From assembly GCA_963771075.1 (NCBI GenBank), contig CAVYSE010000002.1, forward strand, positions 14,714 through 78,713: 64,000 bases of DNA. Reading direction: 5' to 3'. The notes below the pieces were generated by a model. That model did not search any database and was not told the DNA's origin. It saw only the letters and a list, made by a program, of their open reading frames with translations. Shown here one piece after another: positions 1-64,000 of this stretch (its first letter is position 1; every line of letters begins with the position of its first letter). Source of the DNA: a candidate division FCPU426 bacterium. GTDB lineage: Bacteria; Oederibacteriota; Muellerivitia; Muellerivitales; Muellerivitaceae. Made by a program: the position numbers and the translations under genes.

Positions 1-57
1 TTTTAATTGTCGCCTATGGTTGACACTTTTTCAAGGCCCGTTTTGTTGATATTTCCG

Positions 58-868
58 CTAATCAGCTAATGGTTGATTCAACTGATGCCAGCATTTTTTG
101 AACGGTTTTGTATTAACCCTTTCAAAATCGGATACAAACCATTGAGGTTGTTCTTCAGGTTTAATTCTTGTTTGAAGGGAACGAATCATTCGGACCGCAT
201 TTCCAGGCGTTGCGGAAACGATCAGTTTTAGGGCGCGGGGAAAACCACCTTTTAAATTCTCGGTCATTCTTTGGAGGATTACGTCGTTGTAGTGATGGTT
301 CTCAAGCTCAAGTGCAAAACCAACTCTTCGGCCTTCAATATCTGCCTCGAAATAACCATCAGGTGTTCTTCTTCCTTTGCGGATTGGGGTTGGCCCCATT
401 GGAACGCCATCTTTCCTTGTTCAACTTTCCTTCCAGGTATTCCGCCTTAATGGATGGGGTGATTCCTGATCGCATCTCAAAATCCGAAACCCAAAAAATA
501 TCCTTAAGTTCTTCCAATGACTCGAATGTTATTCGGATCGTCTGAACCATAACGTCATGCTCTTTTTCATGGGTGTTGATCTTTACCGGATACTTGTTGC
601 TCCTCACCAATATCTTGTTATTTTCGTCCAAAGTTCTCAAAGCTCCCGCAGTTAAGAAGAAAAGGTTACTGTTCCCAATGGGTGTTTTTAGAACGTGAAG
701 AAGATCCCTTTCCGGGCTAGTGTACTTTTTAAGTATTTTGTAAGCGTTCCTGGAAGTCTGGTTGGGAAGGAATTTTTTATAAAATAATTCCGGTGTCGTA
801 AATTTATTGGAATGAATCCATACGAGATGTTCCATTTCTATATCAGTCATTGCTTTCAAAGCTTTCAA
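58..868 (-). pseudogene. replication-relaxation (Replic_Relax-like) family gene, split by an apparent frameshift into ORFs 359..868 (N-terminal part) and 58..399 (C-terminal part)
   Basis: The N-terminal ORF has a winged-HTH-like segment (TSRNAYKILKKY). The two ORFs overlap by 41 bp in different frames, and together (~270 aa) match the usual length of this family. The family call is from memory of the motif pattern, not from a search. Confidence 0.4.
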
Positions 869-2484
869 TGGACTTCTTCTTTCTTTATTTTTTTAGAATA
901 ACCTTCTCCCTTGGACAATATTTCCGTGTCAGGCATTGGTTCAACCTTCACCTTCTCTTTGATCGGGGTTTTCGCTTCTTCTTTTTTAGGGCTCGTTTTT
1001 GATTGAGTCTCAGCTTTGGGCAAAACAATCTTGTTGTATTGGTTGGCTTTTAAATGGTTGTCCCGAATCGGAACGCACCCCACATAATCAAATTCCCTAG
1101 GAGGCGGTTTGACTTCCTTGAGCTTCATCTTGAAAACTTTCGGACCTGAGACATAAACGATCCTGCACACCGCTTCCCCACGTTTCATTCCCCTCAAGTA
1201 ATTAGGATGAATAATAAACTCCTCATCCTGTTTTTCGGTCCGTCCCCTAGGCTGAGAGATACGGGTGTCATATGAATAAACGTCCTTCTTTGTGACTTTG
1301 GTCCCGAATATCGAAGCGAAGAAGTCCACCGTGTCTTTCTCAGTGATGTTCATCACGATTTTGTGGTTGGTGTTGGTGAGAATGTCGTCCTTGAATTCCT
1401 GGCTGACGGCCCCCAACTGGCCCAGGCTGTGGTGGGCTAGAAAGAAGCAAACATTGGCTTCCCTCCCTAAGGAAATAAGGTCATTGAGCCCCGGATAAGC
1501 GGCGGTATAGAACTCGTCCAAAAAGACGAAAAAAGGCCTTTCCGGCTTCTCAATAAGCCTCCGCCCAATAACCCCAGCCAAGTCAGTTAGGGCCGAAATA
1601 ATGACCGGTTTGGAGTCCTCCTGGTTTACCAGTGAAGAGGTTCCAAATAGGAATATCTGTTGTTTCTCAACCACATCCCTCATCTTGATATCCGGGTTCA
1701 GGGTATTAATAAGGGGTGACCATTCGCGGGTGGTGAAACGTGCCAATTTGCTGGTTAACCCTGAAAGATTAAGCTCCCTGTCCTTCTCCGACATATTGAC
1801 CCACTTTTCCAGGAAGTATTTCCCCGAGACGGTGTCCTCGTGTTTCCGGGCCAAGACTTTGATCGAATCGAACGACCTAATCTCGTTTGAGATAAGGTTC
1901 TGGTAATCCATCCTGGTGACGTGCTTGAACTCCAAGAAAAGAAGGTTGGTAAGGTTGCTCAAAACGTCGCTGGCTTGGTCCCGGTAATATTCCTGGGTCA
2001 CAGGGCCGTAAAAGATCGACTTCATGAGGCCATTGAAGACCTCGTCCGGTTTGTCCTTGAAATCCGGGTTGTAAGTCTGGCTCCTTTTCACATCTGCCAA
2101 ATCAAAATACTTGAGGTCATGGAGCCGTCCGTATTTCTGGGCGTAATAGGGAATGTGTTTGTTGTAGTTGGATTTGGCGTCAAAAACGAACATCCCCAAA
2201 CCGTTCCTGATCCCCTGCTCAATCATGTGGTTGAAGATGTTGGTTTTTCCCATGCCGGAAGATCCGATGACCTCGGTGTGGTACTTGAGCAGTTCAGCAG
2301 GAATGAAAAACTTGTTTTCCGCATCCAGGTATAAAGAGAATTTTCCGCCTTCATGGCGGGGCGACTCGCCCGGATGTTCCGGGATATGCCTCATGAAGAA
2401 ATGAATGAAATAAATGCAGAAGCCGATCAGGATGGAAAGCCCCATCACCACATCCCCCGTGAACCCCTCGGTTCCCAGGAACAC
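865..2484 (-). CDS. type IV secretion/conjugation coupling protein-like ATPase (TraD/TraG/VirD4 family), GTG start, N-terminus possibly truncated
   Basis: Walker A motif GSSGMGKT and the C-terminal FFLAHHSLGQL motif typical of T4 coupling proteins. There is one N-terminal TM helix only. In-frame sequence upstream of the GTG encodes a further TM-like stretch (PLAPAVIALAFCHDFF) but is closed by a stop with no start codon. The gene abuts the relaxation-protein gene. Confidence 0.6.
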   Translation of the reverse strand: MFLGTEGFTGDVVMGLSILIGFCIYFIHFFMRHIPEHPGESPRHEGGKFSLYLDAENKFFIPAELLKYHTEVIGSSGMGKTNIFNHMIEQGIRNGLGMFVFDAKSNYNKHIPYYAQKYGRLHDLKYFDLADVKRSQTYNPDFKDKPDEVFNGLMKSIFYGPVTQEYYRDQASDVLSNLTNLLFLEFKHVTRMDYQNLISNEIRSFDSIKVLARKHEDTVSGKYFLEKWVNMSEKDRELNLSGLTSKLARFTTREWSPLINTLNPDIKMRDVVEKQQIFLFGTSSLVNQEDSKPVIISALTDLAGVIGRRLIEKPERPFFVFLDEFYTAAYPGLNDLISLGREANVCFFLAHHSLGQLGAVSQEFKDDILTNTNHKIVMNITEKDTVDFFASIFGTKVTKKDVYSYDTRISQPRGRTEKQDEEFIIHPNYLRGMKRGEAVCRIVYVSGPKVFKMKLKEVKPPPREFDYVGCVPIRDNHLKANQYNKIVLPKAETQSKTSPKKEEAKTPIKEKVKVEPMPDTEILSKGEGYSKKIKKEEVH

Positions 2485-2931
2485 CCCAAAAAAGTCATGG
2501 CAAAAGGCTAGGGCTATAACGGCAGGGGCTAAAGGCTAAGAGGTGGGTCATTCGGACATGCTTCTCAAACATGTAGAGAAAACCAACGGAAAGGGCCGAA
2601 ACCGTGTCAAAGGGGGTGACGGACGGGGAAATGATCCCCAGAGACCTCTAGGGTGAATTTAAGGCCCGAATAGACCCCAAATCCGCCTAAGACAGGGGGA
2701 GTGTGCTTCTCAATCGCTTTAAAAAAGTTTCCAAAATTCATGGCAGGTTTTTCTAGTGTTGTATTTGAAACACTCGAACACTTTTACTTTTATGCCTGTC
2801 GCCCGATGTTGGCAAGTTCATAAAAGACCAAAGGTTAAGAAAAACCAGGAGTCTTATTCGTGTCTTATTCAGTCATGTTTAGCCCTGGATTGCCAAGGAT
2901 GACCATGGTTGTCCATGGATACAAAAAAAGC

Positions 2932-2985
2932 CTTTGTCCGCTAGACTCGCTAAAGTCGTTGCAAACAAAGGCTTTTGAAATTGGC
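2932..2985 (-). terminator. Rho-independent terminator downstream of tRNA-Asp (hairpin GCCTTTG...CAAAGGC flanked by A7 and T4, so potentially bidirectional)
   Basis: Inverted repeat at 2939-2945 and 2975-2981 with flanking A-run and T-run. It lies 23 bp beyond the tRNA 3' end on the minus strand. Confidence 0.4.
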
Positions 2986-3007
2986 CTGTGACATTGATTT
3001 TTTAAAA

Positions 3008-3085
3008 TGGCGGGGTTGACGGGGCTCGAACCCGCGACCTCCTGCGTGACAGGCAGGCGCTCTAACCAAGCTGAGCTACAACCCC
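3008..3085 (-). tRNA. tRNA-Asp (anticodon GTC) with genomically encoded 3' CCA
   Basis: The reverse complement reads GGGGTTGTAGCTCAGCTTGGTTAGAGCGCCTGCCTGTCACGCAGGAGGTCGCGGGTTCGAGCCCCGTCAACCCCGCCA. It has a 7-bp acceptor stem (GGGGTTG/CAACCCC), D-loop AGCTCAGTTGGTTAGAGC-like, anticodon stem CCTGC/GCAGG with loop CTGTCAC, and T-arm GCGGGTTCGAGCCCCGT. Confidence 0.85.
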
Positions 3086-3220
3086 TCGCAGGAAAGGAAA
3101 AAGCAGGTAGGAAAAACCTCGCTTTGTCACTGCCTCTTTGGGAGGCCCCCTTAAGGGAAGCGAAACGGAGGGGTATCGTACTGGGGCAAGGGTCTTTCGT
3201 CAAGCGTCTGTAAGAAGTCC

Positions 3221-5218
3221 TTAGACCTTTTGGGGGACTGGGGCCATTTGCTCATGTGGGGGTTTTAAAAGCTTGAATTTCTTCACGCCGAACCGGGAAA
3301 CGGTATTCTTCAGCACGCTTTTGGCCGAGAGCTTGTAGACGTAATCGCCCTCGCCCATCTTGCCCGCGTCCCAAATGGAAACGGCATAAGCGCCGCCTTC
3401 CTTTTTTTCCTCCATCTTGTCCACCAGGGCCCCGGAGGCGTCAAAAATCTCCACCATCACGACGCAGTCTTCCTTCAAGAAATAATAGAAGCGAACCGGA
3501 CCAGTGAGGGTTGGGTTCGGGAAAAGCCCCACGTCCTCGATGAAGGTGGAAAATGTTTCCTGGGAAGAAGCCACCGCGATGTCCCGCAAGGCCAAAACGG
3601 GAAACTGGTCGCTCGACAACCGGACCTCATACCGCCCCTCGGGCAGATCGGGGAACTTGAACTGCCCCTTCGCGTCCGTGATGGCCACGGCTCCGTCCCG
3701 GTGGGCCCGGATCACCTCCACCTTGGCTCCCACCACCGGGGTGGTGCCGTCCTTGCGCAGGAACACACCCGCCAGGCTTCCCATGCGCCGGATCACGATG
3801 CGCCTTTTCGCCGTCAAGCTCCCGAGTTTGCCCCTTTTCGCGGCGGGCACCACGTGCAGGTACCAGACGCCCTCGGCGATATCCTTGAACTCGATCGTTT
3901 TTTCCGTGGTAAAGGGGTCCTCTTCCGTGACCCTTTCCACCTCATTGGGGCTCAAGCGGTAATGCACACCGCCACTTTTGAAAGAACCGTCATGGCGGTC
4001 CTCCAATAGAAAGACCGGATGGTGCTGGTTGACCGGTTCGTCCTCCCGGGGGTGGGTCGGGCTCTGCAAAACGGGAGGCGGCATTTCGCCCGCCGCGGTC
4101 ATCACTTTCGCGTGGGCCGGGTCGGAGAGGTTCCCCGCCCTGTCCCGGACCATCACGTGCAAATACCAAACGCCGGGCTCGGGGGCTTTCACCGTGATTT
4201 CATTCTCAGTTATTCGTTGGGCGTCCGCCAGTCCGGGCCGGGTCTCCGGTATTTGGTCAAAGAGGTAATAGTAGGCGTCAAAACCCGAGAGCTTGTTGGC
4301 CGTAAAAAGGTTGAACTGGATCTTGGACGAGGCGTACCAGCACTGGGAATCGGGATGGCTGGAGGAGGTCACCTGGGGCGGCGCGGGCCTTTCCACGTCG
4401 ATTTTCAAACGGTAATGGGCCGATTCCTCGCTTACATTTCCCGCCCGGTCCTTCGCCACCAGGTGGAAATACCAGACCCCGCTTTGCAGGTCCTTGAGTT
4501 CCATGCGCCTGCCGTCCGTGAAGGCCCGGTCCTCCAGGGGCGGGCGGGAATTGGGGCTTTGGTCGATCAGGGTGTAATAACCCGCGATGCCGGTGGCGTC
4601 CGCCGGGGCGTCCCACAGAATCACCGCCAGGGGATTCGAGCTCCAATCCTCGCTTGAGTGGGAAGGGCTGGAAAGCACCGGCACCCCGACCCCGTGGTCC
4701 GAAATACAAACGGAAACCTGGTTCCCCTCGTGCTGTTCGTTTCCCATGCGGTCCACGGCCTGCACGCAATAATAGTAGGCCACACTATCCCTTAATCCTT
4801 CGCCCGGATCCAGGAACGAAACTCCCTTCACTTCCCCGTCCATGGATATCTTTTCCCGGGGCGCTCCCTCGATCCACCGGTAGATTCGGTAAAAGTCGGT
4901 ACCCGAAAGGGTGTCCACCACCGGCGTCCACTTCAACTCGACATCCCCGCCCGCCTTGGGGGTGGCTTTCAATTGGGCCACCGGGGGAGGGGGGAAATAT
5001 CCACCATTACCGAGGCCATTTCCTTGGGCGACCATTCTTCCTGGTTGCCCGCCCCGTCCCGGGCACGGCAACGGAAGGCGTAACGCACCCCGTCCTGGGC
5101 CTGGAAGGTCCCGCCCCGGTCGGCGACCCTTGTCAAGAAGTCCGCCCAGTTGGCTTCGCCCGCCTTCACCTGCACGTCGTAGGATTCGATCCCGCTCAAG
5201 TCGTCCACGCTTTCCCAT
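3221..5218 (-). CDS. C-terminal part of the same giant repeat protein (3 more modules, carboxypeptidase-regulatory-like domain, C-terminal beta-sandwich sorting-type domain)
   Basis: The first ~90 codons of this ORF are G/R/P-rich read-through. Genuine coding sequence resumes in the FN3/module pattern (VWYFHLVAKDRAGNVS, VWYLHVMVRDRAGNLS). It overlaps the upstream ORF by 250 bp in another frame, so the two are read as one gene broken by a frameshift or an assembly error in repeats. Confidence 0.55.
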   Translation of the reverse strand: MGKRGRLERDRILRRAGEGGRSQLGGLLDKGRRPGRDLPGPGRGALRLPLPCPGRGGQPGRMVAQGNGLGNGGYFPPPPVAQLKATPKAGGDVELKWTPVVDTLSGTDFYRIYRWIEGAPREKISMDGEVKGVSFLDPGEGLRDSVAYYYCVQAVDRMGNEQHEGNQVSVCISDHGVGVPVLSSPSHSSEDWSSNPLAVILWDAPADATGIAGYYTLIDQSPNSRPPLEDRAFTDGRRMELKDLQSGVWYFHLVAKDRAGNVSEESAHYRLKIDVERPAPPQVTSSSHPDSQCWYASSKIQFNLFTANKLSGFDAYYYLFDQIPETRPGLADAQRITENEITVKAPEPGVWYLHVMVRDRAGNLSDPAHAKVMTAAGEMPPPVLQSPTHPREDEPVNQHHPVFLLEDRHDGSFKSGGVHYRLSPNEVERVTEEDPFTTEKTIEFKDIAEGVWYLHVVPAAKRGKLGSLTAKRRIVIRRMGSLAGVFLRKDGTTPVVGAKVEVIRAHRDGAVAITDAKGQFKFPDLPEGRYEVRLSSDQFPVLALRDIAVASSQETFSTFIEDVGLFPNPTLTGPVRFYYFLKEDCVVMVEIFDASGALVDKMEEKKEGGAYAVSIWDAGKMGEGDYVYKLSAKSVLKNTVSRFGVKKFKLLKPPHEQMAPVPQKV

Positions 5219-8200
5219 TCCAGGGCCACCTGGGTACGGTCCAAGAGGGGAGGAAGTGTCTTCATGCGGGTTCGAGGAGGCGCCGAGTCGATCTGGATCA
5301 CGTAGTGGGCCGCTTCCCGGCTCAGGTTCCCCACCTTATCCTTGGCCACCAGGTGGAAATAATAACGCCCATCCTTCAAGGCCGGAGTCGTGAGGGAATT
5401 TTCAGTGGTCCACTTTCCCTGGTTGGGCCCGGGTATGGTGTGGGGTTGGGTATCCAGCGAAACGTAATAACCTTCCACCCCGGAAAGTTCCCGGGGCGCT
5501 TCCCAAACCAGTTTGGCGCTGTTGGCCTTGACCCAGGTGTTGGGCGGGTGGGTGGGGCTCTTGACCATCGGGGCTTGGGCTTCCGAATCCACCTGGATTT
5601 TGAAACGCACACAGGGCCCGATGTTTCCCGCCCGATCCTTGGCGATTACGTGCACGAACCAGGTTCCGTCTCCCGGCAAGGTCACCACCGTGCCCCTCGT
5701 GGAGGTAAAGGCCATTTCTTTCAACACCGGCGTCCAGGATTCTTCTTGGTTCGAGAAAAAATAATAGCCCTCGATCCCCGAAAGGTCTTCCGGGTCTTTC
5801 CAAACCATTTCCACCCGGCGGGCGGCGTACCACTTTTCGGGTTGGGGATGGGTGACCGAGGTTACTTCAGGCGCGCCCGTGGTGGTATCCAGCCTGACCC
5901 GGTAAAGGGCAGGATCCTTGCCGATATTTCCCGCGGCATCTTGGGCCACAACGCTCAAGGTAAAGAGCCCGTCGCGGGGTATGTCCACGGAAATTTCATT
6001 TCGCTCGGTGAAATTGGCTTTCCCCGGTTCCGGAATGGGTTTGGGGTCCTCGGAGAAAAGGTAATAAAAACCCGTGACGCCCGACAGGTCGTCCGGCGCG
6101 GTCAGCTTGAACTGGGCCTTCGGGTTGACGGTCCAACGCTCCGGGTCGGGGTGGGTCTCGCTGGTGATAAAGGGCCGGGCCACTTCCGAATCCACATGGA
6201 TGGGATAATGCACGGCCTTCCAATCGGTGTTGCCCGCCTTGTCCTTGGTGGTGATATGAAAATACCAGAGGCCGTCGTCCGTCACTTCGAAGGAGACGGA
6301 CCGCTGGGTCGTGAAAAGCGAGTTGTGGTCGTTGGGAACCGTGTCGGCCTTGCGATCGATGTTGTAGTAGTAGCCCTCGATGCCGGAATGGTCGAAAGGG
6401 TCTTCCCATTGAATCTCGACCCGGCGGCTCTTGTACCACCGTCCCGCCTCTCCGTGGGTGGTGGAAACCACTTGGGGCGGGCTGGCCAGGGTATCCAGGC
6501 AGATCTTAAAGTGGGCCGCGTTGGGCGAGAGGTTCCCGGCCCTATCCTTCGTGCGCGCGTGGGCGTACCAGATGCCGTCCGACAGGTCCTGGAAGGAAAG
6601 CTGGGGCCGCAGGGTATAGAGAGCCGTCTCTTCCTGGGGGAGGGTCTGGGGCTCCTGATCCAAAACATAATAATAGCCTTCCACGCCCGACATGTCGGGA
6701 GGCGGCTGGATGAGAATCTCCACCTGGTTGGTGGGGTACCACTGCTCCTGCTGGGGGTGAGTGGGGGAGGAAAGGGTGGGCGCCAAGGCCTTGGTGTCGA
6801 TCTTGAGACTCAGGTGGGCGGCCGTCACCCCGACATTGCCCGCCAAGTCCTGGGTGGAGACATGGACGAACCAGAGGCCGTCTTCCAACGGTCCCAAAGA
6901 GATCCGGGAATCGGAAACAAATTGACCATTGCCCGGCCCAGGCACGGTCAGGGCCTCCCGGTCCGCCTTCACGAAATAGCCCTTCACCCCCGAAAGGTCC
7001 TCGGGTTCGGACCAGGTGACCACGGGCGAAGGGTTAGCCACCCACTTTTCACGGTCCGGATGGGTGTCGCTGTAAATTTCCGGCGGGGGCGGGGCTAGGG
7101 TGTCAATCTGGACCTGGTAATGGGTGGCCCGGTTGCCAACGTTGCCCGCGTCATCCATGCCCACCACGTGCAGGTACCAGACCCCGTCCGTCACCGGCAG
7201 GATCAAGCGTCGTTCTTCCGTATAGATGGCCTGGGGAGGCTGGGGAAGGGTTTCCGGATTTTGGTCCAGCTGGTAGAAATAGCCAGCCAAAGGCGAGGAG
7301 GGATGCAGTAAAAATTCGACTTGATGCGTGCTTTCCCATTTGTCGTGTTCCTCGTGCGTTGGGCAGGAAATGTCGGGAGGCAGGACCGGCGGGGTCGTGA
7401 AGGAAGAAACCTGGCTGGCCACCAGGGAGCTCGAACGGTTGGCGCTGACCACCCGGTACCGGTATTCGGTTTCCGCCCTCAAGTCGCTTAAGGCAAATCG
7501 GTGCCTAAGTCTCGCGGATTTGTCTGCCACCGAGCGGGACAGTTCTTCCCGATCCCCCGCGATCCCGTAAAAAAGCTCGGAAGCGGCCGAAAGGTCGGTG
7601 GTCCAGGTCAACAGGGCGGATGAGGAGGTCAGTTTTTCCACCTGGAGTTCGGTGATCTCGGGGATGCCCGCCATGTCGAAGGTGGAGCGCAAAAGTGCCC
7701 CCCCGTTTTCGGTGGCGGCGTAGAGATAATCGTTGAAGACCGTAAAGGCCCGCACCCCCTCCTCGTCGCTGGAGTAGGCGGAAACCCAGTTCTCGCCGTC
7801 ATGGGTCTTGAGGATACGGCCCGAGTTGCCGGTGCCCGCGTAGAGGGCGTTCTCGTAAACTTCCATGCAATAGAGGTTCAACTCCCGGCTGGTTTCATAG
7901 ACCGCCTGCCAATCCCGCCCGTTCTGGGTGCGGAGGATCTTGATGCCCTTGGGACTGGAGGTGCCCGCGTAGAGGGCGCCGTTGAACTCGTGGAAGCATT
8001 GGATGAAATGCTGACCGGTCGCGGAAACCTCTTCCCAGTTAAGCCCGTCATGGGTGGCGAAGATCAGTCCGCTGGGATAGGTTCCCGCGTAAAGCCGGTT
8101 CTTAAAGATACCAAAACATGTGACGGCGACTTCGCTCAGGATGCCCACGGTGTTCCATTGCAGGCCGTCGAAGGCCACCACCCTTCCCTGCGAGCTGGTG

Positions 8201-8796
8201 CCCGCGTAGAGGCGGTTCTTGAAAACCGTCATGGCGTGCACCCGGTCTTCCCGGGTCATGAAGGCCTCCCGCCAGGACTCGCCATCGAGGGTGGCATAGA
8301 TGGACCCGTTCAGGTTTGTGCCGGCAAAGAGCGATGGTTCGGAACCCGGAGGAGCGTAGGAACACAGGCAGTAGATCTGTGTGGTCAGGTCCCCCGCCCC
8401 CTCGGCGCTGTCTCCCGTGGGGCTGAAAAACTTCGGTTGTTCTTTAGTGACCTGGACGTTCTTGAAACTGCCAGGGGTACCACTGGTGGATCGCAGGACG
8501 CTGTCCCGCCCGGTGGCCACATAAAGGGAGCCCTTGTACTCGGCCAAGGCATAAAGGGTCGGGATTTCAGGAAATTTTTCCTGGGTGCCGAAAAAAGCCG
8601 GAGAAGCGGTGGAAAGGTGAAGGTCAATGACGGTTTTAAGGCGTTCCATCGCCTCTTTACTGTTTTTCCCCTGGGCCTGAACCCCGGGAAGGAGGGGGCA
8701 TCGGGCCAGGATCTGCCCGTTGGCCTTGGTTTCCATTTCCACGGGAAGGTCGTAAGGAAAGGTTTTTCTCTGGATTTTGTCGTCTTTTTTCAGCAA
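4969..8796 (-). CDS. giant repeat-containing surface/adhesin-like protein, N-terminal part (beta-propeller-like LYAGT repeats, FN3-like segment, 7 tandem ~100-aa modules); continues in ORF 3221..5218 after an apparent frameshift
   Basis: Tandem modules carry recurring motifs THPxxxxW, DLSG[IV]xGYYY, DGxWY[FL]HV and KD[KR]AGN. Five blades resembling two-component-regulator propeller repeats (NRLYAGT...). The first ~55 aa resemble a HicB/UPF0150 antitoxin fold (PYDLPVEMETKANGQILARCPLLPGVQAQGKNSKEAMERLKTVIDLHL). No signal peptide is recognisable. Confidence 0.6.
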   Translation of the reverse strand: MLKKDDKIQRKTFPYDLPVEMETKANGQILARCPLLPGVQAQGKNSKEAMERLKTVIDLHLSTASPAFFGTQEKFPEIPTLYALAEYKGSLYVATGRDSVLRSTSGTPGSFKNVQVTKEQPKFFSPTGDSAEGAGDLTTQIYCLCSYAPPGSEPSLFAGTNLNGSIYATLDGESWREAFMTREDRVHAMTVFKNRLYAGTSSQGRVVAFDGLQWNTVGILSEVAVTCFGIFKNRLYAGTYPSGLIFATHDGLNWEEVSATGQHFIQCFHEFNGALYAGTSSPKGIKILRTQNGRDWQAVYETSRELNLYCMEVYENALYAGTGNSGRILKTHDGENWVSAYSSDEEGVRAFTVFNDYLYAATENGGALLRSTFDMAGIPEITELQVEKLTSSSALLTWTTDLSAASELFYGIAGDREELSRSVADKSARLRHRFALSDLRAETEYRYRVVSANRSSSLVASQVSSFTTPPVLPPDISCPTHEEHDKWESTHQVEFLLHPSSPLAGYFYQLDQNPETLPQPPQAIYTEERRLILPVTDGVWYLHVVGMDDAGNVGNRATHYQVQIDTLAPPPPEIYSDTHPDREKWVANPSPVVTWSEPEDLSGVKGYFVKADREALTVPGPGNGQFVSDSRISLGPLEDGLWFVHVSTQDLAGNVGVTAAHLSLKIDTKALAPTLSSPTHPQQEQWYPTNQVEILIQPPPDMSGVEGYYYVLDQEPQTLPQEETALYTLRPQLSFQDLSDGIWYAHARTKDRAGNLSPNAAHFKICLDTLASPPQVVSTTHGEAGRWYKSRRVEIQWEDPFDHSGIEGYYYNIDRKADTVPNDHNSLFTTQRSVSFEVTDDGLWYFHITTKDKAGNTDWKAVHYPIHVDSEVARPFITSETHPDPERWTVNPKAQFKLTAPDDLSGVTGFYYLFSEDPKPIPEPGKANFTERNEISVDIPRDGLFTLSVVAQDAAGNIGKDPALYRVRLDTTTGAPEVTSVTHPQPEKWYAARRVEMVWKDPEDLSGIEGYYFFSNQEESWTPVLKEMAFTSTRGTVVTLPGDGTWFVHVIAKDRAGNIGPCVRFKIQVDSEAQAPMVKSPTHPPNTWVKANSAKLVWEAPRELSGVEGYYVSLDTQPHTIPGPNQGKWTTENSLTTPALKDGRYYFHLVAKDKVGNLSREAAHYVIQIDSAPPRTRMKTLPPLLDRTQVALEWESVDDLSGIESYDVQVKAGEANWADFLTRVADRGGTFQAQDGVRYAFRCRARDGAGNQEEWSPKEMASVMVDISPLPRWPN

Positions 8797-8949
8797 AGCT
8801 TCACCTTAAAGGGGTGTTGAACCGCTAGGGTTAACAGACAGCTAGGGCGATTATTTTAGTCAAACAGGGGGGGTGTTGACAGCACCTTAGTGACAAATGG
8901 GGCGGCTTCCACGTGGAAAAAGGGCGGAATGGTACAATGATCCGCTCTT

Positions 8950-9352
8950 CACCCCAGGGTTTCCCAAGAGGGCCTTCGATTTACGCATGAAACCAAAAAA
9001 TATACGCCCCAATCAAAACCCACGAATACAAGAAGACCTTGCCCTACATCAAGCCGGAAGGTTGGCGGAAGCGGTCGAGTTGATGAAGTAGTTGTTGAAT
9101 TTCTTCTCGAAAAACACCCAGCTATTGACCCACCTGGGCACCTATACCTCCAGCAAGGCAACACCGAGCAAGGTGTTTGATTGCTGAAAAAATTCCTGTA
9201 AATCACGCCCCAACAACCCATGGCCCACTTGAATCTCGCGAACGGCATGGTGTCCTTAAAAAAGTTCGAGGACGCCCTCGTCCAGTATGACCTGGCGCTG
9301 GTTATTTCGGAGGTGGTTCGTCGAATACAAGGTGAATTGAAATCAGATCCAT
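8950..9352 (+). pseudogene. degraded TPR-repeat gene fragments (multiple frame changes and stops) immediately beside the IS30 element
   Basis: TPR-like peptides appear in three different frames: MKPKNIRPNQNPRIQEDLALHQAGRLAEAVELMK; LLEKHPAIDPPGHLYLQQGNTEQG; AHLNLANGMVSLKKFEDALVQYDLALVI. They are interrupted by stops. Confidence 0.3.
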
Positions 9353-9365
9353 AAAAATCAGGAAG

Positions 9366-10414
9366 CTGAATTCAACCAGTAAGTGCAACACCTAGGCGAA
9401 AGACTTGCTCCGGCGTTTTGAAGCCAAGACACTTGCGGGGACGACCATTGAGAATCCGTTCCACGCGCCTGACTTGAGCTGGGGTTATGTTAGCAAAATC
9501 GGTTTTCTTCGGATAGAAGCGTCGAATCAAACCGTTGGTGTTTTCCACGGTGCCTTTTTCCCAACTGTGGAATGGCAGGCAGAAGAAAGACCTAGTGCCC
9601 AAAACGGCATTGACCTGGAGGTGTTCGACGTTCTCCGAGCCGTTGTCATAGGTGATGGTCCTGCGGAGTCCCTTGGAAAATTGACCGAGGCGACGATTGA
9701 TAGCCATACGGGTATTTGACGCGGATTTCTGGGGCAGCCAAGCAAGTTTTACCAGTCGGCTCTTTCTTTCGACCATGACCAAGATAGAAGCTTTGCTCTG
9801 CCTGGAAATGATAGTGTCCATCTCCCAGTGGCCGTATTGGTCCCGTGCCTTGACGATGGCAGGGCGTTGGGTGATTGAAACGCGTTGTGGGATATGGCTT
9901 TTGCGGTGATTGTGGGAATGCCATCGCCGAAGTCGTTTTCGATGGGAGCGAGCCAAGAAGGGAATGAGATGCCGAGCTTTGCTATAGATGAACTGGTAGA
10001 CGGCCTCGTGGGAAATGGAGATTTTGGATTTCTCCTGGTGAAGTTGACCGGCGATTTGTTCGGGTGAAAGACCTTGCCGAAGTTTACGCAAGACATACCG
10101 GCGCAGTTCGGGTTTCTTGAGCCGAAAGTGAGTTCGAGAGATCTGGTTGCGCAAGATGGCCCGATCGTGAGCCCTGGCAGGAAGATACCGGCCGGGACGT
10201 AAGGGAGGGGCGTTGCGCTTCAACTCTCGGGAAACGCTGGAAACATCACGGCCAAGGCGTTTGGCGATTTTTCGCAGGGAAAGGCCTTGAGCCTTCCAAA
10301 TAGAGATTTTTTCACGTTCGGCTAACAATAGATGCCTGTAGGATTGTTTCATGAAACTTAGGATAACCCCCGGGTTCTGCCGGGCCTAAGTGTTGCACTT
10401 CGTTATTGAACTGG
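9366..10414 (-). mobile_element. IS30-family insertion sequence (~1.05 kb) with imperfect terminal inverted repeats
   Basis: Inverted repeat cores AGTGCAACACCTAGGC (9381-9396) and GCCTAAGTGTTGCACT (10384-10399) match 15 of 16 positions, with weaker matches extending ~15 bp outward. They enclose a single transposase gene. Confidence 0.75.
9372..10352 (-). CDS. IS30 family transposase (N-terminal HTH, DDE/rve catalytic core)
   Basis: N-terminal HTH (SLRKIAKRLGRDVSSVSRELKRN) and the IS30-type HWEMD motif (usually HWEGD). The catalytic core includes TITYDNGSE. Length is 326 aa. Confidence 0.8.
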   Translation of the reverse strand: MKQSYRHLLLAEREKISIWKAQGLSLRKIAKRLGRDVSSVSRELKRNAPPLRPGRYLPARAHDRAILRNQISRTHFRLKKPELRRYVLRKLRQGLSPEQIAGQLHQEKSKISISHEAVYQFIYSKARHLIPFLARSHRKRLRRWHSHNHRKSHIPQRVSITQRPAIVKARDQYGHWEMDTIISRQSKASILVMVERKSRLVKLAWLPQKSASNTRMAINRRLGQFSKGLRRTITYDNGSENVEHLQVNAVLGTRSFFCLPFHSWEKGTVENTNGLIRRFYPKKTDFANITPAQVRRVERILNGRPRKCLGFKTPEQVFRLGVALTG

Positions 10415-10432
10415 GGGAACCATATCCTTCTC

Positions 10433-11347
10433 TTATTTTGACAATACCGGCACGGTCACAATCAACGGTTTATATTCCTGGTTTTTTAAAACTATTTGAT
10501 CTCCAGGCATGAAATCCCATCCATCGGAATAGCCAAACTCAATAACACGATGCACATGTTTAAAAAGGGTAAAGCTTTTGCTCACACTAAGCGTTGGATT
10601 TGTGAAAGTGGCAGAAATTCTGAAAATTCGATTAGAAGTTCTTTTAAAAATCGCAACCAAGCCTTTGCTAAATAACGCTTTTCTATAGGTTATCTCTATT
10701 GGCAACAACGGGCGGGCATCAACATGGATTGTAGATTTGTTTACGATTGTTTGATTGGGATGCGTAGTAACGGAATTACATGCTTTTAGCAGAATGAAAA
10801 AACACAACAGAACAACAAAACCCTTTTTCGCATTTGATAACCTTGAAAACTTTGCGGCAATTTTTTTAATTACGGTTAGATCAAATCGATCTGCCGAGAC
10901 AACCGAATTAGGAAAACTCGCGTCTTCTTTAACTAAAAACTGCAAATTTTCTTTAACCAACAACTGAACAATTTCCTCACCATCAATTAACCGCATTGTC
11001 GTTTCTACACTTTTCGAATACTCTCTCGCCTCTTTTGAAAATGTCGACGTAGTAACGAAAACACCAAGCGAGTTTCTCCGGCCATGAAGAGCACCAACGA
11101 ATTTTTGTATTTCGGGCCGCCCAACCGTGTCTTCCCATCTTTTCGCCTGAAACAAAAGATCACCAAAACCTAACTTATCCAATTTCAAACTACCATCAAT
11201 GCCTCCATCTCCAGTTTGTCCCTCAACTTCTCCAATTTCGCTGTTATATATTTTTTTAAGGAAATCTAAAACAAACTGTTCGAATTCAGCGGGGGAAAGA
11301 CTTTTCAGGCGATTTAATAATTCTTCGTTTACCAATTTTTTCACCAA
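10433..11347 (-). CDS. Mrr-catalytic-domain (restriction endonuclease type IV fold) protein fused to a C-terminal region with one TM helix and a domain of unknown function
   Basis: N-terminal ~135 aa match the Mrr_cat pattern (GDGGIDG ... LFQAKRW ... VFVTTSTFSKEAREY ... LIDGEEIV). It lacks the usual Mrr N-terminal wHTH. Residues 180-195 (GFVVLLCFFILLKAC) are hydrophobic. The gene is markedly lower in GC than its neighbours. Confidence 0.5.
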   Translation of the reverse strand: MVKKLVNEELLNRLKSLSPAEFEQFVLDFLKKIYNSEIGEVEGQTGDGGIDGSLKLDKLGFGDLLFQAKRWEDTVGRPEIQKFVGALHGRRNSLGVFVTTSTFSKEAREYSKSVETTMRLIDGEEIVQLLVKENLQFLVKEDASFPNSVVSADRFDLTVIKKIAAKFSRLSNAKKGFVVLLCFFILLKACNSVTTHPNQTIVNKSTIHVDARPLLPIEITYRKALFSKGLVAIFKRTSNRIFRISATFTNPTLSVSKSFTLFKHVHRVIEFGYSDGWDFMPGDQIVLKNQEYKPLIVTVPVLSK

Positions 11348-11365
11348 ATAATTTTAAGAAACTAT

Positions 11366-14029
11366 TTATTCCTGCAGTTTCTTTTTCCACTCCACCAGCA
11401 GATTCAAAGCCTCCCGGGGCGAGAGATCGTCCGGGTCGATGGACTTGAGTTCTTCCAAAACGGGATGGGCGCCGCCCTGGCCGAAGAAAGAGAGCTGGGC
11501 GATTGATTTCTCGTCGGCCCTTTTGACTTCAGGCAGCACCTCCCCTTCGGGAACCGGGGGAACCGGTTCCGTCCCCGCCGGGCCCTTGCTGGCCCTTAAC
11601 CCTGTGCCCGTCTCAAGGGAAGTCAAAATCTTCTTCGCCCTTTCCACCACCGGTTTGGGCACCCCGGCCAGGCGGGCCACCTGGATTCCATAGCTCTTGT
11701 CGGCCCCGCCCTCCACGATCTTGTGGAGGAACAGCACCTGGTCGTTCCATTCCCTGACCGCGATATTGAAATTGCGGACCTGCGGAAAGGTCGTCGCCAA
11801 CCGGGTCAGCTCGTGGTAGTGGGTGGCGAAGAGGGTGCGGGCGTTGATCTTTTGGGCCAGGTATTCCACCACGGCCCAGGCGATGGAGACCCCATCGTAA
11901 GTGGAGGTGCCGCGCCCTACCTCGTCCAAGATCAGAAGGCTCTTGGGGGTGGCGTGGTTGAGGATGTTGGCGGTCTCGACCATTTCCACCATGAAGGTGC
12001 TTTGGCCCTGGGTCAGGGCGTCGGAGGCCCCTACCCGGGAAAAGATGCGGTCCACGACCCCCAGTTTCATTTCCTTGGCCGGGACAAAGAACCCCACTTG
12101 CGCCATCAGGGTCAAAAGGGCCACCTGGCGGATATAGGTGCTTTTCCCCGCCATGTTCGGGCCGGTCAGGACAATGATTTCCACTCCGTCCGCGCCCAGT
12201 TTGGTGTCGTTGGGGACGAACTGGTCCGAGGAAAGCAGGCGGTCCAAAACGGCGTGGCGGCCATCCACGATGACCATTTCCCGGGAGTCGTCCACCTCGG
12301 GGCGCACGAACCGGCCCCGGTCGGCCACGGTGGCCATGCCGACGAAGACGTCCAGTTCGGCCAGGATATGGGCGGAACGCTGGAGCCGGGAAAGTTCCTT
12401 GGCGACTTCGGCGCGGATAGCCTCGAATATCTCATACTCAAGCCGGTTGGCCTTGTCCTGGGCCCCCAGTACCTTTCCTTCCATTTCCTTGAGTTCGGGG
12501 GTGATGAAACGTTCGGCGTTCACCAGGGTCTGTTTGCGGTGATAGTCGTGGGGAACCTTGTCCAGGTTGGCCTTGGAAACCTCGATGTAATAGCCGAACA
12601 CCGAGGTGTAGCGCACCTTGAGGGAGCCGATGCCCGTGCGGGCCTTTTCTTTTTCTTCCAGTTGGGCGATCCAACTTTTGCCTTCCAGGGAGGCGTCCTT
12701 CAATTCGTCCAACCGAGCGTCATAGCCCTTTCGGATGAGCCCGCCTTCCTTAAGGGCGAGGGGAGGCTCGGGGTCAATGGCCCGGTCCAAAAGCCCGTGC
12801 ACCTCGGTCAGGTTGTCCCATCCGTCCCGGCGATCCTTGATCCAGGCGCATTTGAAGGAAGATAGAACCCGGTGGACCTGGGGCAGGAGGGCCAGGGTGT
12901 TCTTGAGGGCGACCATGTCCCGCGCGTTGGCGGTGCCGCATCCTACCCGTCCCGAGAGGCGTTCCAAATCGGAAACCTGGCGGAAAAGGTCGCGAACCGT
13001 TTCCCTTTCCTCCAGGTGGGCGAAGAATTCTTCCACCGCGTCCTGGCGGCGTTTGATCTCTGAAACGGTGGTGAGGGGGGTCGTCAGCCATTGGCGTAAA
13101 AGCCTGCCCCCCATGGAAGTGACGGTTTCATCCAGCACCGAAAGAAGGGTGCCTTCCCGGCCGCCATCGCGCATGTTGCGGAGGATTTCCAGGTTTCGCT
13201 GGGTGGTCGCGTCCAACACCATGCCCTCCCCCACCTGAAAGTGGGTGAGTGAAACGATGTGGGAAAGAACGCTATGGGTAGTTTCCTTCAAGTATTGCAG
13301 AAGCGACCCGGCGGCCCGCACCGCCTGTTCCTCGCCCGACAGCCCGAAGCCATCCAGTGTTTTGACCTGGAAATGCTCCACCAAAGCTTCCTCGGCGCTC
13401 GCGTGGGAGAACTTCCAATCTTCCAAATGGGATAACTTGACCCCCTTCAGGTTTTGGAGAAGCTGGCGCCATTCGGGGGCGTCCGGCTGGTTTTGGGCGG
13501 TCAGCACTTCGGAAGGGGCGAACTTGAAGACCTCATTGGCCGCCTTGCTCCAGCGGGCGGGTCCGTGGAGTTCGCATGTCTTGAACTCACCCGTGCTCAC
13601 GTCCACCACCGAAAGCCCCAAGACCATGGGGGCATAGGCGAGGGCCACCATGTAGTTGTTGGCCTTTTCATCGAGCATGGAAGCGGAAAGCACGGTCCCG
13701 GGCGTGATGACGCGGGAAATTTCCCGCTTCACCAGTCCTTTGGCCAGGGCCGGGTCCTCGGCCTGCTCGCAGATCGCGATAGAAAAACCCTGCTTGACCA
13801 GGCGGGAAATGTAGTTTTCGGCGGCGTGGTAGGGGATCCCCGCCATGGGCACCTTTTGGCCCTTGCCTCCCTCCCGGGCAGTGAGGGTGAGGTTGAGGAC
13901 CCGGGCGGCCGTTTTGGCGTCATCGAAGAACATCTCGTAGAAATCGCCCAGTCGGAAGAAAAGCATCTCGTCCTTATGGACCCTTTTCATGTCCAGGTAC
14001 TGCCTCATCATGGGCGTGAGGTCTTCCAT
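11366..14029 (-). CDS. mutS: DNA mismatch repair protein MutS
   Basis: Mismatch-binding N-terminus (MMRQYLDMKRVHKDEMLFFRLGDFYEMFFDDA), Walker A GPNMAGKSTY and ABC signature FATHYHEL. The likely start is the internal Met giving MEDLTPMMRQY. Confidence 0.95.
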   Translation of the reverse strand: MEDLTPMMRQYLDMKRVHKDEMLFFRLGDFYEMFFDDAKTAARVLNLTLTAREGGKGQKVPMAGIPYHAAENYISRLVKQGFSIAICEQAEDPALAKGLVKREISRVITPGTVLSASMLDEKANNYMVALAYAPMVLGLSVVDVSTGEFKTCELHGPARWSKAANEVFKFAPSEVLTAQNQPDAPEWRQLLQNLKGVKLSHLEDWKFSHASAEEALVEHFQVKTLDGFGLSGEEQAVRAAGSLLQYLKETTHSVLSHIVSLTHFQVGEGMVLDATTQRNLEILRNMRDGGREGTLLSVLDETVTSMGGRLLRQWLTTPLTTVSEIKRRQDAVEEFFAHLEERETVRDLFRQVSDLERLSGRVGCGTANARDMVALKNTLALLPQVHRVLSSFKCAWIKDRRDGWDNLTEVHGLLDRAIDPEPPLALKEGGLIRKGYDARLDELKDASLEGKSWIAQLEEKEKARTGIGSLKVRYTSVFGYYIEVSKANLDKVPHDYHRKQTLVNAERFITPELKEMEGKVLGAQDKANRLEYEIFEAIRAEVAKELSRLQRSAHILAELDVFVGMATVADRGRFVRPEVDDSREMVIVDGRHAVLDRLLSSDQFVPNDTKLGADGVEIIVLTGPNMAGKSTYIRQVALLTLMAQVGFFVPAKEMKLGVVDRIFSRVGASDALTQGQSTFMVEMVETANILNHATPKSLLILDEVGRGTSTYDGVSIAWAVVEYLAQKINARTLFATHYHELTRLATTFPQVRNFNIAVREWNDQVLFLHKIVEGGADKSYGIQVARLAGVPKPVVERAKKILTSLETGTGLRASKGPAGTEPVPPVPEGEVLPEVKRADEKSIAQLSFFGQGGAHPVLEELKSIDPDDLSPREALNLLVEWKKKLQE

Positions 14030-14242
14030 ATAGCTCCCTAATGAAATTCTAAACCAACTTCCAACACGAAGACACAAAGGGCACTCAGTTCACAAACAGA
14101 CAATCTTTAGTTTTAACCAACTTTTCAAATGATCTTCGTGTCTTAATGGCTTTGACCCCTTTGGCCTTTAGGCCAAAGAATACGGGACCATATCATCCTC
14201 TTTATATCTTTTATTGATAGAGGGTATGTGTTTTTTTGGGTT

Positions 14243-16876
14243 TTAGTCTTCCACGATGAAGTTCTTCAATTTAGTCTTTTTCAGCAGTTCCTTCGAGGCT
14301 CTTTGCGCCGCGGCGTGGTCGGGATAATCCCCTACCCGGATCTTATAAAGGGGATAGGCCATATCCTCGGTCTTGACCTTCAAAACCTTGGGTTTATACC
14401 CGGCCTTTTCCAGCTGTTTAAGCGTTGGGGCCATAAACCGGGTCCGGCTGTAAACCCCGACCTGGATATGGAAAGGGGCCGCCGCGCTGATGGTATCGTC
14501 CGATTCCGCCTCTTCCTCACCGGTCGCCTGGATCGCGGGGGTGGGGTTCTCCGCCATAACCGTATTTCCCGCGGAAGCCGGGGCCGCTGGGACAACTGCC
14601 TCCGGAAGTTCGGTCGGGGTAGGCAGGGCCATCATCACAATGGGAGTCAGCTCGGGGTTGAGGCGCTCCATCGCGGACATCCTCTGAAGGGCATCCTCCG
14701 TTTCCAGTGCCCGGGGAAACTGGGTCGCCAGGGTGGCGTAAGCGGCGTGGGCCTGGGGTATCTTGGTTTCCAATTCATAAAGCCGCCCGAGGCGATAATA
14801 AACAAGGTTCATTTCCAAGAATTGGGGGTAGCGGTCCAGGACCTTCAGATATTGTTTCTCGGCCATGGGATAAAGCCTTAATTTGACATAGGTATTGCCC
14901 GCCCCCAGCAAGGCCTTGGGCGCCCAGGGACTGTCCGAGGCGTTGTCCGCCACCTTGATGAACTGGGCCATGGCTTCAGGGTATTTATTGAGGGAATAGA
15001 GGGAGCAAGCGTACCAGTAGCGGGCTTCAGGCGCGGAGGGGCTGTCAGGATGGGTCTTCAGGAATTCCTCGTAAGTATGCGCGGCGTCGCCATATTTATC
15101 CGCGAGATAATAACGGGCCCCCAGGTCCTTTTGGGCCTCCTCGCCTTCCGGTTTGTCGGAATACTGCTTGGCCAGTTCGGTGAATTGCTTGGTGGATTTG
15201 TTGAAATCCTGCTCCATTCGGGCCAGCATGAGCTTGGCCTGGGGGATCATCTGGTCCATGGGATGTTCGGCCACGAACTTGGAGAAGGAATCCCGGGCCT
15301 GGTCGTAGTTTTTCCGGTTGAAATAGTCCTTCGCCTTGTCGAAGAGGGATTGGGAATTATCCGCGACGGCCCCGATGGGGGTCGCGCCGGTCGTTTGGGC
15401 CATCAACATGGCCGGAGCCACAAGCAAGGCAAAGATTAACAAAAGCACGCCCACCCTTTGTCCGTACAGGCTGGCGATCTTGCTTTTTTCCACCTTTACT
15501 CGCACCTTGTCCCCGGCCTTCAAACCCTTCGCCGGAAAGACCACCGTCCGGTTTTGCCGGGTCTTGCCGTAATAGGCGCCAGGCGTCTTGTCCGCCGGGC
15601 CTTCCACCATGACCTCTTCCACGCGACCGACACGGGAAAGGTGCCGGTCGGCGGCGTGCTTCCAGGCCTTCTCGTTCAAGCGGGCCAGGCGTTCGTCCTT
15701 CACTTCCTCCGGCACCTGGTGAAGCATGCGGGCTGCGGGGGTTCCGAGCCTCGGGGAATACTTGAAACTATAGACCAGGTCGTAACGCACCTCATCCAAA
15801 AGCTTGAGGGTGCCCTCGAAATCCTCATCGGTCTCGCCTGGGAACCCCACGATCAGGTCGGTGGTAAGAGCCAGTTCGGGGATGGCCTTGTGAAGGGTTT
15901 CCACCCGGTTCAAGTAATGGGCCACGGTGTATTTTCGGTTCATGCGTTTCAAGACGGTGTCCGACCCGCATTGGACGGGAAGGTGGATCATCTCGCAAAC
16001 GCTGGGCGTCTCAGCCATGGCGGCCACCAAGTCGTCGGAAAGGTCCAGGGGGTGGGACGTCATGAACCGCACCCGCTCGATGCCCGGGACGGCCCCCACT
16101 TGGCGCAGAAGATCGGGGAAAGAAACCGGCCTCTCGTTGCTTAGGGCCAGCCCTGTTTCAATATTGTTTTTTTTGCGGGAACTGGGCTTGCCTAGTTGTC
16201 CATTTTCCGATTTTTGAATCGGTGAACTAGATAAGCCATAGGAATTCACGTTCTGGCCCAGAAGCATCACTTCCTTCACCCCCGCCTGGGCGATGCGGGT
16301 GACCTCGTCCAGGATGTCCTCGGGAGGGCGGGAAACTTCACGGCCCCGGGTGAAGGGAACCACGCAGAAGGTGCAGAACTTGTCACAGCCCTTCATGATC
16401 TCCACGAAGGCCCGGTGGGGGGCGGATAAACGATTAGGATCGTTCGCCGGGAAATAAGCGGGGTCAAAATCGGCCAGCACCTGGGGTCCCGCGCCCTGGG
16501 AGGCCTTGGCGATGGCCCCGACTGCCTTGGGATATTGGTCCGGCCCCAAAACCAGGTCCACCTGCGGGGCGCGGTCGATGATGTTTTCCTTGTGGCTGGT
16601 GGCCATACATCCCAACACCCCCAGGACCCGGCCGGGCTTGCCGTTTTTCCAGTCGGTCAGTTCCCCCAGGCGGGAAAAGATCTTGTCCTCGGCGTGCTGG
16701 CGCACCGAGCAGGTGTTGAAGAGGATGACGTCCGCCTGGGCGCTGTCAGGCGTCAGGGAGTAACCCTCTTGGATCAACAGGCCCGCGACATGGTCCGACT
16801 CGACCACGTTGGACTGGCAGCCCAATGTTTCGAGATAGACTTTTTTTTGCGGATGAGGATTTAAGGTGATTTCCAT
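14243..16876 (-). CDS. miaB: MiaB-like tRNA methylthiotransferase (radical SAM + TRAM) reading through, without a stop, into a TM helix, TPR repeats (YbgF/CpoB-like) and a C-terminal SPOR domain
   Basis: Residues 1-465: MTTase N-domain, radical SAM CxxxCxxC (GCDKFCTFC) and TRAM (DKVRVKVEKSKIASLYGQRVG). This is followed by VLLLIFALLVAPAMLMA (TM or signal-like), TPR/YbgF-like repeats, and PFHIQVGVYSRTRFMAPTLKQLEKAGYKPKV...YKIRVGDY (SPOR-like). There is also a ~25-aa low-GC insertion after NVNSYG relative to canonical MiaB. Confidence 0.75.
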   Translation of the reverse strand: MEITLNPHPQKKVYLETLGCQSNVVESDHVAGLLIQEGYSLTPDSAQADVILFNTCSVRQHAEDKIFSRLGELTDWKNGKPGRVLGVLGCMATSHKENIIDRAPQVDLVLGPDQYPKAVGAIAKASQGAGPQVLADFDPAYFPANDPNRLSAPHRAFVEIMKGCDKFCTFCVVPFTRGREVSRPPEDILDEVTRIAQAGVKEVMLLGQNVNSYGLSSSPIQKSENGQLGKPSSRKKNNIETGLALSNERPVSFPDLLRQVGAVPGIERVRFMTSHPLDLSDDLVAAMAETPSVCEMIHLPVQCGSDTVLKRMNRKYTVAHYLNRVETLHKAIPELALTTDLIVGFPGETDEDFEGTLKLLDEVRYDLVYSFKYSPRLGTPAARMLHQVPEEVKDERLARLNEKAWKHAADRHLSRVGRVEEVMVEGPADKTPGAYYGKTRQNRTVVFPAKGLKAGDKVRVKVEKSKIASLYGQRVGVLLLIFALLVAPAMLMAQTTGATPIGAVADNSQSLFDKAKDYFNRKNYDQARDSFSKFVAEHPMDQMIPQAKLMLARMEQDFNKSTKQFTELAKQYSDKPEGEEAQKDLGARYYLADKYGDAAHTYEEFLKTHPDSPSAPEARYWYACSLYSLNKYPEAMAQFIKVADNASDSPWAPKALLGAGNTYVKLRLYPMAEKQYLKVLDRYPQFLEMNLVYYRLGRLYELETKIPQAHAAYATLATQFPRALETEDALQRMSAMERLNPELTPIVMMALPTPTELPEAVVPAAPASAGNTVMAENPTPAIQATGEEEAESDDTISAAAPFHIQVGVYSRTRFMAPTLKQLEKAGYKPKVLKVKTEDMAYPLYKIRVGDYPDHAAAQRASKELLKKTKLKNFIVED

Positions 16877-17088
16877 AAATTCTTTATGTTTTTTTCAGTG
16901 CCTGGGCGTCTGGGTGTTTCAAACTTTTTTCGGGATTCTGATTGTAAAGGCTTTGGAGGTAAGTGGCAACGCCCCTCAAGCTCCAACCCCAAAGGACAAA
17001 GGCCCCCAAGCGAAACTTCAGGAATTAATCACCCATTTAAGGTCAACCTTTGTGTACTTCGTGTTCTTCGGGGGCGAGAGATGTTTTT

Positions 17089-17373
17089 TCAGTGGTGAAG
17101 ATGAAGCACTTGGTAAGCAACCCAAAGAGCGGCCAGGAGGATGATCGCCCTAAATATCCACCGGGTCCGGTTGACCCCCGCTGGCACGCCTCCCTTGGTC
17201 TTGGGTTTGGGAAAATACTGTTCGCTCAATTGAACGGGGGTAAAGGGCTTGCCTTCCTCGTCGTAGACGATCGGCAGACTGGCCCCGCAGTTCCCGCAGA
17301 TTTTGTTCTCGGGAATGTTGAACATCCCGCACCGCAGGCATTTGACATCCAGGTTTTTAGCGTGAAGTTCCAT
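17089..17373 (-). CDS. small zinc-ribbon (CxxC...CxxC) protein with a C-terminal TM helix
   Basis: CLRCGMFNIPENKICGNCG followed by the hydrophobic tail IFRAIILLAALWVAYQVL. Confidence 0.4.
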   Translation of the reverse strand: MELHAKNLDVKCLRCGMFNIPENKICGNCGASLPIVYDEEGKPFTPVQLSEQYFPKPKTKGGVPAGVNRTRWIFRAIILLAALWVAYQVLHLHH

Positions 17374-17511
17374 TGCTCTTTATTCTTGGAATGCTGAACG
17401 AGTTGAAAACACAGGCGACCCGATCCATCGAATGTTCTTCACCGAATGCTTTGACTCGATCACGGCTGAAGGGTGTCTTAACGGAATTTCCCAACGTCCA
17501 TTCCTCTTAAG

Positions 17512-18768
17512 CTACTTCATCCCCTGCAGGCGCACGAGGACCAGGCCCACCTTTTTGGCTTCCTCCACCATCTTCTTGTTGGTATAAGCGGCCTGGAGCT
17601 TTTTATAGGTGTCGATGACTTCCTGTTTCTTGGTCTGCTTCAGATAAACCTCCGCTTTTTTCTTGAGGGCCTCCACGTTATCGGGCTCGAGCCCCACGAT
17701 GTTATCCAGGTAGGTATGGGCCGCGTCGTAACGGGCCTCATTGAGCGCATGCTGGGCCAGTTCCATGTAAATGGAAAGCGCCTCCACCCTTTTGCCCGTT
17801 TGGAGCAGGATCTTGGCCTGGCGGGGCAGTAATTTCGGGTCATTGGGACGCAAGGCCATCAACTGGTTCAGGTACTGGTAGGCGGCGTTCCAATCCTTGG
17901 TTTCCTCGCAGAGATTCAACAATTGTTCAATGAGGTCGCCATCCCCGGGGTTCTTGGCCAAAAGCTCCTCGAACTTAGCCCTCGCTTCCTTGGGCTGTTT
18001 GAGGCCGATCAATATCTTCGCGTGGAGGGGAGCCAGATCGGCATTGCCCGCCTGCACCGCCGCTTCGACCGCGTTTTTCGCGATTTCGAACAGGGACCCA
18101 TCGCAGGCGATCTTGGCCAGTTGGGAGCCGTATTGGGAGATCTTGTCCGTCTCGCCTTTCTTTTGGGCCAAAGTCAGGAAAAGTTGAAGGGTATCAATGC
18201 CTTCCGGGTCGATATTGGCGATCTTGGCGGCCCATTCCTGGGCGGCGTCGGGCCGGTTCTCGGACAAATGAAAATCGGCGATGGCTTTCAGGGTGGAAGC
18301 CGCCTCGGTGACGCGGGCGTGTTCCAGATAGAGATTCGCCAGTTTTTCCCGGTATGAGAAATTGATGGGCTCCGCAGCGATCAGCTGCTGGTAATGGGCG
18401 ATCGCGTCTTCCACGTTTCCATCGGAGGCTTTTCGCTCGGCCTCCTGGGACTTGGAGATGGTCAGGAAGGCCTTTCGCAGGGGGGGCGGCATCCGTTCGG
18501 GATTGAGCTTGGAGATCTTCCGCTCGATGTTCTGCACCTTGTTGACCTGGCCCTGCCGATCGAAAAGCTCCTTGGCCTTTTGGTAGGACCCGAAGGCGTC
18601 GGCGTCGTCCTGCTTCTTGGCGTAGGCGTCGCCCATCATGTTATGAACGTGCGCGTCGTCCGGGTTGTCCACCAGGAGTTTTTTATATTCCTCGATCGCC
18701 TTATACCATTCGCCCGATTGCACATAGAGAAAGGCCATTTTGATGATGAGCGGCTTGTCTTCAACCAT
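17512..18768 (-). CDS. tetratricopeptide repeat protein
   Basis: TPR-like helical repeats run throughout (e.g. AIEEYKKLLVDNPDDAHVHNMMGDAYAKKQDDADAF). Confidence 0.6.
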   Translation of the reverse strand: MVEDKPLIIKMAFLYVQSGEWYKAIEEYKKLLVDNPDDAHVHNMMGDAYAKKQDDADAFGSYQKAKELFDRQGQVNKVQNIERKISKLNPERMPPPLRKAFLTISKSQEAERKASDGNVEDAIAHYQQLIAAEPINFSYREKLANLYLEHARVTEAASTLKAIADFHLSENRPDAAQEWAAKIANIDPEGIDTLQLFLTLAQKKGETDKISQYGSQLAKIACDGSLFEIAKNAVEAAVQAGNADLAPLHAKILIGLKQPKEARAKFEELLAKNPGDGDLIEQLLNLCEETKDWNAAYQYLNQLMALRPNDPKLLPRQAKILLQTGKRVEALSIYMELAQHALNEARYDAAHTYLDNIVGLEPDNVEALKKKAEVYLKQTKKQEVIDTYKKLQAAYTNKKMVEEAKKVGLVLVRLQGMK

Positions 18769-18804
18769 GGCCCTTCCTTTCCTGTGATTGGCTGGGATTG
18801 AACC

Positions 18805-20437
18805 CTACGATTTTAGTCCGGTGACGCTGTAGGCTACGACCTTATCGGTTTTACCCTTTACCTTCAAGGGGTCCAGCATGACCGCCTCGATCTTGTGTTT
18901 GACCCTCTCGTAGGTGGCGGCGGAAATCAGGATCTGTCCCTTTTCGGCAACCGACTCCAGGCGCTGGGTCAGGTTCACATTGTCCCCGATGGCGGTGTAT
19001 TCCATGCGCTCGTTGGAGCCGATGTTGCCCACGACCACTTCCCCGGTGTTGATGCCGATGCCTATATTAACCTCTTTTTTTCCCTCCATGCGCCATTTGG
19101 CCTGGAGTTCTTTCATTTTTTCACTCATTTCCACCGCCGCCAGGACCGCCCGTTCCGCGTGGTCGGGCATGTCGATGGGGGCGCCGTAAACCGCCATGAT
19201 GGCGTCGCCCATGAACTTATCCAGCGTACCCTCGTATTTGAAAATGATCGCCGTCATGGCGGTGAAATATTCGTTAAGGATATGGACCACCTGCTCGGCC
19301 GTGAGGGCCTCGGACATGGGGGTAAACCCCCGGATATCCGAGAAAAAGATGGTCACCATTTTCTTTTCCCCGCCCAGTTTCAGGCCATCCTTGTGTTCCA
19401 GGATTCGGTCCACCACGCTCTTGGTGACATATTTGGAGAAGGCCCCCTTGATGACTTCCTTTTCCCTCAGGGACTTGGCCATGTTATTGAAGGCCTCGGT
19501 GAGGTCGCCCAGTTCGTCCGACCGCCGGATATTGATCTTTTGGTCGAAATCGCCGCCCGCGATGGCCGTGACGCCGTTGACCAAGAGACCGATGGGCTTG
19601 ACCAGCAATGTCACGAATAGGGCCATGAAAACAATACCGATTAAGAGGAAGGCCAGGGTGGTGAGGACGATGGCAATTCCCACATAACGAACCACGCGGG
19701 TGATGGAGTTTTGGTTCATGCCCACGTGCACCTCCCCCACCCTGTCCCGTCGGCCCTCGGCGGTGATAAAAATGGGGGTCGCGATGTCGTAAAGGGTTCT
19801 GCCGCCGATTCGGTAGGCTTGGGTCAAAACCGATTCCCCGCCCAGGGGCTTGATGCCCGGGGGGAAGGTATGTGGCGTGTTCGAATACATATTTGGGCTC
19901 ATTGTCGCCCACGATAATCCCGTTTTTCCCGACGATTTTCACGTACTCCATGTCGCCCTTTTTAATCTCGGCCTCATCCGGCCAAAGGAACTGACGGACC
20001 GAGTCGTTGGCGATGTTGGAATAGGAGAGAAGCTGTTCTTGAATGGGGGTAAGCCCGGTGGGAACATCCCGAACCGAATCACTGGACTGTAGGACCATGG
20101 CGTCCTTGGCGGACACAAGGAGGATCGTGCTCACGTCTTCCACCGTCGAGGCGTTGGGGGCCCCCGGGGTCTTGGAGCTTTGAACGGTCACCAACCGAAG
20201 TACCTCTTCCTCGCTGTTGGACGCCAGGCTCCGGGCCTGGGCTTCCCCACGGTCCAAAACCTGCTGGGTCAAGGTTTGGCGGGTTTGATCCAACACCATC
20301 CACGTCACCACAACCATGAGAGAACAGATGAGGACGGTTAAGACCAGGATAAATTTAAAACTGAGAGGAAACAGATGGTGTTTTCGCCTCGGCTTGGCCT
20401 GGGAAGGGGCGCTCGCCGGATTGGATTTCGGATTCAA
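18805..20437 (-). CDS. membrane sensor adenylate/guanylate cyclase (periplasmic sensor - TM - HAMP - class III cyclase domain), interrupted by an apparent single-base frameshift in a C6 run near 19880
   Basis: ORF 19484..20437 gives a TM helix plus an extracytoplasmic domain, then decays into G/R/H-rich read-through after KYVFEHATYLPPG. ORF 18805..19902 supplies the continuation (FPPGIKPLGGE...), a second TM, HAMP (LGDLTEAFNNMAKSLREKE) and the cyclase core (FSDIRGFTPMSE...FMGDAIMAVYGAP). The two frames meet at ccttccccccggg. Confidence 0.65.
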
Positions 20438-20517
20438 GGTAAGGTCCCCTGGCTGAAAGTGACTGAGTGTCTCGTTAATATACGGGATGACCTTTTAGGG
20501 TGTCAAACCGGTGAAAA

Positions 20518-21210
20518 TTAAGGGTTAGAACCGGGTGGGGGGGGTTCCGTGCCACTCGCCTCAGCCACCGCCTCGGCGGGGACTTCGGTCTCTCCCTCTT
20601 CCATGGGGGCGAGGCCCAGCTTGGTCTCGCGACGCCTCAATTCGCCCTCCATTTCCTTCAAAAATTCCGGAGAAGGCCGGTCACCCGCCAGTTCCTGTAT
20701 TTCAGAAACCTTAGGCAGGTCGGAAAGGTCTTTCAACCCGAAATGGATTAGGAATTCATGGGTCGTACCATAGAGTAGGGGGCGGCCTGGAGTCTCGGCC
20801 CGGCCGAGGATACGGATCATTTTCTTTTCCAATAGCGACTGGATGAGATTGGTGACTTCCACACCCCGGATGGCTTCCACCTCGGCGCGGGTCACGGGCT
20901 GTTTATAGGCGATGATGGCCAGGGCTTCCAGGGAAGCCTTGCTGAGGCGGGTCTTGGAAATGACCTTGTAGAGTTCTTTGGCGTAACGGTGAAACTCGCC
21001 CCGGGTGACCAGTTGATATCCCTGCGCGACCGGCAGGACTTGGAAACTGCGGTCCAAACCTTCTATTTCTTCCCGCAACGACTCGAAGGCCTTTTCGACT
21101 TCCTCTTCCTGGGTATCCTTCAGGAAAGAGGAGACCTTCTTGGCCGAGAGGGGGGTTTCGCTCACGAAAAGCAGGCTCTCGAGTATTTTCTTGAGTTGTT
21201 CAATTTCCAT
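20518..21210 (-). CDS. scpB: segregation and condensation protein B (ScpB)
   Basis: ScpB wHTH pattern: ILESLLFVSETPLSAKKV and ALEALAIIAYKQPVTRAEVEAIRGV. Confidence 0.85.
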   Translation of the reverse strand: MEIEQLKKILESLLFVSETPLSAKKVSSFLKDTQEEEVEKAFESLREEIEGLDRSFQVLPVAQGYQLVTRGEFHRYAKELYKVISKTRLSKASLEALAIIAYKQPVTRAEVEAIRGVEVTNLIQSLLEKKMIRILGRAETPGRPLLYGTTHEFLIHFGLKDLSDLPKVSEIQELAGDRPSPEFLKEMEGELRRRETKLGLAPMEEGETEVPAEAVAEASGTEPPPPGSNP

Positions 21211-21426
21211 TTGGTTTCTTTATCCTTTGTAGAACTTATAAAACAATGAACGACCGAGGCGCATGCCGACCCTCCATAAAACATGAAAGGAGGCCGGTAT
21301 CGTCCCTATTTCTTTGGTCCATGGGGCCAAGGGGGACCGAGATTCGGGAAAGGAATGGCCAATCCCAGGACCCTTTTCATAATATTATCTCCGTGCCTCC
21401 GGGTCCCCGTGGTGAAATCTTTTTGT

Positions 21427-22272
21427 TTAAGCGGTTGGGTTTGCCGGCGGTTCGGACTGGACCAGGATGACCTCGATTTCCCCGAACACCTTGTTTTGCA
21501 CGACCCGGACCAACTTCAAACGGATCAATTCCAACAGGGCCAAAAGGGCCACGATCTTCTCGGTTTTAGTGCGGCAAGATTCCAAAAACGGCCGGAAGAC
21601 GACCCGGGGACTGTCCTGCAGCACGTCCATCAGGTCGTTGATCTTCTGGCTCACCGTGATCTCGGGCCGGTCCAACTCGGCCGACACGTCTTCCTGGGAA
21701 TGGATGAGGATGTCCTTATAGGCCGCCAGGAGGCCGAAGAGGGTGACTTCCTCCAGCCTTTCCTCCTCCTCCCCTTCCTTTTGTTCGGACGACACCGCCC
21801 GGGGCAACAGATGCTGGCGGTTCTTTTCCAGGCCCATCAGCTGGTCCGCGGCGTCCCTGAACTTTTTATATTCCAGCAGGCGGCGCATCAGCTCCATCCG
21901 CGGGTCCTCTTCCGGCTCGTCCGGGGTGGCATCCAGGGGAAGCAGCATTCGGCTCTTGATCTGCATCAGGGTGGCGGCCATGACCAAAAAATCACCCGCG
22001 ATCTCCAGGTTCATCGCCTTCAGGATCTCGATGTAGGCCAGGTACTCCTTTGTGATGCGGGAAATGGGAATATCGTAAATGTCGAGCTCATGTTCCTTGA
22101 TCAGGTGAAGCAGCAGGTCCATGGGCCCGTCGAAGGAAGGCAGGGTGATCTGGTAGGTGGCCCGCTGGTCCTCGGGATGGAGGATTTCCTTGATGCCCAC
22201 CATCCTGGTTTCGGAGGAAAGTTGGATCGAGAAAGAACTGGGCGGCGGCGTTTCGGGTGTCGCTTCGCTCAC
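21427..22272 (-). CDS. scpA: segregation and condensation protein A (ScpA)
   Basis: FDGPMDLLLHLIKEHELDIYDIPISRITKEYL. Gene order is scpA-scpB. Confidence 0.85.
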   Translation of the reverse strand: MSEATPETPPPSSFSIQLSSETRMVGIKEILHPEDQRATYQITLPSFDGPMDLLLHLIKEHELDIYDIPISRITKEYLAYIEILKAMNLEIAGDFLVMAATLMQIKSRMLLPLDATPDEPEEDPRMELMRRLLEYKKFRDAADQLMGLEKNRQHLLPRAVSSEQKEGEEEERLEEVTLFGLLAAYKDILIHSQEDVSAELDRPEITVSQKINDLMDVLQDSPRVVFRPFLESCRTKTEKIVALLALLELIRLKLVRVVQNKVFGEIEVILVQSEPPANPTA

Positions 22273-23315
22273 AGGCCCCCCTCCCTCGATAGTTCCTTCT
22301 TGATCTTGGAGACCGGAATGCCGGTTGCCTCATAGACCTGTTCCATGGTCCGGGCCGCGGCTTGCCGAGCCTTTCGGGCGCTTTGGACCAGCACGTCCTC
22401 CACCCGAGCGGGCTGGGCGTCCAATTGTTTCCTTTTTTCACGAATCGCCCCGCCGAAGGTTTCCTCCAGTTTGGCGGCGAGGAGTTTTTTCGCGTCGCCG
22501 TAGCCCATACCGCCCTTGCGGAATCCCCGCTCCATTTCGGCGGCTTCCTCCGGCTTGGCGACCAATTGGTAAAGCTGGTAAAGGACGCTCTCCTCCGGGT
22601 CCTTGGGGTCGGCGACCCCCTTGGAATCGGTGATGATCCCCATGACCTTCTTTTTGATCTCGGCGGGTTCCCCGAAAATGGGAAGCACGCTCGCCTCGTC
22701 GCTTTTGCTCATCTTCCCGCCGGTCAAACCCATGACCTTGGGCGCCTCGCTCAAGATCCCTTCGGGAAGCTTGAACACTTCCCTGCCGAAGGCGTGGTTG
22801 AAGTATCCCGCCATGTCGCGGGTCATCTCGATATGCTGGACCTGATCCTGGCCCACCGGGACCTTGTCGCTCTGGTAGATGAGGATATCCGCGGCCATCA
22901 AAACGGGGTAGAAAAACAATCCCACGGAAGGCGGGATGCCCCGGGCCAACTTGTCCTTGAAGGAATGGGCCCTTTCCAGGAGACCCATCCCCGTCACGGT
23001 CGAGAGGATCCAGGACAATTCGGTCACTTCCGGCACGTCGCTCTGCCGGAAGATCAAGGCCTTCGCGGGATCCAACCCCAGGGCCAGGTAATCGGCGGCC
23101 ACCATGAAGGTATAACGGGAAAGCTCATCCCGGTTCTGGATGGTCGTGAAAGCGTGGTAATTGGCGATGAAATAGAAGCATTCGCCCTCATCCTGCAGGC
23201 GGATGTGGTTTTGGATGGCCCCGAAATAATTGCCCAGGTGCAACCGGCCGCTGGGTTGGACGCCGGAAAGGTACCGGACGGGCGCTTTGGCATGGGATGG
23301 GGAGGACAAGTTCAC
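22269..23315 (-). CDS. trpS: tryptophan--tRNA ligase
   Basis: HIGH-like SGVQPSGRLHLGNYFG and the KMSKS motif (GGKMSKSDEA). Length 348 aa. Confidence 0.9.
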   Translation of the reverse strand: MNLSSPSHAKAPVRYLSGVQPSGRLHLGNYFGAIQNHIRLQDEGECFYFIANYHAFTTIQNRDELSRYTFMVAADYLALGLDPAKALIFRQSDVPEVTELSWILSTVTGMGLLERAHSFKDKLARGIPPSVGLFFYPVLMAADILIYQSDKVPVGQDQVQHIEMTRDMAGYFNHAFGREVFKLPEGILSEAPKVMGLTGGKMSKSDEASVLPIFGEPAEIKKKVMGIITDSKGVADPKDPEESVLYQLYQLVAKPEEAAEMERGFRKGGMGYGDAKKLLAAKLEETFGGAIREKRKQLDAQPARVEDVLVQSARKARQAAARTMEQVYEATGIPVSKIKKELSREGGL

Positions 23316-23341
23316 CTCGTGATTATAATCGGGGATAGGGT

Positions 23342-24034
23342 TTAGCTGAGATTGATATATGAGGCAAGATGACCCAACCCCATCAGGTGGAGGCCGAAAA
23401 AAAGACAGGCGACCACGGGATCAAAGATGTAATTGAAGATATTCCGGAACATGAGAAGCGCGCCCAACAACACCAAGGCCCCGTAACGGTCCACCTGGGA
23501 AAGTTTATAAGCCCAGGGCCCCGGCAATAAGGCCTTCAAAATCCACGACCCATCCAAAGGGAATATGGGGATCAGGTTGAAGACCGCCAGCGCGAAATTG
23601 ATCCAGAAGAAGGTGCTGAAAAAAGTCACAAAGCTGAATTCAGCGGAGGAGCCGGGTTGTGCGAATTGGGTTAAATCCAGTATCGCGAAAGCCGTCAGGG
23701 CGACCAGGCAAAGCCCCATGTTGGCCAGGGGGCCCGCCAGGGCCACCAGGGCCCCATCCTTCCGGGGATTCTTAAAATTCTCAGGGGTGATGGGGACCGG
23801 CTTGGCCCAGCCAAAGAACAAACTACCCGGAAAAACCAGGCGAAGCAGGGGGAAAAGAATGGTGCCAATGGGGTCCGCATGGGCCATGGGGTTAATGGTC
23901 AGGCGGCCCAGCATTCGGGGGGTAGGGTCTCCCAGGCGGTCCGCCATGTAGGCATGGCCGAACTCATGCAAGCTCAAGGAAAACAAGAGAATGGTGAAGT
24001 TCATTAAGATGGAGACGATTTGCTGCTGATCCAA
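23342..24034 (-). CDS. site-2 protease family (M50) membrane zinc metalloprotease
   Basis: HEFGHAY zinc-binding motif in a polytopic membrane protein. Confidence 0.7.
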   Translation of the reverse strand: MDQQQIVSILMNFTILLFSLSLHEFGHAYMADRLGDPTPRMLGRLTINPMAHADPIGTILFPLLRLVFPGSLFFGWAKPVPITPENFKNPRKDGALVALAGPLANMGLCLVALTAFAILDLTQFAQPGSSAEFSFVTFFSTFFWINFALAVFNLIPIFPLDGSWILKALLPGPWAYKLSQVDRYGALVLLGALLMFRNIFNYIFDPVVACLFFGLHLMGLGHLASYINLS

Positions 24035-24162
24035 AAGGCTTCCCCTTAAAAGTCGAAAAATGAGGGGATAACTTTACTTGATGCGGGGCTTCGGCGCAAC
24101 CGGCTAAAAAAAGCCTAAGAACCAAGGATGCCCTTGGTTTCGATGAAATTTTCAAGATTCTT

Positions 24163-25425
24163 TTAATTCGCGAAGGTGTCCTTCACCCACTTCAAAGTCT
24201 GGGAGCGATTCCTGAACTTTCCGTCCAATTGGCCGTTCAAAGCTTCCAACAGGATGAACGAATATTGGAACCCCGGTTCGATCCCCATGGCTTGAAGGTC
24301 CTTGCCCCTTACCCAAGGTTTGGAGGTTTGGATCTTCTGGAAATAGACCTTGAGCCGAGTGTGCGATGCGCCCCGGGAAGCCGCCAGGAGATAACATTGG
24401 ACCTCCGGACGCAACGGACACAAGAGTTTATACATTTGGCTCGTCGTGATCTTGGAATCGGCCAGCTTCCCCAACATCGCAGGATAGGCCTGGGCGGACT
24501 GGAGAACGATCTTTTGCTCGGCCCGCGAAAGCATCATGCGTTTCGTCAGGGCACGAGCCTCGGCCTCCGAGGGTTTCGCAAGCAGGGCCTGGAACCAAAC
24601 CATGGTCTCCTCATCCAAAGGGATCTTCAGCTTTCGGAAATACTCCATCGCGGCGGGGATTCCGGGTAAAAAAGCCCGGGTCGCCGGAAGAACATCCAGG
24701 GAAGGATGAATATGTCTCAGGACGCCCAACTCCTTCAGGCGCCTGACTGCTTTTTCCGGATGGGGTTCCTTGAAAATAAGGCGCAGTTCATTGCGCAGCC
24801 TTTCACCGGAAACCCGGCGGATGAACTCGCCTTTCACCGACTTCAGGAGCCACCGTTGGGTTTGGCTCTCGATGCGTTTTTGGAATCTCTGCTCAAAACG
24901 CACCGCGCGGAAAATGCGCGTGGGATCGTCCTCGAAGCTTTTCGAGTGCAGGGCCCGGATGCGCCCCTTTTGGAGGTCGACCCACCCGTTGTAGGGGTCC
25001 AATAAATGGAGGAAATTTCCAGAGGACAGGCTCAAGGCCATCGCGTTCAGGGTGAAGTCGCGGCGGTAAAGGTCTTGGACGATTCCGCTCTTTTCCACTT
25101 TCGGCAAGGCTCCCGGATGGTCGTAGGATTCCCGGCGCGCGGTGGCCACGTCCACCTTGCCGAACCCCGGCACCACCACGATGGAAGTTCCGAATTGGGT
25201 GAAGGCTTCCACCTCGGACCCGTAGGCATGGGCCAGTTTCTCGGCGAAGGTAAGCCCATCGCCCTCCACGGTGATGTCGATATCCATTCCGCTCTTGCGC
25301 AGGAGCAAGTCCCTGACAAAACCTCCCACCGCATAGGCCATCTCACCCCTTTGTTCGGCCAGTTGGCCTATCCTTTTCAAAAGGGACAGGGTTTTGGCTG
25401 GGATTCGGTCTTGGAATCGGATCAT
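24163..25425 (-). CDS. cca: tRNA nucleotidyltransferase / poly(A) polymerase family protein (CCA-adding enzyme-like)
   Basis: Pol-beta nucleotidyltransferase head (AYAVGGFVRDLLLRKSGMDIDITVEGD) and RDFTLNAMA. The start is assigned to the internal Met (MIRFQ...) because the upstream part of the ORF overlaps yraN. Confidence 0.7.
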   Translation of the reverse strand: MIRFQDRIPAKTLSLLKRIGQLAEQRGEMAYAVGGFVRDLLLRKSGMDIDITVEGDGLTFAEKLAHAYGSEVEAFTQFGTSIVVVPGFGKVDVATARRESYDHPGALPKVEKSGIVQDLYRRDFTLNAMALSLSSGNFLHLLDPYNGWVDLQKGRIRALHSKSFEDDPTRIFRAVRFEQRFQKRIESQTQRWLLKSVKGEFIRRVSGERLRNELRLIFKEPHPEKAVRRLKELGVLRHIHPSLDVLPATRAFLPGIPAAMEYFRKLKIPLDEETMVWFQALLAKPSEAEARALTKRMMLSRAEQKIVLQSAQAYPAMLGKLADSKITTSQMYKLLCPLRPEVQCYLLAASRGASHTRLKVYFQKIQTSKPWVRGKDLQAMGIEPGFQYSFILLEALNGQLDGKFRNRSQTLKWVKDTFAN

Positions 25426-25462
25426 TTGAAACCTCCGGCCTTTTGAGTAGTTGGAAAAACCC

Positions 25463-25846
25463 TTACACGTTATACCCTTCTTCGGACGTGAAAGCATTGG
25501 AAAGATGCTGGATGCGGGGTAACCCCAATAGGTTTTTGGCTGGGGAAAGGGCGACCACGTCAAACCGTGCGCTTCGAGGTTCCCCCGGGTAGCGGGCGAG
25601 GAAGACCGCCGCGGCGGCGGAGAGGCGGCTGATCTTATGGGCTGTCACGGCTTCCAGGGGGGAACCTTTGGAATAGGTGGTCCTTCGTTTGACCTCGACA
25701 AACACGATCGTATCACCCTTGCGGCAAACCAGGTCGATCTCGCCCTGGGGAACCCGGTAGTTCCGCTCCAGGATTTTGTAGCCCTTCAGGCGCAAATAGA
25801 CGGCCGCGATCGCCTCTCCCCGGCGGCCGACCTTGTGCGTGCTCAT
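25463..25846 (-). CDS. yraN: YraN family (UPF0102) putative endonuclease
   Basis: VGRRGEAIAAVYLRLKGYKILERNYRVPQGEIDLVCRKGDTIVFVEVKRR. Confidence 0.8.
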   Translation of the reverse strand: MSTHKVGRRGEAIAAVYLRLKGYKILERNYRVPQGEIDLVCRKGDTIVFVEVKRRTTYSKGSPLEAVTAHKISRLSAAAAVFLARYPGEPRSARFDVVALSPAKNLLGLPRIQHLSNAFTSEEGYNV

Positions 25847-26820
25847 GATCCGGAACCCTTCAATTGAAACGCCCGCCGGGAATAGACCTCCCTCAACCGG
25901 TTTAATTCATCCTCGTTCAGGGTGCCGCCCGCCATCCGCTTGATGCTCAGGCCGGTTTTTTTCAGGTCCGCCGCGGATTTCGCCTCTTCCAACTTGCCGC
26001 TCCAAAAGCCGAAGTTTCCCTGAGGGTGCTTCGCGGCCTGGGCCTGGGCGACGGGGGCGAAACTGAGCCGGTGCTCGGGGCAAAGACCCTTTTCCTGGAT
26101 CGCCGCCAGGTGCTCCGGGGTGCCGTAACCCTTGTGGGAAGCGAACCCGTAACCCGGGTAGCGGGTTTCCAAATCCATCAACATTTTGTCCCTCGCTACC
26201 TTGGCCAAGATGGAAGCGGAAGCGATGCTCAAGGAGAGCGCGTCCCCATGGGTGAGGGCTTTTTGCGGAAGGTGCTTGAAATTCGGCAGGGGCATGGCGT
26301 CGGTGAGCAGTCCATCGGGGGGAATGGGCAGGGCCTGGATGGCCCTTTCCATGGCCAGACGGGCCGCCTGGTAAATATTGATCTCGTCGATTTCACTCGC
26401 GGTGGCTTGGCCGATCCCGAAGGCCAGGGCCTTTCCCCGGATGGTCCCGTCCAGTTCCTCCCTTTTCGAGGGGGTCAGTTTTTTGGAGTCGTTCACCCCT
26501 GCCAATAGCAATCCGGGTGGCAGGATGACCGCCGCCGCCACCACCGGACCCACCAGGGGCCCCCGGCCCGCCTCGTCGATACCGGCGATGAGTTTGCAAC
26601 CCAAAGCCTGCAATTCCCTTTCGGGGGCCAGCATGGCCTGGAGGCGTTCCGTTTCCAGGATTTCTTTTCGGAGTTTTTTCTCGAACTTGAGGAAGAGCTT
26701 TTCGGCGGCGGGACGGACGTCCCCTTGCAGTTGATTCCTTAGAAAATGGAGGGCCTCACCCGTCGACCCTTTTTCGAGGGCCTCCAGCTCAAGGCTTCGG
26801 AGCGGGGGTTGGCTTGTCAT
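25843..26820 (-). CDS. rnhB: ribonuclease HII with a ~70-aa C-terminal extension; start uncertain (candidates 26820 or 26634)
   Basis: RNase HII catalytic region IAGIDEAGRGPLVGPVVAAAVIL...DSKKL. The long ORF (to 26946) overlaps the upstream lipoprotein gene, so an internal start is assumed. Confidence 0.75.
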   Translation of the reverse strand: MTSQPPLRSLELEALEKGSTGEALHFLRNQLQGDVRPAAEKLFLKFEKKLRKEILETERLQAMLAPERELQALGCKLIAGIDEAGRGPLVGPVVAAAVILPPGLLLAGVNDSKKLTPSKREELDGTIRGKALAFGIGQATASEIDEINIYQAARLAMERAIQALPIPPDGLLTDAMPLPNFKHLPQKALTHGDALSLSIASASILAKVARDKMLMDLETRYPGYGFASHKGYGTPEHLAAIQEKGLCPEHRLSFAPVAQAQAAKHPQGNFGFWSGKLEEAKSAADLKKTGLSIKRMAGGTLNEDELNRLREVYSRRAFQLKGSGS

Positions 26821-28630
26821 TCGGGGTGGAAGGAGCGCTCGGAGTGGCTTGCGCCCCGGAAGCGGGCTGGTCGTCGGATTCGGTTTCGTCATCCGGAGTC
26901 GGTTGGATGACTGAAGTGGGTACGGCGATCGGGGTGGTTCCGGCATTCGCTGAAGCTTTGGCCTTCACAACCGGTATGGGACGGGTTTGGGCCGCGGGAG
27001 TATTTCCCTCGACATCAACGATGGGCTTCGGAGGCGCGGTCAGGAGGGTCAGGGGGGCCGCCTCGCTTAAAACCCGGTCATTGGTTTTTAACAAGGCCTT
27101 CAAGACAACCGGATAATCCGGTTTTTCGTCCTTTTTCATCCGGATCAGGACGTTCACGGATTTGAGCTCGGAGGAGGAAATGGTCCCGATTTCCAGGTCC
27201 ATGGCGTCGTCTTTCATTTTCCACTCGCCGGTGACGGCGGCCGGTTTTTTCAGGGCGGGCGCGGAAGGAGCCGGCCCCCCCGAGGGAGTCCCCACTACCG
27301 AAGGGGCGGTACCGGGCAAGGGGGTGGGGGTCATCGTCCACGCGGGGGTCGCCGTCAGGGGGGGACGTTCGGAGGAACCCGTATCGGAAGGGTTCACGGA
27401 CGGATTCGCCAGGGGGGTCGGGGTGGCGAGGGGAACCATTTCAAACCCCTTGGGCAGGGGCAGTTCAAAGGTGGACAGGGGCGAGGTTTTGGGGCTTTGG
27501 TTCTGGAAGGTAAAGTTCAGGGTGTAAAAGGGTTTGGCCTTGTTGGGTTTCTGGGCCACTTCACCCTTGAAAAGGAAGTCGAACTTGGCCATTTCCCCGT
27601 TGGGTTGGTACCGGAGGATGGTTCCATTCGCCCCGACGATGAACCCCATATCGCCGGAAAAGGCGATCCCGTTCAGGGATGGTTTCCCGGTGGGTTTGAC
27701 GTGGGAAATCCAGCGGCTGCCATCGTAAAAGATGAGGGTGCCGTCCTGGCCCGTGGCCCATCCGTTGCTCTCGTCCTTCATCCAGACCTTGTAGAGGTCA
27801 AAACCCGAGAAAGCGGTTCCCATCTTGTTCCAGGTCGTGCCGTTGAATTGGAGGATCGTTCCGAAGGCGCCGACCGCCCAGGCCTGAACGTCGTTGATGA
27901 CCGAAACGCTGTTGAGCCGCTCGGTGGTGGGATTGCCGGGGAAGGGGGCCCAGGTTTGGCCGTCAAATTTGATGATGGTCCCCAGGTTACCTACCGCCCA
28001 GCCATTGTTCTCATCGGTCAGGGACAGGCTGTAGAGGTCATTCTTGATGGTGGAGGCCGCCGCAGCGGTAGTCGCGGGACTGATTACCTGCAGTGCGCCC
28101 CAGGAAATCCCGTTGAACTTCAAGAGGGTGCCGTTGGACCCTACGACCCAGACCGTGTGGGATTTCGTGACCGCCACGTCGTAGAGGGTTTCGGTGGAAC
28201 CGGAATCGGGTTGACTCCACTGGCCGTTGTTGTAATAGAGGATGGTGCCGTGGGAGCCCACAAACCACCCCTCGGTCTCATTGATGAAGGCCACCGATAA
28301 AAGGTTCTCGTTCTTGGCGTAGCCGCTGTCCACCCGGCCCCAAGTCTCCCCGTCCCATTTAAGGATGGTGCCGTTGTTGCCGCAGGCCCAACCCGCCTTT
28401 TTATTGATCATGAAGACGTCGTTCAGGGCGTCGGTGACGGTGATGGTCACGGGAAAGGAAACCCAGTAGATGACGTCGGAGTCGGCGGCGGACCCGGCGT
28501 CCGTCTGGTTGGCCTTGGAAGGGGACAAGGGGCTGACGGCCCCGCTGCCCGAACAACCCGCCATCAGGCCCAACCCGAGGGCTACGGATAAAGCCAGAAA
28601 AAGAAATAGAAGGTTCAGTGGTTTTTTCAT
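26789..28630 (-). CDS. large lipoprotein with beta-propeller-like repeats (Ycf48/BNR-like) and a Pro/Thr/Ala-rich C-terminal tail
   Basis: Lipobox signal peptide MKKPLNLLFLFLALSVALGLGLMAGC. Repeated GTIL.WDG.TW and GS.GTLLKF.G..W blades. It is inserted between rplS and rnhB. Confidence 0.5.
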   Translation of the reverse strand: MKKPLNLLFLFLALSVALGLGLMAGCSGSGAVSPLSPSKANQTDAGSAADSDVIYWVSFPVTITVTDALNDVFMINKKAGWACGNNGTILKWDGETWGRVDSGYAKNENLLSVAFINETEGWFVGSHGTILYYNNGQWSQPDSGSTETLYDVAVTKSHTVWVVGSNGTLLKFNGISWGALQVISPATTAAAASTIKNDLYSLSLTDENNGWAVGNLGTIIKFDGQTWAPFPGNPTTERLNSVSVINDVQAWAVGAFGTILQFNGTTWNKMGTAFSGFDLYKVWMKDESNGWATGQDGTLIFYDGSRWISHVKPTGKPSLNGIAFSGDMGFIVGANGTILRYQPNGEMAKFDFLFKGEVAQKPNKAKPFYTLNFTFQNQSPKTSPLSTFELPLPKGFEMVPLATPTPLANPSVNPSDTGSSERPPLTATPAWTMTPTPLPGTAPSVVGTPSGGPAPSAPALKKPAAVTGEWKMKDDAMDLEIGTISSSELKSVNVLIRMKKDEKPDYPVVLKALLKTNDRVLSEAAPLTLLTAPPKPIVDVEGNTPAAQTRPIPVVKAKASANAGTTPIAVPTSVIQPTPDDETESDDQPASGAQATPSAPSTPNDKPTPAPKP

Positions 28631-28737
28631 GAAGGGCTATCCTACCTTTGACGCGCAAGCCGCGCAAGCCGGGTCGGAGGCATAAAAAAACCGCCCCCGC
28701 TATGAAAAGCGGGGGCGGTCGTGAGACGGGGATCCAA

Positions 28738-29217
28738 TCAGGCTTGGGCTGACTTCTCGGGCGTCGCGGAAGTTGCCGCGGCGGGAGCTTCCACCGGGGC
28801 GGGAGCCACGGTTTCGGGGGTCAGGGTCGCGGCGGATTCGGCCGTTTCCTCGCCTGGAACCTTGACGCCGCGCTTGCTTTCCTGGATGCGGGCGGCCTTC
28901 TTCGTGAGCTTCCCGCGTAGGTAGAACAGCTTGCCCCGCCGGACCCTGCCCGAACGGGTGACCTTGATATCCTTGATCATGGGGGACTGGACGTAGAAGG
29001 TCTTTTCCACCCCGACCCCGTAGGACAATTTGCGGACCGTAAAGCGCATGCGGGGTCCGCGGCCCTGCAGGCCGATGACCACGCCCTCATAGGCCTGGAT
29101 CCTTTCCTTCTCGCCTTCCTTGATGCGCAGGGAAATCTTGACCGAATCGCCCACCTTGAAGGGCACGGCCTTCCGGATCACCTGGGTTGCCTCGAATTTA
29201 CGGATTATCTCGTTCAT
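28738..29217 (-). CDS. rplS: 50S ribosomal protein L19 with an ~45-aa Ala/Pro-rich C-terminal extension
   Basis: MNEIIRKFEATQVIRKAVPFKVGDSVKI...IQAYEGVVIGLQGRG. Start taken at the internal Met. Confidence 0.9.
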   Translation of the reverse strand: MNEIIRKFEATQVIRKAVPFKVGDSVKISLRIKEGEKERIQAYEGVVIGLQGRGPRMRFTVRKLSYGVGVEKTFYVQSPMIKDIKVTRSGRVRRGKLFYLRGKLTKKAARIQESKRGVKVPGEETAESAATLTPETVAPAPVEAPAAATSATPEKSAQA

Positions 29218-30005
29218 TGCTTCTTCCTCCCGCGTCCTGCCCTGTGCGGCCCGGGGTTTTCCCGGCCCTTCCACTCTTCCCTCACTTCTTGAAGAAGGTC
29301 CCGGTCCTCATCGGACAGGACGGCTTTCTCCAGTAGGTCGGGCCTTTTTGTAAAGGTATTCCTCAGGGACTGTTTTTTTCTCCAAAGCTCGATCCGGGCA
29401 TGATTGCCCGAAAGCAGAACCTCCGGCACTTCCATCCCCTTGAAAAGGCGGGGACGAGTATAGTGCGGATAGTCCAATAATCCATTAAAAAAGCTGTCCT
29501 TTTCCACGGACTGCCGGTCGCCCACCACGCCGGGTAAGAATCGGACCAGGCTGTCCACCAGGGCTGCCGCGGCGGGCTCCCCGCCGGTTAAGACAAAATC
29601 TCCCAGGCTGACTTCCTCGTCGATCTGGCCCATCACCCTCTCGTCCAGACCCTCGTAATGTCCGCAGACCAAAATCAGGGCGGGCACTTGGGAAAGATCC
29701 AAGACCTTCCGGTGATCCAGCCTTTGCCCCTGCGGGGAAAGAAGGATCGTCCTCACCCCCCGGCGCCTGCCTTTCAAGGCCTTCAGCGCCTTGTCGAGCG
29801 GCTCGGGCTTCATCACCATCCCGGCCCCGCCCCCATAGGGGACGTCGTCAGCCTTGTGATGCTTGTCCGTGGCCCATTGGCGCAGGTCGTGGAGCTTGAG
29901 ATCGACCGCTCCCTTTTCTTGCGCCCGCTTGACCATGGAAACCGTGAAAGGCCCCTGGAAGTAATCGGGGAAAAGGGTCAGGATATCAATCCGTGTTTTC
30001 CGCAT
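29214..30005 (-). CDS. trmD: tRNA (guanine37-N1)-methyltransferase TrmD
   Basis: MRKTRIDILTLFPDYFQGPF...VPYGGGAGMVMKPEPL. A short basic C-terminal tail follows. Confidence 0.9.
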   Translation of the reverse strand: MRKTRIDILTLFPDYFQGPFTVSMVKRAQEKGAVDLKLHDLRQWATDKHHKADDVPYGGGAGMVMKPEPLDKALKALKGRRRGVRTILLSPQGQRLDHRKVLDLSQVPALILVCGHYEGLDERVMGQIDEEVSLGDFVLTGGEPAAAALVDSLVRFLPGVVGDRQSVEKDSFFNGLLDYPHYTRPRLFKGMEVPEVLLSGNHARIELWRKKQSLRNTFTKRPDLLEKAVLSDEDRDLLQEVREEWKGRENPGPHRAGRGRKKQ

Positions 30006-30546
30006 CGATCTCTTCCATGGGATCCGCTACCAGGACCCGGTCCTTCAGATCCACCCGCTTCACCACCGACTTCAAGGCGGGCAGGAGGATTTCCTTCCCT
30101 TCCCTCCTCACCACCAAAACCGCGTTGGCGGTCTCGTCCATCACTTCCTCGACCACGCCGAGGGGCTCCCCGGTGGATGTCTCCACCCTCAGCCCCACCA
30201 GGTCGTTCACGTAAAACTGGTTCTCCACCAATGGCGCGCGGTCGGACTCGGGCACGGCCAGGAAAGCGCCCCGGAGGCTTTCCGCCTCCTCCACGCCCTC
30301 CACCTCCAAAAGCCTCACGACCGCGTCCCCGTCGTTGTGCATGAAGGCCCTTCCGACGGTCACCTTTTTTAACACGATCCCGTCCCGAACGAGGGACAGG
30401 GAGGGGCAATTCTTCAAGCGATCCAGGCCGGAGCAGGAAAGCGAAAGTTTCACTTCGCCCTTCAGGCCGTGGGACCGGACGATCGTCGCCAGGACGATCC
30501 AATCGTTTCGTTGGGGTTCGGGGGTTGGGTTCCCGGGATTACTCAA
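29986..30546 (-). CDS. rimM: 16S rRNA processing protein RimM
   Basis: IVRSHGLKGEVKL and a PRC barrel. Position is between the KH protein and trmD. Confidence 0.85.
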   Translation of the reverse strand: MSNPGNPTPEPQRNDWIVLATIVRSHGLKGEVKLSLSCSGLDRLKNCPSLSLVRDGIVLKKVTVGRAFMHNDGDAVVRLLEVEGVEEAESLRGAFLAVPESDRAPLVENQFYVNDLVGLRVETSTGEPLGVVEEVMDETANAVLVVRREGKEILLPALKSVVKRVDLKDRVLVADPMEEIDAENTD

Positions 30547-30775
30547 CGACTTCCAGGGAGAACTTCAGACCGTTTTTGGCGCAGGCGGCCGAAACCAGGG
30601 TTCGGAGAGCCTTGATCGTGCGGCCCTGTTTTCCGATGATCTTGCCGTAATCTTCCTTGGAGACTCTCAGTTCCAGCACGGTCGTGTCGCCTTCCATGCG
30701 CTCTTGCAGTGCCACCGCATCGGGCTTGTCCACGAGGCCCTTCGCCACGAATTCGATGAGATCTTTCATACACAT
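30539..30775 (-). CDS. KH domain protein (UPF0109/YlqC-like)
   Basis: LIEFVAKGLVDKPDAVALQERMEGDTTVLELRVSKEDYGKIIGKQGRTIKALRTL. Position is between rpsP and rimM. Confidence 0.7.
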   Translation of the reverse strand: MCMKDLIEFVAKGLVDKPDAVALQERMEGDTTVLELRVSKEDYGKIIGKQGRTIKALRTLVSAACAKNGLKFSLEVVE

Positions 30776-30842
30776 CCTTCCGATTAAAGAAAGCGGATGG
30801 CCCACCCGCTTTGGGGAGTGGCCAGCGCTCGTTTCTTTTCGA

Positions 30843-31091
30843 CTAAACCTTGGCGACGGCCTTTTTCAGGAGACCCGCCACGGTGGGGGTCATGACCGCG
30901 CCCTTTTTCACCCAGGCTTCCAAGTCATCCTTCTTGAAATTGACGATACTGTTGGCCACGTTCTTGGGATTGTAGGTACCCAAATCCTGCACCCGGCGGC
31001 CCTTGCCGGACATGCGCTCATCCACCACGATCAAGCGGAAATAGGGTTTCTTGCTGCTTCCCATCCGTTTCAAACGAATCTTGAGGGACAC
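30843..31091 (-). CDS. rpsP: 30S ribosomal protein S16
   Basis: MSLKIRLKRMGSSKKPYFRLIVVDERMSGKGRRVQDLGTYNP. Confidence 0.9.
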   Translation of the reverse strand: MSLKIRLKRMGSSKKPYFRLIVVDERMSGKGRRVQDLGTYNPKNVANSIVNFKKDDLEAWVKKGAVMTPTVAGLLKKAVAKV

Positions 31092-31423
31092 AATGCCTCC
31101 TAAAAAGCATAAAAAGTCGTCGACCGATACACGTTCGGCCCCGTTTCCATCCTATAAAACATCGGTTTTAGGGAAGGGAGAAGGATTCTAAAAACCACGC
31201 CCCCCTTTGTCAAGGAAATAGGCCGTTTAAAAGGTTTTAGCAACAAAGAATGATCGTTTAAGCACCACCCGGAAGGGATTGGATGATCATGTCCGCAAGT
31301 GTTGTGCAGTATCGGGAATGAATCCGGGGGGAGCCGGAAGATCCGGGGGTTTTGCCTTATCTTCAGTTATTAGCTCGACAGATAAATAGATTTGATATCT
31401 GAATTCTAATAAATATTCACTGT

Positions 31424-31451
31424 CGACTGCGGACTGCGAACTGCCAACTAG
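31424..31451. repeat. four tandem heptamers of the NGACTGC type (CGACTGC GGACTGC GAACTGC CAACTAG)
   Basis: Direct tandem heptamers. A near-identical block recurs at 32725-32752. Confidence 0.5.
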
Positions 31452-31520
31452 CTTTAGGGTGGCGGGGTCGATAAAACCTATGGTGTGATTTGTAAGCAAA
31501 GCCCCTCGGTTTTTTTACTG

Positions 31521-31757
31521 TTATTGCCAGAACCATTTCTTCTTCGGCACCAGGGGCTTGTTCGTGTAAGAAGTACGCTTGTACCCGGTAAACCTGATCC
31601 TATCCCGGGATTCGGATTCCTTTTGTACCACGATCACCGGCTTAGGCAGGGTCGCCTCGGGGGTGACACCCACTTCGGGCGCCTTAACAGCCGGTGCCGG
31701 AACCGGGGTGGTGGCGGGGACTTCTTTGTTTTGTTTGATGTTAATGGCGTCATTCAT
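31521..31757 (-). CDS. hypothetical small protein (Pro/Ala/Val-rich N-terminal half, basic C-terminus)
   Basis: ORF with an AAGGA motif 7 nt upstream of the ATG. No recognisable domain. Confidence 0.3.
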   Translation of the reverse strand: MNDAINIKQNKEVPATTPVPAPAVKAPEVGVTPEATLPKPVIVVQKESESRDRIRFTGYKRTSYTNKPLVPKKKWFWQ

Positions 31758-32156
31758 AGTCGTTTCCTTTGGAAGAACCTCGTCATGAAAAACTCTCCCG
31801 GTGATGCTGAATTTCCTAAAGACCTTTTAAGTTAAGCTACGGAGGTTTGGACACAGGGACAAGTGGCGGGGGCTGATAGTTAAAAATCATCCGGGGCGCG
31901 GAGTAAGAAATTATCGAAATGATTCGAATGGGTGACGCACGATCAATTTGATTGGAATGAGGTTCGTCTTTTTAAAGGCTTTCCTGACGACCCATCTTTC
32001 TTGGATTCAACTGGCCCTGGTAGGTTTTCCAAGGGGAATGAAACGATCCATCAGGCCGTCGATGCGGGCGCTAGGCGCCGTTGCTTTTGATGGCTTCCCC
32101 GTAGTCAAATACCCCGGATAAACACCCGGATCATCACGCGCTTAAAGGAACCTGCC

Positions 32157-32687
32157 ATGGCCGCTCAAAATAAAAAAATCGCTCTCTTGGTCGCCAAGGA
32201 TTTCGAGGATATGGAAGTGATGTACCCCTACTACCGGCTCCTGGAAGCAGGACATCCGGTGGACGTGATCGGTGAGGACCCGGCCGGCACGAGGTACGTC
32301 GGGAAGAACGGTTATCCCATCGTCTCCACCCTGGAGATCTCCCAGGCGAACCCCCTGGATTATGCCGGCTTGGTGGCGCCGGGGGGCTGGGCGCCCGATA
32401 AATTACGAAGAAACCCCCAGGTGCTGAAGCTCGTCGTCGATATTGAGCGTCATGACGGCGTCTTGGCTTCGATCTGCCATGGGCCCTGGATCTTGATCTC
32501 GGCGGGCGTGATGAGGGGCAAGAAAACCACCTCGACCCCGGCCTTGAAGGACGACCTGGTGAACGCGGGGGCCCGGTGGGAAGATCGCGATGTAGTCGTG
32601 GATGGCCGCCTGGTCACCAGCCGCAAACCCGACGACTTGCCGGCTTTCATGCGGGAAATGCTGAATCTGCTCGGGGAAAAAGTGTAG
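32157..32687 (+). CDS. DJ-1/PfpI family protein (type 1 glutamine amidotransferase-like)
   Basis: Nucleophile elbow SICHGPWIL, characteristic fold length, and KIALLVAKDFEDMEV. Confidence 0.8.
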   Translation: MAAQNKKIALLVAKDFEDMEVMYPYYRLLEAGHPVDVIGEDPAGTRYVGKNGYPIVSTLEISQANPLDYAGLVAPGGWAPDKLRRNPQVLKLVVDIERHDGVLASICHGPWILISAGVMRGKKTTSTPALKDDLVNAGARWEDRDVVVDGRLVTSRKPDDLPAFMREMLNLLGEKV

Positions 32688-32724
32688 CGGGAAGGGCCGT
32701 CTGTCTGTTGAGGGCCTTCCCTGC

Positions 32725-32752
32725 CGACTGCGAACTGTCGACTGCCGACTGC
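32725..32752. repeat. second block of NGACTGC tandem heptamers (CGACTGC GAACTGT CGACTGC CGACTGC)
   Basis: Same heptamer family as at 31424-31451. The two blocks bracket the small ORF and the DJ-1 gene. Confidence 0.5.
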
Positions 32753-32787
32753 CTCTTCCACCCAATAATTTTAAGCGAGAAAGGCAT

Positions 32788-33498
32788 CTAGGGCGCTCGC
32801 AATACAAAAGAACCGTTCTCCATCCCTGCAATCGCATGATAAGAATATTGGACTGTCAACGACCCATCCGCATTTGAATCAAATACCAGCATTTCATAGG
32901 GTCTTAAATTAACCTCGAACTTGGATTTGGTTAGATAACTTTGCAATTCACCGGCGTTCAAGGGCCACCGGGCATTTTCCTTGCGGAAAGACAAAATAGG
33001 CAAATACAAGCCGACTTTAGCTGAAGAGGTGTAGGAATATTCCTCATCCCCATGCCCCGTATGTCGGGTTGAAATAAACAGGCCAATCCCACAAAGCGTG
33101 AATAAAGTCACGAATAGGACAACCAAAGTCGTGACCCCACCCCAATCGGCCAAATCAAAACCCCTCCAACCCCGGACGATATCAGGCGGGACCCTGAATA
33201 AAGATCGGGATGCGGGGTTTTTATCTCCCACAAAACCGCCATACCTTGTCAGTGTAAAAACCTTCGTCAGAGGGAAAAAGGCGCTCAAGCCCCCGTCGTC
33301 CAGGCTTATGCGAACATTTAGGCTTCCGTTCACCCGATCCACCCAGGACGACTTTATTTCAATTCGGTAAATTCTTCCGGAAGTCCCCGTGAATTCACGA
33401 ACCGATTCGGGGGCTTCTTCAAAATATCCCTTCAGTTCAGAATAATTCATTTGTTTGAGCAAGGAGAAATGTTTGGAAAGGATGTCGTCCGCTTCCAC
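32788..33498 (-). CDS. hypothetical protein with one TM helix (low-GC)
   Basis: Central hydrophobic segment TTLVVLFVTLFTLCGIGLFI. No recognisable domain. Confidence 0.35.
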   Translation of the reverse strand: MEADDILSKHFSLLKQMNYSELKGYFEEAPESVREFTGTSGRIYRIEIKSSWVDRVNGSLNVRISLDDGGLSAFFPLTKVFTLTRYGGFVGDKNPASRSLFRVPPDIVRGWRGFDLADWGGVTTLVVLFVTLFTLCGIGLFISTRHTGHGDEEYSYTSSAKVGLYLPILSFRKENARWPLNAGELQSYLTKSKFEVNLRPYEMLVFDSNADGSLTVQYSYHAIAGMENGSFVLRAP

Positions 33499-33585
33499 GC
33501 GATTGCCTCTTTCCTGAATTTGCAGATAGAGTCTGTTTTAAATCTTGCTTTATTTGGTTGTCATTGCGACGAGTGGCCGCCGAAT

Positions 33586-33623
33586 AAGGAACATAGGGGC
33601 CAGAGAAGGAACATAGGGGCCAG
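33586..33623. repeat. tandem duplication of an 18-bp unit (AAGGAACATAGGGGCCAG x2) abutting the left inverted repeat of the Y1-transposase element
   Basis: Exact 18-bp direct repeats separated by 2 bp. Confidence 0.6.
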
Positions 33624-34629
33624 GCCTACATTTTACACTTTATAAGCTTCTTGGCGAACGCCCGGTCTCTTGCCATCTTCGCCTTGATCCTCGCCCATTG
33701 GTTCCCCACCGCCGAAAACCCTACCCCCATCCTTTTCCCGATCTCTTTTAAGCTCAATCCCGATTCTTTTTTCAACAAGTAAATCGCCACTTCCCTCGCT
33801 TCACGCCTTCTCCCGCCTGATTTAAGTATCTCTTCCGGCTTTTCCCCATACACTTCACCGATCTTCTCCAATACCTTTGCCGGTTCCTTTTTCACCACAT
33901 GCTTCTGGTACTTGGGCACATCCAGGTTTCGGTGTTTTCGACCTACCTCATGCACCTTGCCCAAAAACTCTTCTTTTCCCAGGTAAACCTGTGAAGAAAG
34001 CTCGTCCCAAGGCGATTCTTTCTTGCCCATCCCCTCCGCCACAAAACGCTTATAGCTGTCTTGGGCCTGCTTTTCCGTTTTTCCGAACTGCCCCAAGATC
34101 CAGTCCCTTTCCAGCCAGGTTTCGGCTTTGTCCATCCCAGCCGTCCCCCGGTAACTGCTCCATTTCCAATCCCCAGGCTTCTTGACCATTCGCGCCCTTA
34201 CTGGGTTTAACACCACATACCGGCACAACTCTTTCAAATAGCTTTCCTTCTCCACCACAATCGCCTTGAACCGCCCTTGAAAAAGATGGCCTGAACGGTA
34301 ATGTTTCTTGTTGAACCGCTGGGTGTAAATCGCATTCAGGTGCTTCATGGCCAAGGATAGGTTGGCTTCAGGAGTTTCCAGTAGGAGGTGGTAATGGTTA
34401 TCCATCAGCACCCAGGCATGGCAAACCACCTGGTTCTCCTCGATCATTTCACCCAATATTCTTATAAACATCCACCGGTCGGCGTCATCCATGACGATTT
34501 TTCGCCGCTCATTCCCCCGGGAAGTAACGTGGTACACGGCCCCTTCATAGTGTATCCGTTTGGGTCTTGGCATGGAGACATCTTACAACCTACGATGCCC
34601 CTGTAAAGTGTAATATGTAGGCCTGGCCC
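33616..34629 (-). mobile_element. ~1.0-kb element bounded by 27-bp inverted repeats and carrying a single Y1 (HuH) transposase gene
   Basis: Left end GGGGCCAGGCCTACATTTTACACTTTA (33616-33642). The right end's reverse complement is GGGGCCAGGCCTACATATTACACTTTA (34603-34629), matching 26 of 27 positions. Confidence 0.65.
33626..34573 (-). CDS. IS200-like / RAYT-like tyrosine (Y1, HuH) transposase with a C-terminal HTH resembling the DnaA C-terminal DNA-binding domain
   Basis: HuH motif HYHLLLETP, catalytic Tyr region KWSSY, and C-terminal EVAIYLLKKESGLSLKEIGKRMGVGFSAVGNQWARIK. Confidence 0.7.
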   Translation of the reverse strand: MPRPKRIHYEGAVYHVTSRGNERRKIVMDDADRWMFIRILGEMIEENQVVCHAWVLMDNHYHLLLETPEANLSLAMKHLNAIYTQRFNKKHYRSGHLFQGRFKAIVVEKESYLKELCRYVVLNPVRARMVKKPGDWKWSSYRGTAGMDKAETWLERDWILGQFGKTEKQAQDSYKRFVAEGMGKKESPWDELSSQVYLGKEEFLGKVHEVGRKHRNLDVPKYQKHVVKKEPAKVLEKIGEVYGEKPEEILKSGGRRREAREVAIYLLKKESGLSLKEIGKRMGVGFSAVGNQWARIKAKMARDRAFAKKLIKCKM

Positions 34630-34938
34630 CTTTGTTTTTGTTCAGCGGTGACAAATTAATTGTAAATTCTTTAATGTTAATCGGAGGAACTGCCAATTAT
34701 TGTGCAGTTTTTTAAAAGAATGTAGATTTTACATACCAAACTAAATCTTGGTTTTCCCTGGGTTTCTAATCTTCCCAGAAATCACAACAATGCATCCAGA
34801 AGGGTTAAGGAATGGGGCGGGCAGCCAGGAATGTAAAGATTCACTGGCACGGTAGGGGCAGCGCCACCCAACAGCTGGGGATTCTTCAGAAATGGCCCCC
34901 GATAAATAAACCAAGTTGCGGGGGCCTACAAAACTAAA

Positions 34939-34962
34939 GGGCCAGCTTGGCCCTTTTTCTTT
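34939..34962. terminator. Rho-independent terminator (hairpin GGGCCAGCTTGGCCC + T-run); works on the plus strand and has a weaker T-run on the minus strand
   Basis: Perfect 6-bp GC-rich stem, then TTTTTCTTT on the plus strand. A-rich stretch upstream. Confidence 0.5.
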
Positions 34963-34982
34963 ATTGGAATGCCGCGGATTCA

Positions 34983-35012
34983 GCCCGTGCGAAATCGCAC
35001 GGGCTTTTTTTT
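34983..35012 (+). terminator. Rho-independent terminator (hairpin GCCCGTGCGAAATCGCACGGGC followed by T8)
   Basis: 9-bp stem, 4-nt loop, T8 tail. It sits tandem to the previous terminator. Confidence 0.55.
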
Positions 35013-35163
35013 ATGAGGGGGTGGCGACCTTAGTCTTGGGCGCCATGGACTTCGCCATGTACTCCACCAGGGCCGAACCAGTCAAATGGCGGGTCTGCTT
35101 GCGTTCGATGCGCTTCACGGAAAAAGTCGTCTTGGGTTTTTTGGGCCCTTTCTTCTTCGTCAT
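35011..35163 (-). CDS. hypothetical small basic protein (50 aa)
   Basis: GGGAG Shine-Dalgarno motif 6 nt upstream of the ATG. Lys/Arg-rich sequence MTKKKGPKKPKTTFSVKRIERKQTRHLTG... Terminator hairpins lie immediately downstream. Confidence 0.3.
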   Translation of the reverse strand: MTKKKGPKKPKTTFSVKRIERKQTRHLTGSALVEYMAKSMAPKTKVATPS

Positions 35164-35365
35164 GACATGCTCCCAACCGACGGCTTCTTGCTTTATTTTT
35201 AAGTGGCCGGTTGCCCTCAAGGGGTTTCAGCGGCCCATCCTAGGCTTATTACCACCCAATAGATACCACGCTGGAATAATAGGTGTGCCGTTCTGTTTTG
35301 TGAGGAAGATCCCATCGACAAATTGGATACCCGGAGCAAGAAAGAGTCCGGACAGGCCCCCGTCC

Positions 35366-36676
35366 CTATCCGATTTTCGAGAAAACCAGGCAGCCGTTGG
35401 TGCCGCCGAACCCGAAACTGTTGGAAAGCGCGTGATCCAGGGCGGCCTTCCGCGCCTTCCGGGAGACAAAGTCCAGGCCCTGGCCCTCGCAGGCCGGGTC
35501 CAGGTTTTCCAAATTGGCCGTGGGGGGAATCACCTGATCCCTCAGGCTCAGGAGCGAGAAAAGGGCCTCGGTGGCCCCCGCCGCCCCCAGCATGTGGCCC
35601 GTCATGGATTTGGTGGACGACACCGCCACGGGGATTTTCCGGTTTCCGCCCAAAACCCGGGCGATGGCCGTGGTTTCCTCCAGGTCCCCTGAGGGCGTGG
35701 AAGTGGCGTGGGCGTTGACGTAGCCGATTTGGCCGGGCTGAAGACCCGCGTCCTCGAGCGCCAGGGCCATGGCGCGGCCCGCGCCCTCGCCTCCGGGCGA
35801 AGGATTGGTCAGGTGGTGGGCGTCCGAGGTGGCCCCATAGCCCGTCAGTTCCCCGTAGATCCTGGCGCCCCGGACCTTCGCGCTCTCGAATTCCTCAAGC
35901 ACCAAAACCGTGGCGCCCTCGCCCATCACGAACCCGTCGCGGTCCTTGTCGAAGGGGCGGGAGGCGGCGGCCGGGTCCCCGTTGCGCTGGGAAAGGGCCC
36001 GCATGGCGTTAAAGCCCCCGATCCCCAGTTCGCAAATCACCCCCTCGGCCCCGCCCGCGAGCATCACATCGGCCTCGCCCCGTGCGATGAGCCGGAAGGC
36101 TTCGCCGATGGAATGGGTGCTGGAAGCGCAGGCCGTCACGTTGCAATGGTTGGGCCCCTTCAGGTTGAGCAGGAGGCTCAACTCGCCCGAGGGAATGTTG
36201 CTGATGACCTGCAGGGCGAAAAAGGGCGTGATGCGGCGGTAGCCTTTTTCCTTGAATTCATCGTAGACCGCCTGGATCTCGGGAAGCCCGCCCAACCCCA
36301 CGCCGATGTTGACACCCATGCGTTCGGCGGGGATTTTTCCCCGGAAAGCGTCCAGGCCCGAATCCACGTAAGCCTGGATGCCGGCGTAGACGGCGAATTG
36401 GCCGTAGCGGCCGAAGCGGCGCAAATCCTTGGGAAGGATAGCCTGGGTCAGGAGTTCTTTTTCCGGAAAGGGTCTCAGGGGTTGGTCCAAGGCGCGGGTC
36501 ACGTCAAAATCCCTCACCTCGGCCGCGATCCGCACCGGGCTGGAAGCGGCGTCAAAAAGGGTGATGGGCCCCACGCCGGACTCGCCTTCCAACACCTTTT
36601 CCCAGCTTCCCTCCACCGTGTTTCCCAGGGGATTGGTGGTTCCCAACCCCGTGATCACGACCCTTCGCCTTGCCAT
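35366..36676 (-). CDS. fabF: beta-ketoacyl-ACP synthase II
   Basis: Active-site Cys context NVTACASSTHSIGEA, the His motifs GYVNAHATST and SMTGHMLGAAG, and length 436 aa. Confidence 0.9.
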   Translation of the reverse strand: MARRRVVITGLGTTNPLGNTVEGSWEKVLEGESGVGPITLFDAASSPVRIAAEVRDFDVTRALDQPLRPFPEKELLTQAILPKDLRRFGRYGQFAVYAGIQAYVDSGLDAFRGKIPAERMGVNIGVGLGGLPEIQAVYDEFKEKGYRRITPFFALQVISNIPSGELSLLLNLKGPNHCNVTACASSTHSIGEAFRLIARGEADVMLAGGAEGVICELGIGGFNAMRALSQRNGDPAAASRPFDKDRDGFVMGEGATVLVLEEFESAKVRGARIYGELTGYGATSDAHHLTNPSPGGEGAGRAMALALEDAGLQPGQIGYVNAHATSTPSGDLEETTAIARVLGGNRKIPVAVSSTKSMTGHMLGAAGATEALFSLLSLRDQVIPPTANLENLDPACEGQGLDFVSRKARKAALDHALSNSFGFGGTNGCLVFSKIG

Positions 36677-37394
36677 AGCCAGCCTTTCCGGGGGTTCATC
36701 CCCCGCGAGATTGTAATGAACCCGGGAACGTTTTAGGGGATGTTGATGCTAAAAACCAGTAACAAAACCTTTTTTTCCACCAAAACACCAAGCCATCAAC
36801 TAAGACTTGGTCAAAAACTCCTAAAAATTATCTTTTTGCCCTTCTCGGTGCCATCGTGACGGGGTTGTGAATTATTTTATGACAACCTCACCAAACAATC
36901 CCAGGGGGTCCGAAACCATGACAAGGACAAATAATTTCCACTTGATGGTTCGCAAGAAAAGCGGGGCTGCAGGATGGAATCCCCATCCGGTTTCTAAATA
37001 TACTGATCCCCGGCCGAAAATCCCCGTTGATGCGGGTGAATCGAGGAAACGCATTGAACCGTCCGCCCCCCCCACACAACTTGATCTTCTGGCTGAAGAA
37101 AATCAGCAAAACCAGGAACATGGACGAGTTGAACGAGATCGGAAACGCCATCACCCGGCAGATCAGCCTAAGGTTTCCCACCGCGATCGATATCGATTTG
37201 TCGGAGGAGGCCATCGTCGCGCTTTGGAATTCTTTCAAGGAAAAAAGAATCCACTTTATGGTGGATTCGCCCTACCAAAAATACGTCGGCCAGATGGGGC
37301 CCTGATTTTACCTGCGGTGAGCCCGTCGAACCCCTCGAAGGGGTCCCCGCCTGCCAGGAATTGAGGCAGGCTGTTTCCCTGTTACAATGGCGGC

Positions 37395-38063
37395 ATGGTT
37401 CGACAAAAAGCAATCGTCTCCTGGTCCAGCGGGAAAGACAGCGCCTGGGCGCTTCATCAAGCAAGGCTTGATCCCGGTTTGGAGGTCGTCGGGCTCCTCA
37501 CGACGGTCACCCAAGACTTCCACCGGGTCTCCATGCACGGGGTTCGGGAGGAACTGTTGGAAGCCCAGGCGCGTTCGCTGGGCCTCCCCCTGGTCAAAGT
37601 CCCAATCCCCTACCCCTGCCCGAACGAAACATATGAAGCGGCCATGTCCACAGCCCTGAGTAAGGCCCGTGAGAATGGCGTGACGCGCATTGTCTTCGGC
37701 GACCTTTACTTGGGGGACGTCCGAAAATATAGGGAAGCAAAACTGGAAGGGTCCGGCTTCGAAGGCGTTTGGCCCCTTTGGCTCAAGGACACCCGGACCC
37801 TCTCCCGCCAGATGGTGGAAGCGGGCCTCAAGGCCACGGTTGCGTGCCTGGACCCCAAACACCTGTCCCGATCCTTCGCGGGGCGCGAATACGACGTCCG
37901 ACTGCTTCAAGACCTTCCCAGGGAAGTGGACCCCTGCGCGGAAAACGGCGAATTCCACACCTTCGCCTGGGGCGGGCCCATGTTCTCAAAACCCGTTTCT
38001 TTTCGGGTCGGGGAAACCGTCGAGCGGGACGGGTTTGTCTTCACGGATTTATTACCCGCTTAA
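37395..38063 (+). CDS. PP-loop ATP-binding domain protein (Dph6/MJ0570-like adenine-nucleotide alpha-hydrolase)
   Basis: N-terminal SWSSGKDS PP-loop motif, ~220 aa. Confidence 0.65.
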   Translation: MVRQKAIVSWSSGKDSAWALHQARLDPGLEVVGLLTTVTQDFHRVSMHGVREELLEAQARSLGLPLVKVPIPYPCPNETYEAAMSTALSKARENGVTRIVFGDLYLGDVRKYREAKLEGSGFEGVWPLWLKDTRTLSRQMVEAGLKATVACLDPKHLSRSFAGREYDVRLLQDLPREVDPCAENGEFHTFAWGGPMFSKPVSFRVGETVERDGFVFTDLLPA

Positions 38064-38090
38064 ATACTTGATCTCATGAATTCTAACAAT

Positions 38091-40068
38091 TGCAGAGTAG
38101 AGCGCTGGCGCGTATGCCTTAGAGTACGGTGGCGAATCCAACCCTTTCGGATTGGGCCTCAGTCCGGCTCTCATCACCACGTTTCCAGCGCCCCCTCATC
38201 AAACCGTACGTGACCTTTTCGATCATACGGCTTTCCGACAACCTTTCAACCGGCAGCATTCAAGGCAAAAGCTGGAATCCAGTTCAAACCAAGGCGTTTC
38301 ACTTCCTCGATCGACCATGTTCGTCCTTCCCAGGCGTACTTATGCCTCCGAAACAAAGTCAGCCTTTCGAGTACGTAAAATTGAAGCTTGGAAAAGTATG
38401 GCTGGCTGTCCCCAATTCGGAAATAGTTGGCCCACCCCCTTAACACCGGGTTCAAAGCCTTCGCTACATCCTCCATTGGAGATAAGAGCCGCTCTCGGCC
38501 CGCCGTCATCTGCTTCACTTTCTCGGCGATTTTCTTCATGGCCTTCCGGCTCGGCCAGCTCAGGCAACAGGTCTTACCCAATCCTACCACCGGCATACCT
38601 ACTCGAAAGTGGAACCCAAGGAAGTCAAACCCTTCCTTCCCAGGCCCCATTTCCACCAGCCGTGTCTTTTCGGGGTGCAGTTCAAGCCCTAGTCGTCCCA
38701 TCAATTCCTTGATGACTTCCAGGCTCTTTTCCGCATGGGCTTGGCTTCCGCACAACACCACAAAATCGTCGGCGTAGCGCACCAGCCTACCCAGTTTCCT
38801 GTGCCTCTTATTCCAAACCTTGTCCAGCAAGTGAAGGTAAACATTGGATAACAGCGGTGAGATCACCCCGCCTTGCGGTGTCCCTCGGAGAGTCGGCGTA
38901 AGCCTTCCTTCCTCAAACACACCCGCCTTCAGCCACCCTCGGATCAGTTTCAAAACCTTCCGGTCACTGATCCTCTGGCGCACCAGCACCATCAGTTTGT
39001 CGTGGTCGATGGAATCGAAATACTTCCGAATATCTCCATCCACCACCCATCTGTACCCGCCATTGATCCACTTCTTGATCTCCCGGTGGGCCTGCTGGGC
39101 TCCGCGTTTTGGCCGAAATCCAAACGAGCCTTCCAGAAAGTCCGCCTCAAAGATGGGTTCCACCACCTTCCGGCAAGCCGCTTGAACTACCCGATCCCGA
39201 ATTACCGGGATTCCCAACGGTCTCTTGCTTCCATCAGGCTTGGGTATTTCCACTCGTCTCACAGGTTTAGGCAGATACTTCCCAGCTTTGAGTTCTTCCT
39301 GGATGCCCTTCAGGAATGGAATAATTCCCACCTTCTCTTCGATCCATTCCAGCGTTTCCCCGTCCACTCCTCCTTGGCCTTTATTAGCCTTCACCTGTTT
39401 CCATGCCGCTGTCAGGACATCCCATCGGGTCATCCTGTCATGCAGTACATGAAATCTCCGGCTTGGGCTCCTCTTGGCCGCTCGGTATAGCGCCCTTTGA
39501 AGGGTTCGCGCCTTGTCTTCGGAGTTGTTGGCCCTTTGGGGCATGCTCCAGCGCCTCCCTTTTGAAGGTTGCTTGGTTGAAGCAGGGGTCCTTCCCTCCA
39601 GGTGGTTTTGTTGTCCACCCTTCACAGGTATTGTGACCCCCTCCGACTTCCTCCCGCCCTTGCCCCTTTTCGGTTTTAGCCTTATAGCGGCAAGTCTTTT
39701 GGCGGGTAGGATCTCCCAGGTTGCTTGCAAAGCCTTTCCAGCATTCCGTTCCCCATACGCCGGAGGACTTGCCCCGCTTGCTCCAGATTCTTCAGCGGGA
39801 TCGTGGCCTTCGCCGGTAGACACGCGGCTCGGCATCCTCTTGCACCTTTCGGTGTCCCATTCACGACGCGGCAGGATTCACTTGATGTTGCGGACTGCTA
39901 GATTGTTCCCTCACTGAATGAGGTTTATGACCCCGTTTCGGGCAGAACCTCTCGGTCCTACGCCGGGGGCTGACTTCCAGGCTCTCTGGCGATTACCTGG
40001 TCAGGATTTGGGCTGGCCCTCTTCGGCCTACTCCCTCACCTGCTGGCTCTACAAACCTTCGCTGGCAC
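38091..40068 (-). mobile_element. group II intron (class C-like, bacterial), full copy with intron-encoded protein; boundaries approximate (+/- a few nt)
   Basis: Domain V is recognisable on the minus strand (AAGCCGTATGATCGAAAAGGTCACGTACGGTT) about 100 nt from the 3' end. The 5' end (GTGCCAGCGAAGG...) lies 2-3 nt after the 28-bp palindrome R1. The intron-encoded RT/maturase ORF sits in domain IV. Boundaries were defined by comparison with the second copy at 42539-43335. Confidence 0.85.
38246..39544 (-). CDS. group II intron reverse transcriptase/maturase (intron-encoded protein)
   Basis: RT domains with YADD (RYADDFVVLC), fingers/palm PQGGVISPLLSNVYL, and a C-terminal maturase. Start assigned to the internal Met (MPQRANN...) because the upstream 97 codons translate intron RNA domains also present in the ORF-less copy. 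Confidence 0.85.
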   Translation of the reverse strand: MPQRANNSEDKARTLQRALYRAAKRSPSRRFHVLHDRMTRWDVLTAAWKQVKANKGQGGVDGETLEWIEEKVGIIPFLKGIQEELKAGKYLPKPVRRVEIPKPDGSKRPLGIPVIRDRVVQAACRKVVEPIFEADFLEGSFGFRPKRGAQQAHREIKKWINGGYRWVVDGDIRKYFDSIDHDKLMVLVRQRISDRKVLKLIRGWLKAGVFEEGRLTPTLRGTPQGGVISPLLSNVYLHLLDKVWNKRHRKLGRLVRYADDFVVLCGSQAHAEKSLEVIKELMGRLGLELHPEKTRLVEMGPGKEGFDFLGFHFRVGMPVVGLGKTCCLSWPSRKAMKKIAEKVKQMTAGRERLLSPMEDVAKALNPVLRGWANYFRIGDSQPYFSKLQFYVLERLTLFRRHKYAWEGRTWSIEEVKRLGLNWIPAFALNAAG

Positions 40069-40070
40069 GA

Positions 40071-40097
40071 TGTCCACGATGGGTCCCTATCGTGGCC
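40071..40097. repeat. palindromic cassette-boundary repeat R1 (TGTCCACGATGGGTCCCTATCGTGGCC), 10 bp 3' of the yafQ-like stop; intron A is inserted just beyond it
   Basis: Member of the 28-bp palindrome family. Its right arm is degenerate. Confidence 0.7.
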
Positions 40098-40106
40098 TTA
40101 TACATA

Positions 40107-40376
40107 TCATTCAAATAAATCCGAATGTGTTCCGGTTCTTTCAAAAATGATTTCGCTACCCGAGAGCTTGTAAATCAAAAGCCAATCAGGCTCCAAATGG
40201 CACTCCCAGCGATCCTTGTAGTTCCCTGAGAGTTTATGATTCCGAAATCGAGGTTCTAAAACGCTCTGAGATATCAAACAACTGGCGACATCCTTGAACT
40301 TTTCGACAAGTTTGCCACGCCGAATCATCAATTTAAGATCTTTCTGAAATTGGTTGGTGTAGGAAGGGATAAGCAT
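40107..40376 (-). CDS. type II toxin, RelE/YafQ family mRNA interferase
   Basis: 89 aa RelE/YafQ-like. It overlaps the upstream antitoxin gene by 1 bp. Confidence 0.65.
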   Translation of the reverse strand: MLIPSYTNQFQKDLKLMIRRGKLVEKFKDVASCLISQSVLEPRFRNHKLSGNYKDRWECHLEPDWLLIYKLSGSEIIFERTGTHSDLFE

Positions 40377-40636
40377 CAGATGCCGAGTTTATTGAACATG
40401 TCCTCGGCATTCTTAGTTCGGACCAGATGCCGGCCTTTATCCGTAGACTTGAAAACGGCCTTCGTTTTCGCATTCGGTAGGGTGACATCGAAAGGCAGCC
40501 CGCGCCTCAAAAGGATTTGACTGTAATAAATCGAGATGGCCTGGCTGGCTGTAAGCCCCAATTGGTGTAACAACTTTTCCGTATCGGCCTTCAAATGCGG
40601 TTCTAACCGCGCGCGGACTGTCGCTTCTTTTGCCAT
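40376..40636 (-). CDS. type II antitoxin, DinJ/RelB-like
   Basis: 86 aa with an N-terminal RHH-like segment (ATVRARLEPHLKADTEKLLHQLGLTASQAISIY). Immediately upstream of the toxin. Confidence 0.6.
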   Translation of the reverse strand: MAKEATVRARLEPHLKADTEKLLHQLGLTASQAISIYYSQILLRRGLPFDVTLPNAKTKAVFKSTDKGRHLVRTKNAEDMFNKLGI

Positions 40637-40703
40637 ATAGATCCCCCTTTAAGGAACTAAAGGAAGTGTAGCTCGTTTGGGCTACATTTACAAGCCACTT
40701 CAT

Positions 40704-40731
40704 TGTTCACGATGGGTCCCCGTCGTGGACA
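40704..40731. repeat. palindromic repeat R2 (TGTTCACGATGGGTCCCCGTCGTGGACA)
   Basis: Near-consensus copy, 208 bp 3' of ORF 40939..41952. Its left flank (AAGCCACTTCATT) resembles that of R8. Confidence 0.8.
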
Positions 40732-40938
40732 ATTTCAATTATGATTGCGGCCATAGTATTGCAAGTAGCCGTATCCGATCTGCCCCCTTCATTGGCCTTA
40801 AAAGGGTTTGACCAGGCCCTGCATGTGCACCAACAATATTCGAGAATGGAGTTTTCTTGCGTGACTCTGCCCGCCTAGCCCCTTCTTTAGCGGCTCAGTA
40901 ACGCGTTTCAAACAACGGGCCTTTTCAAAATTCCAACC

Positions 40939-41952
40939 TTATTTCCCGATCACCTCGACTTGAATCTCAAATACCTTATGTTGCCTCTCGTTTCTCCAAT
41001 TGGTTTCCCAAACCGCCACGGTACTCTTCCCCGGTTTCACGGCCTTCAGCCGGTCGAAGTAATATCCTCTGCTAATCCGCACAGACGACCCTGTGTATTT
41101 CTCGGCCGTTGTTTCCGCCACCGATTTCCCCTGAATCGTCAATTTATAAAAAGGCCCCCTATTGCTGCCGGATCGACCTTCCCGCAGGAAAAAAACGTCG
41201 TTCAGGGCCACTTTGTTCACCGGATAAAAATTAAATTCCGTTCGGGCTATGCGTGTATTACCTGAACCATCCACTGCGTCGACCTCAAGGATGTTTTTAC
41301 CGGGTGAAGGAGCCGTTTCGATCGAACCGCTCAAGTGAAAAGCATCCGGACCCTCGGGGGAACATTTCGGATCGACCGGGAGACCATTGATTAAGACCCG
41401 TACACTGGAGGGGACCAAGTAATACCCATCCCAAAGGACCGGGTCGATTTTGGGGGCGAACAAACCTTCTTGGTCATCCGGCGGTCCAACAATGAAAACC
41501 GCCGACAGGGGCCGGTAATCGAATGAAGTTTCAGCCGACCACTCGCCTACACGGATTTTCACTTTCTTGGTACCGGGTGCTCCGGGATAAATATTAAAAT
41601 AAAATTCATAATCTCTCAGTTGCCCCGCTTGGCTGTCACCCCGGCCCCCGAGCCTAAACTCCGCTTTATTACCGTTGATCCACAACTTGGCCTCACCCCG
41701 CGATAGGAGGTCCATTATTTCGCCGTCTGTCTTGTAGTCGTCTTTGGGCAAGGGCACGATGAACCTTAGGGTGGCGGTGCCTGCGTTTATCGGGTTTAAG
41801 TAATTCCAGTCCGAGGCAGAACTTGGGTTCGGCAAAGATACTTCGATCCGCGGTTTGGACATATCCAAGTTTGCGCCGAAACATATGGTTGCGATCAGCA
41901 TTCCCAAAAAAAGGACGACATTAGCCACTACATTGAAAACCGTGCTTTTCAT
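40939..41952 (-). CDS. hypothetical secreted protein (signal peptide / N-terminal TM)
   Basis: N-terminal hydrophobic segment VVANVVLFLGMLIATICFGA. No recognisable domain. Confidence 0.45.
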   Translation of the reverse strand: MKSTVFNVVANVVLFLGMLIATICFGANLDMSKPRIEVSLPNPSSASDWNYLNPINAGTATLRFIVPLPKDDYKTDGEIMDLLSRGEAKLWINGNKAEFRLGGRGDSQAGQLRDYEFYFNIYPGAPGTKKVKIRVGEWSAETSFDYRPLSAVFIVGPPDDQEGLFAPKIDPVLWDGYYLVPSSVRVLINGLPVDPKCSPEGPDAFHLSGSIETAPSPGKNILEVDAVDGSGNTRIARTEFNFYPVNKVALNDVFFLREGRSGSNRGPFYKLTIQGKSVAETTAEKYTGSSVRISRGYYFDRLKAVKPGKSTVAVWETNWRNERQHKVFEIQVEVIGK

Positions 41953-42005
41953 AGACCTTCCCCATTGTTTTTCCCATTTATTAAGTCACACCCTATGCGT
42001 TTACC

Positions 42006-42033
42006 TGTCCACAAAGGGTCCCCGTCGTGGACA
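42006..42033. repeat. palindromic repeat R3 (TGTCCACAAAGGGTCCCCGTCGTGGACA)
   Basis: 41 bp 3' of ORF 42074..42484. Confidence 0.8.
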
Positions 42034-42073
42034 AAAAACCGAAGACCAGTAGTACCCCCGCCTATTTTTTACC

Positions 42074-42484
42074 CTAAGTCCTTTTCTTTTTTAACCAAAC
42101 CCCAAAAAAACATCCAATCGTCCAGGGTGTAATTACAAGAAACAACCAAAATAAAAAGAAATATAAAATACCGTCGCTAAACATTCCGCTGAGGGCAATA
42201 GCCCAAAAAATGATGCTGATAAAAATCAACGGCCAAATAAATTTTCGAACATCCAAACCAATTCTAGAACTCTGGAGAGTACCAGCCAGAAACATAGAAA
42301 TAAAAGGGCCAAAAAATAACTCAATGTATAACCAAAGCGGAAAAGGTCGTCCGTGAGAATAAGGAAGATACTTCTCTAATATATCTTGTAAAAGATTTGC
42401 TATCAGAACAACAGCTATAAAAGAACCCAAGACAGTTCCAATGAAAATAGGCACTGTGTTAATAATTTCTTTACGATTATTCAA
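42074..42484 (-). CDS. hypothetical integral membrane protein (3-4 TM helices)
   Basis: Hydropathy only. Confidence 0.4.
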   Translation of the reverse strand: MNNRKEIINTVPIFIGTVLGSFIAVVLIANLLQDILEKYLPYSHGRPFPLWLYIELFFGPFISMFLAGTLQSSRIGLDVRKFIWPLIFISIIFWAIALSGMFSDGILYFFLFWLFLVITPWTIGCFFGVWLKKKRT

Positions 42485-42538
42485 AATTTATTCCTCTTGC
42501 GAAGGGCGTAACTTATTAGATTTCAATACAAGAAATCA

Positions 42539-43335
42539 TGCAGAGTAGAGCACTGGCGCGGTGGTGTACAGGTCGGCCCTTGGCTGTATCCGCCGTTTCC
42601 GGCTTCGTGCCCGTTTAGGGACTCCCATCACTTCGTTTCCAGCGCCCCCTCGTCAAACCGTACGTGACCTTTTCGATCATACGGCTTTCCGACAACCTTT
42701 CCTCCGGCGGCTTTACAGGTTCGACTTCCCCCTTGGCCACTCGGTATAGTGCCTGTTATCGATGGTCCCGCGCTTTGGTACTACAGAGTTGTTGGCCCTT
42801 TTGGGGCATGCTCCAGCGCCTACCTTCTTTGAGACACATGGTTGAAGCAGGGGTCCTTCCCTCAGGGTGGTTTTGTTGTCCACCCCTTCATCGGTACTGT
42901 GACCCCCTCCGACTTCCTCCCACCCTTGCCTCTTTTCGGTTTTAGCCTTATAGCGGCAAGTCTTTTGGCGGGTAGGATCTCCCAGCTTGCTTGCATAGCC
43001 TTTCCAACATTCCGTTCCCCATACTCCGGAGGACTTGCCCCGCTTGCTACCAGATTCTTCAGCGGGATCGTGGCCTTCGCCAGTAGACACGCGGCTCGGC
43101 ATCCCCTTGCACCTTTCGGTGTCCCATTCACGAAGCGGCAGGATTCACTTGATGTTGCGGACTGCTGGATTGTTCCCTCACTAAATGAGGTTTATGACCC
43201 CGTTTCGGGCAGAACCTCTCGGTCCTACGCCGGGGGCTGACTTCCAGGCTCTCTGGCGATTACCTGGTCAGGATTTGGGCTGGCCCTCTTCGGCCTACTC
43301 CCTCACCTGCTGGCTCTACAAACCTTCGCTGGCAC
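42539..43335 (-). mobile_element. ORF-less deletion derivative (~0.8 kb) of the same group II intron, retaining ~590 bp of the 5' region and ~240 bp of the 3' region including domain V
   Basis: Near-identical to intron A over 39500-40068 and 38091-38330. The RT ORF is deleted. Inserted 2-3 nt after palindrome R4. Confidence 0.75.
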
Positions 43336-43337
43336 GA

Positions 43338-43365
43338 TGTCCACGATGGGTCCCCATCGTGGACA
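43338..43365. repeat. palindromic repeat R4 (TGTCCACGATGGGTCCCCATCGTGGACA, perfect 12-bp arms)
   Basis: 9 bp 3' of ORF 43374..43811. Intron B abuts it. Confidence 0.85.
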
Positions 43366-43373
43366 CCCTAGGT

Positions 43374-43811
43374 TCAATGCAATTCACCGATTACAACTTC
43401 AACATCATCATTTTTCATATATCTAGTAAGGTATTGCCAACCACCGCCCAGGGGTTCTAATCCACTGGACAACCCGTAAGTATCAAGCCACCCACTTGAA
43501 TCTTTTTCCCAAATATAACAATTGGATCTTCCATCGATTTTCACTTTGACTAAATCTTTAGAATTCTTTTTGAGCGTGTTTTTCAGAACAAACGAATCTA
43601 TTTCATTCAGTTCGAAATCGCTGTTCCCATTTAAATCCATTTGAAAATTAACATTCTTTGATAAGTTTAAAAATAAACTTTTTACAGTTTTTAACTGTTC
43701 CAAGTTCTCAATAACAATATTTATCTTTTCTTGTTTATCTGAACTTCTTCGAAGAATCTTAATACTCATTACGGCTCTCCAAACCAGATCATTTTTAATG
43801 CCGCTCAACAC
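43374..43811 (-). CDS. hypothetical protein (low-GC, 145 aa)
   Basis: No recognisable domain. Confidence 0.4.
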   Translation of the reverse strand: MLSGIKNDLVWRAVMSIKILRRSSDKQEKINIVIENLEQLKTVKSLFLNLSKNVNFQMDLNGNSDFELNEIDSFVLKNTLKKNSKDLVKVKIDGRSNCYIWEKDSSGWLDTYGLSSGLEPLGGGWQYLTRYMKNDDVEVVIGELH

Positions 43812-43832
43812 CTAGTCGAACTGGGATTACCT

Positions 43833-43860
43833 TGTTCACGATGGGTCCCCGTAGTGGACA
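43833..43860. repeat. palindromic repeat R5 (TGTTCACGATGGGTCCCCGTAGTGGACA)
   Basis: 20 bp 3' of ORF 43880..44113. Confidence 0.8.
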
Positions 43861-43879
43861 GGCAACTTTCATCACAGGT

Positions 43880-44113
43880 TTATAAATGAACCCCCCAGAG
43901 GTGCGCGTAATAAAACATGAGTAAGAGTATCAAAGCGGCGCAAAAATACAAAATAACCATCACCCAAAAGGCCATTACATCTTTATCCTTCAAGATTGCC
44001 GAACCTGTATAGCCCATTAAAGTCGGAGCCTTACCAGTCATTAAAGAGAAAATAATTAAAAAAACGAAAAGTAATCCCCCGAAAAGAAAAAACCAAGGAT
44101 TAAGTCGATGCAT
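43880..44113 (-). CDS. hypothetical small membrane protein (2 TM helices)
   Basis: Hydropathy only. Confidence 0.35.
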   Translation of the reverse strand: MHRLNPWFFLFGGLLFVFLIIFSLMTGKAPTLMGYTGSAILKDKDVMAFWVMVILYFCAALILLLMFYYAHLWGVHL

Positions 44114-44158
44114 TAATAGTTTCCTTTATTCAACAATGAACTTCAGGGGTTCTTTTTC

Positions 44159-44186
44159 TGTCCACGAAGGCTCCCGGTCGTAGAGA
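44159..44186. repeat. degenerate palindromic repeat R6 (TGTCCACGAAGGCTCCCGGTCGTAGAGA)
   Basis: 60 bp 3' of the GH12 gene. Confidence 0.55.
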
Positions 44187-44245
44187 AGTCTAATGAACAA
44201 ACTCTTGGGATTTACAATTGCTTTAACGCCTGGGGTTTTTCCATT

Positions 44246-45526
44246 TCAATGCAAAACGATGATTTTAAGGATTTTCACCGTCGAGTTACTTCCGTCCACC
44301 GCCTTGACCCGAATGTAGTAAAGACCGTTAGAAAGTGTATTACCCGTCAGGCCGGTCAGATTCCAATGAACCGTAGCGTTTTCGTTAATGGTTTGCGACC
44401 CACCCTCGATTTTACGGAAAGACACCGTGAAGACATCCCAGGCGAGGGCGGTACCAGGAGGGGCTTGCACGTCAAAGTTAACCCCTTCCGTGTTTTTAAC
44501 GGGGTTGGGGTAAGGAAGGCCGATCAAAACGCTCGTGGCGTTGATGGTCGGGGTCATTTCCGGGGTAGAAGTGTTTGACGGCGTCGAGGTGGGTGTGCAG
44601 GTGTTTCCCATGGCGTCCATGCAGGGGACCTGGGTGTATACCGGAGTGGGGGTCACGGTGGGCGTGGGAGTCCCGGTGGGGCTGGGGGTGGGGGAGCAGG
44701 CGTTAACGGACACGGAAAAACTGTTGCTGGTGAAGGGTACGGCGCCGTTTTGGATCTCGATTCCGGCCTCCACCGCGTAGAGGTACCAGGAGGGTTGGAT
44801 GTAACCCCGTGATATGGCGTCCCCGATGAAGGCTTTGATGTCCAGGCCGGTCACGGAGGTCGTTTGGGCGTTGGAAAGGTAACCGATATAGTTCCAGGTG
44901 ACGCTTCCGGAACCCTGGTTCCACTGCCAGACTTCCCAAGGCATGCCGCTGATCGTGGCGGAGCCCTGGTCGTATTCCCATCCGTGGGAGGTGTATTTGA
45001 GCCAGATCATCATTTCCGCGCCGCCGCTGAACCCGGCGGCCCCGCAAGTGTTGTCCGGGCAGAACCAAATGTCGTAGGCCACGTCCCAGACCCCGGTTTG
45101 GGAAACCGAGAAGTTCCAGTCGCTGGTCACGCAGGTCAGGGTGCTGATTGCGGCCGGAAGGGCGCAGGGCGGGGGGCTGGAACCGCCGAAGGCGCTTCCG
45201 TACATGATGTCCGGATAGGAACCCACCGTGTTGGCGCCGCAGGTGGGCCCCTGGGTCACGCTGAAGGCCCCCGTCGTTGTGTCGATATTCATACATTGGG
45301 TGCCGGGGCAGCTGCCATTATTCCAATAATCGGTCTGCACCATATAGGGCCCCATACTAATGGGTACACTCTGGAAGAGCGCACAGGTGTTGACGATGAC
45401 ATCCCCTTCCACGGGACGGGTGCCCCCCCATAGGGCAATGGCCATCAAGGCAGAGAGATATAAGAACGGTTTGGGGGAGAAAAGGAATTTTGGCCGTCTC
45501 AAAGCGTGATTATATCCAAAAAACAT
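44246..45526 (-). CDS. secreted glycoside hydrolase family 12-like protein with a Thr/Pro linker and a C-terminal beta-sandwich sorting-type domain
   Basis: GH12-type catalytic motifs AEMMIWL (E[IL]MIW nucleophile region) and VEAGIE (acid/base region). TPTPT linker. C-terminal NGLYYIRVKAVDGSNSTVKILKIIVLH. Confidence 0.55.
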   Translation of the reverse strand: MFFGYNHALRRPKFLFSPKPFLYLSALMAIALWGGTRPVEGDVIVNTCALFQSVPISMGPYMVQTDYWNNGSCPGTQCMNIDTTTGAFSVTQGPTCGANTVGSYPDIMYGSAFGGSSPPPCALPAAISTLTCVTSDWNFSVSQTGVWDVAYDIWFCPDNTCGAAGFSGGAEMMIWLKYTSHGWEYDQGSATISGMPWEVWQWNQGSGSVTWNYIGYLSNAQTTSVTGLDIKAFIGDAISRGYIQPSWYLYAVEAGIEIQNGAVPFTSNSFSVSVNACSPTPSPTGTPTPTVTPTPVYTQVPCMDAMGNTCTPTSTPSNTSTPEMTPTINATSVLIGLPYPNPVKNTEGVNFDVQAPPGTALAWDVFTVSFRKIEGGSQTINENATVHWNLTGLTGNTLSNGLYYIRVKAVDGSNSTVKILKIIVLH

Positions 45527-45635
45527 TCATGCGCCTCTCGGGCACCCGAATTCATAAACGGGTTTTTCGCCGGGTTCCGTGATGCCCTATCTTTAAGTAT
45601 CCCATTGGGAATATTAAAAAACATATATTTTTACT

Positions 45636-45663
45636 TGTCTTATTCGGGTCCCCAACGAGGACA
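45636..45663. repeat. degenerate palindromic repeat R7 (TGTCTTATTCGGGTCCCCAACGAGGACA)
   Basis: Right arm conserved, left arm diverged. 96 bp 3' of vapC. Confidence 0.5.
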
Positions 45664-45758
45664 GCTCTAATTCCCTTTCATTGGCTCAAAGTGAATTTCG
45701 TCCTCAAGAAGAATCTTCACACAAATGGAGAATGTATCGCTTTCGGCATCCTGCTGGT

Positions 45759-46160
45759 TCACCAGATCACTTTCAGTCCATGGAATGCGCGGATACGTTT
45801 GTCCTTGCTGAGAATAGGGCACCCATACTCTTTGGCAGTGGCCACGAGGATACGATCCGCGGGATCTCCGTGAAATTCACCCTCTAACCGGGTGCTCTTC
45901 ACGGCGATAGCAGGCGATAATGGGATCAATTGGATTTTTGGGAGCTTTAAAGCTTGGTCCACCCATACCTCAACATCCCGATCAAGTTCTAAGCGCTTTT
46001 TCGCCACCAACATGCCTACTTCCCAACAGCTAATGGCATTAACGTAAATGCTGTCGGTAGCGCGAATGGCTTTGGAAGCCTTGGAGGAGAGTTGGGGAGA
46101 GCCCGTTGCCCACCAAATCCAGGCGTGTGTGTCGAGAAGAATCACTGACCCGCTTCCCAA
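45759..46160 (-). CDS. vapC: PIN-domain toxin VapC
   Basis: LLDTHAWIWW ... acidic residues of the PIN fold, 133 aa. Overlaps the upstream Phd-type antitoxin gene. Confidence 0.75.
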   Translation of the reverse strand: MGSGSVILLDTHAWIWWATGSPQLSSKASKAIRATDSIYVNAISCWEVGMLVAKKRLELDRDVEVWVDQALKLPKIQLIPLSPAIAVKSTRLEGEFHGDPADRILVATAKEYGCPILSKDKRIRAFHGLKVIW

Positions 46161-46369
46161 ACGTCCTCAATTGGCGAAAGAATGTCCTTTTCACTCAAGA
46201 CGCTTCCGTGAAGCGAAGTACCGTGTTTGCCTTTCTCCTTCAAAACCGGGCCGATTTTAGCCACTGGAATTCCCCGTTTGGTCACTACGATAGTCTCGTG
46301 GGCTCTGCTCACTTCATCCAGTAGCGACAGGCATTTGGCCTTGAATTCACCGGCGGCGATGGTTTTCAT
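46142..46369 (-). CDS. Phd/YefM family antitoxin
   Basis: MKTIAAGEFKAKCLSLLDEVSRAHETIVVTKRGIPVAKI. Start assigned to the internal Met. Confidence 0.65.
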   Translation of the reverse strand: MKTIAAGEFKAKCLSLLDEVSRAHETIVVTKRGIPVAKIGPVLKEKGKHGTSLHGSVLSEKDILSPIEDVWEAGQ

Positions 46370-46527
46370 AAAATCTCCTTTGTGACCACTTATCATGGTC
46401 ATGTTCCCACGGGAGAAAGAAGAAGTCAAGCCGACCCCTATTCGCAATGCTTGGAGGCGCAATGGAACCGGATAGGGGGATATGGGGACATAAAACGAAA
46501 TAATTTGAAGGGAGCCCTAATTTCTTT

Positions 46528-46896
46528 TTAACGCGCCGTGCGGGTTTTAACGCCGAGTGAGCGGCTGACGGCCCATAAGGCCTTATCCCGAGTCCAAAAT
46601 TCACATTGATTCGAGTAACAGGAAAACAATAAATGAGCGTCCACCCAATTAATGCCTTTACCGTTGAGGCGGTGCTTCTCAACCCAGTCCAAGACTTCCG
46701 GATTTAAAGCGGGATACAGGAGGGGCAGTAATTGGAGGTCATGCAGGAATTGGCTCCTGTTTTTTAAATGTCCCAGGGCCAGTTCCCCAATGATAAAGGG
46801 GTGGGTGAGGGCTTCATCCTTTTCCAAAAGGGAAATGAGAAACGCATTCGGGGAATGGAGGTGGTCGACCCACACCGAAGTGTCGACCAGCATCAC
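46528..46896 (-). CDS. vapC: PIN-domain toxin VapC (second copy, unrelated sequence)
   Basis: MMLVDTSVWVDHL..., 122 aa. 4-bp overlap with the upstream VapB gene. Confidence 0.75.
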   Translation of the reverse strand: MMLVDTSVWVDHLHSPNAFLISLLEKDEALTHPFIIGELALGHLKNRSQFLHDLQLLPLLYPALNPEVLDWVEKHRLNGKGINWVDAHLLFSCYSNQCEFWTRDKALWAVSRSLGVKTRTAR

Positions 46897-47093
46897 GCTT
46901 TAGCGGCTCGCCGCCTGCGGGAAGGAGCGGAAGCGCGGGGATCGGTCCCCCCCATGGCCGCAAGCCGCTTGGCGGCTTCCCGGCGGATGAGGGATTCAAG
47001 ACCCATCCGGACAAGGGAGGTCTTTTCGGATACTCCCGTCATTTGACCGGCTTTTTTAATTAGCTGGTCATCGATGTTCAAGGTTGTTCTCAT
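46893..47093 (-). CDS. vapB: VapB family antitoxin
   Basis: MRTTLNIDDQLIKKAGQMTGVSEKTSLVRMGLESLI (classic VapB N-terminus). Start assigned to the internal Met. Confidence 0.65.
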   Translation of the reverse strand: MRTTLNIDDQLIKKAGQMTGVSEKTSLVRMGLESLIRREAAKRLAAMGGTDPRASAPSRRRRAAKA

Positions 47094-47296
47094 ATGCATC
47101 AATATGCCGTTTTGATATGCATCTGTCAAGGAGCGATTCCGGGGATCTTAAAAGCGATCAATTGGAACCGACTCGGGAAAAATCTTCTCAAATGCCGGAA
47201 TGGAAGTTCAAGGATTTCATCGATAACTGCTCGCTGAAGAGAATTAAATACCCGGTGTGGAAAAGAATTACAAAATCATGTTAGGCCACTTACAGT

Positions 47297-47324
47297 TGTT
47301 CACCCCGGGTCCCCGTCGTTGACA
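47297..47324. repeat. palindromic repeat R8 (TGTTCACCCCGGGTCCCCGTCGTTGACA)
   Basis: 143 bp 3' of the flotillin gene. Its left flank GGCCACTTACAGT resembles that of R2. Confidence 0.75.
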
Positions 47325-47466
47325 ACAAAAGTGTTTCCAACAGGTTCAAGACATCCATCTATTCCCCATTAGCCATTTCAAGATTAAAAGCCCGGTCTTT
47401 GTTCAGGCGACCGGGCTTTTTGAATTACAGGAATCCGGGCAAACTACCGTTAAAACCGGGGATGAA

Positions 47467-49398
47467 TTAATTGGGTTTCTTTTTTTCTCCGAGATATTTC
47501 ATGAGGGTGGCCGCAAGGCCCTCGACACCGCCCCCATTTCCACCGGTCACCAAAATATCCGGAACGACTTTGATATTCTTTTCCGCCAAAGCCTTTACGA
47601 TATTCACGATGGCCGTGGGGGTCTGCCCGAAGGCGTCCACCTGGGCCTTAAACGCCTTGGCGTTGGCCATACCGACCGCCTCAATCTCGGCGCCCTTGGC
47701 CGTACCTGTTTGTTGGATGTAAGAGGCTTCCCCGCGCCCTTCGGCGTCACGGGCATTCGCGTTGTTGGTTTTGATGTCGATGCCCACTTGCGATTTGGCC
47801 AATTCAGCCTGCATATCCGCCGTCCCCTTGGCCTTTTCGGTTTTGATCCTTTCCTCCTGTGCCTCGCGCTGCATGGAAAATGTGGTCTTTTCCTGGTTGG
47901 CGATCTCACGGGTGGTGAGCACCTTGACCAGGTCGCCGGGCAGAACCACGTCCTGGATATAAACGCCTTTAGTCTCGATCTTATAGTCCTTCAACTTGGC
48001 CTCGATATGGGCAAAGGCCTCCTCTTGCACCCCTTGGCGGGTTTCAATGAAGCGAATGGCGGGCATGCTTTGGATCTTGTCGCGGAAATGGTTGCCGACC
48101 GCCGCCTGCAAGACCTCATTCACCAGGTTCTTCATGCTTCCCACGATGGAAATGACCATCGGCGCCTGGGTATCCGCCACGTGGATCTGCACCTGCAGGT
48201 CGATGGAAAAGACGAACCCTTCCCGGCTCTTGGCCACGATAGCCTTGAGGAACTGGTCCAGCTTGTGGGCCTCGGAGACCGCATCGGCCCAATTCAGGTT
48301 CAGGATATAGGTCGGGACGATCTCGGCCTGATAACAGTGGGGGTTGATGGGGTACTTGCCCGTGCGCAAGGGTTCTTCCCAGATACCGCGGTGCCCAGGC
48401 CGCACCAAGGTGCCAAACTTGAATTCCACCCCCGAGGTGTCCTCGGAGAAAAGCCCGACGTAGGACTTGATGACCGCAACCTCGCCCTGTTCCACCACCA
48501 GCATGGGCACCAAGTTGACCGACACCAGGAAGGGGTTCAGGTTGTAGGCCCCATATAGCAGGGGGTCATGCTGAAGACCGATCTTGCCGCCGTTGTCCAG
48601 GAAAGCCTGGAAATCCTGGTAGTTGTTGTGCAGGCCGTTCTTGGTACCAAGGTTAGCCTCCACCAGTTCGGCGTTCTTGGAACCGCCCTTTTCCAGCTTC
48701 TGCAGGTCGTCGAAATCCCCCAGCCGCCCCGCGATACTGCCCGGAGGCAGGGGCCCTCCCTCGTAAGTGGTGACCACGCCCACCACGTCGATGAGCTTCC
48801 CATCCTGGGTGGGCAGTGGCTCGATGCGGATGACGTTGAGCTTCTGGGGGTCCAGGCCGAAGGGCCGGTTTTTGCCGTCCGCGCCTTCCTGGATGCTCGA
48901 ATGGTCGGGCATGATGGGGATGCCGTAGGTCTTGTCCTTCGTGATGACCACGAAGGCGACGGGATGCAGTGGCAAAAGGGTGCCCGGGGGCAGGACGGGC
49001 CTTTGGATGCCTTTTTGTCCGCCCGCCGTGATAAAGGTCTCCAGGTCGGTGAAATGGCCGAATTCCTTTTTGTAAACAGCCGATTTGGCCCCCACGGGAA
49101 TAGCCTCACCCACTTGGGCGAAAACCACACCGATCTGTCCCGCGGGAATCTGGACCCACGGGAATTTCCGCACGCTGTAAAGGACCCAGAACTTGAGACG
49201 GATACCTGGCATGAGCATTTGGGCCTGGAATCCCGCCTCACCCTTGAAGGCGATGGGATTGTCACCCTTGAGTTTCGCGAAGGAGAACCTTTTGAGCACA
49301 AGCCCCACCTCGGTGGGACCAATGACATGAATGGATGGCAGGATGAGAATGGCCAACAACAAGATTGAACCCACCGCCAAAATCAAATAGAGATCCAT
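47467..49398 (-). CDS. flotillin-like SPFH/band-7 domain protein
   Basis: N-terminal TM, SPFH domain, and a long Ala/Glu/Lys-rich coiled coil (EAQEERIKTEKAKGTADMQAELAKSQ). Confidence 0.65.
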   Translation of the reverse strand: MDLYLILAVGSILLLAILILPSIHVIGPTEVGLVLKRFSFAKLKGDNPIAFKGEAGFQAQMLMPGIRLKFWVLYSVRKFPWVQIPAGQIGVVFAQVGEAIPVGAKSAVYKKEFGHFTDLETFITAGGQKGIQRPVLPPGTLLPLHPVAFVVITKDKTYGIPIMPDHSSIQEGADGKNRPFGLDPQKLNVIRIEPLPTQDGKLIDVVGVVTTYEGGPLPPGSIAGRLGDFDDLQKLEKGGSKNAELVEANLGTKNGLHNNYQDFQAFLDNGGKIGLQHDPLLYGAYNLNPFLVSVNLVPMLVVEQGEVAVIKSYVGLFSEDTSGVEFKFGTLVRPGHRGIWEEPLRTGKYPINPHCYQAEIVPTYILNLNWADAVSEAHKLDQFLKAIVAKSREGFVFSIDLQVQIHVADTQAPMVISIVGSMKNLVNEVLQAAVGNHFRDKIQSMPAIRFIETRQGVQEEAFAHIEAKLKDYKIETKGVYIQDVVLPGDLVKVLTTREIANQEKTTFSMQREAQEERIKTEKAKGTADMQAELAKSQVGIDIKTNNANARDAEGRGEASYIQQTGTAKGAEIEAVGMANAKAFKAQVDAFGQTPTAIVNIVKALAEKNIKVVPDILVTGGNGGGVEGLAATLMKYLGEKKKPN

Positions 49399-49571
49399 AG
49401 GGTTTATACCTACCTTTCAATTAAAAAACATTTCCTGTTTAAATCTTCCAGCCAAGTTGACGGGAAATTCAACGCTTATTATATTCCTGCTCTGCGAGGC
49501 AGGCTCTTAAATATCTTTACGCTGTTACAGGGTGGAAACATATCCAAAAGACCAATTCCTTATCATTTCTA

Positions 49572-49599
49572 TGTCAATTAGGGGTTCCCGTCGTGGACA
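49572..49599. repeat. palindromic repeat R9 (TGTCAATTAGGGGTTCCCGTCGTGGACA)
   Basis: 13 bp 3' of ORF 49612..49845. Confidence 0.7.
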
Positions 49600-49611
49600 A
49601 AGAAATAATGG

Positions 49612-49845
49612 TTAAGGCTCGATTAAGGATTTCGCTTTTTCGGTCTTCCGAACGCGGGACTGCCAAAGGCTAAAGGCCAGCAGTATCACCCCTTCGATGC
49701 TTGATACCATGTCAAACTTCAGGCTTGGAAAAAGCGGAAAAAGTATCGCATCGAGGATGCCCATGAAAAGCCCGCCCAAGAAGAGCCGCAACATCAGGTT
49801 TTTCAAGTATTGAACTAACTTTTTAAACTTCAAAATCAACGCCAA
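49612..49845 (-). CDS. hypothetical small membrane protein (2 TM helices), overlapping the 3' end of the Sel1 gene by 10 bp
   Basis: Hydropathy only. Confidence 0.35.
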   Translation of the reverse strand: MALILKFKKLVQYLKNLMLRLFLGGLFMGILDAILFPLFPSLKFDMVSSIEGVILLAFSLWQSRVRKTEKAKSLIEP

Positions 49846-52811
49846 CCGGACTGGTGATAGGTATTCACTTTGTCGGCGGCGTCTTTATATCCCTGGTTTG
49901 CGGCCAATTGAAACCAATAAAGCGCCTTGGGACAGTTGTAGGGGGTGTTCTCGGGCGGGGTTAAAAGGGTGCCATCACAATAAGAGTCGTACAAATCACC
50001 CAATTTATATTCAGCCTCCGCATTCCCCATATTCCCCGCGTAGGTGTACCATTCGATGGCCTTCGCCTCATCAAAATGTCCGCTGTCGGTCGCCATATAA
50101 TAATCCCCGTTTTGGACGGCCTGTTCCGCCGTGGGGGTTGAACTCGAATCCCCCTGGCTGGCGCTGCTTGCGGCGCCCGTGTCGGAAGCCGCCGTCGCGT
50201 TCTTTAAATTATCCAAACATAATTGGGCGTGGGCAAAACCCTGGTTCGCGGACAATTGATACCAATATTTCGCCTTGGCCAAATCCTTCGGCATGCCCGT
50301 TCCCTCCTGGCAGCGCCAACCGATCTCGAACTCGGCCTGGAAATATCCCTGGTCCGCCGACTTCTGGAGCCAGATTACCGCCTTCGCATCGTCCAGCGGG
50401 ACCCCGTGCCCCCCCGCATAACATTCCCCGAGGATATACTCCCCGGTGAGGTTGCCCTGGGCCGCCGATTTGCTCCCCCATTCATAAGCCTTCACGTAAT
50501 CAGCATCCGTGCCCCGGTTGAAATATTGGATGGCTAACTGGCCTTCTCCCTCCGCGTTGCCCTGTTCGGCCGACTGTTGGTAATCTTCAAAGGCTTGGTC
50601 GTTCTGGCCCGCTTTGAGGGCGTCATTCCCCTGTTGCAAGAGGGACGCACCCCCGTCCCCCGAGGAAGCGGCGGCGGCCGCCTTGGATTTTTGTGAATTG
50701 GAATTGAGGACGTCCAATAGTTTTTGCGCTCCGGGATAATTTTGATCCACGGACAATCGAAGCCAATAGAGGGTTTTATCCGGGTCCTTGGCGAGTCCAT
50801 AGCCGAATTGGTAACAGGTCGCCAAGGTATATTCGCCCCTCGCGTCCCCATGGTCCGCCGACTTTTGAAGCCAATCCACCGCCATGCCGTAGTCGCTCTT
50901 GACCCCGAGCCCGGATAAATAGATCAACCCCATTCCACATTCCCCGCTTCCATCACCCTGGTCCGCGGCTTTTTTGAACCATTTTTGGACCGGGACATAA
51001 TGATCTCTCTTGATCCCCTGGCCCTCGCAATAGAGCCAGCCAAGCGCGGCTTGGGCCCGGGCGTTTCCCAATGAGGCCGATTTTTTAAAGAACCCGAGGG
51101 CCTTTTTCAAATGGCCGGCCTTTTGAGCGTCCAGGCCTTTTTGATAATCGGCATGCCCTGGAGCCTTGGGATCCTCTGGCGCAGGGGCAGGATTTCCATT
51201 CTTTTTTTGAGAAGACAGGTTCGAGCCGCCGGTAGCGTTTGGGGAAGAAGTCTTTTCCGAAGTGGTTTGGGAATCCAAGTCCGAAAATGCGCCCTTATAG
51301 GGCGGCGTGATCCCCGAGTTCAAATCGGACAACATTTCCTTGGCTTCCCCATTACCTTGCTTGGCGGCCTTTTCCAGCCATTGTTTGGCCTTTTCCATAT
51401 CCTGTTCCAGGCCAAAATGTTCGTTCAACTGACCACCTTTGGTGGCGTAAAACTTTCCCAGCACAAGTTCAGCGGGCGCGTAGTTTTGCGCGGCTGATTT
51501 TTCAAGCCAATCCAAACCCTTCTCTCGGTCGTCCTCCACTTCTTTGTCCCATTTTTCCTTATCGTTTCCTTCGGTCACCCACATTCCCCCAATGTTCCCG
51601 GCGATCACGGTAGTAAATAGGTTGGCGGCCATGCGGTACTGTCCCTCGGCATTACCCCCCTTGGCCGACCATTCGTACATCCTTGCGGCTTCTTTATAGT
51701 CCTTCTTTTCATCCGCTTCTTTTGCCCTCTTTAAAGCCTCTTCGGGGGATAGGGAATCCTGATTTTGGGGAGCCGCCGGGGAGGAGGCTTGATTCAATTT
51801 TTGCAAGTTCGTGACCGCTTCAGTGTTGCCGAGAGCGGCCGCCTTTTCGAATAAACTCCTGGCCCGGTCTTCGTCCTTGATTCCTAACCCACAGGGATCG
51901 TTTTGATAATAGATCCCCATCCAATTCAAACCGGGGGGATAATTTTGATCCGCTGATTTTTGGATCATGGCCGCATATTCACGGCATTTATCGGGGTCCC
52001 AGTGTTTGGTTTGATCCGCTAACCCTTGCATTTCCATTGCGAACCAGTTTCCGGTACCTTCTTTATACTCCGCCTCGGCATCCCCCTGGGTCGCCGCCTG
52101 GGTACCGGACTCCCCCGTCGCGGTACCTCCCAGGTTTTTCAAATCACTTTGCGCGCTTGCATTTTTTTGATCGGCGGCCATTTGCAGCCAATGCCGGGCG
52201 GTTTCCAGGTTTTTATCCACGCCCGCCCCGTATTCGTAACACTGCCCCAGGCCGTACTGGCCGTAGGCGTTGCCCTGAGCGGCGGATTTTTGGTACCACT
52301 CCAGCGCCTTCGCGTAATCCTTAGCCGCCCCGTGTCCAGTGAAATAGCTTTCACCCAACCCATATTCTCCGTAAGCGTTGCCCGTGTCCGCCGATTTTCG
52401 ATACCACTTCACCGCCTCGGTATAATCCTGGGTTTCGCCCATGCCGTAATCGTAGGCGCAGCCTATACCGTACTGCCCGCCCGACTCGTTCTGGGCCGCT
52501 GATTTCTTGAACCATTCCACTGCGGTCGCGTAATCCTTTTCCACTCCCCATCCGTTCCAGTAGCACCAACCCAGGAGCTGTTCCCCGGTCGGATTTCCCG
52601 CGGCGGCGGACTGTTGGTAATCGCTAAAGGCCTCATCCATCCGCCCGGCCTGCTGGGCCCCCAGGCCGTTCGTGTTGAGCGCGATGGGATCGGCACTTGA
52701 ACTGGAAGGGGGCGCCTCCGCCTGGCAGGCGGCGGTTGTGGCCGAAAGCCACACCCAGGCGGCCGCCCCAAGGATGACGAACAAACCTTTCCCTATGCGT
52801 GCACGAACCAT
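49836..52811 (-). CDS. secreted Sel1-like repeat (SLR) protein, 991 aa
   Basis: Signal peptide, then more than 15 Sel1 repeats (e.g. GNAYGEYGLGESYFTGHGAAKDYAKALEWYQKSAAQG). Confidence 0.75.
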   Translation of the reverse strand: MVRARIGKGLFVILGAAAWVWLSATTAACQAEAPPSSSSADPIALNTNGLGAQQAGRMDEAFSDYQQSAAAGNPTGEQLLGWCYWNGWGVEKDYATAVEWFKKSAAQNESGGQYGIGCAYDYGMGETQDYTEAVKWYRKSADTGNAYGEYGLGESYFTGHGAAKDYAKALEWYQKSAAQGNAYGQYGLGQCYEYGAGVDKNLETARHWLQMAADQKNASAQSDLKNLGGTATGESGTQAATQGDAEAEYKEGTGNWFAMEMQGLADQTKHWDPDKCREYAAMIQKSADQNYPPGLNWMGIYYQNDPCGLGIKDEDRARSLFEKAAALGNTEAVTNLQKLNQASSPAAPQNQDSLSPEEALKRAKEADEKKDYKEAARMYEWSAKGGNAEGQYRMAANLFTTVIAGNIGGMWVTEGNDKEKWDKEVEDDREKGLDWLEKSAAQNYAPAELVLGKFYATKGGQLNEHFGLEQDMEKAKQWLEKAAKQGNGEAKEMLSDLNSGITPPYKGAFSDLDSQTTSEKTSSPNATGGSNLSSQKKNGNPAPAPEDPKAPGHADYQKGLDAQKAGHLKKALGFFKKSASLGNARAQAALGWLYCEGQGIKRDHYVPVQKWFKKAADQGDGSGECGMGLIYLSGLGVKSDYGMAVDWLQKSADHGDARGEYTLATCYQFGYGLAKDPDKTLYWLRLSVDQNYPGAQKLLDVLNSNSQKSKAAAAASSGDGGASLLQQGNDALKAGQNDQAFEDYQQSAEQGNAEGEGQLAIQYFNRGTDADYVKAYEWGSKSAAQGNLTGEYILGECYAGGHGVPLDDAKAVIWLQKSADQGYFQAEFEIGWRCQEGTGMPKDLAKAKYWYQLSANQGFAHAQLCLDNLKNATAASDTGAASSASQGDSSSTPTAEQAVQNGDYYMATDSGHFDEAKAIEWYTYAGNMGNAEAEYKLGDLYDSYCDGTLLTPPENTPYNCPKALYWFQLAANQGYKDAADKVNTYHQSGWR

Positions 52812-52991
52812 GACCGCCTCCCCTTTACGACCAATTAATAAAAAAACCGCGAAAGCCTTAGGCTCGTTCTCCCTTTATTCTATTCCTTCAGTTTGAGGGA
52901 TCGGCGTCGTATCCCTTTTTATCGTATTTGCCGCTGGGAATGCCAAAGACAGTAAACCAATATCAATGAAGACTCAAGGCCGACCACCCCA

Positions 52992-53019
52992 TCGAATTTA
53001 AGATTCCCCATCGTGGACA
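52992..53019. repeat. degenerate palindromic repeat R10 (right arm CCCCATCGTGGACA conserved)
   Basis: 28 bp 3' of the RelE-like gene. Confidence 0.5.
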
Positions 53020-53046
53020 GGTAATATGAATAAATTTCACATTCGG

Positions 53047-53319
53047 TTAAAGATTCCGTAGAATTCTTTCTAGTTCTTTTCGGTCAAGGACACGCAAAAC
53101 AACCACTCCCTTTTTGGTGGGTTCGAAGAGGGACCTATAATCCCCGGTTCGTAAACGGTAAAGGTTCTTATAGCCTTCTAGTTTTTTTACTTTGGGGGGG
53201 CCGGGCCAAGGACGAGTTTGAAGGATTTTCAGTTCGACCAGGATTTCACCTGCGACGGTTTTTTCAAGGGCCTTCAAATCCCTCAAGGCACGGGGTGAAA
53301 GCTCAACGAGGAGGGACAA
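53047..53319 (-). CDS. RelE/ParE family toxin (probable TTG start)
   Basis: ELSPRALRDLKAL ... YRLRTGDYRSLFEPTKKGVVVLRVLDRKE. The long ORF's N-terminal extension overlaps the antitoxin gene and looks non-coding. Confidence 0.55.
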   Translation of the reverse strand: MSLLVELSPRALRDLKALEKTVAGEILVELKILQTRPWPGPPKVKKLEGYKNLYRLRTGDYRSLFEPTKKGVVVLRVLDRKELERILRNL

Positions 53320-53320
53320 A

Positions 53321-53575
53321 TCAGAGCCCCAGCTTCTTGCGGGCTTCCGAAAGGGAAACCCCGCCTTTCTTGGCGTATTCCTTCCTCGACTCCTCGATTT
53401 GATCCATAAACTCGGGCTGTTTATAAACCAAATCCTCGATTTCATCCTCGGTCAGGTGAAGAAGGACGGCCTGGGGTTTTCCATGGTTCGTAATGACGTA
53501 TTTTTCCCCGTTTTCCACACCTTTCATGACAGCTGGGGTTTTCAAGCGCAAATCACGCATATTCACGAATTTCAA
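53321..53575 (-). CDS. Phd/YefM family antitoxin
   Basis: MKFVNMRDLRLKTPAVMKGVENGEKYVITNHGKPQAVLLHL. Confidence 0.65.
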   Translation of the reverse strand: MKFVNMRDLRLKTPAVMKGVENGEKYVITNHGKPQAVLLHLTEDEIEDLVYKQPEFMDQIEESRKEYAKKGGVSLSEARKKLGL

Positions 53576-53661
53576 GAGCGGGTCCTTTGTTACTTATTTG
53601 AGTAACATTATAATAAATCCGAGCTGAACGAAAAGCAAGCGTACCGATATAAGATATAGTT

Positions 53662-53689
53662 CGTTCACGATAGGTCCCCGTCTTGGACA
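53662..53689. repeat. palindromic repeat R11 (CGTTCACGATAGGTCCCCGTCTTGGACA), between the CoA-disulfide reductase stop and the first cassette
   Basis: Most distal copy of the family within the window. Confidence 0.7.
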
Positions 53690-53774
53690 ATCTTCAGGTA
53701 AGGGTTTCTCCCCAAAAAATAATTTGAATTTTTATTCGGATGGTTAGCGGATTATTTTATTAAATTTCGACAAT

Positions 53775-55436
53775 CTAAACCCCATTCGGGTAGACCCGTA
53801 AATAAGAAAGATAACCGCCCGGTAGATTTCGTGCTTTAAAGCCGTTTTGCAAAAGCACCCGGTTAGCGTAATAAGACCTCTGTCCCACCCGACAATTGAC
53901 CCATATTTCCTTGTCTTTCGGTAATTCCCCCAACCGGCTTCTTAAATCATTCAAGGGTATGTTGATGGCTCCTGGGATATGGCCGGTTTGGAATTCTTCC
54001 GGATCGCGGACGTCCAAAATAATTTTGTCTGGAGTGGGCTGAATATCACCCCAGGAAGCCAGTTCCAGGTCGCCCCTCATCACGTTGGATGCGATCATGC
54101 CCGCTACGTTCACCGGGTCCTTGGCCGCGCCATATTGGGGCGCGTAACAGAGCTCCGCTTCCTCCATGTCATAGACCGTGCCGCCCATTTGAATAATGGT
54201 GGAAACCACATCCACACGCTTCTCAACCCCTTCCTCCCCTACCGCCTGGAAACCCAATACCTTTCCGACCGTTCGATCAAACAAAAGTTTGATGATGATG
54301 GGCTTGGCGTCCGGGTAATAAGCAACGTGATGGCCGGGATGCAAGAAAATGGCGGCGTAATTTTTGTAGCCGGAAGTTTTGAGGGTTTTTTCGCTTTCTC
54401 CCGTCATGGCTGCAGTCAGGCCAAAAAAACCGCATACCGCCGTAGATTGAACCCCCCGGAATTGCCGCGGCTTGCCGGATATAACATCCGCCGCGATTCT
54501 TCCCTGGCGGTTCGCCGGCCCCGCCAGGGGAATGAGCCGGGTCACACCCAATGGCAGGGTTTTGACTTCCACCGCGTCCCCCACAGCGAAAATGGAAGGA
54601 TCACTCGTTCGCATTTCATCATCGACCTTGATTCCTCCCAGCGCCCCCAATTCCAAACCCGCCTCTTTAGCCAGGGTAGTTTCAGGCCTTACGCCGATGG
54701 CTAAGATGACCATGCCCGTCTGAATTTGAGCACCTGATTTGGTTTTTACGATCAGGCCGTTGGAAGTCGCCTCAAACGAAGCCGCGCCGTCATTTAAACG
54801 TAAATCCACGCCCCTTTGCCTCAGGCGTTCATGGACCGGCTCCGCCATTTCCGGGTCCAGGGGAGGCATGGCCTGGGAACTCATTTCCAGGAGGGTGACA
54901 TGAAGGCCCTTGTGAACCAGGTTCTCGGTCATTTCCAAACCCACAAATCCCCCGCCCACCACCAGGGCATCCTTGACATTCTTTTCCCTGATCCATTCCC
55001 GGATATGGCGTGAATCGGGGATATTCCGAAGGGTGAAAATGCCTGGCAAATCCACGCCCGGCAGGGGCGGCTTGATGGGCTTGGCTCCCGGGGAAAGAAC
55101 CAGGGCGTCATAAGTTTCGGTGTAAACTTTTCCGCCGGCGAGGTCCTTAACCGACAATTCTTTCTTTGTTCGGTCAATGGAAAGCACCTCGGTATCCACT
55201 TTGACCTGGATATTGAACCTATCCCGGAACAGGGCGGGAGTGGCCACCAACAGTTTTTTCTCCTCGGTAATAACCTCGCCCACGTAATAGGGCAAACCGC
55301 AGTTGGCGAAGGAGACGTATTTACCCCGATCCAGAAGGAGGATTTCCAGGTCTTCCCTTTGGCGCCTTAACCTGGCCGCGCAGGACGCTCCACCCGCCAC
55401 ACCGCCCACGATGACCACTTTTTTCAGGTTATCCAT
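53775..55436 (-). CDS. CoA-disulfide reductase / NADH oxidase-type pyridine nucleotide-disulfide oxidoreductase fused to a C-terminal rhodanese domain
   Basis: FAD site VVIVGGVAGGASCAARL, redox Cys in SFANCGLPY, and a C-terminal rhodanese domain (ILDVRDPEEFQTGHIPGAINIP...CRVGQRS). Confidence 0.8.
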   Translation of the reverse strand: MDNLKKVVIVGGVAGGASCAARLRRQREDLEILLLDRGKYVSFANCGLPYYVGEVITEEKKLLVATPALFRDRFNIQVKVDTEVLSIDRTKKELSVKDLAGGKVYTETYDALVLSPGAKPIKPPLPGVDLPGIFTLRNIPDSRHIREWIREKNVKDALVVGGGFVGLEMTENLVHKGLHVTLLEMSSQAMPPLDPEMAEPVHERLRQRGVDLRLNDGAASFEATSNGLIVKTKSGAQIQTGMVILAIGVRPETTLAKEAGLELGALGGIKVDDEMRTSDPSIFAVGDAVEVKTLPLGVTRLIPLAGPANRQGRIAADVISGKPRQFRGVQSTAVCGFFGLTAAMTGESEKTLKTSGYKNYAAIFLHPGHHVAYYPDAKPIIIKLLFDRTVGKVLGFQAVGEEGVEKRVDVVSTIIQMGGTVYDMEEAELCYAPQYGAAKDPVNVAGMIASNVMRGDLELASWGDIQPTPDKIILDVRDPEEFQTGHIPGAINIPLNDLRSRLGELPKDKEIWVNCRVGQRSYYANRVLLQNGFKARNLPGGYLSYLRVYPNGV

Positions 55437-55465
55437 TGAAGCCGGCTTCCTCTCCCCATGACGCG

Positions 55466-55834
55466 CTATTTTTTGATCGGCAGGCTAAACCCGCGCCAAG
55501 CCATGATACCGCCCTTGATATGGGCCACACGAGTGAACCCCGTTCCTTTCAACAACCTGAGGGCCAGCCCACTCCGGGTCCCGCTGTGGCAATAAAGAAT
55601 GACAGGTTGATCTGTTTTTATTTCCCCCGTTCTTTTCCCCAGTTCCTGAAGGGGGATCAACTTGGAACCGTCAATGTGCCCCTGTTTGTATTCTTCCTCG
55701 CTTCGAACATCCACCAATTGGGGCGGGGTAGGTGCGTTGAGATTCGTGTAGGCTTCCTGCGGGGTCAAATTTTCCGCCGGGTCGCTGGGGCCGAAACCCA
55801 ATAAGGCTTTGAGCATCGAAAGAATGTCTCCCAT
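55466..55834 (-). CDS. single-domain rhodanese (sulfurtransferase)
   Basis: LVDVRSEEEYKQGHIDGSKLIP ... active-site loop CHSGTRS. Confidence 0.75.
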   Translation of the reverse strand: MGDILSMLKALLGFGPSDPAENLTPQEAYTNLNAPTPPQLVDVRSEEEYKQGHIDGSKLIPLQELGKRTGEIKTDQPVILYCHSGTRSGLALRLLKGTGFTRVAHIKGGIMAWRGFSLPIKK

Positions 55835-55851
55835 AAAAAGCTCCTTACCAA

Positions 55852-56478
55852 TTAGTTTTTGGTTCCCGCCAAAAGAAATACTGTAAATTCGCGCTTTTCA
55901 CCTTGCGGCGTTTTCTTTTCAACTTTTGCCGCCGTCCAATCCTGAACTTTTTCAAACCCAGATTGGACATAAAGCCTCGCCAGCGCGCCCCGGTCAAAAC
56001 CCTGGTGAAAAACGCCGGTGTTATCCTCATGAAAGAGTCCACCTTCGGGGTCCAAATCCGCCAAGGCCAGTACTCCGCCCGGTTCCAATAGACTATGGAA
56101 TTTCGAAAGCAGCGCGGCTGTATCCGGCACATGGTGCAGGGCCATACTGCTGACAATTGAGTGATAACGCCCCTGGATTTTTTCGCCCTTTTCCAGATCA
56201 AGAAGCGTCAATTTCACATTCTTAATCCCTGTTTTTTCAATCTTAAGTCGAAGGATATCAAGCATGCCTTGGGATGTATCCAGGGCCATCACGGATTTCA
56301 CGAAAGATTGAATCTTTAGGGTGACGAGTCCCGTTCCACACCCGAAATCGAGAACATTCATCCCAGGATTAAATGTCAAGTTATTGAGCATGGATTGACC
56401 CACGTCATTCGCTAGTTTGACCCGTCCCGGATTCTCGTCCCAGGTCGAAGCTACCTGATTAAAATTTCTCGTTTCCAT
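55852..56478 (-). CDS. class I SAM-dependent methyltransferase
   Basis: Motif I VLDFGCGTGL. Length 208 aa. Confidence 0.7.
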   Translation of the reverse strand: METRNFNQVASTWDENPGRVKLANDVGQSMLNNLTFNPGMNVLDFGCGTGLVTLKIQSFVKSVMALDTSQGMLDILRLKIEKTGIKNVKLTLLDLEKGEKIQGRYHSIVSSMALHHVPDTAALLSKFHSLLEPGGVLALADLDPEGGLFHEDNTGVFHQGFDRGALARLYVQSGFEKVQDWTAAKVEKKTPQGEKREFTVFLLAGTKN

Positions 56479-56616
56479 ATCCGCCCTTCCTCAATTCCAA
56501 GTCACGATAATAATCCATGCGAACTAACATCCCCGATAGGTATGAACCCACCCCAGTCCCCAAGGCGGTCCTTTGCGATTTTCCGGCGGTGGTCTATGAT
56601 GAGCCCCGGAGGAAAA

Positions 56617-56919
56617 ATGTCCAGACCCCGATGCCCACGCCGAATCGAATGCCGCCCTGACGCGAACTACTTCAAGCCTCGCGGAATTCCCATGAGTGAG
56701 TTGCAGGAAATTCGTTTGGAAGCCGATGAACTGGAATCCCTACGTCTCGCCGATTACGAGGGCCTCTATCACGAGGAGGCTTCTAAAAAGATGGGCGTTT
56801 CCCGCCCAACCTTCGGGCGCATCCTGGAATCCGCGCGAAAAAAAGTCGCCTCGGCGCTGGTCAAGGGTTGCGCCCTTCAAATCCAAAAAGAAACAAAAAA
56901 TCCCCCTTCGAAAAGTTAA
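56617..56919 (+). CDS. DUF134 (UPF0251) family HTH protein
   Basis: The N-terminal pattern MSRPRCPRRIECRPDANYFKPRGIP is typical of DUF134. C-terminal sigma-70-region-4-like HTH (YHEEASKKMGVSRPTFGRILESARKK). Confidence 0.6.
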   Translation: MSRPRCPRRIECRPDANYFKPRGIPMSELQEIRLEADELESLRLADYEGLYHEEASKKMGVSRPTFGRILESARKKVASALVKGCALQIQKETKNPPSKS

Positions 56920-57065
56920 TCTAGCGAAAGTCTCCCACACCTTGCCGGACCCATTATTGTCCCCATTTCCCTTGAAGGTTATGAACATATGTTCATAATA
57001 AAGACTTCCGTTGCTCCCCATTCACGGATTTGCCGTTCATCGTGATCACCCCAAAGGAGAATACC

Positions 57066-57485
57066 ATGAAACTCTGTATCCCCGTCCAGGAAGACAAAGG
57101 TCTTCAAAGCGAAGTGAATCCTCATTTTGGCTCTTCCAAATATTTTTTGGTGGTCGATACGGAGACCACGGCATGCCGTTCATTGGCTAACCAAGTCCAC
57201 GTACACGGGGAGTGCCGGCCGGTCCAGGCCCTTTCCGCCGAATCGATCGATGGAGTCGTGGTCGGGGGGATTGGGAAGGGCGCCTTGATGAAGCTCCGTG
57301 CTTCCGGAATCGAAGTCTATCTATCCGGGCATCACACCGTGGAAGAGGTAGTGGCGGCATCGAAGGTTCAAGGTCTCCAACCCGCAGTAGCGGAGGATTG
57401 TTGCGGTGGTCACGGTTCCGGCCACAATTGTTCATCTGTAGACCAGGCCCCAGGAAAAAACCTCGGGCCAAGAGGTATCTTTTAA
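57066..57485 (+). CDS. NifB/NifX-family (dinitrogenase FeMo-cofactor-binding fold) protein
   Basis: MKLCIPVQEDKGLQSEVNPHFGSSKYFLVVD...GVVVGGIGKGA. This family commonly partners with DUF134. Confidence 0.55.
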   Translation: MKLCIPVQEDKGLQSEVNPHFGSSKYFLVVDTETTACRSLANQVHVHGECRPVQALSAESIDGVVVGGIGKGALMKLRASGIEVYLSGHHTVEEVVAASKVQGLQPAVAEDCCGGHGSGHNCSSVDQAPGKNLGPRGIF

Positions 57486-57545
57486 GTCAACGGCTCCCTA
57501 CGGATGCAGTGTCCAATATAAAGATCACTGAATGAAAACACGGTT

Positions 57546-57929
57546 TCAGAGTCCCTTCACATGGAATCCCTTCAAAGCGCCCAGAACGATCCAGAGACCC
57601 ACCAGGGTGACGAAGATTCCGAAGGACATCTTGAGCCAGACTTCGGAAAGATGATGGACCTCGAAAGCCCCGAGCCAGGCGCCCAGAACGAGCCCCAGGG
57701 CGATTAAAACCCCGGCCCTCAGGTCTACATTGCCATGGCGGTAATATTCGATCACCGCGAGTAGCCCCACGGGAGGAAGCAGGACCGCCAGGCTGGTTCC
57801 CGTGGCCCTTTCCTGTGTGAAGCCCGCCAAGAAGGTGAGTGCGGGAACAATCAGGATTCCCCCGCCGACCCCAAAAAAACCCGCCGCCAACCCCGCAACC
57901 AGCCCGATCCCCAAAAATAATAAAATCAT
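57546..57929 (-). CDS. TauE/SafE-family half-size permease (4 TM helices)
   Basis: GFFGVGGGILIVPAL motif. Start assigned to the internal Met (MILLFLG). Confidence 0.5.
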   Translation of the reverse strand: MILLFLGIGLVAGLAAGFFGVGGGILIVPALTFLAGFTQERATGTSLAVLLPPVGLLAVIEYYRHGNVDLRAGVLIALGLVLGAWLGAFEVHHLSEVWLKMSFGIFVTLVGLWIVLGALKGFHVKGL

Positions 57930-57963
57930 CTTCGACTCCCTTCCCCGGCGGTCCATTGGATCC

Positions 57964-58158
57964 CTATTTTTTCTCGGCGGCACAGGTGCTGAACCCGAAC
58001 AGGGCGTAGGGCAGGCACCACCCGAACAAGCCTGTTGCCAGGGGAACCAGGCCCAACAAAAACCACAAATTCGCCGGACCCCAAAAAGCCAAACTGGTCA
58101 AAACCAACCCTACCACAACTCTTACGGTCCTCTCGACTGGATGAATATTCTTTTTCAT
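57964..58158 (-). CDS. DUF2892 (YgaP-like) inner-membrane protein
   Basis: ERTVRVVVGLVL...GWCLPYALFGFSTC pattern, two TM helices. Confidence 0.5.
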   Translation of the reverse strand: MKKNIHPVERTVRVVVGLVLTSLAFWGPANLWFLLGLVPLATGLFGWCLPYALFGFSTCAAEKK

Positions 58159-58175
58159 GACAACCTCCCCTTCTT

Positions 58176-58376
58176 TTAAACAGATTTATTTTCTATCTTC
58201 CTGAACAACATTTCCAAAGGGCAAAATCCCGTAAAAGCAGATTGCAACAAGTTCAATCCTACGAAAAGCGTGAAAAACAGCCAGTTGTGCGAATGAAACT
58301 GGTAAAGCAAGAGGCTTAGGAGGATGAACCCACCTGCAAAAGCCCTAACCAGTGAATCAATTGTCATCCTTTTCAT
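58176..58376 (-). CDS. DUF2892 (YgaP-like) inner-membrane protein, second copy
   Basis: [16 protein letters not shown]...[10 protein letters not shown] pattern. Confidence 0.5.
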
Positions 58377-61300
58377 TCCGCCATCTCCTTATGGTCATTG
58401 ATGTACTTTTCACGCGCTGGCCCGATGAACCAATAATAAAGTACCGGAACCGCCAGCGGGCTCAACAGCGTGGCCGCCACCTCCCCGAAGATCAGGCTCA
58501 AGGCCAGGCCATGGAAGATGGGGTCCATCAGCATGACCGAACTGCCCACCACCACCGCCTCGGCCGTCAACAACATGGGGCGAAACCGCAACACGCCCGC
58601 GCTCATGACAGCTTCCTTCAGGGGAACGCCCCGTCGCAACTGACGCTCGGTAAAATCCACCAAAATGATCGAGTTGCGCACGATGATGCCCGCCCCCGCG
58701 ATGAACCCAATCATGGAGGTGGCCGTGAAATAGGACCCTGTCAACCAATGGCCCGGCAGGATGCCGATCAGGCTCAAGGGAATGGGCGCCATGATGATCA
58801 GGGGCACGGCGTAACTGCGGAACCACCCCAGGACCAACACATAAATGAGGAGCACTACTACCCCGTAGGCGCCCCCCAGGTCGCGAAAAACTTCGTAAGT
58901 GATGAACCATTCGCCGTCCCACTTGACCACCGGTTTCTGGGTATCCCAGGGCACCTCGGCGGTTTGTTGTTCATATTGGATTTTCGGTGAAAGCTTCAGG
59001 ATGTCGTAAACCGGCGCCTCGTCCTTGCCCGCCAGCTCGCTCATGACATAGGCCACGGGTTTGAGGTTCTTGCGGTAGAGCGTTTGATCCTCCACGGTCA
59101 CGGGCTTCTGGATCGCGTTTTCCAAACTGGCCGTACCGGAGACGTAAGACCCCATCATTTGGTCCCTGAATGGGTTGGACCCGGACCGGACCGCCTGGTC
59201 CACTGACAGATCCACGTTCACGTCCTCCGGACTGGAAGCATCGTTGAGAGTCCCGATGGAAGTTTCAGAAAATAGCAGCCTTCCCGCCGACATGACCTGC
59301 GCGGCGTTTAGCCCAAGCTGCCCCCCCTTGATCTGGTCGAAGCCGTAGATGATGCGGGGGCGGCCCAATCTCCATGTGCTATCCAGGTCCACCACGCTTT
59401 CCTCGGAGGCAAAGTCCCGGTAAACCTCCTCGGCCACATGGCGGCGCGTTGAGGCGTCGGGCCCATAGATCTCGGCCATCATCGTGGCCAAGACAGGCGG
59501 CCCTGGCGGGATCTCAATAACCTTGGTTACGGCTCCCTTCAACTGACCGAAACGCAGGATCACCGGGCGCAGGGCCTGGATGATATCGTGGCTGGATTGT
59601 TTTCTTTCCCCCTTATCCGTCAACACGATCTGCAAATCAGACTGGTAATCACTACCCCTTAAAAAGGTGTGTTTCACCATGCCGGAAAAGGAATAGGGAG
59701 CGGCCTCGCCCGTGAAAACCTGGATTCTCTTCACGTTGGGGTCCTTCAACATTTGGGAGGCCAGTTCCCCGGACCAGGACAGGCTCTGCTTCAGGGGGGT
59801 GGTGGACGGGTAATCCAGCAGAACCTGGAACTCGTTCTTGTTGTCGAAAGGAAGCATCTTGACCCGCACCGCCTTGAAGGCGAAGAGGCTGCAGGATGCC
59901 AGCAACAAAACAACGACCCCGATCCCCAGACCCCAGGCCGCCTTTTTGTCGGTCAGGAGCTTGTTCATGGTGGCCTGGTAAAGGTTTTTCAGCGGGATGG
60001 CCTTGGCCTTTTCCTTCCCGTGTTCCTTCCCGTAGTTTTTCAAGAGCCGCACCGAGGCCCAGGGGGTCACGATGAAAGCCACCAGCAGGGAAAACAGCAT
60101 GGCCATGCTTGCCCCGACGGGGATGGGTTTCATGTAGGGGCCCATCAGGCCCCGCACGAAGGCCATGGGCAGGATGGCCGCGATGACCGTGAAGGTGGCC
60201 AGGATGGTGGGGTTGCCCACTTCCGCCACGGCCTCCAGGGTGGCCTTTAAAACCCCCTTCTTGGGGTCGGTCTGGAGGTAACGCTCGATGTTTTCCACCA
60301 CCACGATGGCGTCATCCACCAGGATACCGATGGAAAAGATCAGGGCGAAGAGGGTGACCCGGTTCAGGGTGTAGCCCATGAAATAGTAGACCGCCAGGGT
60401 CAGGGCCAGGGTCACGGGGATGGCGGTGGCCACCACCAGGGCGGAGCGCCCTCCCATCACGAGCGCGATGAGCACGCAAACCGACAGGGTGGCCAAAATC
60501 AAGTGCTCGATCAGCTCCTTGGATTTCTCACCGGCGGTGGCGCCGTAATCCCTCATGACCGACAGGGTGACGTCGGGGGGAAGCTGGGCGGAAAAGGTCT
60601 TGGCCCTCTGGAGCAGTTGGGATGAAAGTTCCACCACGTTGGTGCCCTTGCGCTTGGCGAAAACGATGGAAACGGCGGTTTCCGGATCGGCGCCCTTGTC
60701 CTTGTCCAACAGTACCGAGGCCCGGACCCTTTCCTCGGGACCATCCACCACCCGGGCGATATCACGGATGCGCACCTGGGCGCCGCCCCTTTGGCCCACG
60801 GGGATGGTCTCGATGGCCTGGGCGGAAGTAATCCGGGCCCCCACCTCCACGTCAAAGACCTGGGTGTCGCCCCAGGTTTTCCCCGCGGGGGCGTAGGCGT
60901 CGTTGGCCCTCAGGGCCTGGGCCACGTCAGGGAGTGAGACCCCATGTTCGGCCAGGCGTTTGGGGTCCACGATGACCCGAATGGCCCTTTTCTGGCCGCC
61001 CAGAAGATCCACCCTTGATAGGTCGGGAGTACTGGACAGTTCCCTGGCCAGGGGCGCCACCAGCGTACGGAGGGCGTAGTCATCCCGGCTCTTGGAACTG
61101 AAAGTGAGGGTCAAGAAGGGCACATCGTCGATGGAATAGGACTTCACCATCGGGGCCGAGGTGTTCTCGGGCAATTGCTGCCGAATGGACATGAGCTTGT
61201 GGTGCACTTTCACCAGACTGGGTTCCATGGGCTCGCCCACCTTGAAGCGCACCGTCACCAGCGACCCGTGGGCCCGGCTGGCGGAATACACGTATTCCAC

Positions 61301-61549
61301 CCCGTCCAACCCCCAGACCGCCCGTTCAATAGGTTCGGTGACTTTGCGTTCTACCTCATCCGCCTCAAAACCCGGCGCGGCCACCTGGATGTCGATCATG
61401 GGGACGGAGATCTGCGGCTCTTCTTCCTTGGGTGTCAGCCAAACGGCCAGAACGCCCAGCACGATACTCATGACCGCGATGACGGGCGTGAGCTTGGAAT
61501 GGACGAAGGTCTCGGCCAGATTTCCCGCGAAACCCTTATTGGTTGTCAT
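58373..61549 (-). CDS. RND efflux transporter permease subunit (AcrB/CzcA superfamily)
   Basis: 1059 aa, 12-TM topology with two large periplasmic loops. Start assigned to the internal Met ([15 protein letters not shown]...). Confidence 0.85.
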
Positions 61550-62873
61550 GGATAGACTCCTCAAATCCGGAATTGACGGAAAGGGAAATATGGGCTTGCA
61601 CCAGGTCCATCTCAGCCTGAGCCCGGTTGGTGATGAGGTCGGCGCGGCGGGCCAGCACTTCAACCAGTTGCAGGGCGTTGATGGAGCCGTTTTTGAAAAG
61701 GTTCCTGGCCGTTTCGGTTTGCTCTTCCAATAGTTTCGAGCTGTCATCCATCAGGTCGAGATTGGCTTTGATTGCACCCAGGCTTTCCTGTGCCTGCACT
61801 TGGTCCATCCGGGCCATTTGTTGGAGGGTTTCCGCATGGGCCTGGGCGGCTTTGGCTGAATCCTCCGCCTCCTCCCCCGCCCCGAAATTGGGCAGATCCA
61901 GCAGGTCCCACTGCAGGTAGGCCCCCGCCGTATAACCGGTGGCCGAGGACCGGTCGCCCCCGTTCAGGTATCCCTCCCCAAACAAGGCCACCTTGGGAAG
62001 AAGCAATGCGTTCTGGGCTCCCCGCATTTTCTCAACCGATTCCGCCCCCCTCTGGGCGGCCCGCACGAAGGCCGGGTCCTGGGGCTGGGCGGGCAAGGGC
62101 AAAACCAGTTCCAGGAAATCCTTGGCCCGGCCCGGGGTGGGGGACCAATCGCCTGTCAAGGTCGTGGCCTGGATCTGGATTTGGCTTTTCAGCGTCACCT
62201 GTTGGGCATGGGCCTGCGCTTGCAGGCCCGTGAGACGGTTGGCGAGGGTTTTCAGCCCCAGGAGGCCCGAGTAGCCCACGGGGTTGGATTTGGAACCGAT
62301 GCTGTAGTTTTTCAGGATGTCCTCGACCCGGGCGCCCAGCTTGCCGAGATTTTCCAGCTCATCGGAGAGAACCAGCAGGGAGGCGTAAGTACCGGCCAGC
62401 TGGCCGTATTGCCCGGTGGCGACCGCCTGCATTTCCATTTCCTTGGCTTCCCGGCCCTTCCGGGCCGACTCGGCCAGGGCTACCTTGGCCCCTCCCTCGA
62501 AAAGGGGAAAGTCCAATCCCAGGGTTCCACGCTCGTAAAAACTGTCCTGGGGCTCGTTGAGGGAAGAGGCTGCGAAATCGGAAGGCCCGATCTGGCGCTC
62601 CTCCAGGACCGACATAAAGGACAGGGCCGGGTCGTTGGTCTCGAAGGCCCGGGCGTCCGCGTAAAGCCGGGGATACCAGTGCTCCCCCGCCCGATCCTCG
62701 CCGATCTTGGCGGCCTTGAGTTCGTAGCCCGCCGCCTGGATCGAGGGCGAGTTTTGTTGGACCAGGTTCCATATTTCGGCGAAGGCCAGGGTTTTGCCCG
62801 GCGTTTGCGCCATGGCACCCCAAGGAATGAACAGCATCAGCGCCGCCACAAGAAAGGATTTTTTCACACGCAC
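61536..62873 (-). CDS. TolC-family outer-membrane efflux protein
   Basis: Signal peptide MRVKKSFLVAALMLFIPWGAMA, 445 aa, with the alpha-helical coiled-coil and beta-strand repeat pattern of the OMF family. Confidence 0.75.
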   Translation of the reverse strand: MRVKKSFLVAALMLFIPWGAMAQTPGKTLAFAEIWNLVQQNSPSIQAAGYELKAAKIGEDRAGEHWYPRLYADARAFETNDPALSFMSVLEERQIGPSDFAASSLNEPQDSFYERGTLGLDFPLFEGGAKVALAESARKGREAKEMEMQAVATGQYGQLAGTYASLLVLSDELENLGKLGARVEDILKNYSIGSKSNPVGYSGLLGLKTLANRLTGLQAQAHAQQVTLKSQIQIQATTLTGDWSPTPGRAKDFLELVLPLPAQPQDPAFVRAAQRGAESVEKMRGAQNALLLPKVALFGEGYLNGGDRSSATGYTAGAYLQWDLLDLPNFGAGEEAEDSAKAAQAHAETLQQMARMDQVQAQESLGAIKANLDLMDDSSKLLEEQTETARNLFKNGSINALQLVEVLARRADLITNRAQAEMDLVQAHISLSVNSGFEESIHDNQ

Positions 62874-62901
62874 TCCCTACCGAATATGATTTCAGCCTGT
62901 C

Positions 62902-63228
62902 TCACTTGCCCGAGCCCACCAGGGCCGCTTTTAAGGTCTGGGGCGGGGTCAGCCCCACGAAGGTTTTCTTGGCTTTCCCCTTCTCGAACACCATGAGCGT
63001 GGGGATGCCGCGGATGCCGTATTGCTCGGCGATGTCCGGGTAGTCGTCGCTGTTGAGTTTGCCCACCACGGCCGATTCCCCCACCTCCCCGGCCAGCTGT
63101 TCCACCAGGGGCCCCTGCATCCGGCAGGGACCGCACCAGGGGGCCCAGAAATCCACCAGCACGGGCTTTTCGGCCTCCAGAACTTCCTTCTTCCAGTTTT
63201 GCGTCGTGAATTCCTTGACGTTCTTCAT
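62902..63228 (-). CDS. trxA: thioredoxin
   Basis: WAPWCGPCR active site. 109 aa from the internal Met (MKNVKEFT...). Confidence 0.85.
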   Translation of the reverse strand: MKNVKEFTTQNWKKEVLEAEKPVLVDFWAPWCGPCRMQGPLVEQLAGEVGESAVVGKLNSDDYPDIAEQYGIRGIPTLMVFEKGKAKKTFVGLTPPQTLKAALVGSGK

Positions 63229-63239
63229 GTATTCCTCCT

Positions 63240-63395
63240 TTAAGCGTGTGAGAAAAGGAACCCCATGGCTGCCCCGTAAAGGGTGCTGATCCAGGGATTG
63301 GCGGTGATGGGGCAGGCCCCGGTGGAACAGCCCACCAGCTTGTGGTAGCCGAAACCCAAAGCCGCGCCGACCGCGATTCCGATGATGATGCGCAT
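63240..63395 (-). CDS. small (51 aa) membrane protein with a GCSTGACP motif (DUF6132-like), absent from the ORF track because it is below 60 aa
   Basis: Translation: MRIIIGIAVGAALGFGYHKLVGCSTGACPITANPWISTLYGAAMGFLFSHA. Strong Shine-Dalgarno motif GGAGGT 7 nt upstream. Located between arsR and trxA. Confidence 0.5.
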   Translation of the reverse strand: MRIIIGIAVGAALGFGYHKLVGCSTGACPITANPWISTLYGAAMGFLFSHA

Positions 63396-63454
63396 TTTTA
63401 CCTCCAAAAGTATATTCTGATTTACTAATGTACTCGGTCAAAAAAAAAGACTTC

Positions 63455-63745
63455 TTATATCTCTTCCCCGCAGAAAACCTCTCTCATAAGTTCCATCAAT
63501 TTGATGAGTTTGGGATTCTGGATGGAGTAGTAGATCATGTTGCCTTCCCGCCTCGTCACGACCAGGTCCCTCGCCCTCATCTGGAACAAATGTTGTGAAA
63601 CGTTGGATTGGGTGGTGCCCAAAGCTTTCGTAAGTTCCTGCACGTTTTTTTCACCGTCTGCCAATAAACCCAAAATAGAAAGGCGGTGGGGATGGCCTAT
63701 GGCCTTGATGCAGTGAGCGGCTTTGTGAACTTGCGCGGTTTTCAT
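63455..63745 (-). CDS. ArsR/SmtB family transcriptional regulator
   Basis: LADGEKNVQELTKALGTTQSNVSQHLFQMRARDLVV (wHTH). Confidence 0.8.
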   Translation of the reverse strand: MKTAQVHKAAHCIKAIGHPHRLSILGLLADGEKNVQELTKALGTTQSNVSQHLFQMRARDLVVTRREGNMIYYSIQNPKLIKLMELMREVFCGEEI

Positions 63746-63807
63746 GTTTCAATCCTTATTAGCATATTTGATTATACTAATATTATGAATTAAGTCAAGC
63801 CTCCAAA

Positions 63808-63842
63808 CAAAAAAACCTCCGCTCGAAAAAATCGGACGGAGG
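63808..63842 (-). terminator. Rho-independent terminator on the minus strand (hairpin CCTCCG...CGGAGG followed by T7)
   Basis: 6-bp GC stem with an A/T-rich loop, then TTTTTTT on the minus strand. It would terminate a gene entering from beyond the window end. Confidence 0.4.
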
Positions 63843-64000
63843 CTTCTGAAATCCGCGCGGGACGATGTTTTAGCGACTTAACAACCAAAAACCGCGACCC
63901 TGCAAAAAGGAAAAAATGGAGCCCTTCGATAGCAAAGATCGCTCCTCAGGGCAAAAATGGAGCTGGGGACCGGGTACGATCCGGCGACCTGCTGTTTACG

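What the first reader, a model, noticed from the sequence alone, without database searches (positions are those of the whole stretch)
40071..53689. Integron-like cassette array: 11 copies of a 28-bp palindrome each just 3' of a co-oriented gene or gene pair, carrying TA systems and secreted/membrane proteins, with no integrase in view
A single repeat family occurs 11 times in 13.6 kb. Its consensus is TGTYCACGATGGGTCCCCGTCGTGGACA, with 12-bp arms and a 2-nt centre. It is absent from the other intergenic regions I read in the remaining ~50 kb of the window. Every copy sits 9-210 bp downstream of the stop of a minus-strand gene or small operon, and all genes in the interval are on the minus strand. 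The delimited units are these:
- four type II TA pairs (YafQ/DinJ, Phd/VapC, VapB/VapC, Phd/RelE)
- several tiny membrane proteins
- orphan secreted proteins
- a GH12 hydrolase
- a flotillin
- a Sel1 protein
This cargo and TA density is typical of sedentary chromosomal integron arrays and of CALIN loci (attC clusters without intI). In such arrays the attC sites are often nearly identical. Two group IIC-like introns have homed to the repeats, and that intron class is known to target attC stem-loops and terminator stem-loops. Against the model, the repeats are nearly perfect palindromes. They lack the extrahelical bases and R''/R' core pattern of canonical attC sites. The alternative is a locus-restricted REP/BIME-like family.
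Basis: partly seen in the sequence, partly recalled or inferred. Interest (0 to 1): 0.85.

Follow-up and report, generated by a model that had tools for sequence, protein, structure and literature searches.

The report
Palindrome-bounded mobile gene cassette arrays
A 28-base palindrome marks the joints between small gene units that are swapped one at a time among chromosomes of the uncultured phylum FCPU426; the arrays look like integrons but use a different, much simpler site, and no recombinase was found next to them.

Summary
Eleven co-oriented copies of a 28-bp near-palindrome lie at 40071-53689 and nowhere else in the window. Each follows a minus-strand gene or operon, and two group II introns abut copies.

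The integron/attC reading does not hold. The site is 28 bp and has no R''/R' cores. Its variation is one-sided and not compensatory. Exchange maps to its centre, not one end. No integrase was seen near about 180 related arrays.

The family is not restricted to this locus. Related FCPU426 genomes carry at least 44 copies, in several dispersed arrays. The polarity is the same everywhere: in 158 of 164 inter-repeat segments the longest ORF lies on the same strand relative to the repeat. Median spacing is 833 bp. Cargo is toxin-antitoxin pairs, GNAT acetyltransferases and orphan genes.

Units bounded by the repeat recur in different genomes with unrelated neighbours. Of 155 site pairs that share one flank, 151 do not share the other. 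Variants in the 5' arm travel with the upstream unit. Variants in the 3' arm travel with the downstream unit.

Best reading: junction sites of a new cassette system whose recombinase acts in trans and is unidentified. The main rival is a conserved hairpin with another primary role, at which general recombination shuffles the genes.

The parts
53662..53689 (-). Site 1, the first site of the array, 86 bp after the stop of the core CoA-disulfide reductase/rhodanese gene. Gene strand: TGTCCAAGACGGGGACCTATCGTGAACG.
   Evidence: homology to four relatives stops at 53711-53802, just before it
53047..53575 (-). Unit 1: Phd/YefM antitoxin (53321-53575) plus ParE/RelE toxin (within 53047-53445)
   Evidence: Pfam
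52992..53019 (-). Site 2 (degenerate 3' half)
   Evidence: family D5
49612..52811 (-). Unit 2: 991-aa Sel1-repeat protein (49836-52811) plus 77-aa membrane ORF (49612-49845)
   Evidence: Pfam
49572..49599 (-). Site 3
47467..49398 (-). Unit 3: 643-aa SPFH/Band 7 (flotillin-like) protein
   Evidence: Pfam
47297..47324 (-). Site 4
45759..47129 (-). Unit 4, two units fused: VapB (46893-47129)/PIN (46528-46896) and Phd (46142-46462)/PIN (45759-46160). A decayed site remnant (TGTCC) lies at about 46486-46490.
   Evidence: Pfam. The VapBC part is 89% identical to L073 1706-2425, which is bounded by intact sites.
45636..45663 (-). Site 5 (degenerate 3' arm)
44246..45526 (-). Unit 5: 426-aa secreted GH12 glycoside hydrolase
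   Evidence: Pfam
44159..44186 (-). Site 6 (degenerate)
43880..44113 (-). Unit 6: 77-aa membrane ORF, no family
43833..43860 (-). Site 7
43374..43811 (-). Unit 7: 145-aa ORF, no family
43338..43365 (-). Site 8, a perfect palindrome apart from the centre
42540..43335 (-). ORF-less group II intron, starting 2 nt after site 8
   Evidence: Rfam RF02003 + RF00029; 3' end set by homology with intron 1; 95% identical copies abut sites in L062 and L080
42074..42484 (-). Unit 8 cargo: 136-aa membrane ORF, no family
42006..42033 (-). Site 9
40939..41952 (-). Unit 9: 337-aa secreted ORF, no family
40704..40731 (-). Site 10
40107..40636 (-). Unit 10: RelB/DinJ antitoxin (40376-40636) plus YafQ toxin (40107-40376). 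The whole unit, site to site (40071-40731), recurs at 82-84% identity in L018 and L082 with different neighbours.
   Evidence: Pfam
40071..40098 (-). Site 11, the last site, with a mutated 5' end (AGGCCACGAT...)
38092..40068 (-). Full-length group II intron with RT/maturase ORF (38246-39835), starting 2 nt after site 11
   Evidence: Rfam; Pfam RVT_1 + GIIM; NCBIfam TIGR04416

Best explanation
The 28-bp palindrome reads T-TGTCCACGAC-GGGGACCC-GTCGTGGACA-A on the gene strand. I read it as the junction site of a mobile gene-cassette system specific to candidate phylum FCPU426.

Shown: a unit consists of the 3' arm of one site, one gene or small operon, and then the 5' arm plus the GGGGACCC centre of the next site. 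Units sit head to tail in arrays that start directly after ordinary chromosomal genes. They recur in other arrays and other genomes next to unrelated neighbours.

Inferred: units are cut out and inserted by breakage and rejoining inside the near-invariant 8-bp centre. The asymmetric GA/TC in the centre sets the polarity. That would explain why all sites, and hence all genes, point the same way. The enzyme acts in trans and is not encoded beside the arrays. The site has two inverted TGTCCA arms around a short conserved core. That fits a dimeric site-specific recombinase of the serine type (2-nt crossover) or the tyrosine type (6-8-bp overlap).

The group II introns are secondary. They home to this abundant conserved sequence.
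For: 1. Eleven copies cluster in 13.6 kb, with none elsewhere in 64 kb; chance expectation is 0.00.
2. The same 18-mer occurs in co-oriented, gene-spaced arrays in at least 14 FCPU426 genomes. One genome has at least 44 sites on at least 13 contigs, and several arrays lie on the same long contig. It also occurs in at least 120 peat and soil metagenome stretches. It is absent from viral contigs.
3. Polarity: in 158 of 164 inter-site segments the longest ORF is on the same strand relative to the site (p = 1.6e-40). Median spacing is 833 bp.
4. Cargo: 150 cassette ORFs hit 118 Pfam families. PIN, MazF, ParE, YafQ and GNAT lead the list.
5. Shuffling: many alignments between genomes end exactly at sites on both partners. 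Examples are L058/L062 (100% identity over 1020 bp, different bins) and L062/L078 (100% over 920 bp, two arrays of one genome). Among 433 oriented sites, 155 pairs share one flank. Only 4 share both, and those are the same locus resampled.
6. Exchange point: rare variants at positions 1-10 are shared when the upstream flank is shared (40/121) and not when the downstream flank is shared (6/79; p = 2.5e-5). Variants at positions 19-28 show the reverse (57/208 against 37/265; p = 3e-4). Centre variants are never shared.
7. Short ORF-less inserts are flanked on both sides by GGGGACCC.
8. The whole array is missing at the orthologous locus of four relatives. Homology stops 22-113 bp before site 1.
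Against: - No recombinase was identified. phmmer with XerD and PinE found nothing among 1598 ORFs of the genome loci, and only one incidental resolvase and one integrase fragment among 1543 ORFs of the metagenome loci. Clustering of 749 kb of array loci found no recurrent non-cargo family.
- There is no direct evidence of excision: no circles and no empty sites within a population.
- The 18 invariant bases could serve as substrate for homology-driven exchange, which would also place crossovers in the conserved part.
- The site pairs in the linkage test are not independent.
- The 3' inner arm is poorly conserved, which is unusual for a symmetric dimer site.
- All data come from metagenome assemblies. 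The repeat is shorter than assembly k-mers, and long-read genomes show the same picture, so chimeric joins are unlikely but not excluded.
Confidence: 0.58

Rival explanations
1. The palindrome is a lineage-specific REP-like hairpin whose primary role is something else: an mRNA 3'-end stabiliser, a terminator without a U-tract, or a binding site for a host protein. Unit shuffling is then a by-product of general or short-homology recombination between the many identical 18-28-bp copies, not of a dedicated recombinase.
For: - It lies in the 3' UTR of every unit.
- The consensus folds strongly as single-stranded DNA (-15.4 kcal/mol, z = -5.8).
- No dedicated recombinase was found.
- Crossovers fall in the longest invariant stretch.
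Against: - No T/U tract follows the site, and no copy is called terminator-like.
- Pairs 7-10/19-22 are Watson-Crick in only 38-53% of copies, and there are no compensatory changes. Many copies fold weakly (-5 to -6.5 kcal/mol).
- The site is absent after the housekeeping genes of the remaining ~50 kb of the window and at orthologous loci of relatives.
- 28 bp is at the lower limit for RecA-type exchange (established knowledge).
- This model does not explain strict co-orientation, or why an 18-mer stays identical across species.
Confidence: 0.2
2. The system works on single-stranded DNA with an HUH (Y1) nuclease, for example the RAYT-like protein encoded at 33626-34573. The enzyme nicks the folded hairpin near its tip and transfers strands between hairpins, releasing single-stranded circles that hold one unit.
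For: - A protein above the NCBIfam cut-off for REP-associated tyrosine transposase (92 bits, cut-off 80) lies 4 kb from the array.
- Close homologues lie in or beside arrays in L006, L122, L131 and L160.
- A unit defined from hairpin tip to hairpin tip matches the observed linkage.
- G.T pairs make the + strand hairpin more stable than the gene-strand hairpin in window copies (-8.7 against -5.1 kcal/mol).
Against: - The RAYT gene is flanked by its own inverted 15-mers, TGTAGGCCTGGCCCC, with the classic GTAG head and unrelated to the 28-mer. These occur only around that gene.
- Known Y1 transposases cut beside their hairpins, not at the tip (established knowledge of IS200/IS605 and RAYT).
- A 13-bp stem with a 2-4-nt loop leaves little loop to nick.
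- There is no covariation that preserves the stem.
- The gene was seen near only 5 of about 180 array stretches.
Confidence: 0.1
3. The locus is a true integron array or CALIN: the repeats are unusually short attC sites used by an IntI integrase encoded elsewhere in the genome.
For: The array architecture, co-orientation, cassette sizes, and TA/GNAT/orphan cargo all match sedentary chromosomal integrons.
Against: - The site is 28-30 bp, against about 55-140 bp for attC.
- It has no R''/R' cores and no extrahelical bases.
- Exchange is central rather than at the R' end.
- No tyrosine recombinase lies at about 25 array starts or anywhere in the array loci, apart from one fragment.
- Many dispersed arrays occur per genome.
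- The introns are co-oriented with the genes, unlike IIC-attC introns.
Confidence: 0.03
4. The repeats are Xer/dif-type sites, and the units are chromosomal counterparts of the Acinetobacter dif modules, moved by the host XerC/XerD.
For: - The site is 28 bp and can be parsed as 11-6-11.
- One arm is much better conserved than the other.
- Exchange lies in the central region.
- Toxin-antitoxin cargo is common (PMC13141974).
Against: - There is no similarity to dif/pdif consensus arms (..TTCGTATAA / TTATGTTAAAT).
- All sites are in direct orientation, whereas dif modules need alternating, inversely oriented sites.
- The centre is invariant, whereas pdif spacers vary.
- Dozens of direct dif copies on one chromosome would invite Xer-driven deletions (inference).
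Confidence: 0.07

Closest known systems
Sedentary chromosomal integrons and CALIN arrays (IntI / attC)
   Same: - Head-to-tail arrays of small, mostly single-gene units, each ending in a recombination-site repeat.
- Strict co-orientation of genes and sites.
- Cargo dominated by toxin-antitoxin pairs, acetyltransferases and orphan genes.
- Units shared between genomes in different contexts.
- ORF-less units exist.
- Group II introns associate with the sites.
   Different: - The site is a 28-bp simple palindrome with a conserved sequence, not a 55-140-nt folded attC with R/L boxes and extrahelical bases.
- Exchange is at the centre, so each unit carries half a site at each end.
- There is no intI or attI at array starts.
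- Many dispersed arrays occur per genome.
- The introns lie in sense orientation.
Acinetobacter dif modules (pdif sites, XerC/XerD)
   Same: - Short 28-bp sites with two arms of unequal conservation.
- Crossover within the site.
- Small accessory modules, often toxin-antitoxin pairs, are shuffled between replicons.
- The recombinase is encoded elsewhere.
   Different: - The sequence is unrelated.
- Sites are in direct rather than alternating inverted orientation.
- The centre is invariant rather than variable.
- The arrays are chromosomal and in a different phylum.
- Involvement of Xer was not tested.
REP / BIME elements with RAYT transposases
   Same: Short, conserved, extragenic palindromes downstream of genes, specific to one lineage. 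A RAYT-like gene is present in the window.
   Different: - The sites form gene-spaced, co-oriented arrays in variable regions instead of being scattered across the genome.
- They are not arranged as inverted REPIN pairs and have no GTAG head.
- The RAYT gene has different cognate repeats.
- The sites coincide with the boundaries of shuffled units.
Crossover sites of serine recombinases (res site I, hix/gix, att sites with a central dinucleotide)
   Same: Roughly 26-30 bp, with two 12-13-bp inverted arms around an asymmetric central dinucleotide that sets polarity. This comparison rests on my own knowledge of these sites.
   Different: No cognate serine recombinase was found. The single resolvase next to an array (L122) belongs to a widespread family that is not linked to arrays. 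No accessory sites were seen.

Membership tests
Integron / CALIN (attC array) | attC length of about 55-140 nt, with an imperfect palindrome around a variable centre | tested here: not met
   The conserved element is 28-30 bp and the flanks show no further conservation (position table).
Integron / CALIN (attC array) | R'' (RYYYAAC) and R' (GTTRRRY) core sites, with extrahelical bases in the folded bottom strand | tested here: not met
   The outer arms are TGTCCA/TGGACA. The consensus folds with no bulged bases. Mismatches are symmetric internal loops and vary between copies.
Integron / CALIN (attC array) | Crossover at the R' end, so that nearly the whole attC travels with the upstream gene | tested here: not met
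   The 5' arm is linked to the upstream unit and the 3' arm to the downstream unit. Exchange lies between positions 10 and 19.
Integron / CALIN (attC array) | An IntI tyrosine recombinase with attI at the array start (complete integron) or elsewhere in the genome (CALIN) | tested here: inconclusive
   None in the window or at about 25 array starts. There were no XerD-like hits in 1598 + 1543 ORFs apart from one 92-aa fragment. Whole genomes could not be searched.
Integron / CALIN (attC array) | Detection by the IntegronFinder attC covariance model | not testable with these tools
   The model is not available here. Rfam gave no hit at the repeats at E <= 1.
dif modules (Xer / pdif) | XerC arm, 6-bp spacer and XerD arm with the dif-like consensus (…CGTATAA / TTATGTTAAAT) | tested here: not met
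   There is no resemblance to the pdif sites listed in PMC13141974 in the site consensus.
dif modules (Xer / pdif) | Modules flanked by inversely oriented sites, with C and D modules alternating | tested here: not met
   Sites within an array are co-oriented in the window and in nearly all loci.
REP / RAYT system | Hundreds of copies dispersed genome-wide in extragenic space, often as inverted pairs (REPIN/BIME) | tested here: not met
   Copies are clustered in arrays of direct orientation and are absent from 50 kb of core genes in the window and from orthologous loci. Whole-genome counts are lower bounds only.
REP / RAYT system | The RAYT gene is flanked by the cognate REPs, which have a GTAG head | tested here: not met
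   The RAYT-like gene at 33626-34573 is flanked by TGTAGGCCTGGCCCC inverted repeats, not by the 28-mer.
Intrinsic (Rho-independent) terminator | A GC-rich hairpin followed by a T/U tract on the transcribed strand | tested here: not met
   The sequence after the site on the gene strand is A-rich. None of the 11 copies is called terminator-like.
Group IIC-attC introns | Insertion into the bottom strand of attC, opposite to cassette transcription | tested here: not met
   Both window introns, and their relatives in L062, L080 and L072, are on the gene strand. The rule is taken from PMC3001079. The intron class itself was not determined.

The most novel reading that the evidence does not exclude
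This is a third, independent kind of bacterial gene-cassette platform, besides integrons and dif modules. A minimal 28-bp palindromic site with a central crossover is used by a recombinase encoded elsewhere in the genome, possibly of a family not previously linked to cassette capture. The recombinase seeds many arrays per chromosome throughout a candidate phylum and moves toxin-antitoxin, defence and secreted-protein genes one unit at a time.
Probability: 0.4. Interest if true: 0.9.

Novelty: new variant of a known kind. Interest (0 to 1): 0.8.

Why it matters
- Integrons have been the main model for how bacteria stockpile and reshuffle single genes, and dif modules are known only from Acinetobacter plasmids. 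An independent cassette system in an uncultured soil and peat phylum would show that cassette arrays evolved more than once.
- It would give a very small, sequence-defined recombination site of possible use as a tool.
- Its 18-mer signature allows the accessory gene pool of FCPU426 to be pulled directly out of metagenomes.
- It poses a concrete question: which trans-acting enzyme recognises TGTCCACGACGGGGACCC?

Tried and rejected
- **Integrase in the window or at array starts.** Pfam on the window flanks and on about 25 array-start genes found only ordinary genes (LeuA, aldo-keto reductase, solute-binding protein, P-type ATPase, RodZ) and IS transposases.
- **phmmer with E. coli XerD and PinE.** No hits among the ORFs of the genome array loci plus the window. 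Among the metagenome loci there was one resolvase 61 bp after the last site of L122 and one integrase fragment.
- **The L122 resolvase.** Its family has thousands of 70-79% identical homologues. Their contexts lack the sites or lie 10 kb away, so I rejected it as the cognate enzyme.
- **Cas1.** A cas1-cas2 pair follows a site in L001. This is 1 of about 180 loci. Cas1-type integration would duplicate whole repeats rather than exchange at the centre, so I treat it as cargo or a neighbour.
- **RAYT.** It has its own different repeats. I keep it only as a low-probability rival.
- **Clustering of ORFs** in 749 kb of array loci to find a recurrent non-cargo family found none.
- **Strain variation at this locus.** Exact-protein look-ups returned only identical fragments that break at repeats or introns.
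- **Other checks.** The viral contig scan gave no hits. Rfam at E <= 1 hit nothing but the introns. The literature search for the sequence and for similar systems found nothing. A first version of the extended linkage test counted palindromic sites on both strands and was discarded, then redone with oriented sites.

Full report
**1. The observation**

The window holds 11 co-oriented copies of a 28-bp near-palindrome between 40071 and 53689. Their + strand starts are 40071, 40704, 42006, 43338, 43833, 44159, 45636, 47297, 49572, 52992 and 53662 (family D5). A search that does not depend on the consensus (outer hexamers plus centre) finds no other full or half site in the remaining ~50 kb.

On the gene (minus) strand the element reads TGTCCACGACGGGGACCC(A/G)TCGTG(G/A)ACA. 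Every copy lies between two minus-strand units.

- YafQ/RelB
- PIN+Phd
- PIN+VapB
- ParE/RelE+Phd
- GH12
- SPFH (flotillin-like)
- Sel1
- several small ORFs with no family

Rfam confirms two group II introns on the gene strand. From the sequence, each starts 2 nt after a repeat (GTGGACA TC|GTGCC). They end at 38092 and 42540. A decayed twelfth site (TGTCC) lies at about 46486-46490. The homologous VapBC unit in another genome still has an intact site at that place.

**2. Where the repeat occurs**

Single hits in Streptomyces and similar genomes are at the level I estimate for chance (about 35). The stretches with several hits are almost all from genomes labelled candidate division FCPU426, or from bins of the same sample series.

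Within a stretch the copies are co-oriented and gene-spaced. The scan was truncated, so counts are lower bounds. Even so, one genome has at least 44 sites on at least 13 contigs. Long-read genomes carry separate arrays hundreds of kilobases apart on one contig. A metagenome scan added at least 120 stretches from peat, bog and soil samples. Viral contigs gave nothing.

The family is therefore lineage-wide and found at many loci, not restricted to this locus. It is still confined to arrays. It is absent from the core genes in the window. It is also absent from the 10 kb downstream of the orthologous CoA-disulfide reductase gene in four relatives. There, homology to the window stops at 53711-53802, just before site 1 at 53689.

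**3. Anatomy across the lineage**

- In 158 of 164 inter-site segments the longest ORF lies on the same strand relative to the site as in the window (p = 1.6e-40).
- Median spacing is 833 bp, with an interquartile range of 597-1331 bp.
- The 150 cassette ORFs hit 118 Pfam families. PIN, MazF, ParE, YafQ, TacA, VapB, HicB and GNAT acetyltransferases lead the list.
- The 5' arm (TGTCCACGAC), the centre (GGGGACCC) and the outer 3' hexamer (TGGACA) are conserved. The inner 3' arm (positions 19-22) varies freely. Pairs 7-10/19-22 are Watson-Crick in only 38-53% of distinct copies, and no compensatory change is seen.
- The consensus folds at -15.4 kcal/mol as single-stranded DNA, but common variants fold at only -5 to -6.5 kcal/mol.
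- No T tract follows the site. None of the 11 copies is called terminator-like, and no Rfam family matches.

**4. Evidence that units move**

All-against-all alignment of the array stretches gives many matches that begin and end exactly at sites in both partners. Four examples:
- Window unit 40071-40731 (YafQ/RelB) matches L018 and L082 at 82-84% identity.
- L017 matches L042 at 88%.
- L058 matches L062 at 100% over 1020 bp, and these are different bins.
- L062 matches L078 at 100% over 920 bp, and these are two arrays of one genome.

Among 433 oriented sites from the genome and metagenome loci, 155 pairs share a homologous flank on one side. Only 4 share both flanks, and those are the same locus sampled twice. 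Neighbours therefore almost never travel together.

**5. Where the exchange happens**

In the 100% identical pair L058/L062, identity runs through the 5' arm and centre of the downstream site and stops there (…GGGGACCC | GGATTGGACA against ATCGTGGACA).

| Site region | Rare variants shared when the upstream flank is shared | Rare variants shared when the downstream flank is shared | Background | p |
|---|---|---|---|---|
| Positions 1-10 (5' arm) | 40/121 | 6/79 | 3% | 2.5e-5 |
| Positions 11-18 (centre) | 0/22 | 0/22 | about 1% | not tested |
| Positions 19-28 (3' arm) | 37/265 | 57/208 | 12% | 3e-4 |

The joint therefore lies between positions 10 and 19.

Five sites carry a conserved 40-50-nt ORF-less insert flanked on both sides by GGGGACCC. 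This is what insertion of a tiny unit by exchange in the centre would give.

**6. What it is not**

*Not an integron.* The site length, the lack of cores and extrahelical bases, and the central exchange all fail the attC definition. No IntI-like gene lies at array starts. The upstream neighbours are ordinary genes such as LeuA, an aldo-keto reductase, a solute-binding protein, a P-type ATPase and RodZ. IIC-attC introns insert in the bottom strand opposite to cassette genes (PMC3001079). Here two different intron families sit in sense orientation. One inserts 2 nt after the site (window, L062, L080). The other inserts inside the site between positions 19 and 20 (L072).

*Not a dif module.* The sequence is unrelated to pdif. 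The sites are direct, not alternating, and the centre is invariant (PMC13141974).

*Not REP/RAYT.* The RAYT-like gene at 33626-34573 (NCBIfam, 92 bits) is bounded by its own inverted TGTAGGCCTGGCCCC repeats. These occur only around that gene.

**7. The missing enzyme**

- No XerD-like or PinE-like protein was found among all ORFs of the genome array loci.
- The metagenome loci gave one resolvase beside an array (L122). Its family is very common and not linked to arrays.
- One cas1-cas2 pair follows a site in L001.
- Clustering of ORFs from 136 array loci (749 kb) shows only cargo families recurring.

The recombinase, if there is one, acts in trans. From the site alone, two inverted arms around a short conserved core with an asymmetric GA suit a serine-type or tyrosine-type dimeric recombinase. 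That is inference from my knowledge of such sites. An HUH mechanism on single-stranded DNA, or plain short-homology recombination at a hairpin with another function, cannot be excluded.

**8. Verdict**

"Cassette array" is supported. "Integron/attC" is not.

The best-supported reading (0.58) is a new palindrome-based cassette system of FCPU426. Rivals are:
- a hairpin with another primary role plus general recombination (0.20)
- an HUH single-strand mechanism (0.10)
- a Xer-type system (0.07)
- a true integron (0.03)

I found no description of this repeat or of such arrays in the held literature.

Noticed in passing
window 33616-34630 (gene 33626-34573, minus strand): A 315-aa protein with an IS200-like Y1 domain plus a DnaA-C-like HTH scores above the NCBIfam cut-off for REP-associated tyrosine transposase. 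The roughly 1-kb unit is bounded by perfect inverted 15-mers, TGTAGGCCTGGCCCC. A tandem CTGGCCCCTATGTTCCTT x2 lies just downstream. Homologues (86% aa identity for the L006 copy) sit in or beside arrays in L006, L122, L131 and L160.
   Followed up: partly
window 865-2484 and 3008-3085: A type IV coupling protein (TraG/TrwB-like) lies next to a tRNA-Asp gene at the left end of the window. This may be the edge of an integrative conjugative element.
   Followed up: no
L001 1-1186 (contig CAVYRH010000015.1): A cas1 gene (TIGR00287, 251 bits), followed by a Cas2-like ORF, starts 45 bp after a site inside or at the end of an array. The rest of the CRISPR-Cas locus could not be fetched.
   Followed up: partly
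L072 2945-3647 and 6853-7555: Two identical ORF-less group II introns of a second family (Rfam RF02005) are inserted inside the palindrome, between positions 19 and 20. The 3' arm TCGTGGACA resumes right after the intron end.
   Followed up: partly
L006 5019, L017 4907 and 5992, L020 5728, L048 2233: A conserved 40-50-nt non-coding insert (CTTCGATG...CTCAGGGCAAATTATAAGT...CCAATCT) lies between two GGGGACCC centres. It is an ORF-less mini unit of unknown role, possibly a promoter. L073 2543 and 5909 carry another non-coding element of about 190 nt in the same position.
   Followed up: partly
L122 11023-11712 and 921-1196: A 229-aa serine recombinase (Resolvase domain) ends 61 bp after the last site of a six-site array, on the opposite strand. 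A 92-aa Phage_integrase fragment lies at the other end, next to a RAYT gene. The resolvase family is very abundant in metagenomes (thousands of homologues at 70-79% identity) and elsewhere sits in conjugative-element contexts.
   Followed up: yes
window 42040-42060 (minus strand): A terminator-like hairpin with a T tract (CGGGGGTACTACTGGTCTTCG GTTTTTT) lies immediately upstream of site 9. This unit therefore has its own candidate terminator in addition to the palindrome.
   Followed up: no
window 49836-52811: The Sel1 gene contains many diverged 108-nt periodic repeats (families D2, D6, D9). These are ordinary repeat-protein periodicity. Sel1 proteins recur as cargo or neighbours in other arrays.
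   Followed up: no
L247, L248, L249, L251 (10 kb downstream of the CoA-disulfide reductase orthologue): Relatives have other co-oriented small genes here (AHSA1, GNAT, thioredoxin, ParB_N, Mrr, an arsenic-type operon) but no 28-mer sites. This position is variable even without the cassette system.
   Followed up: partly
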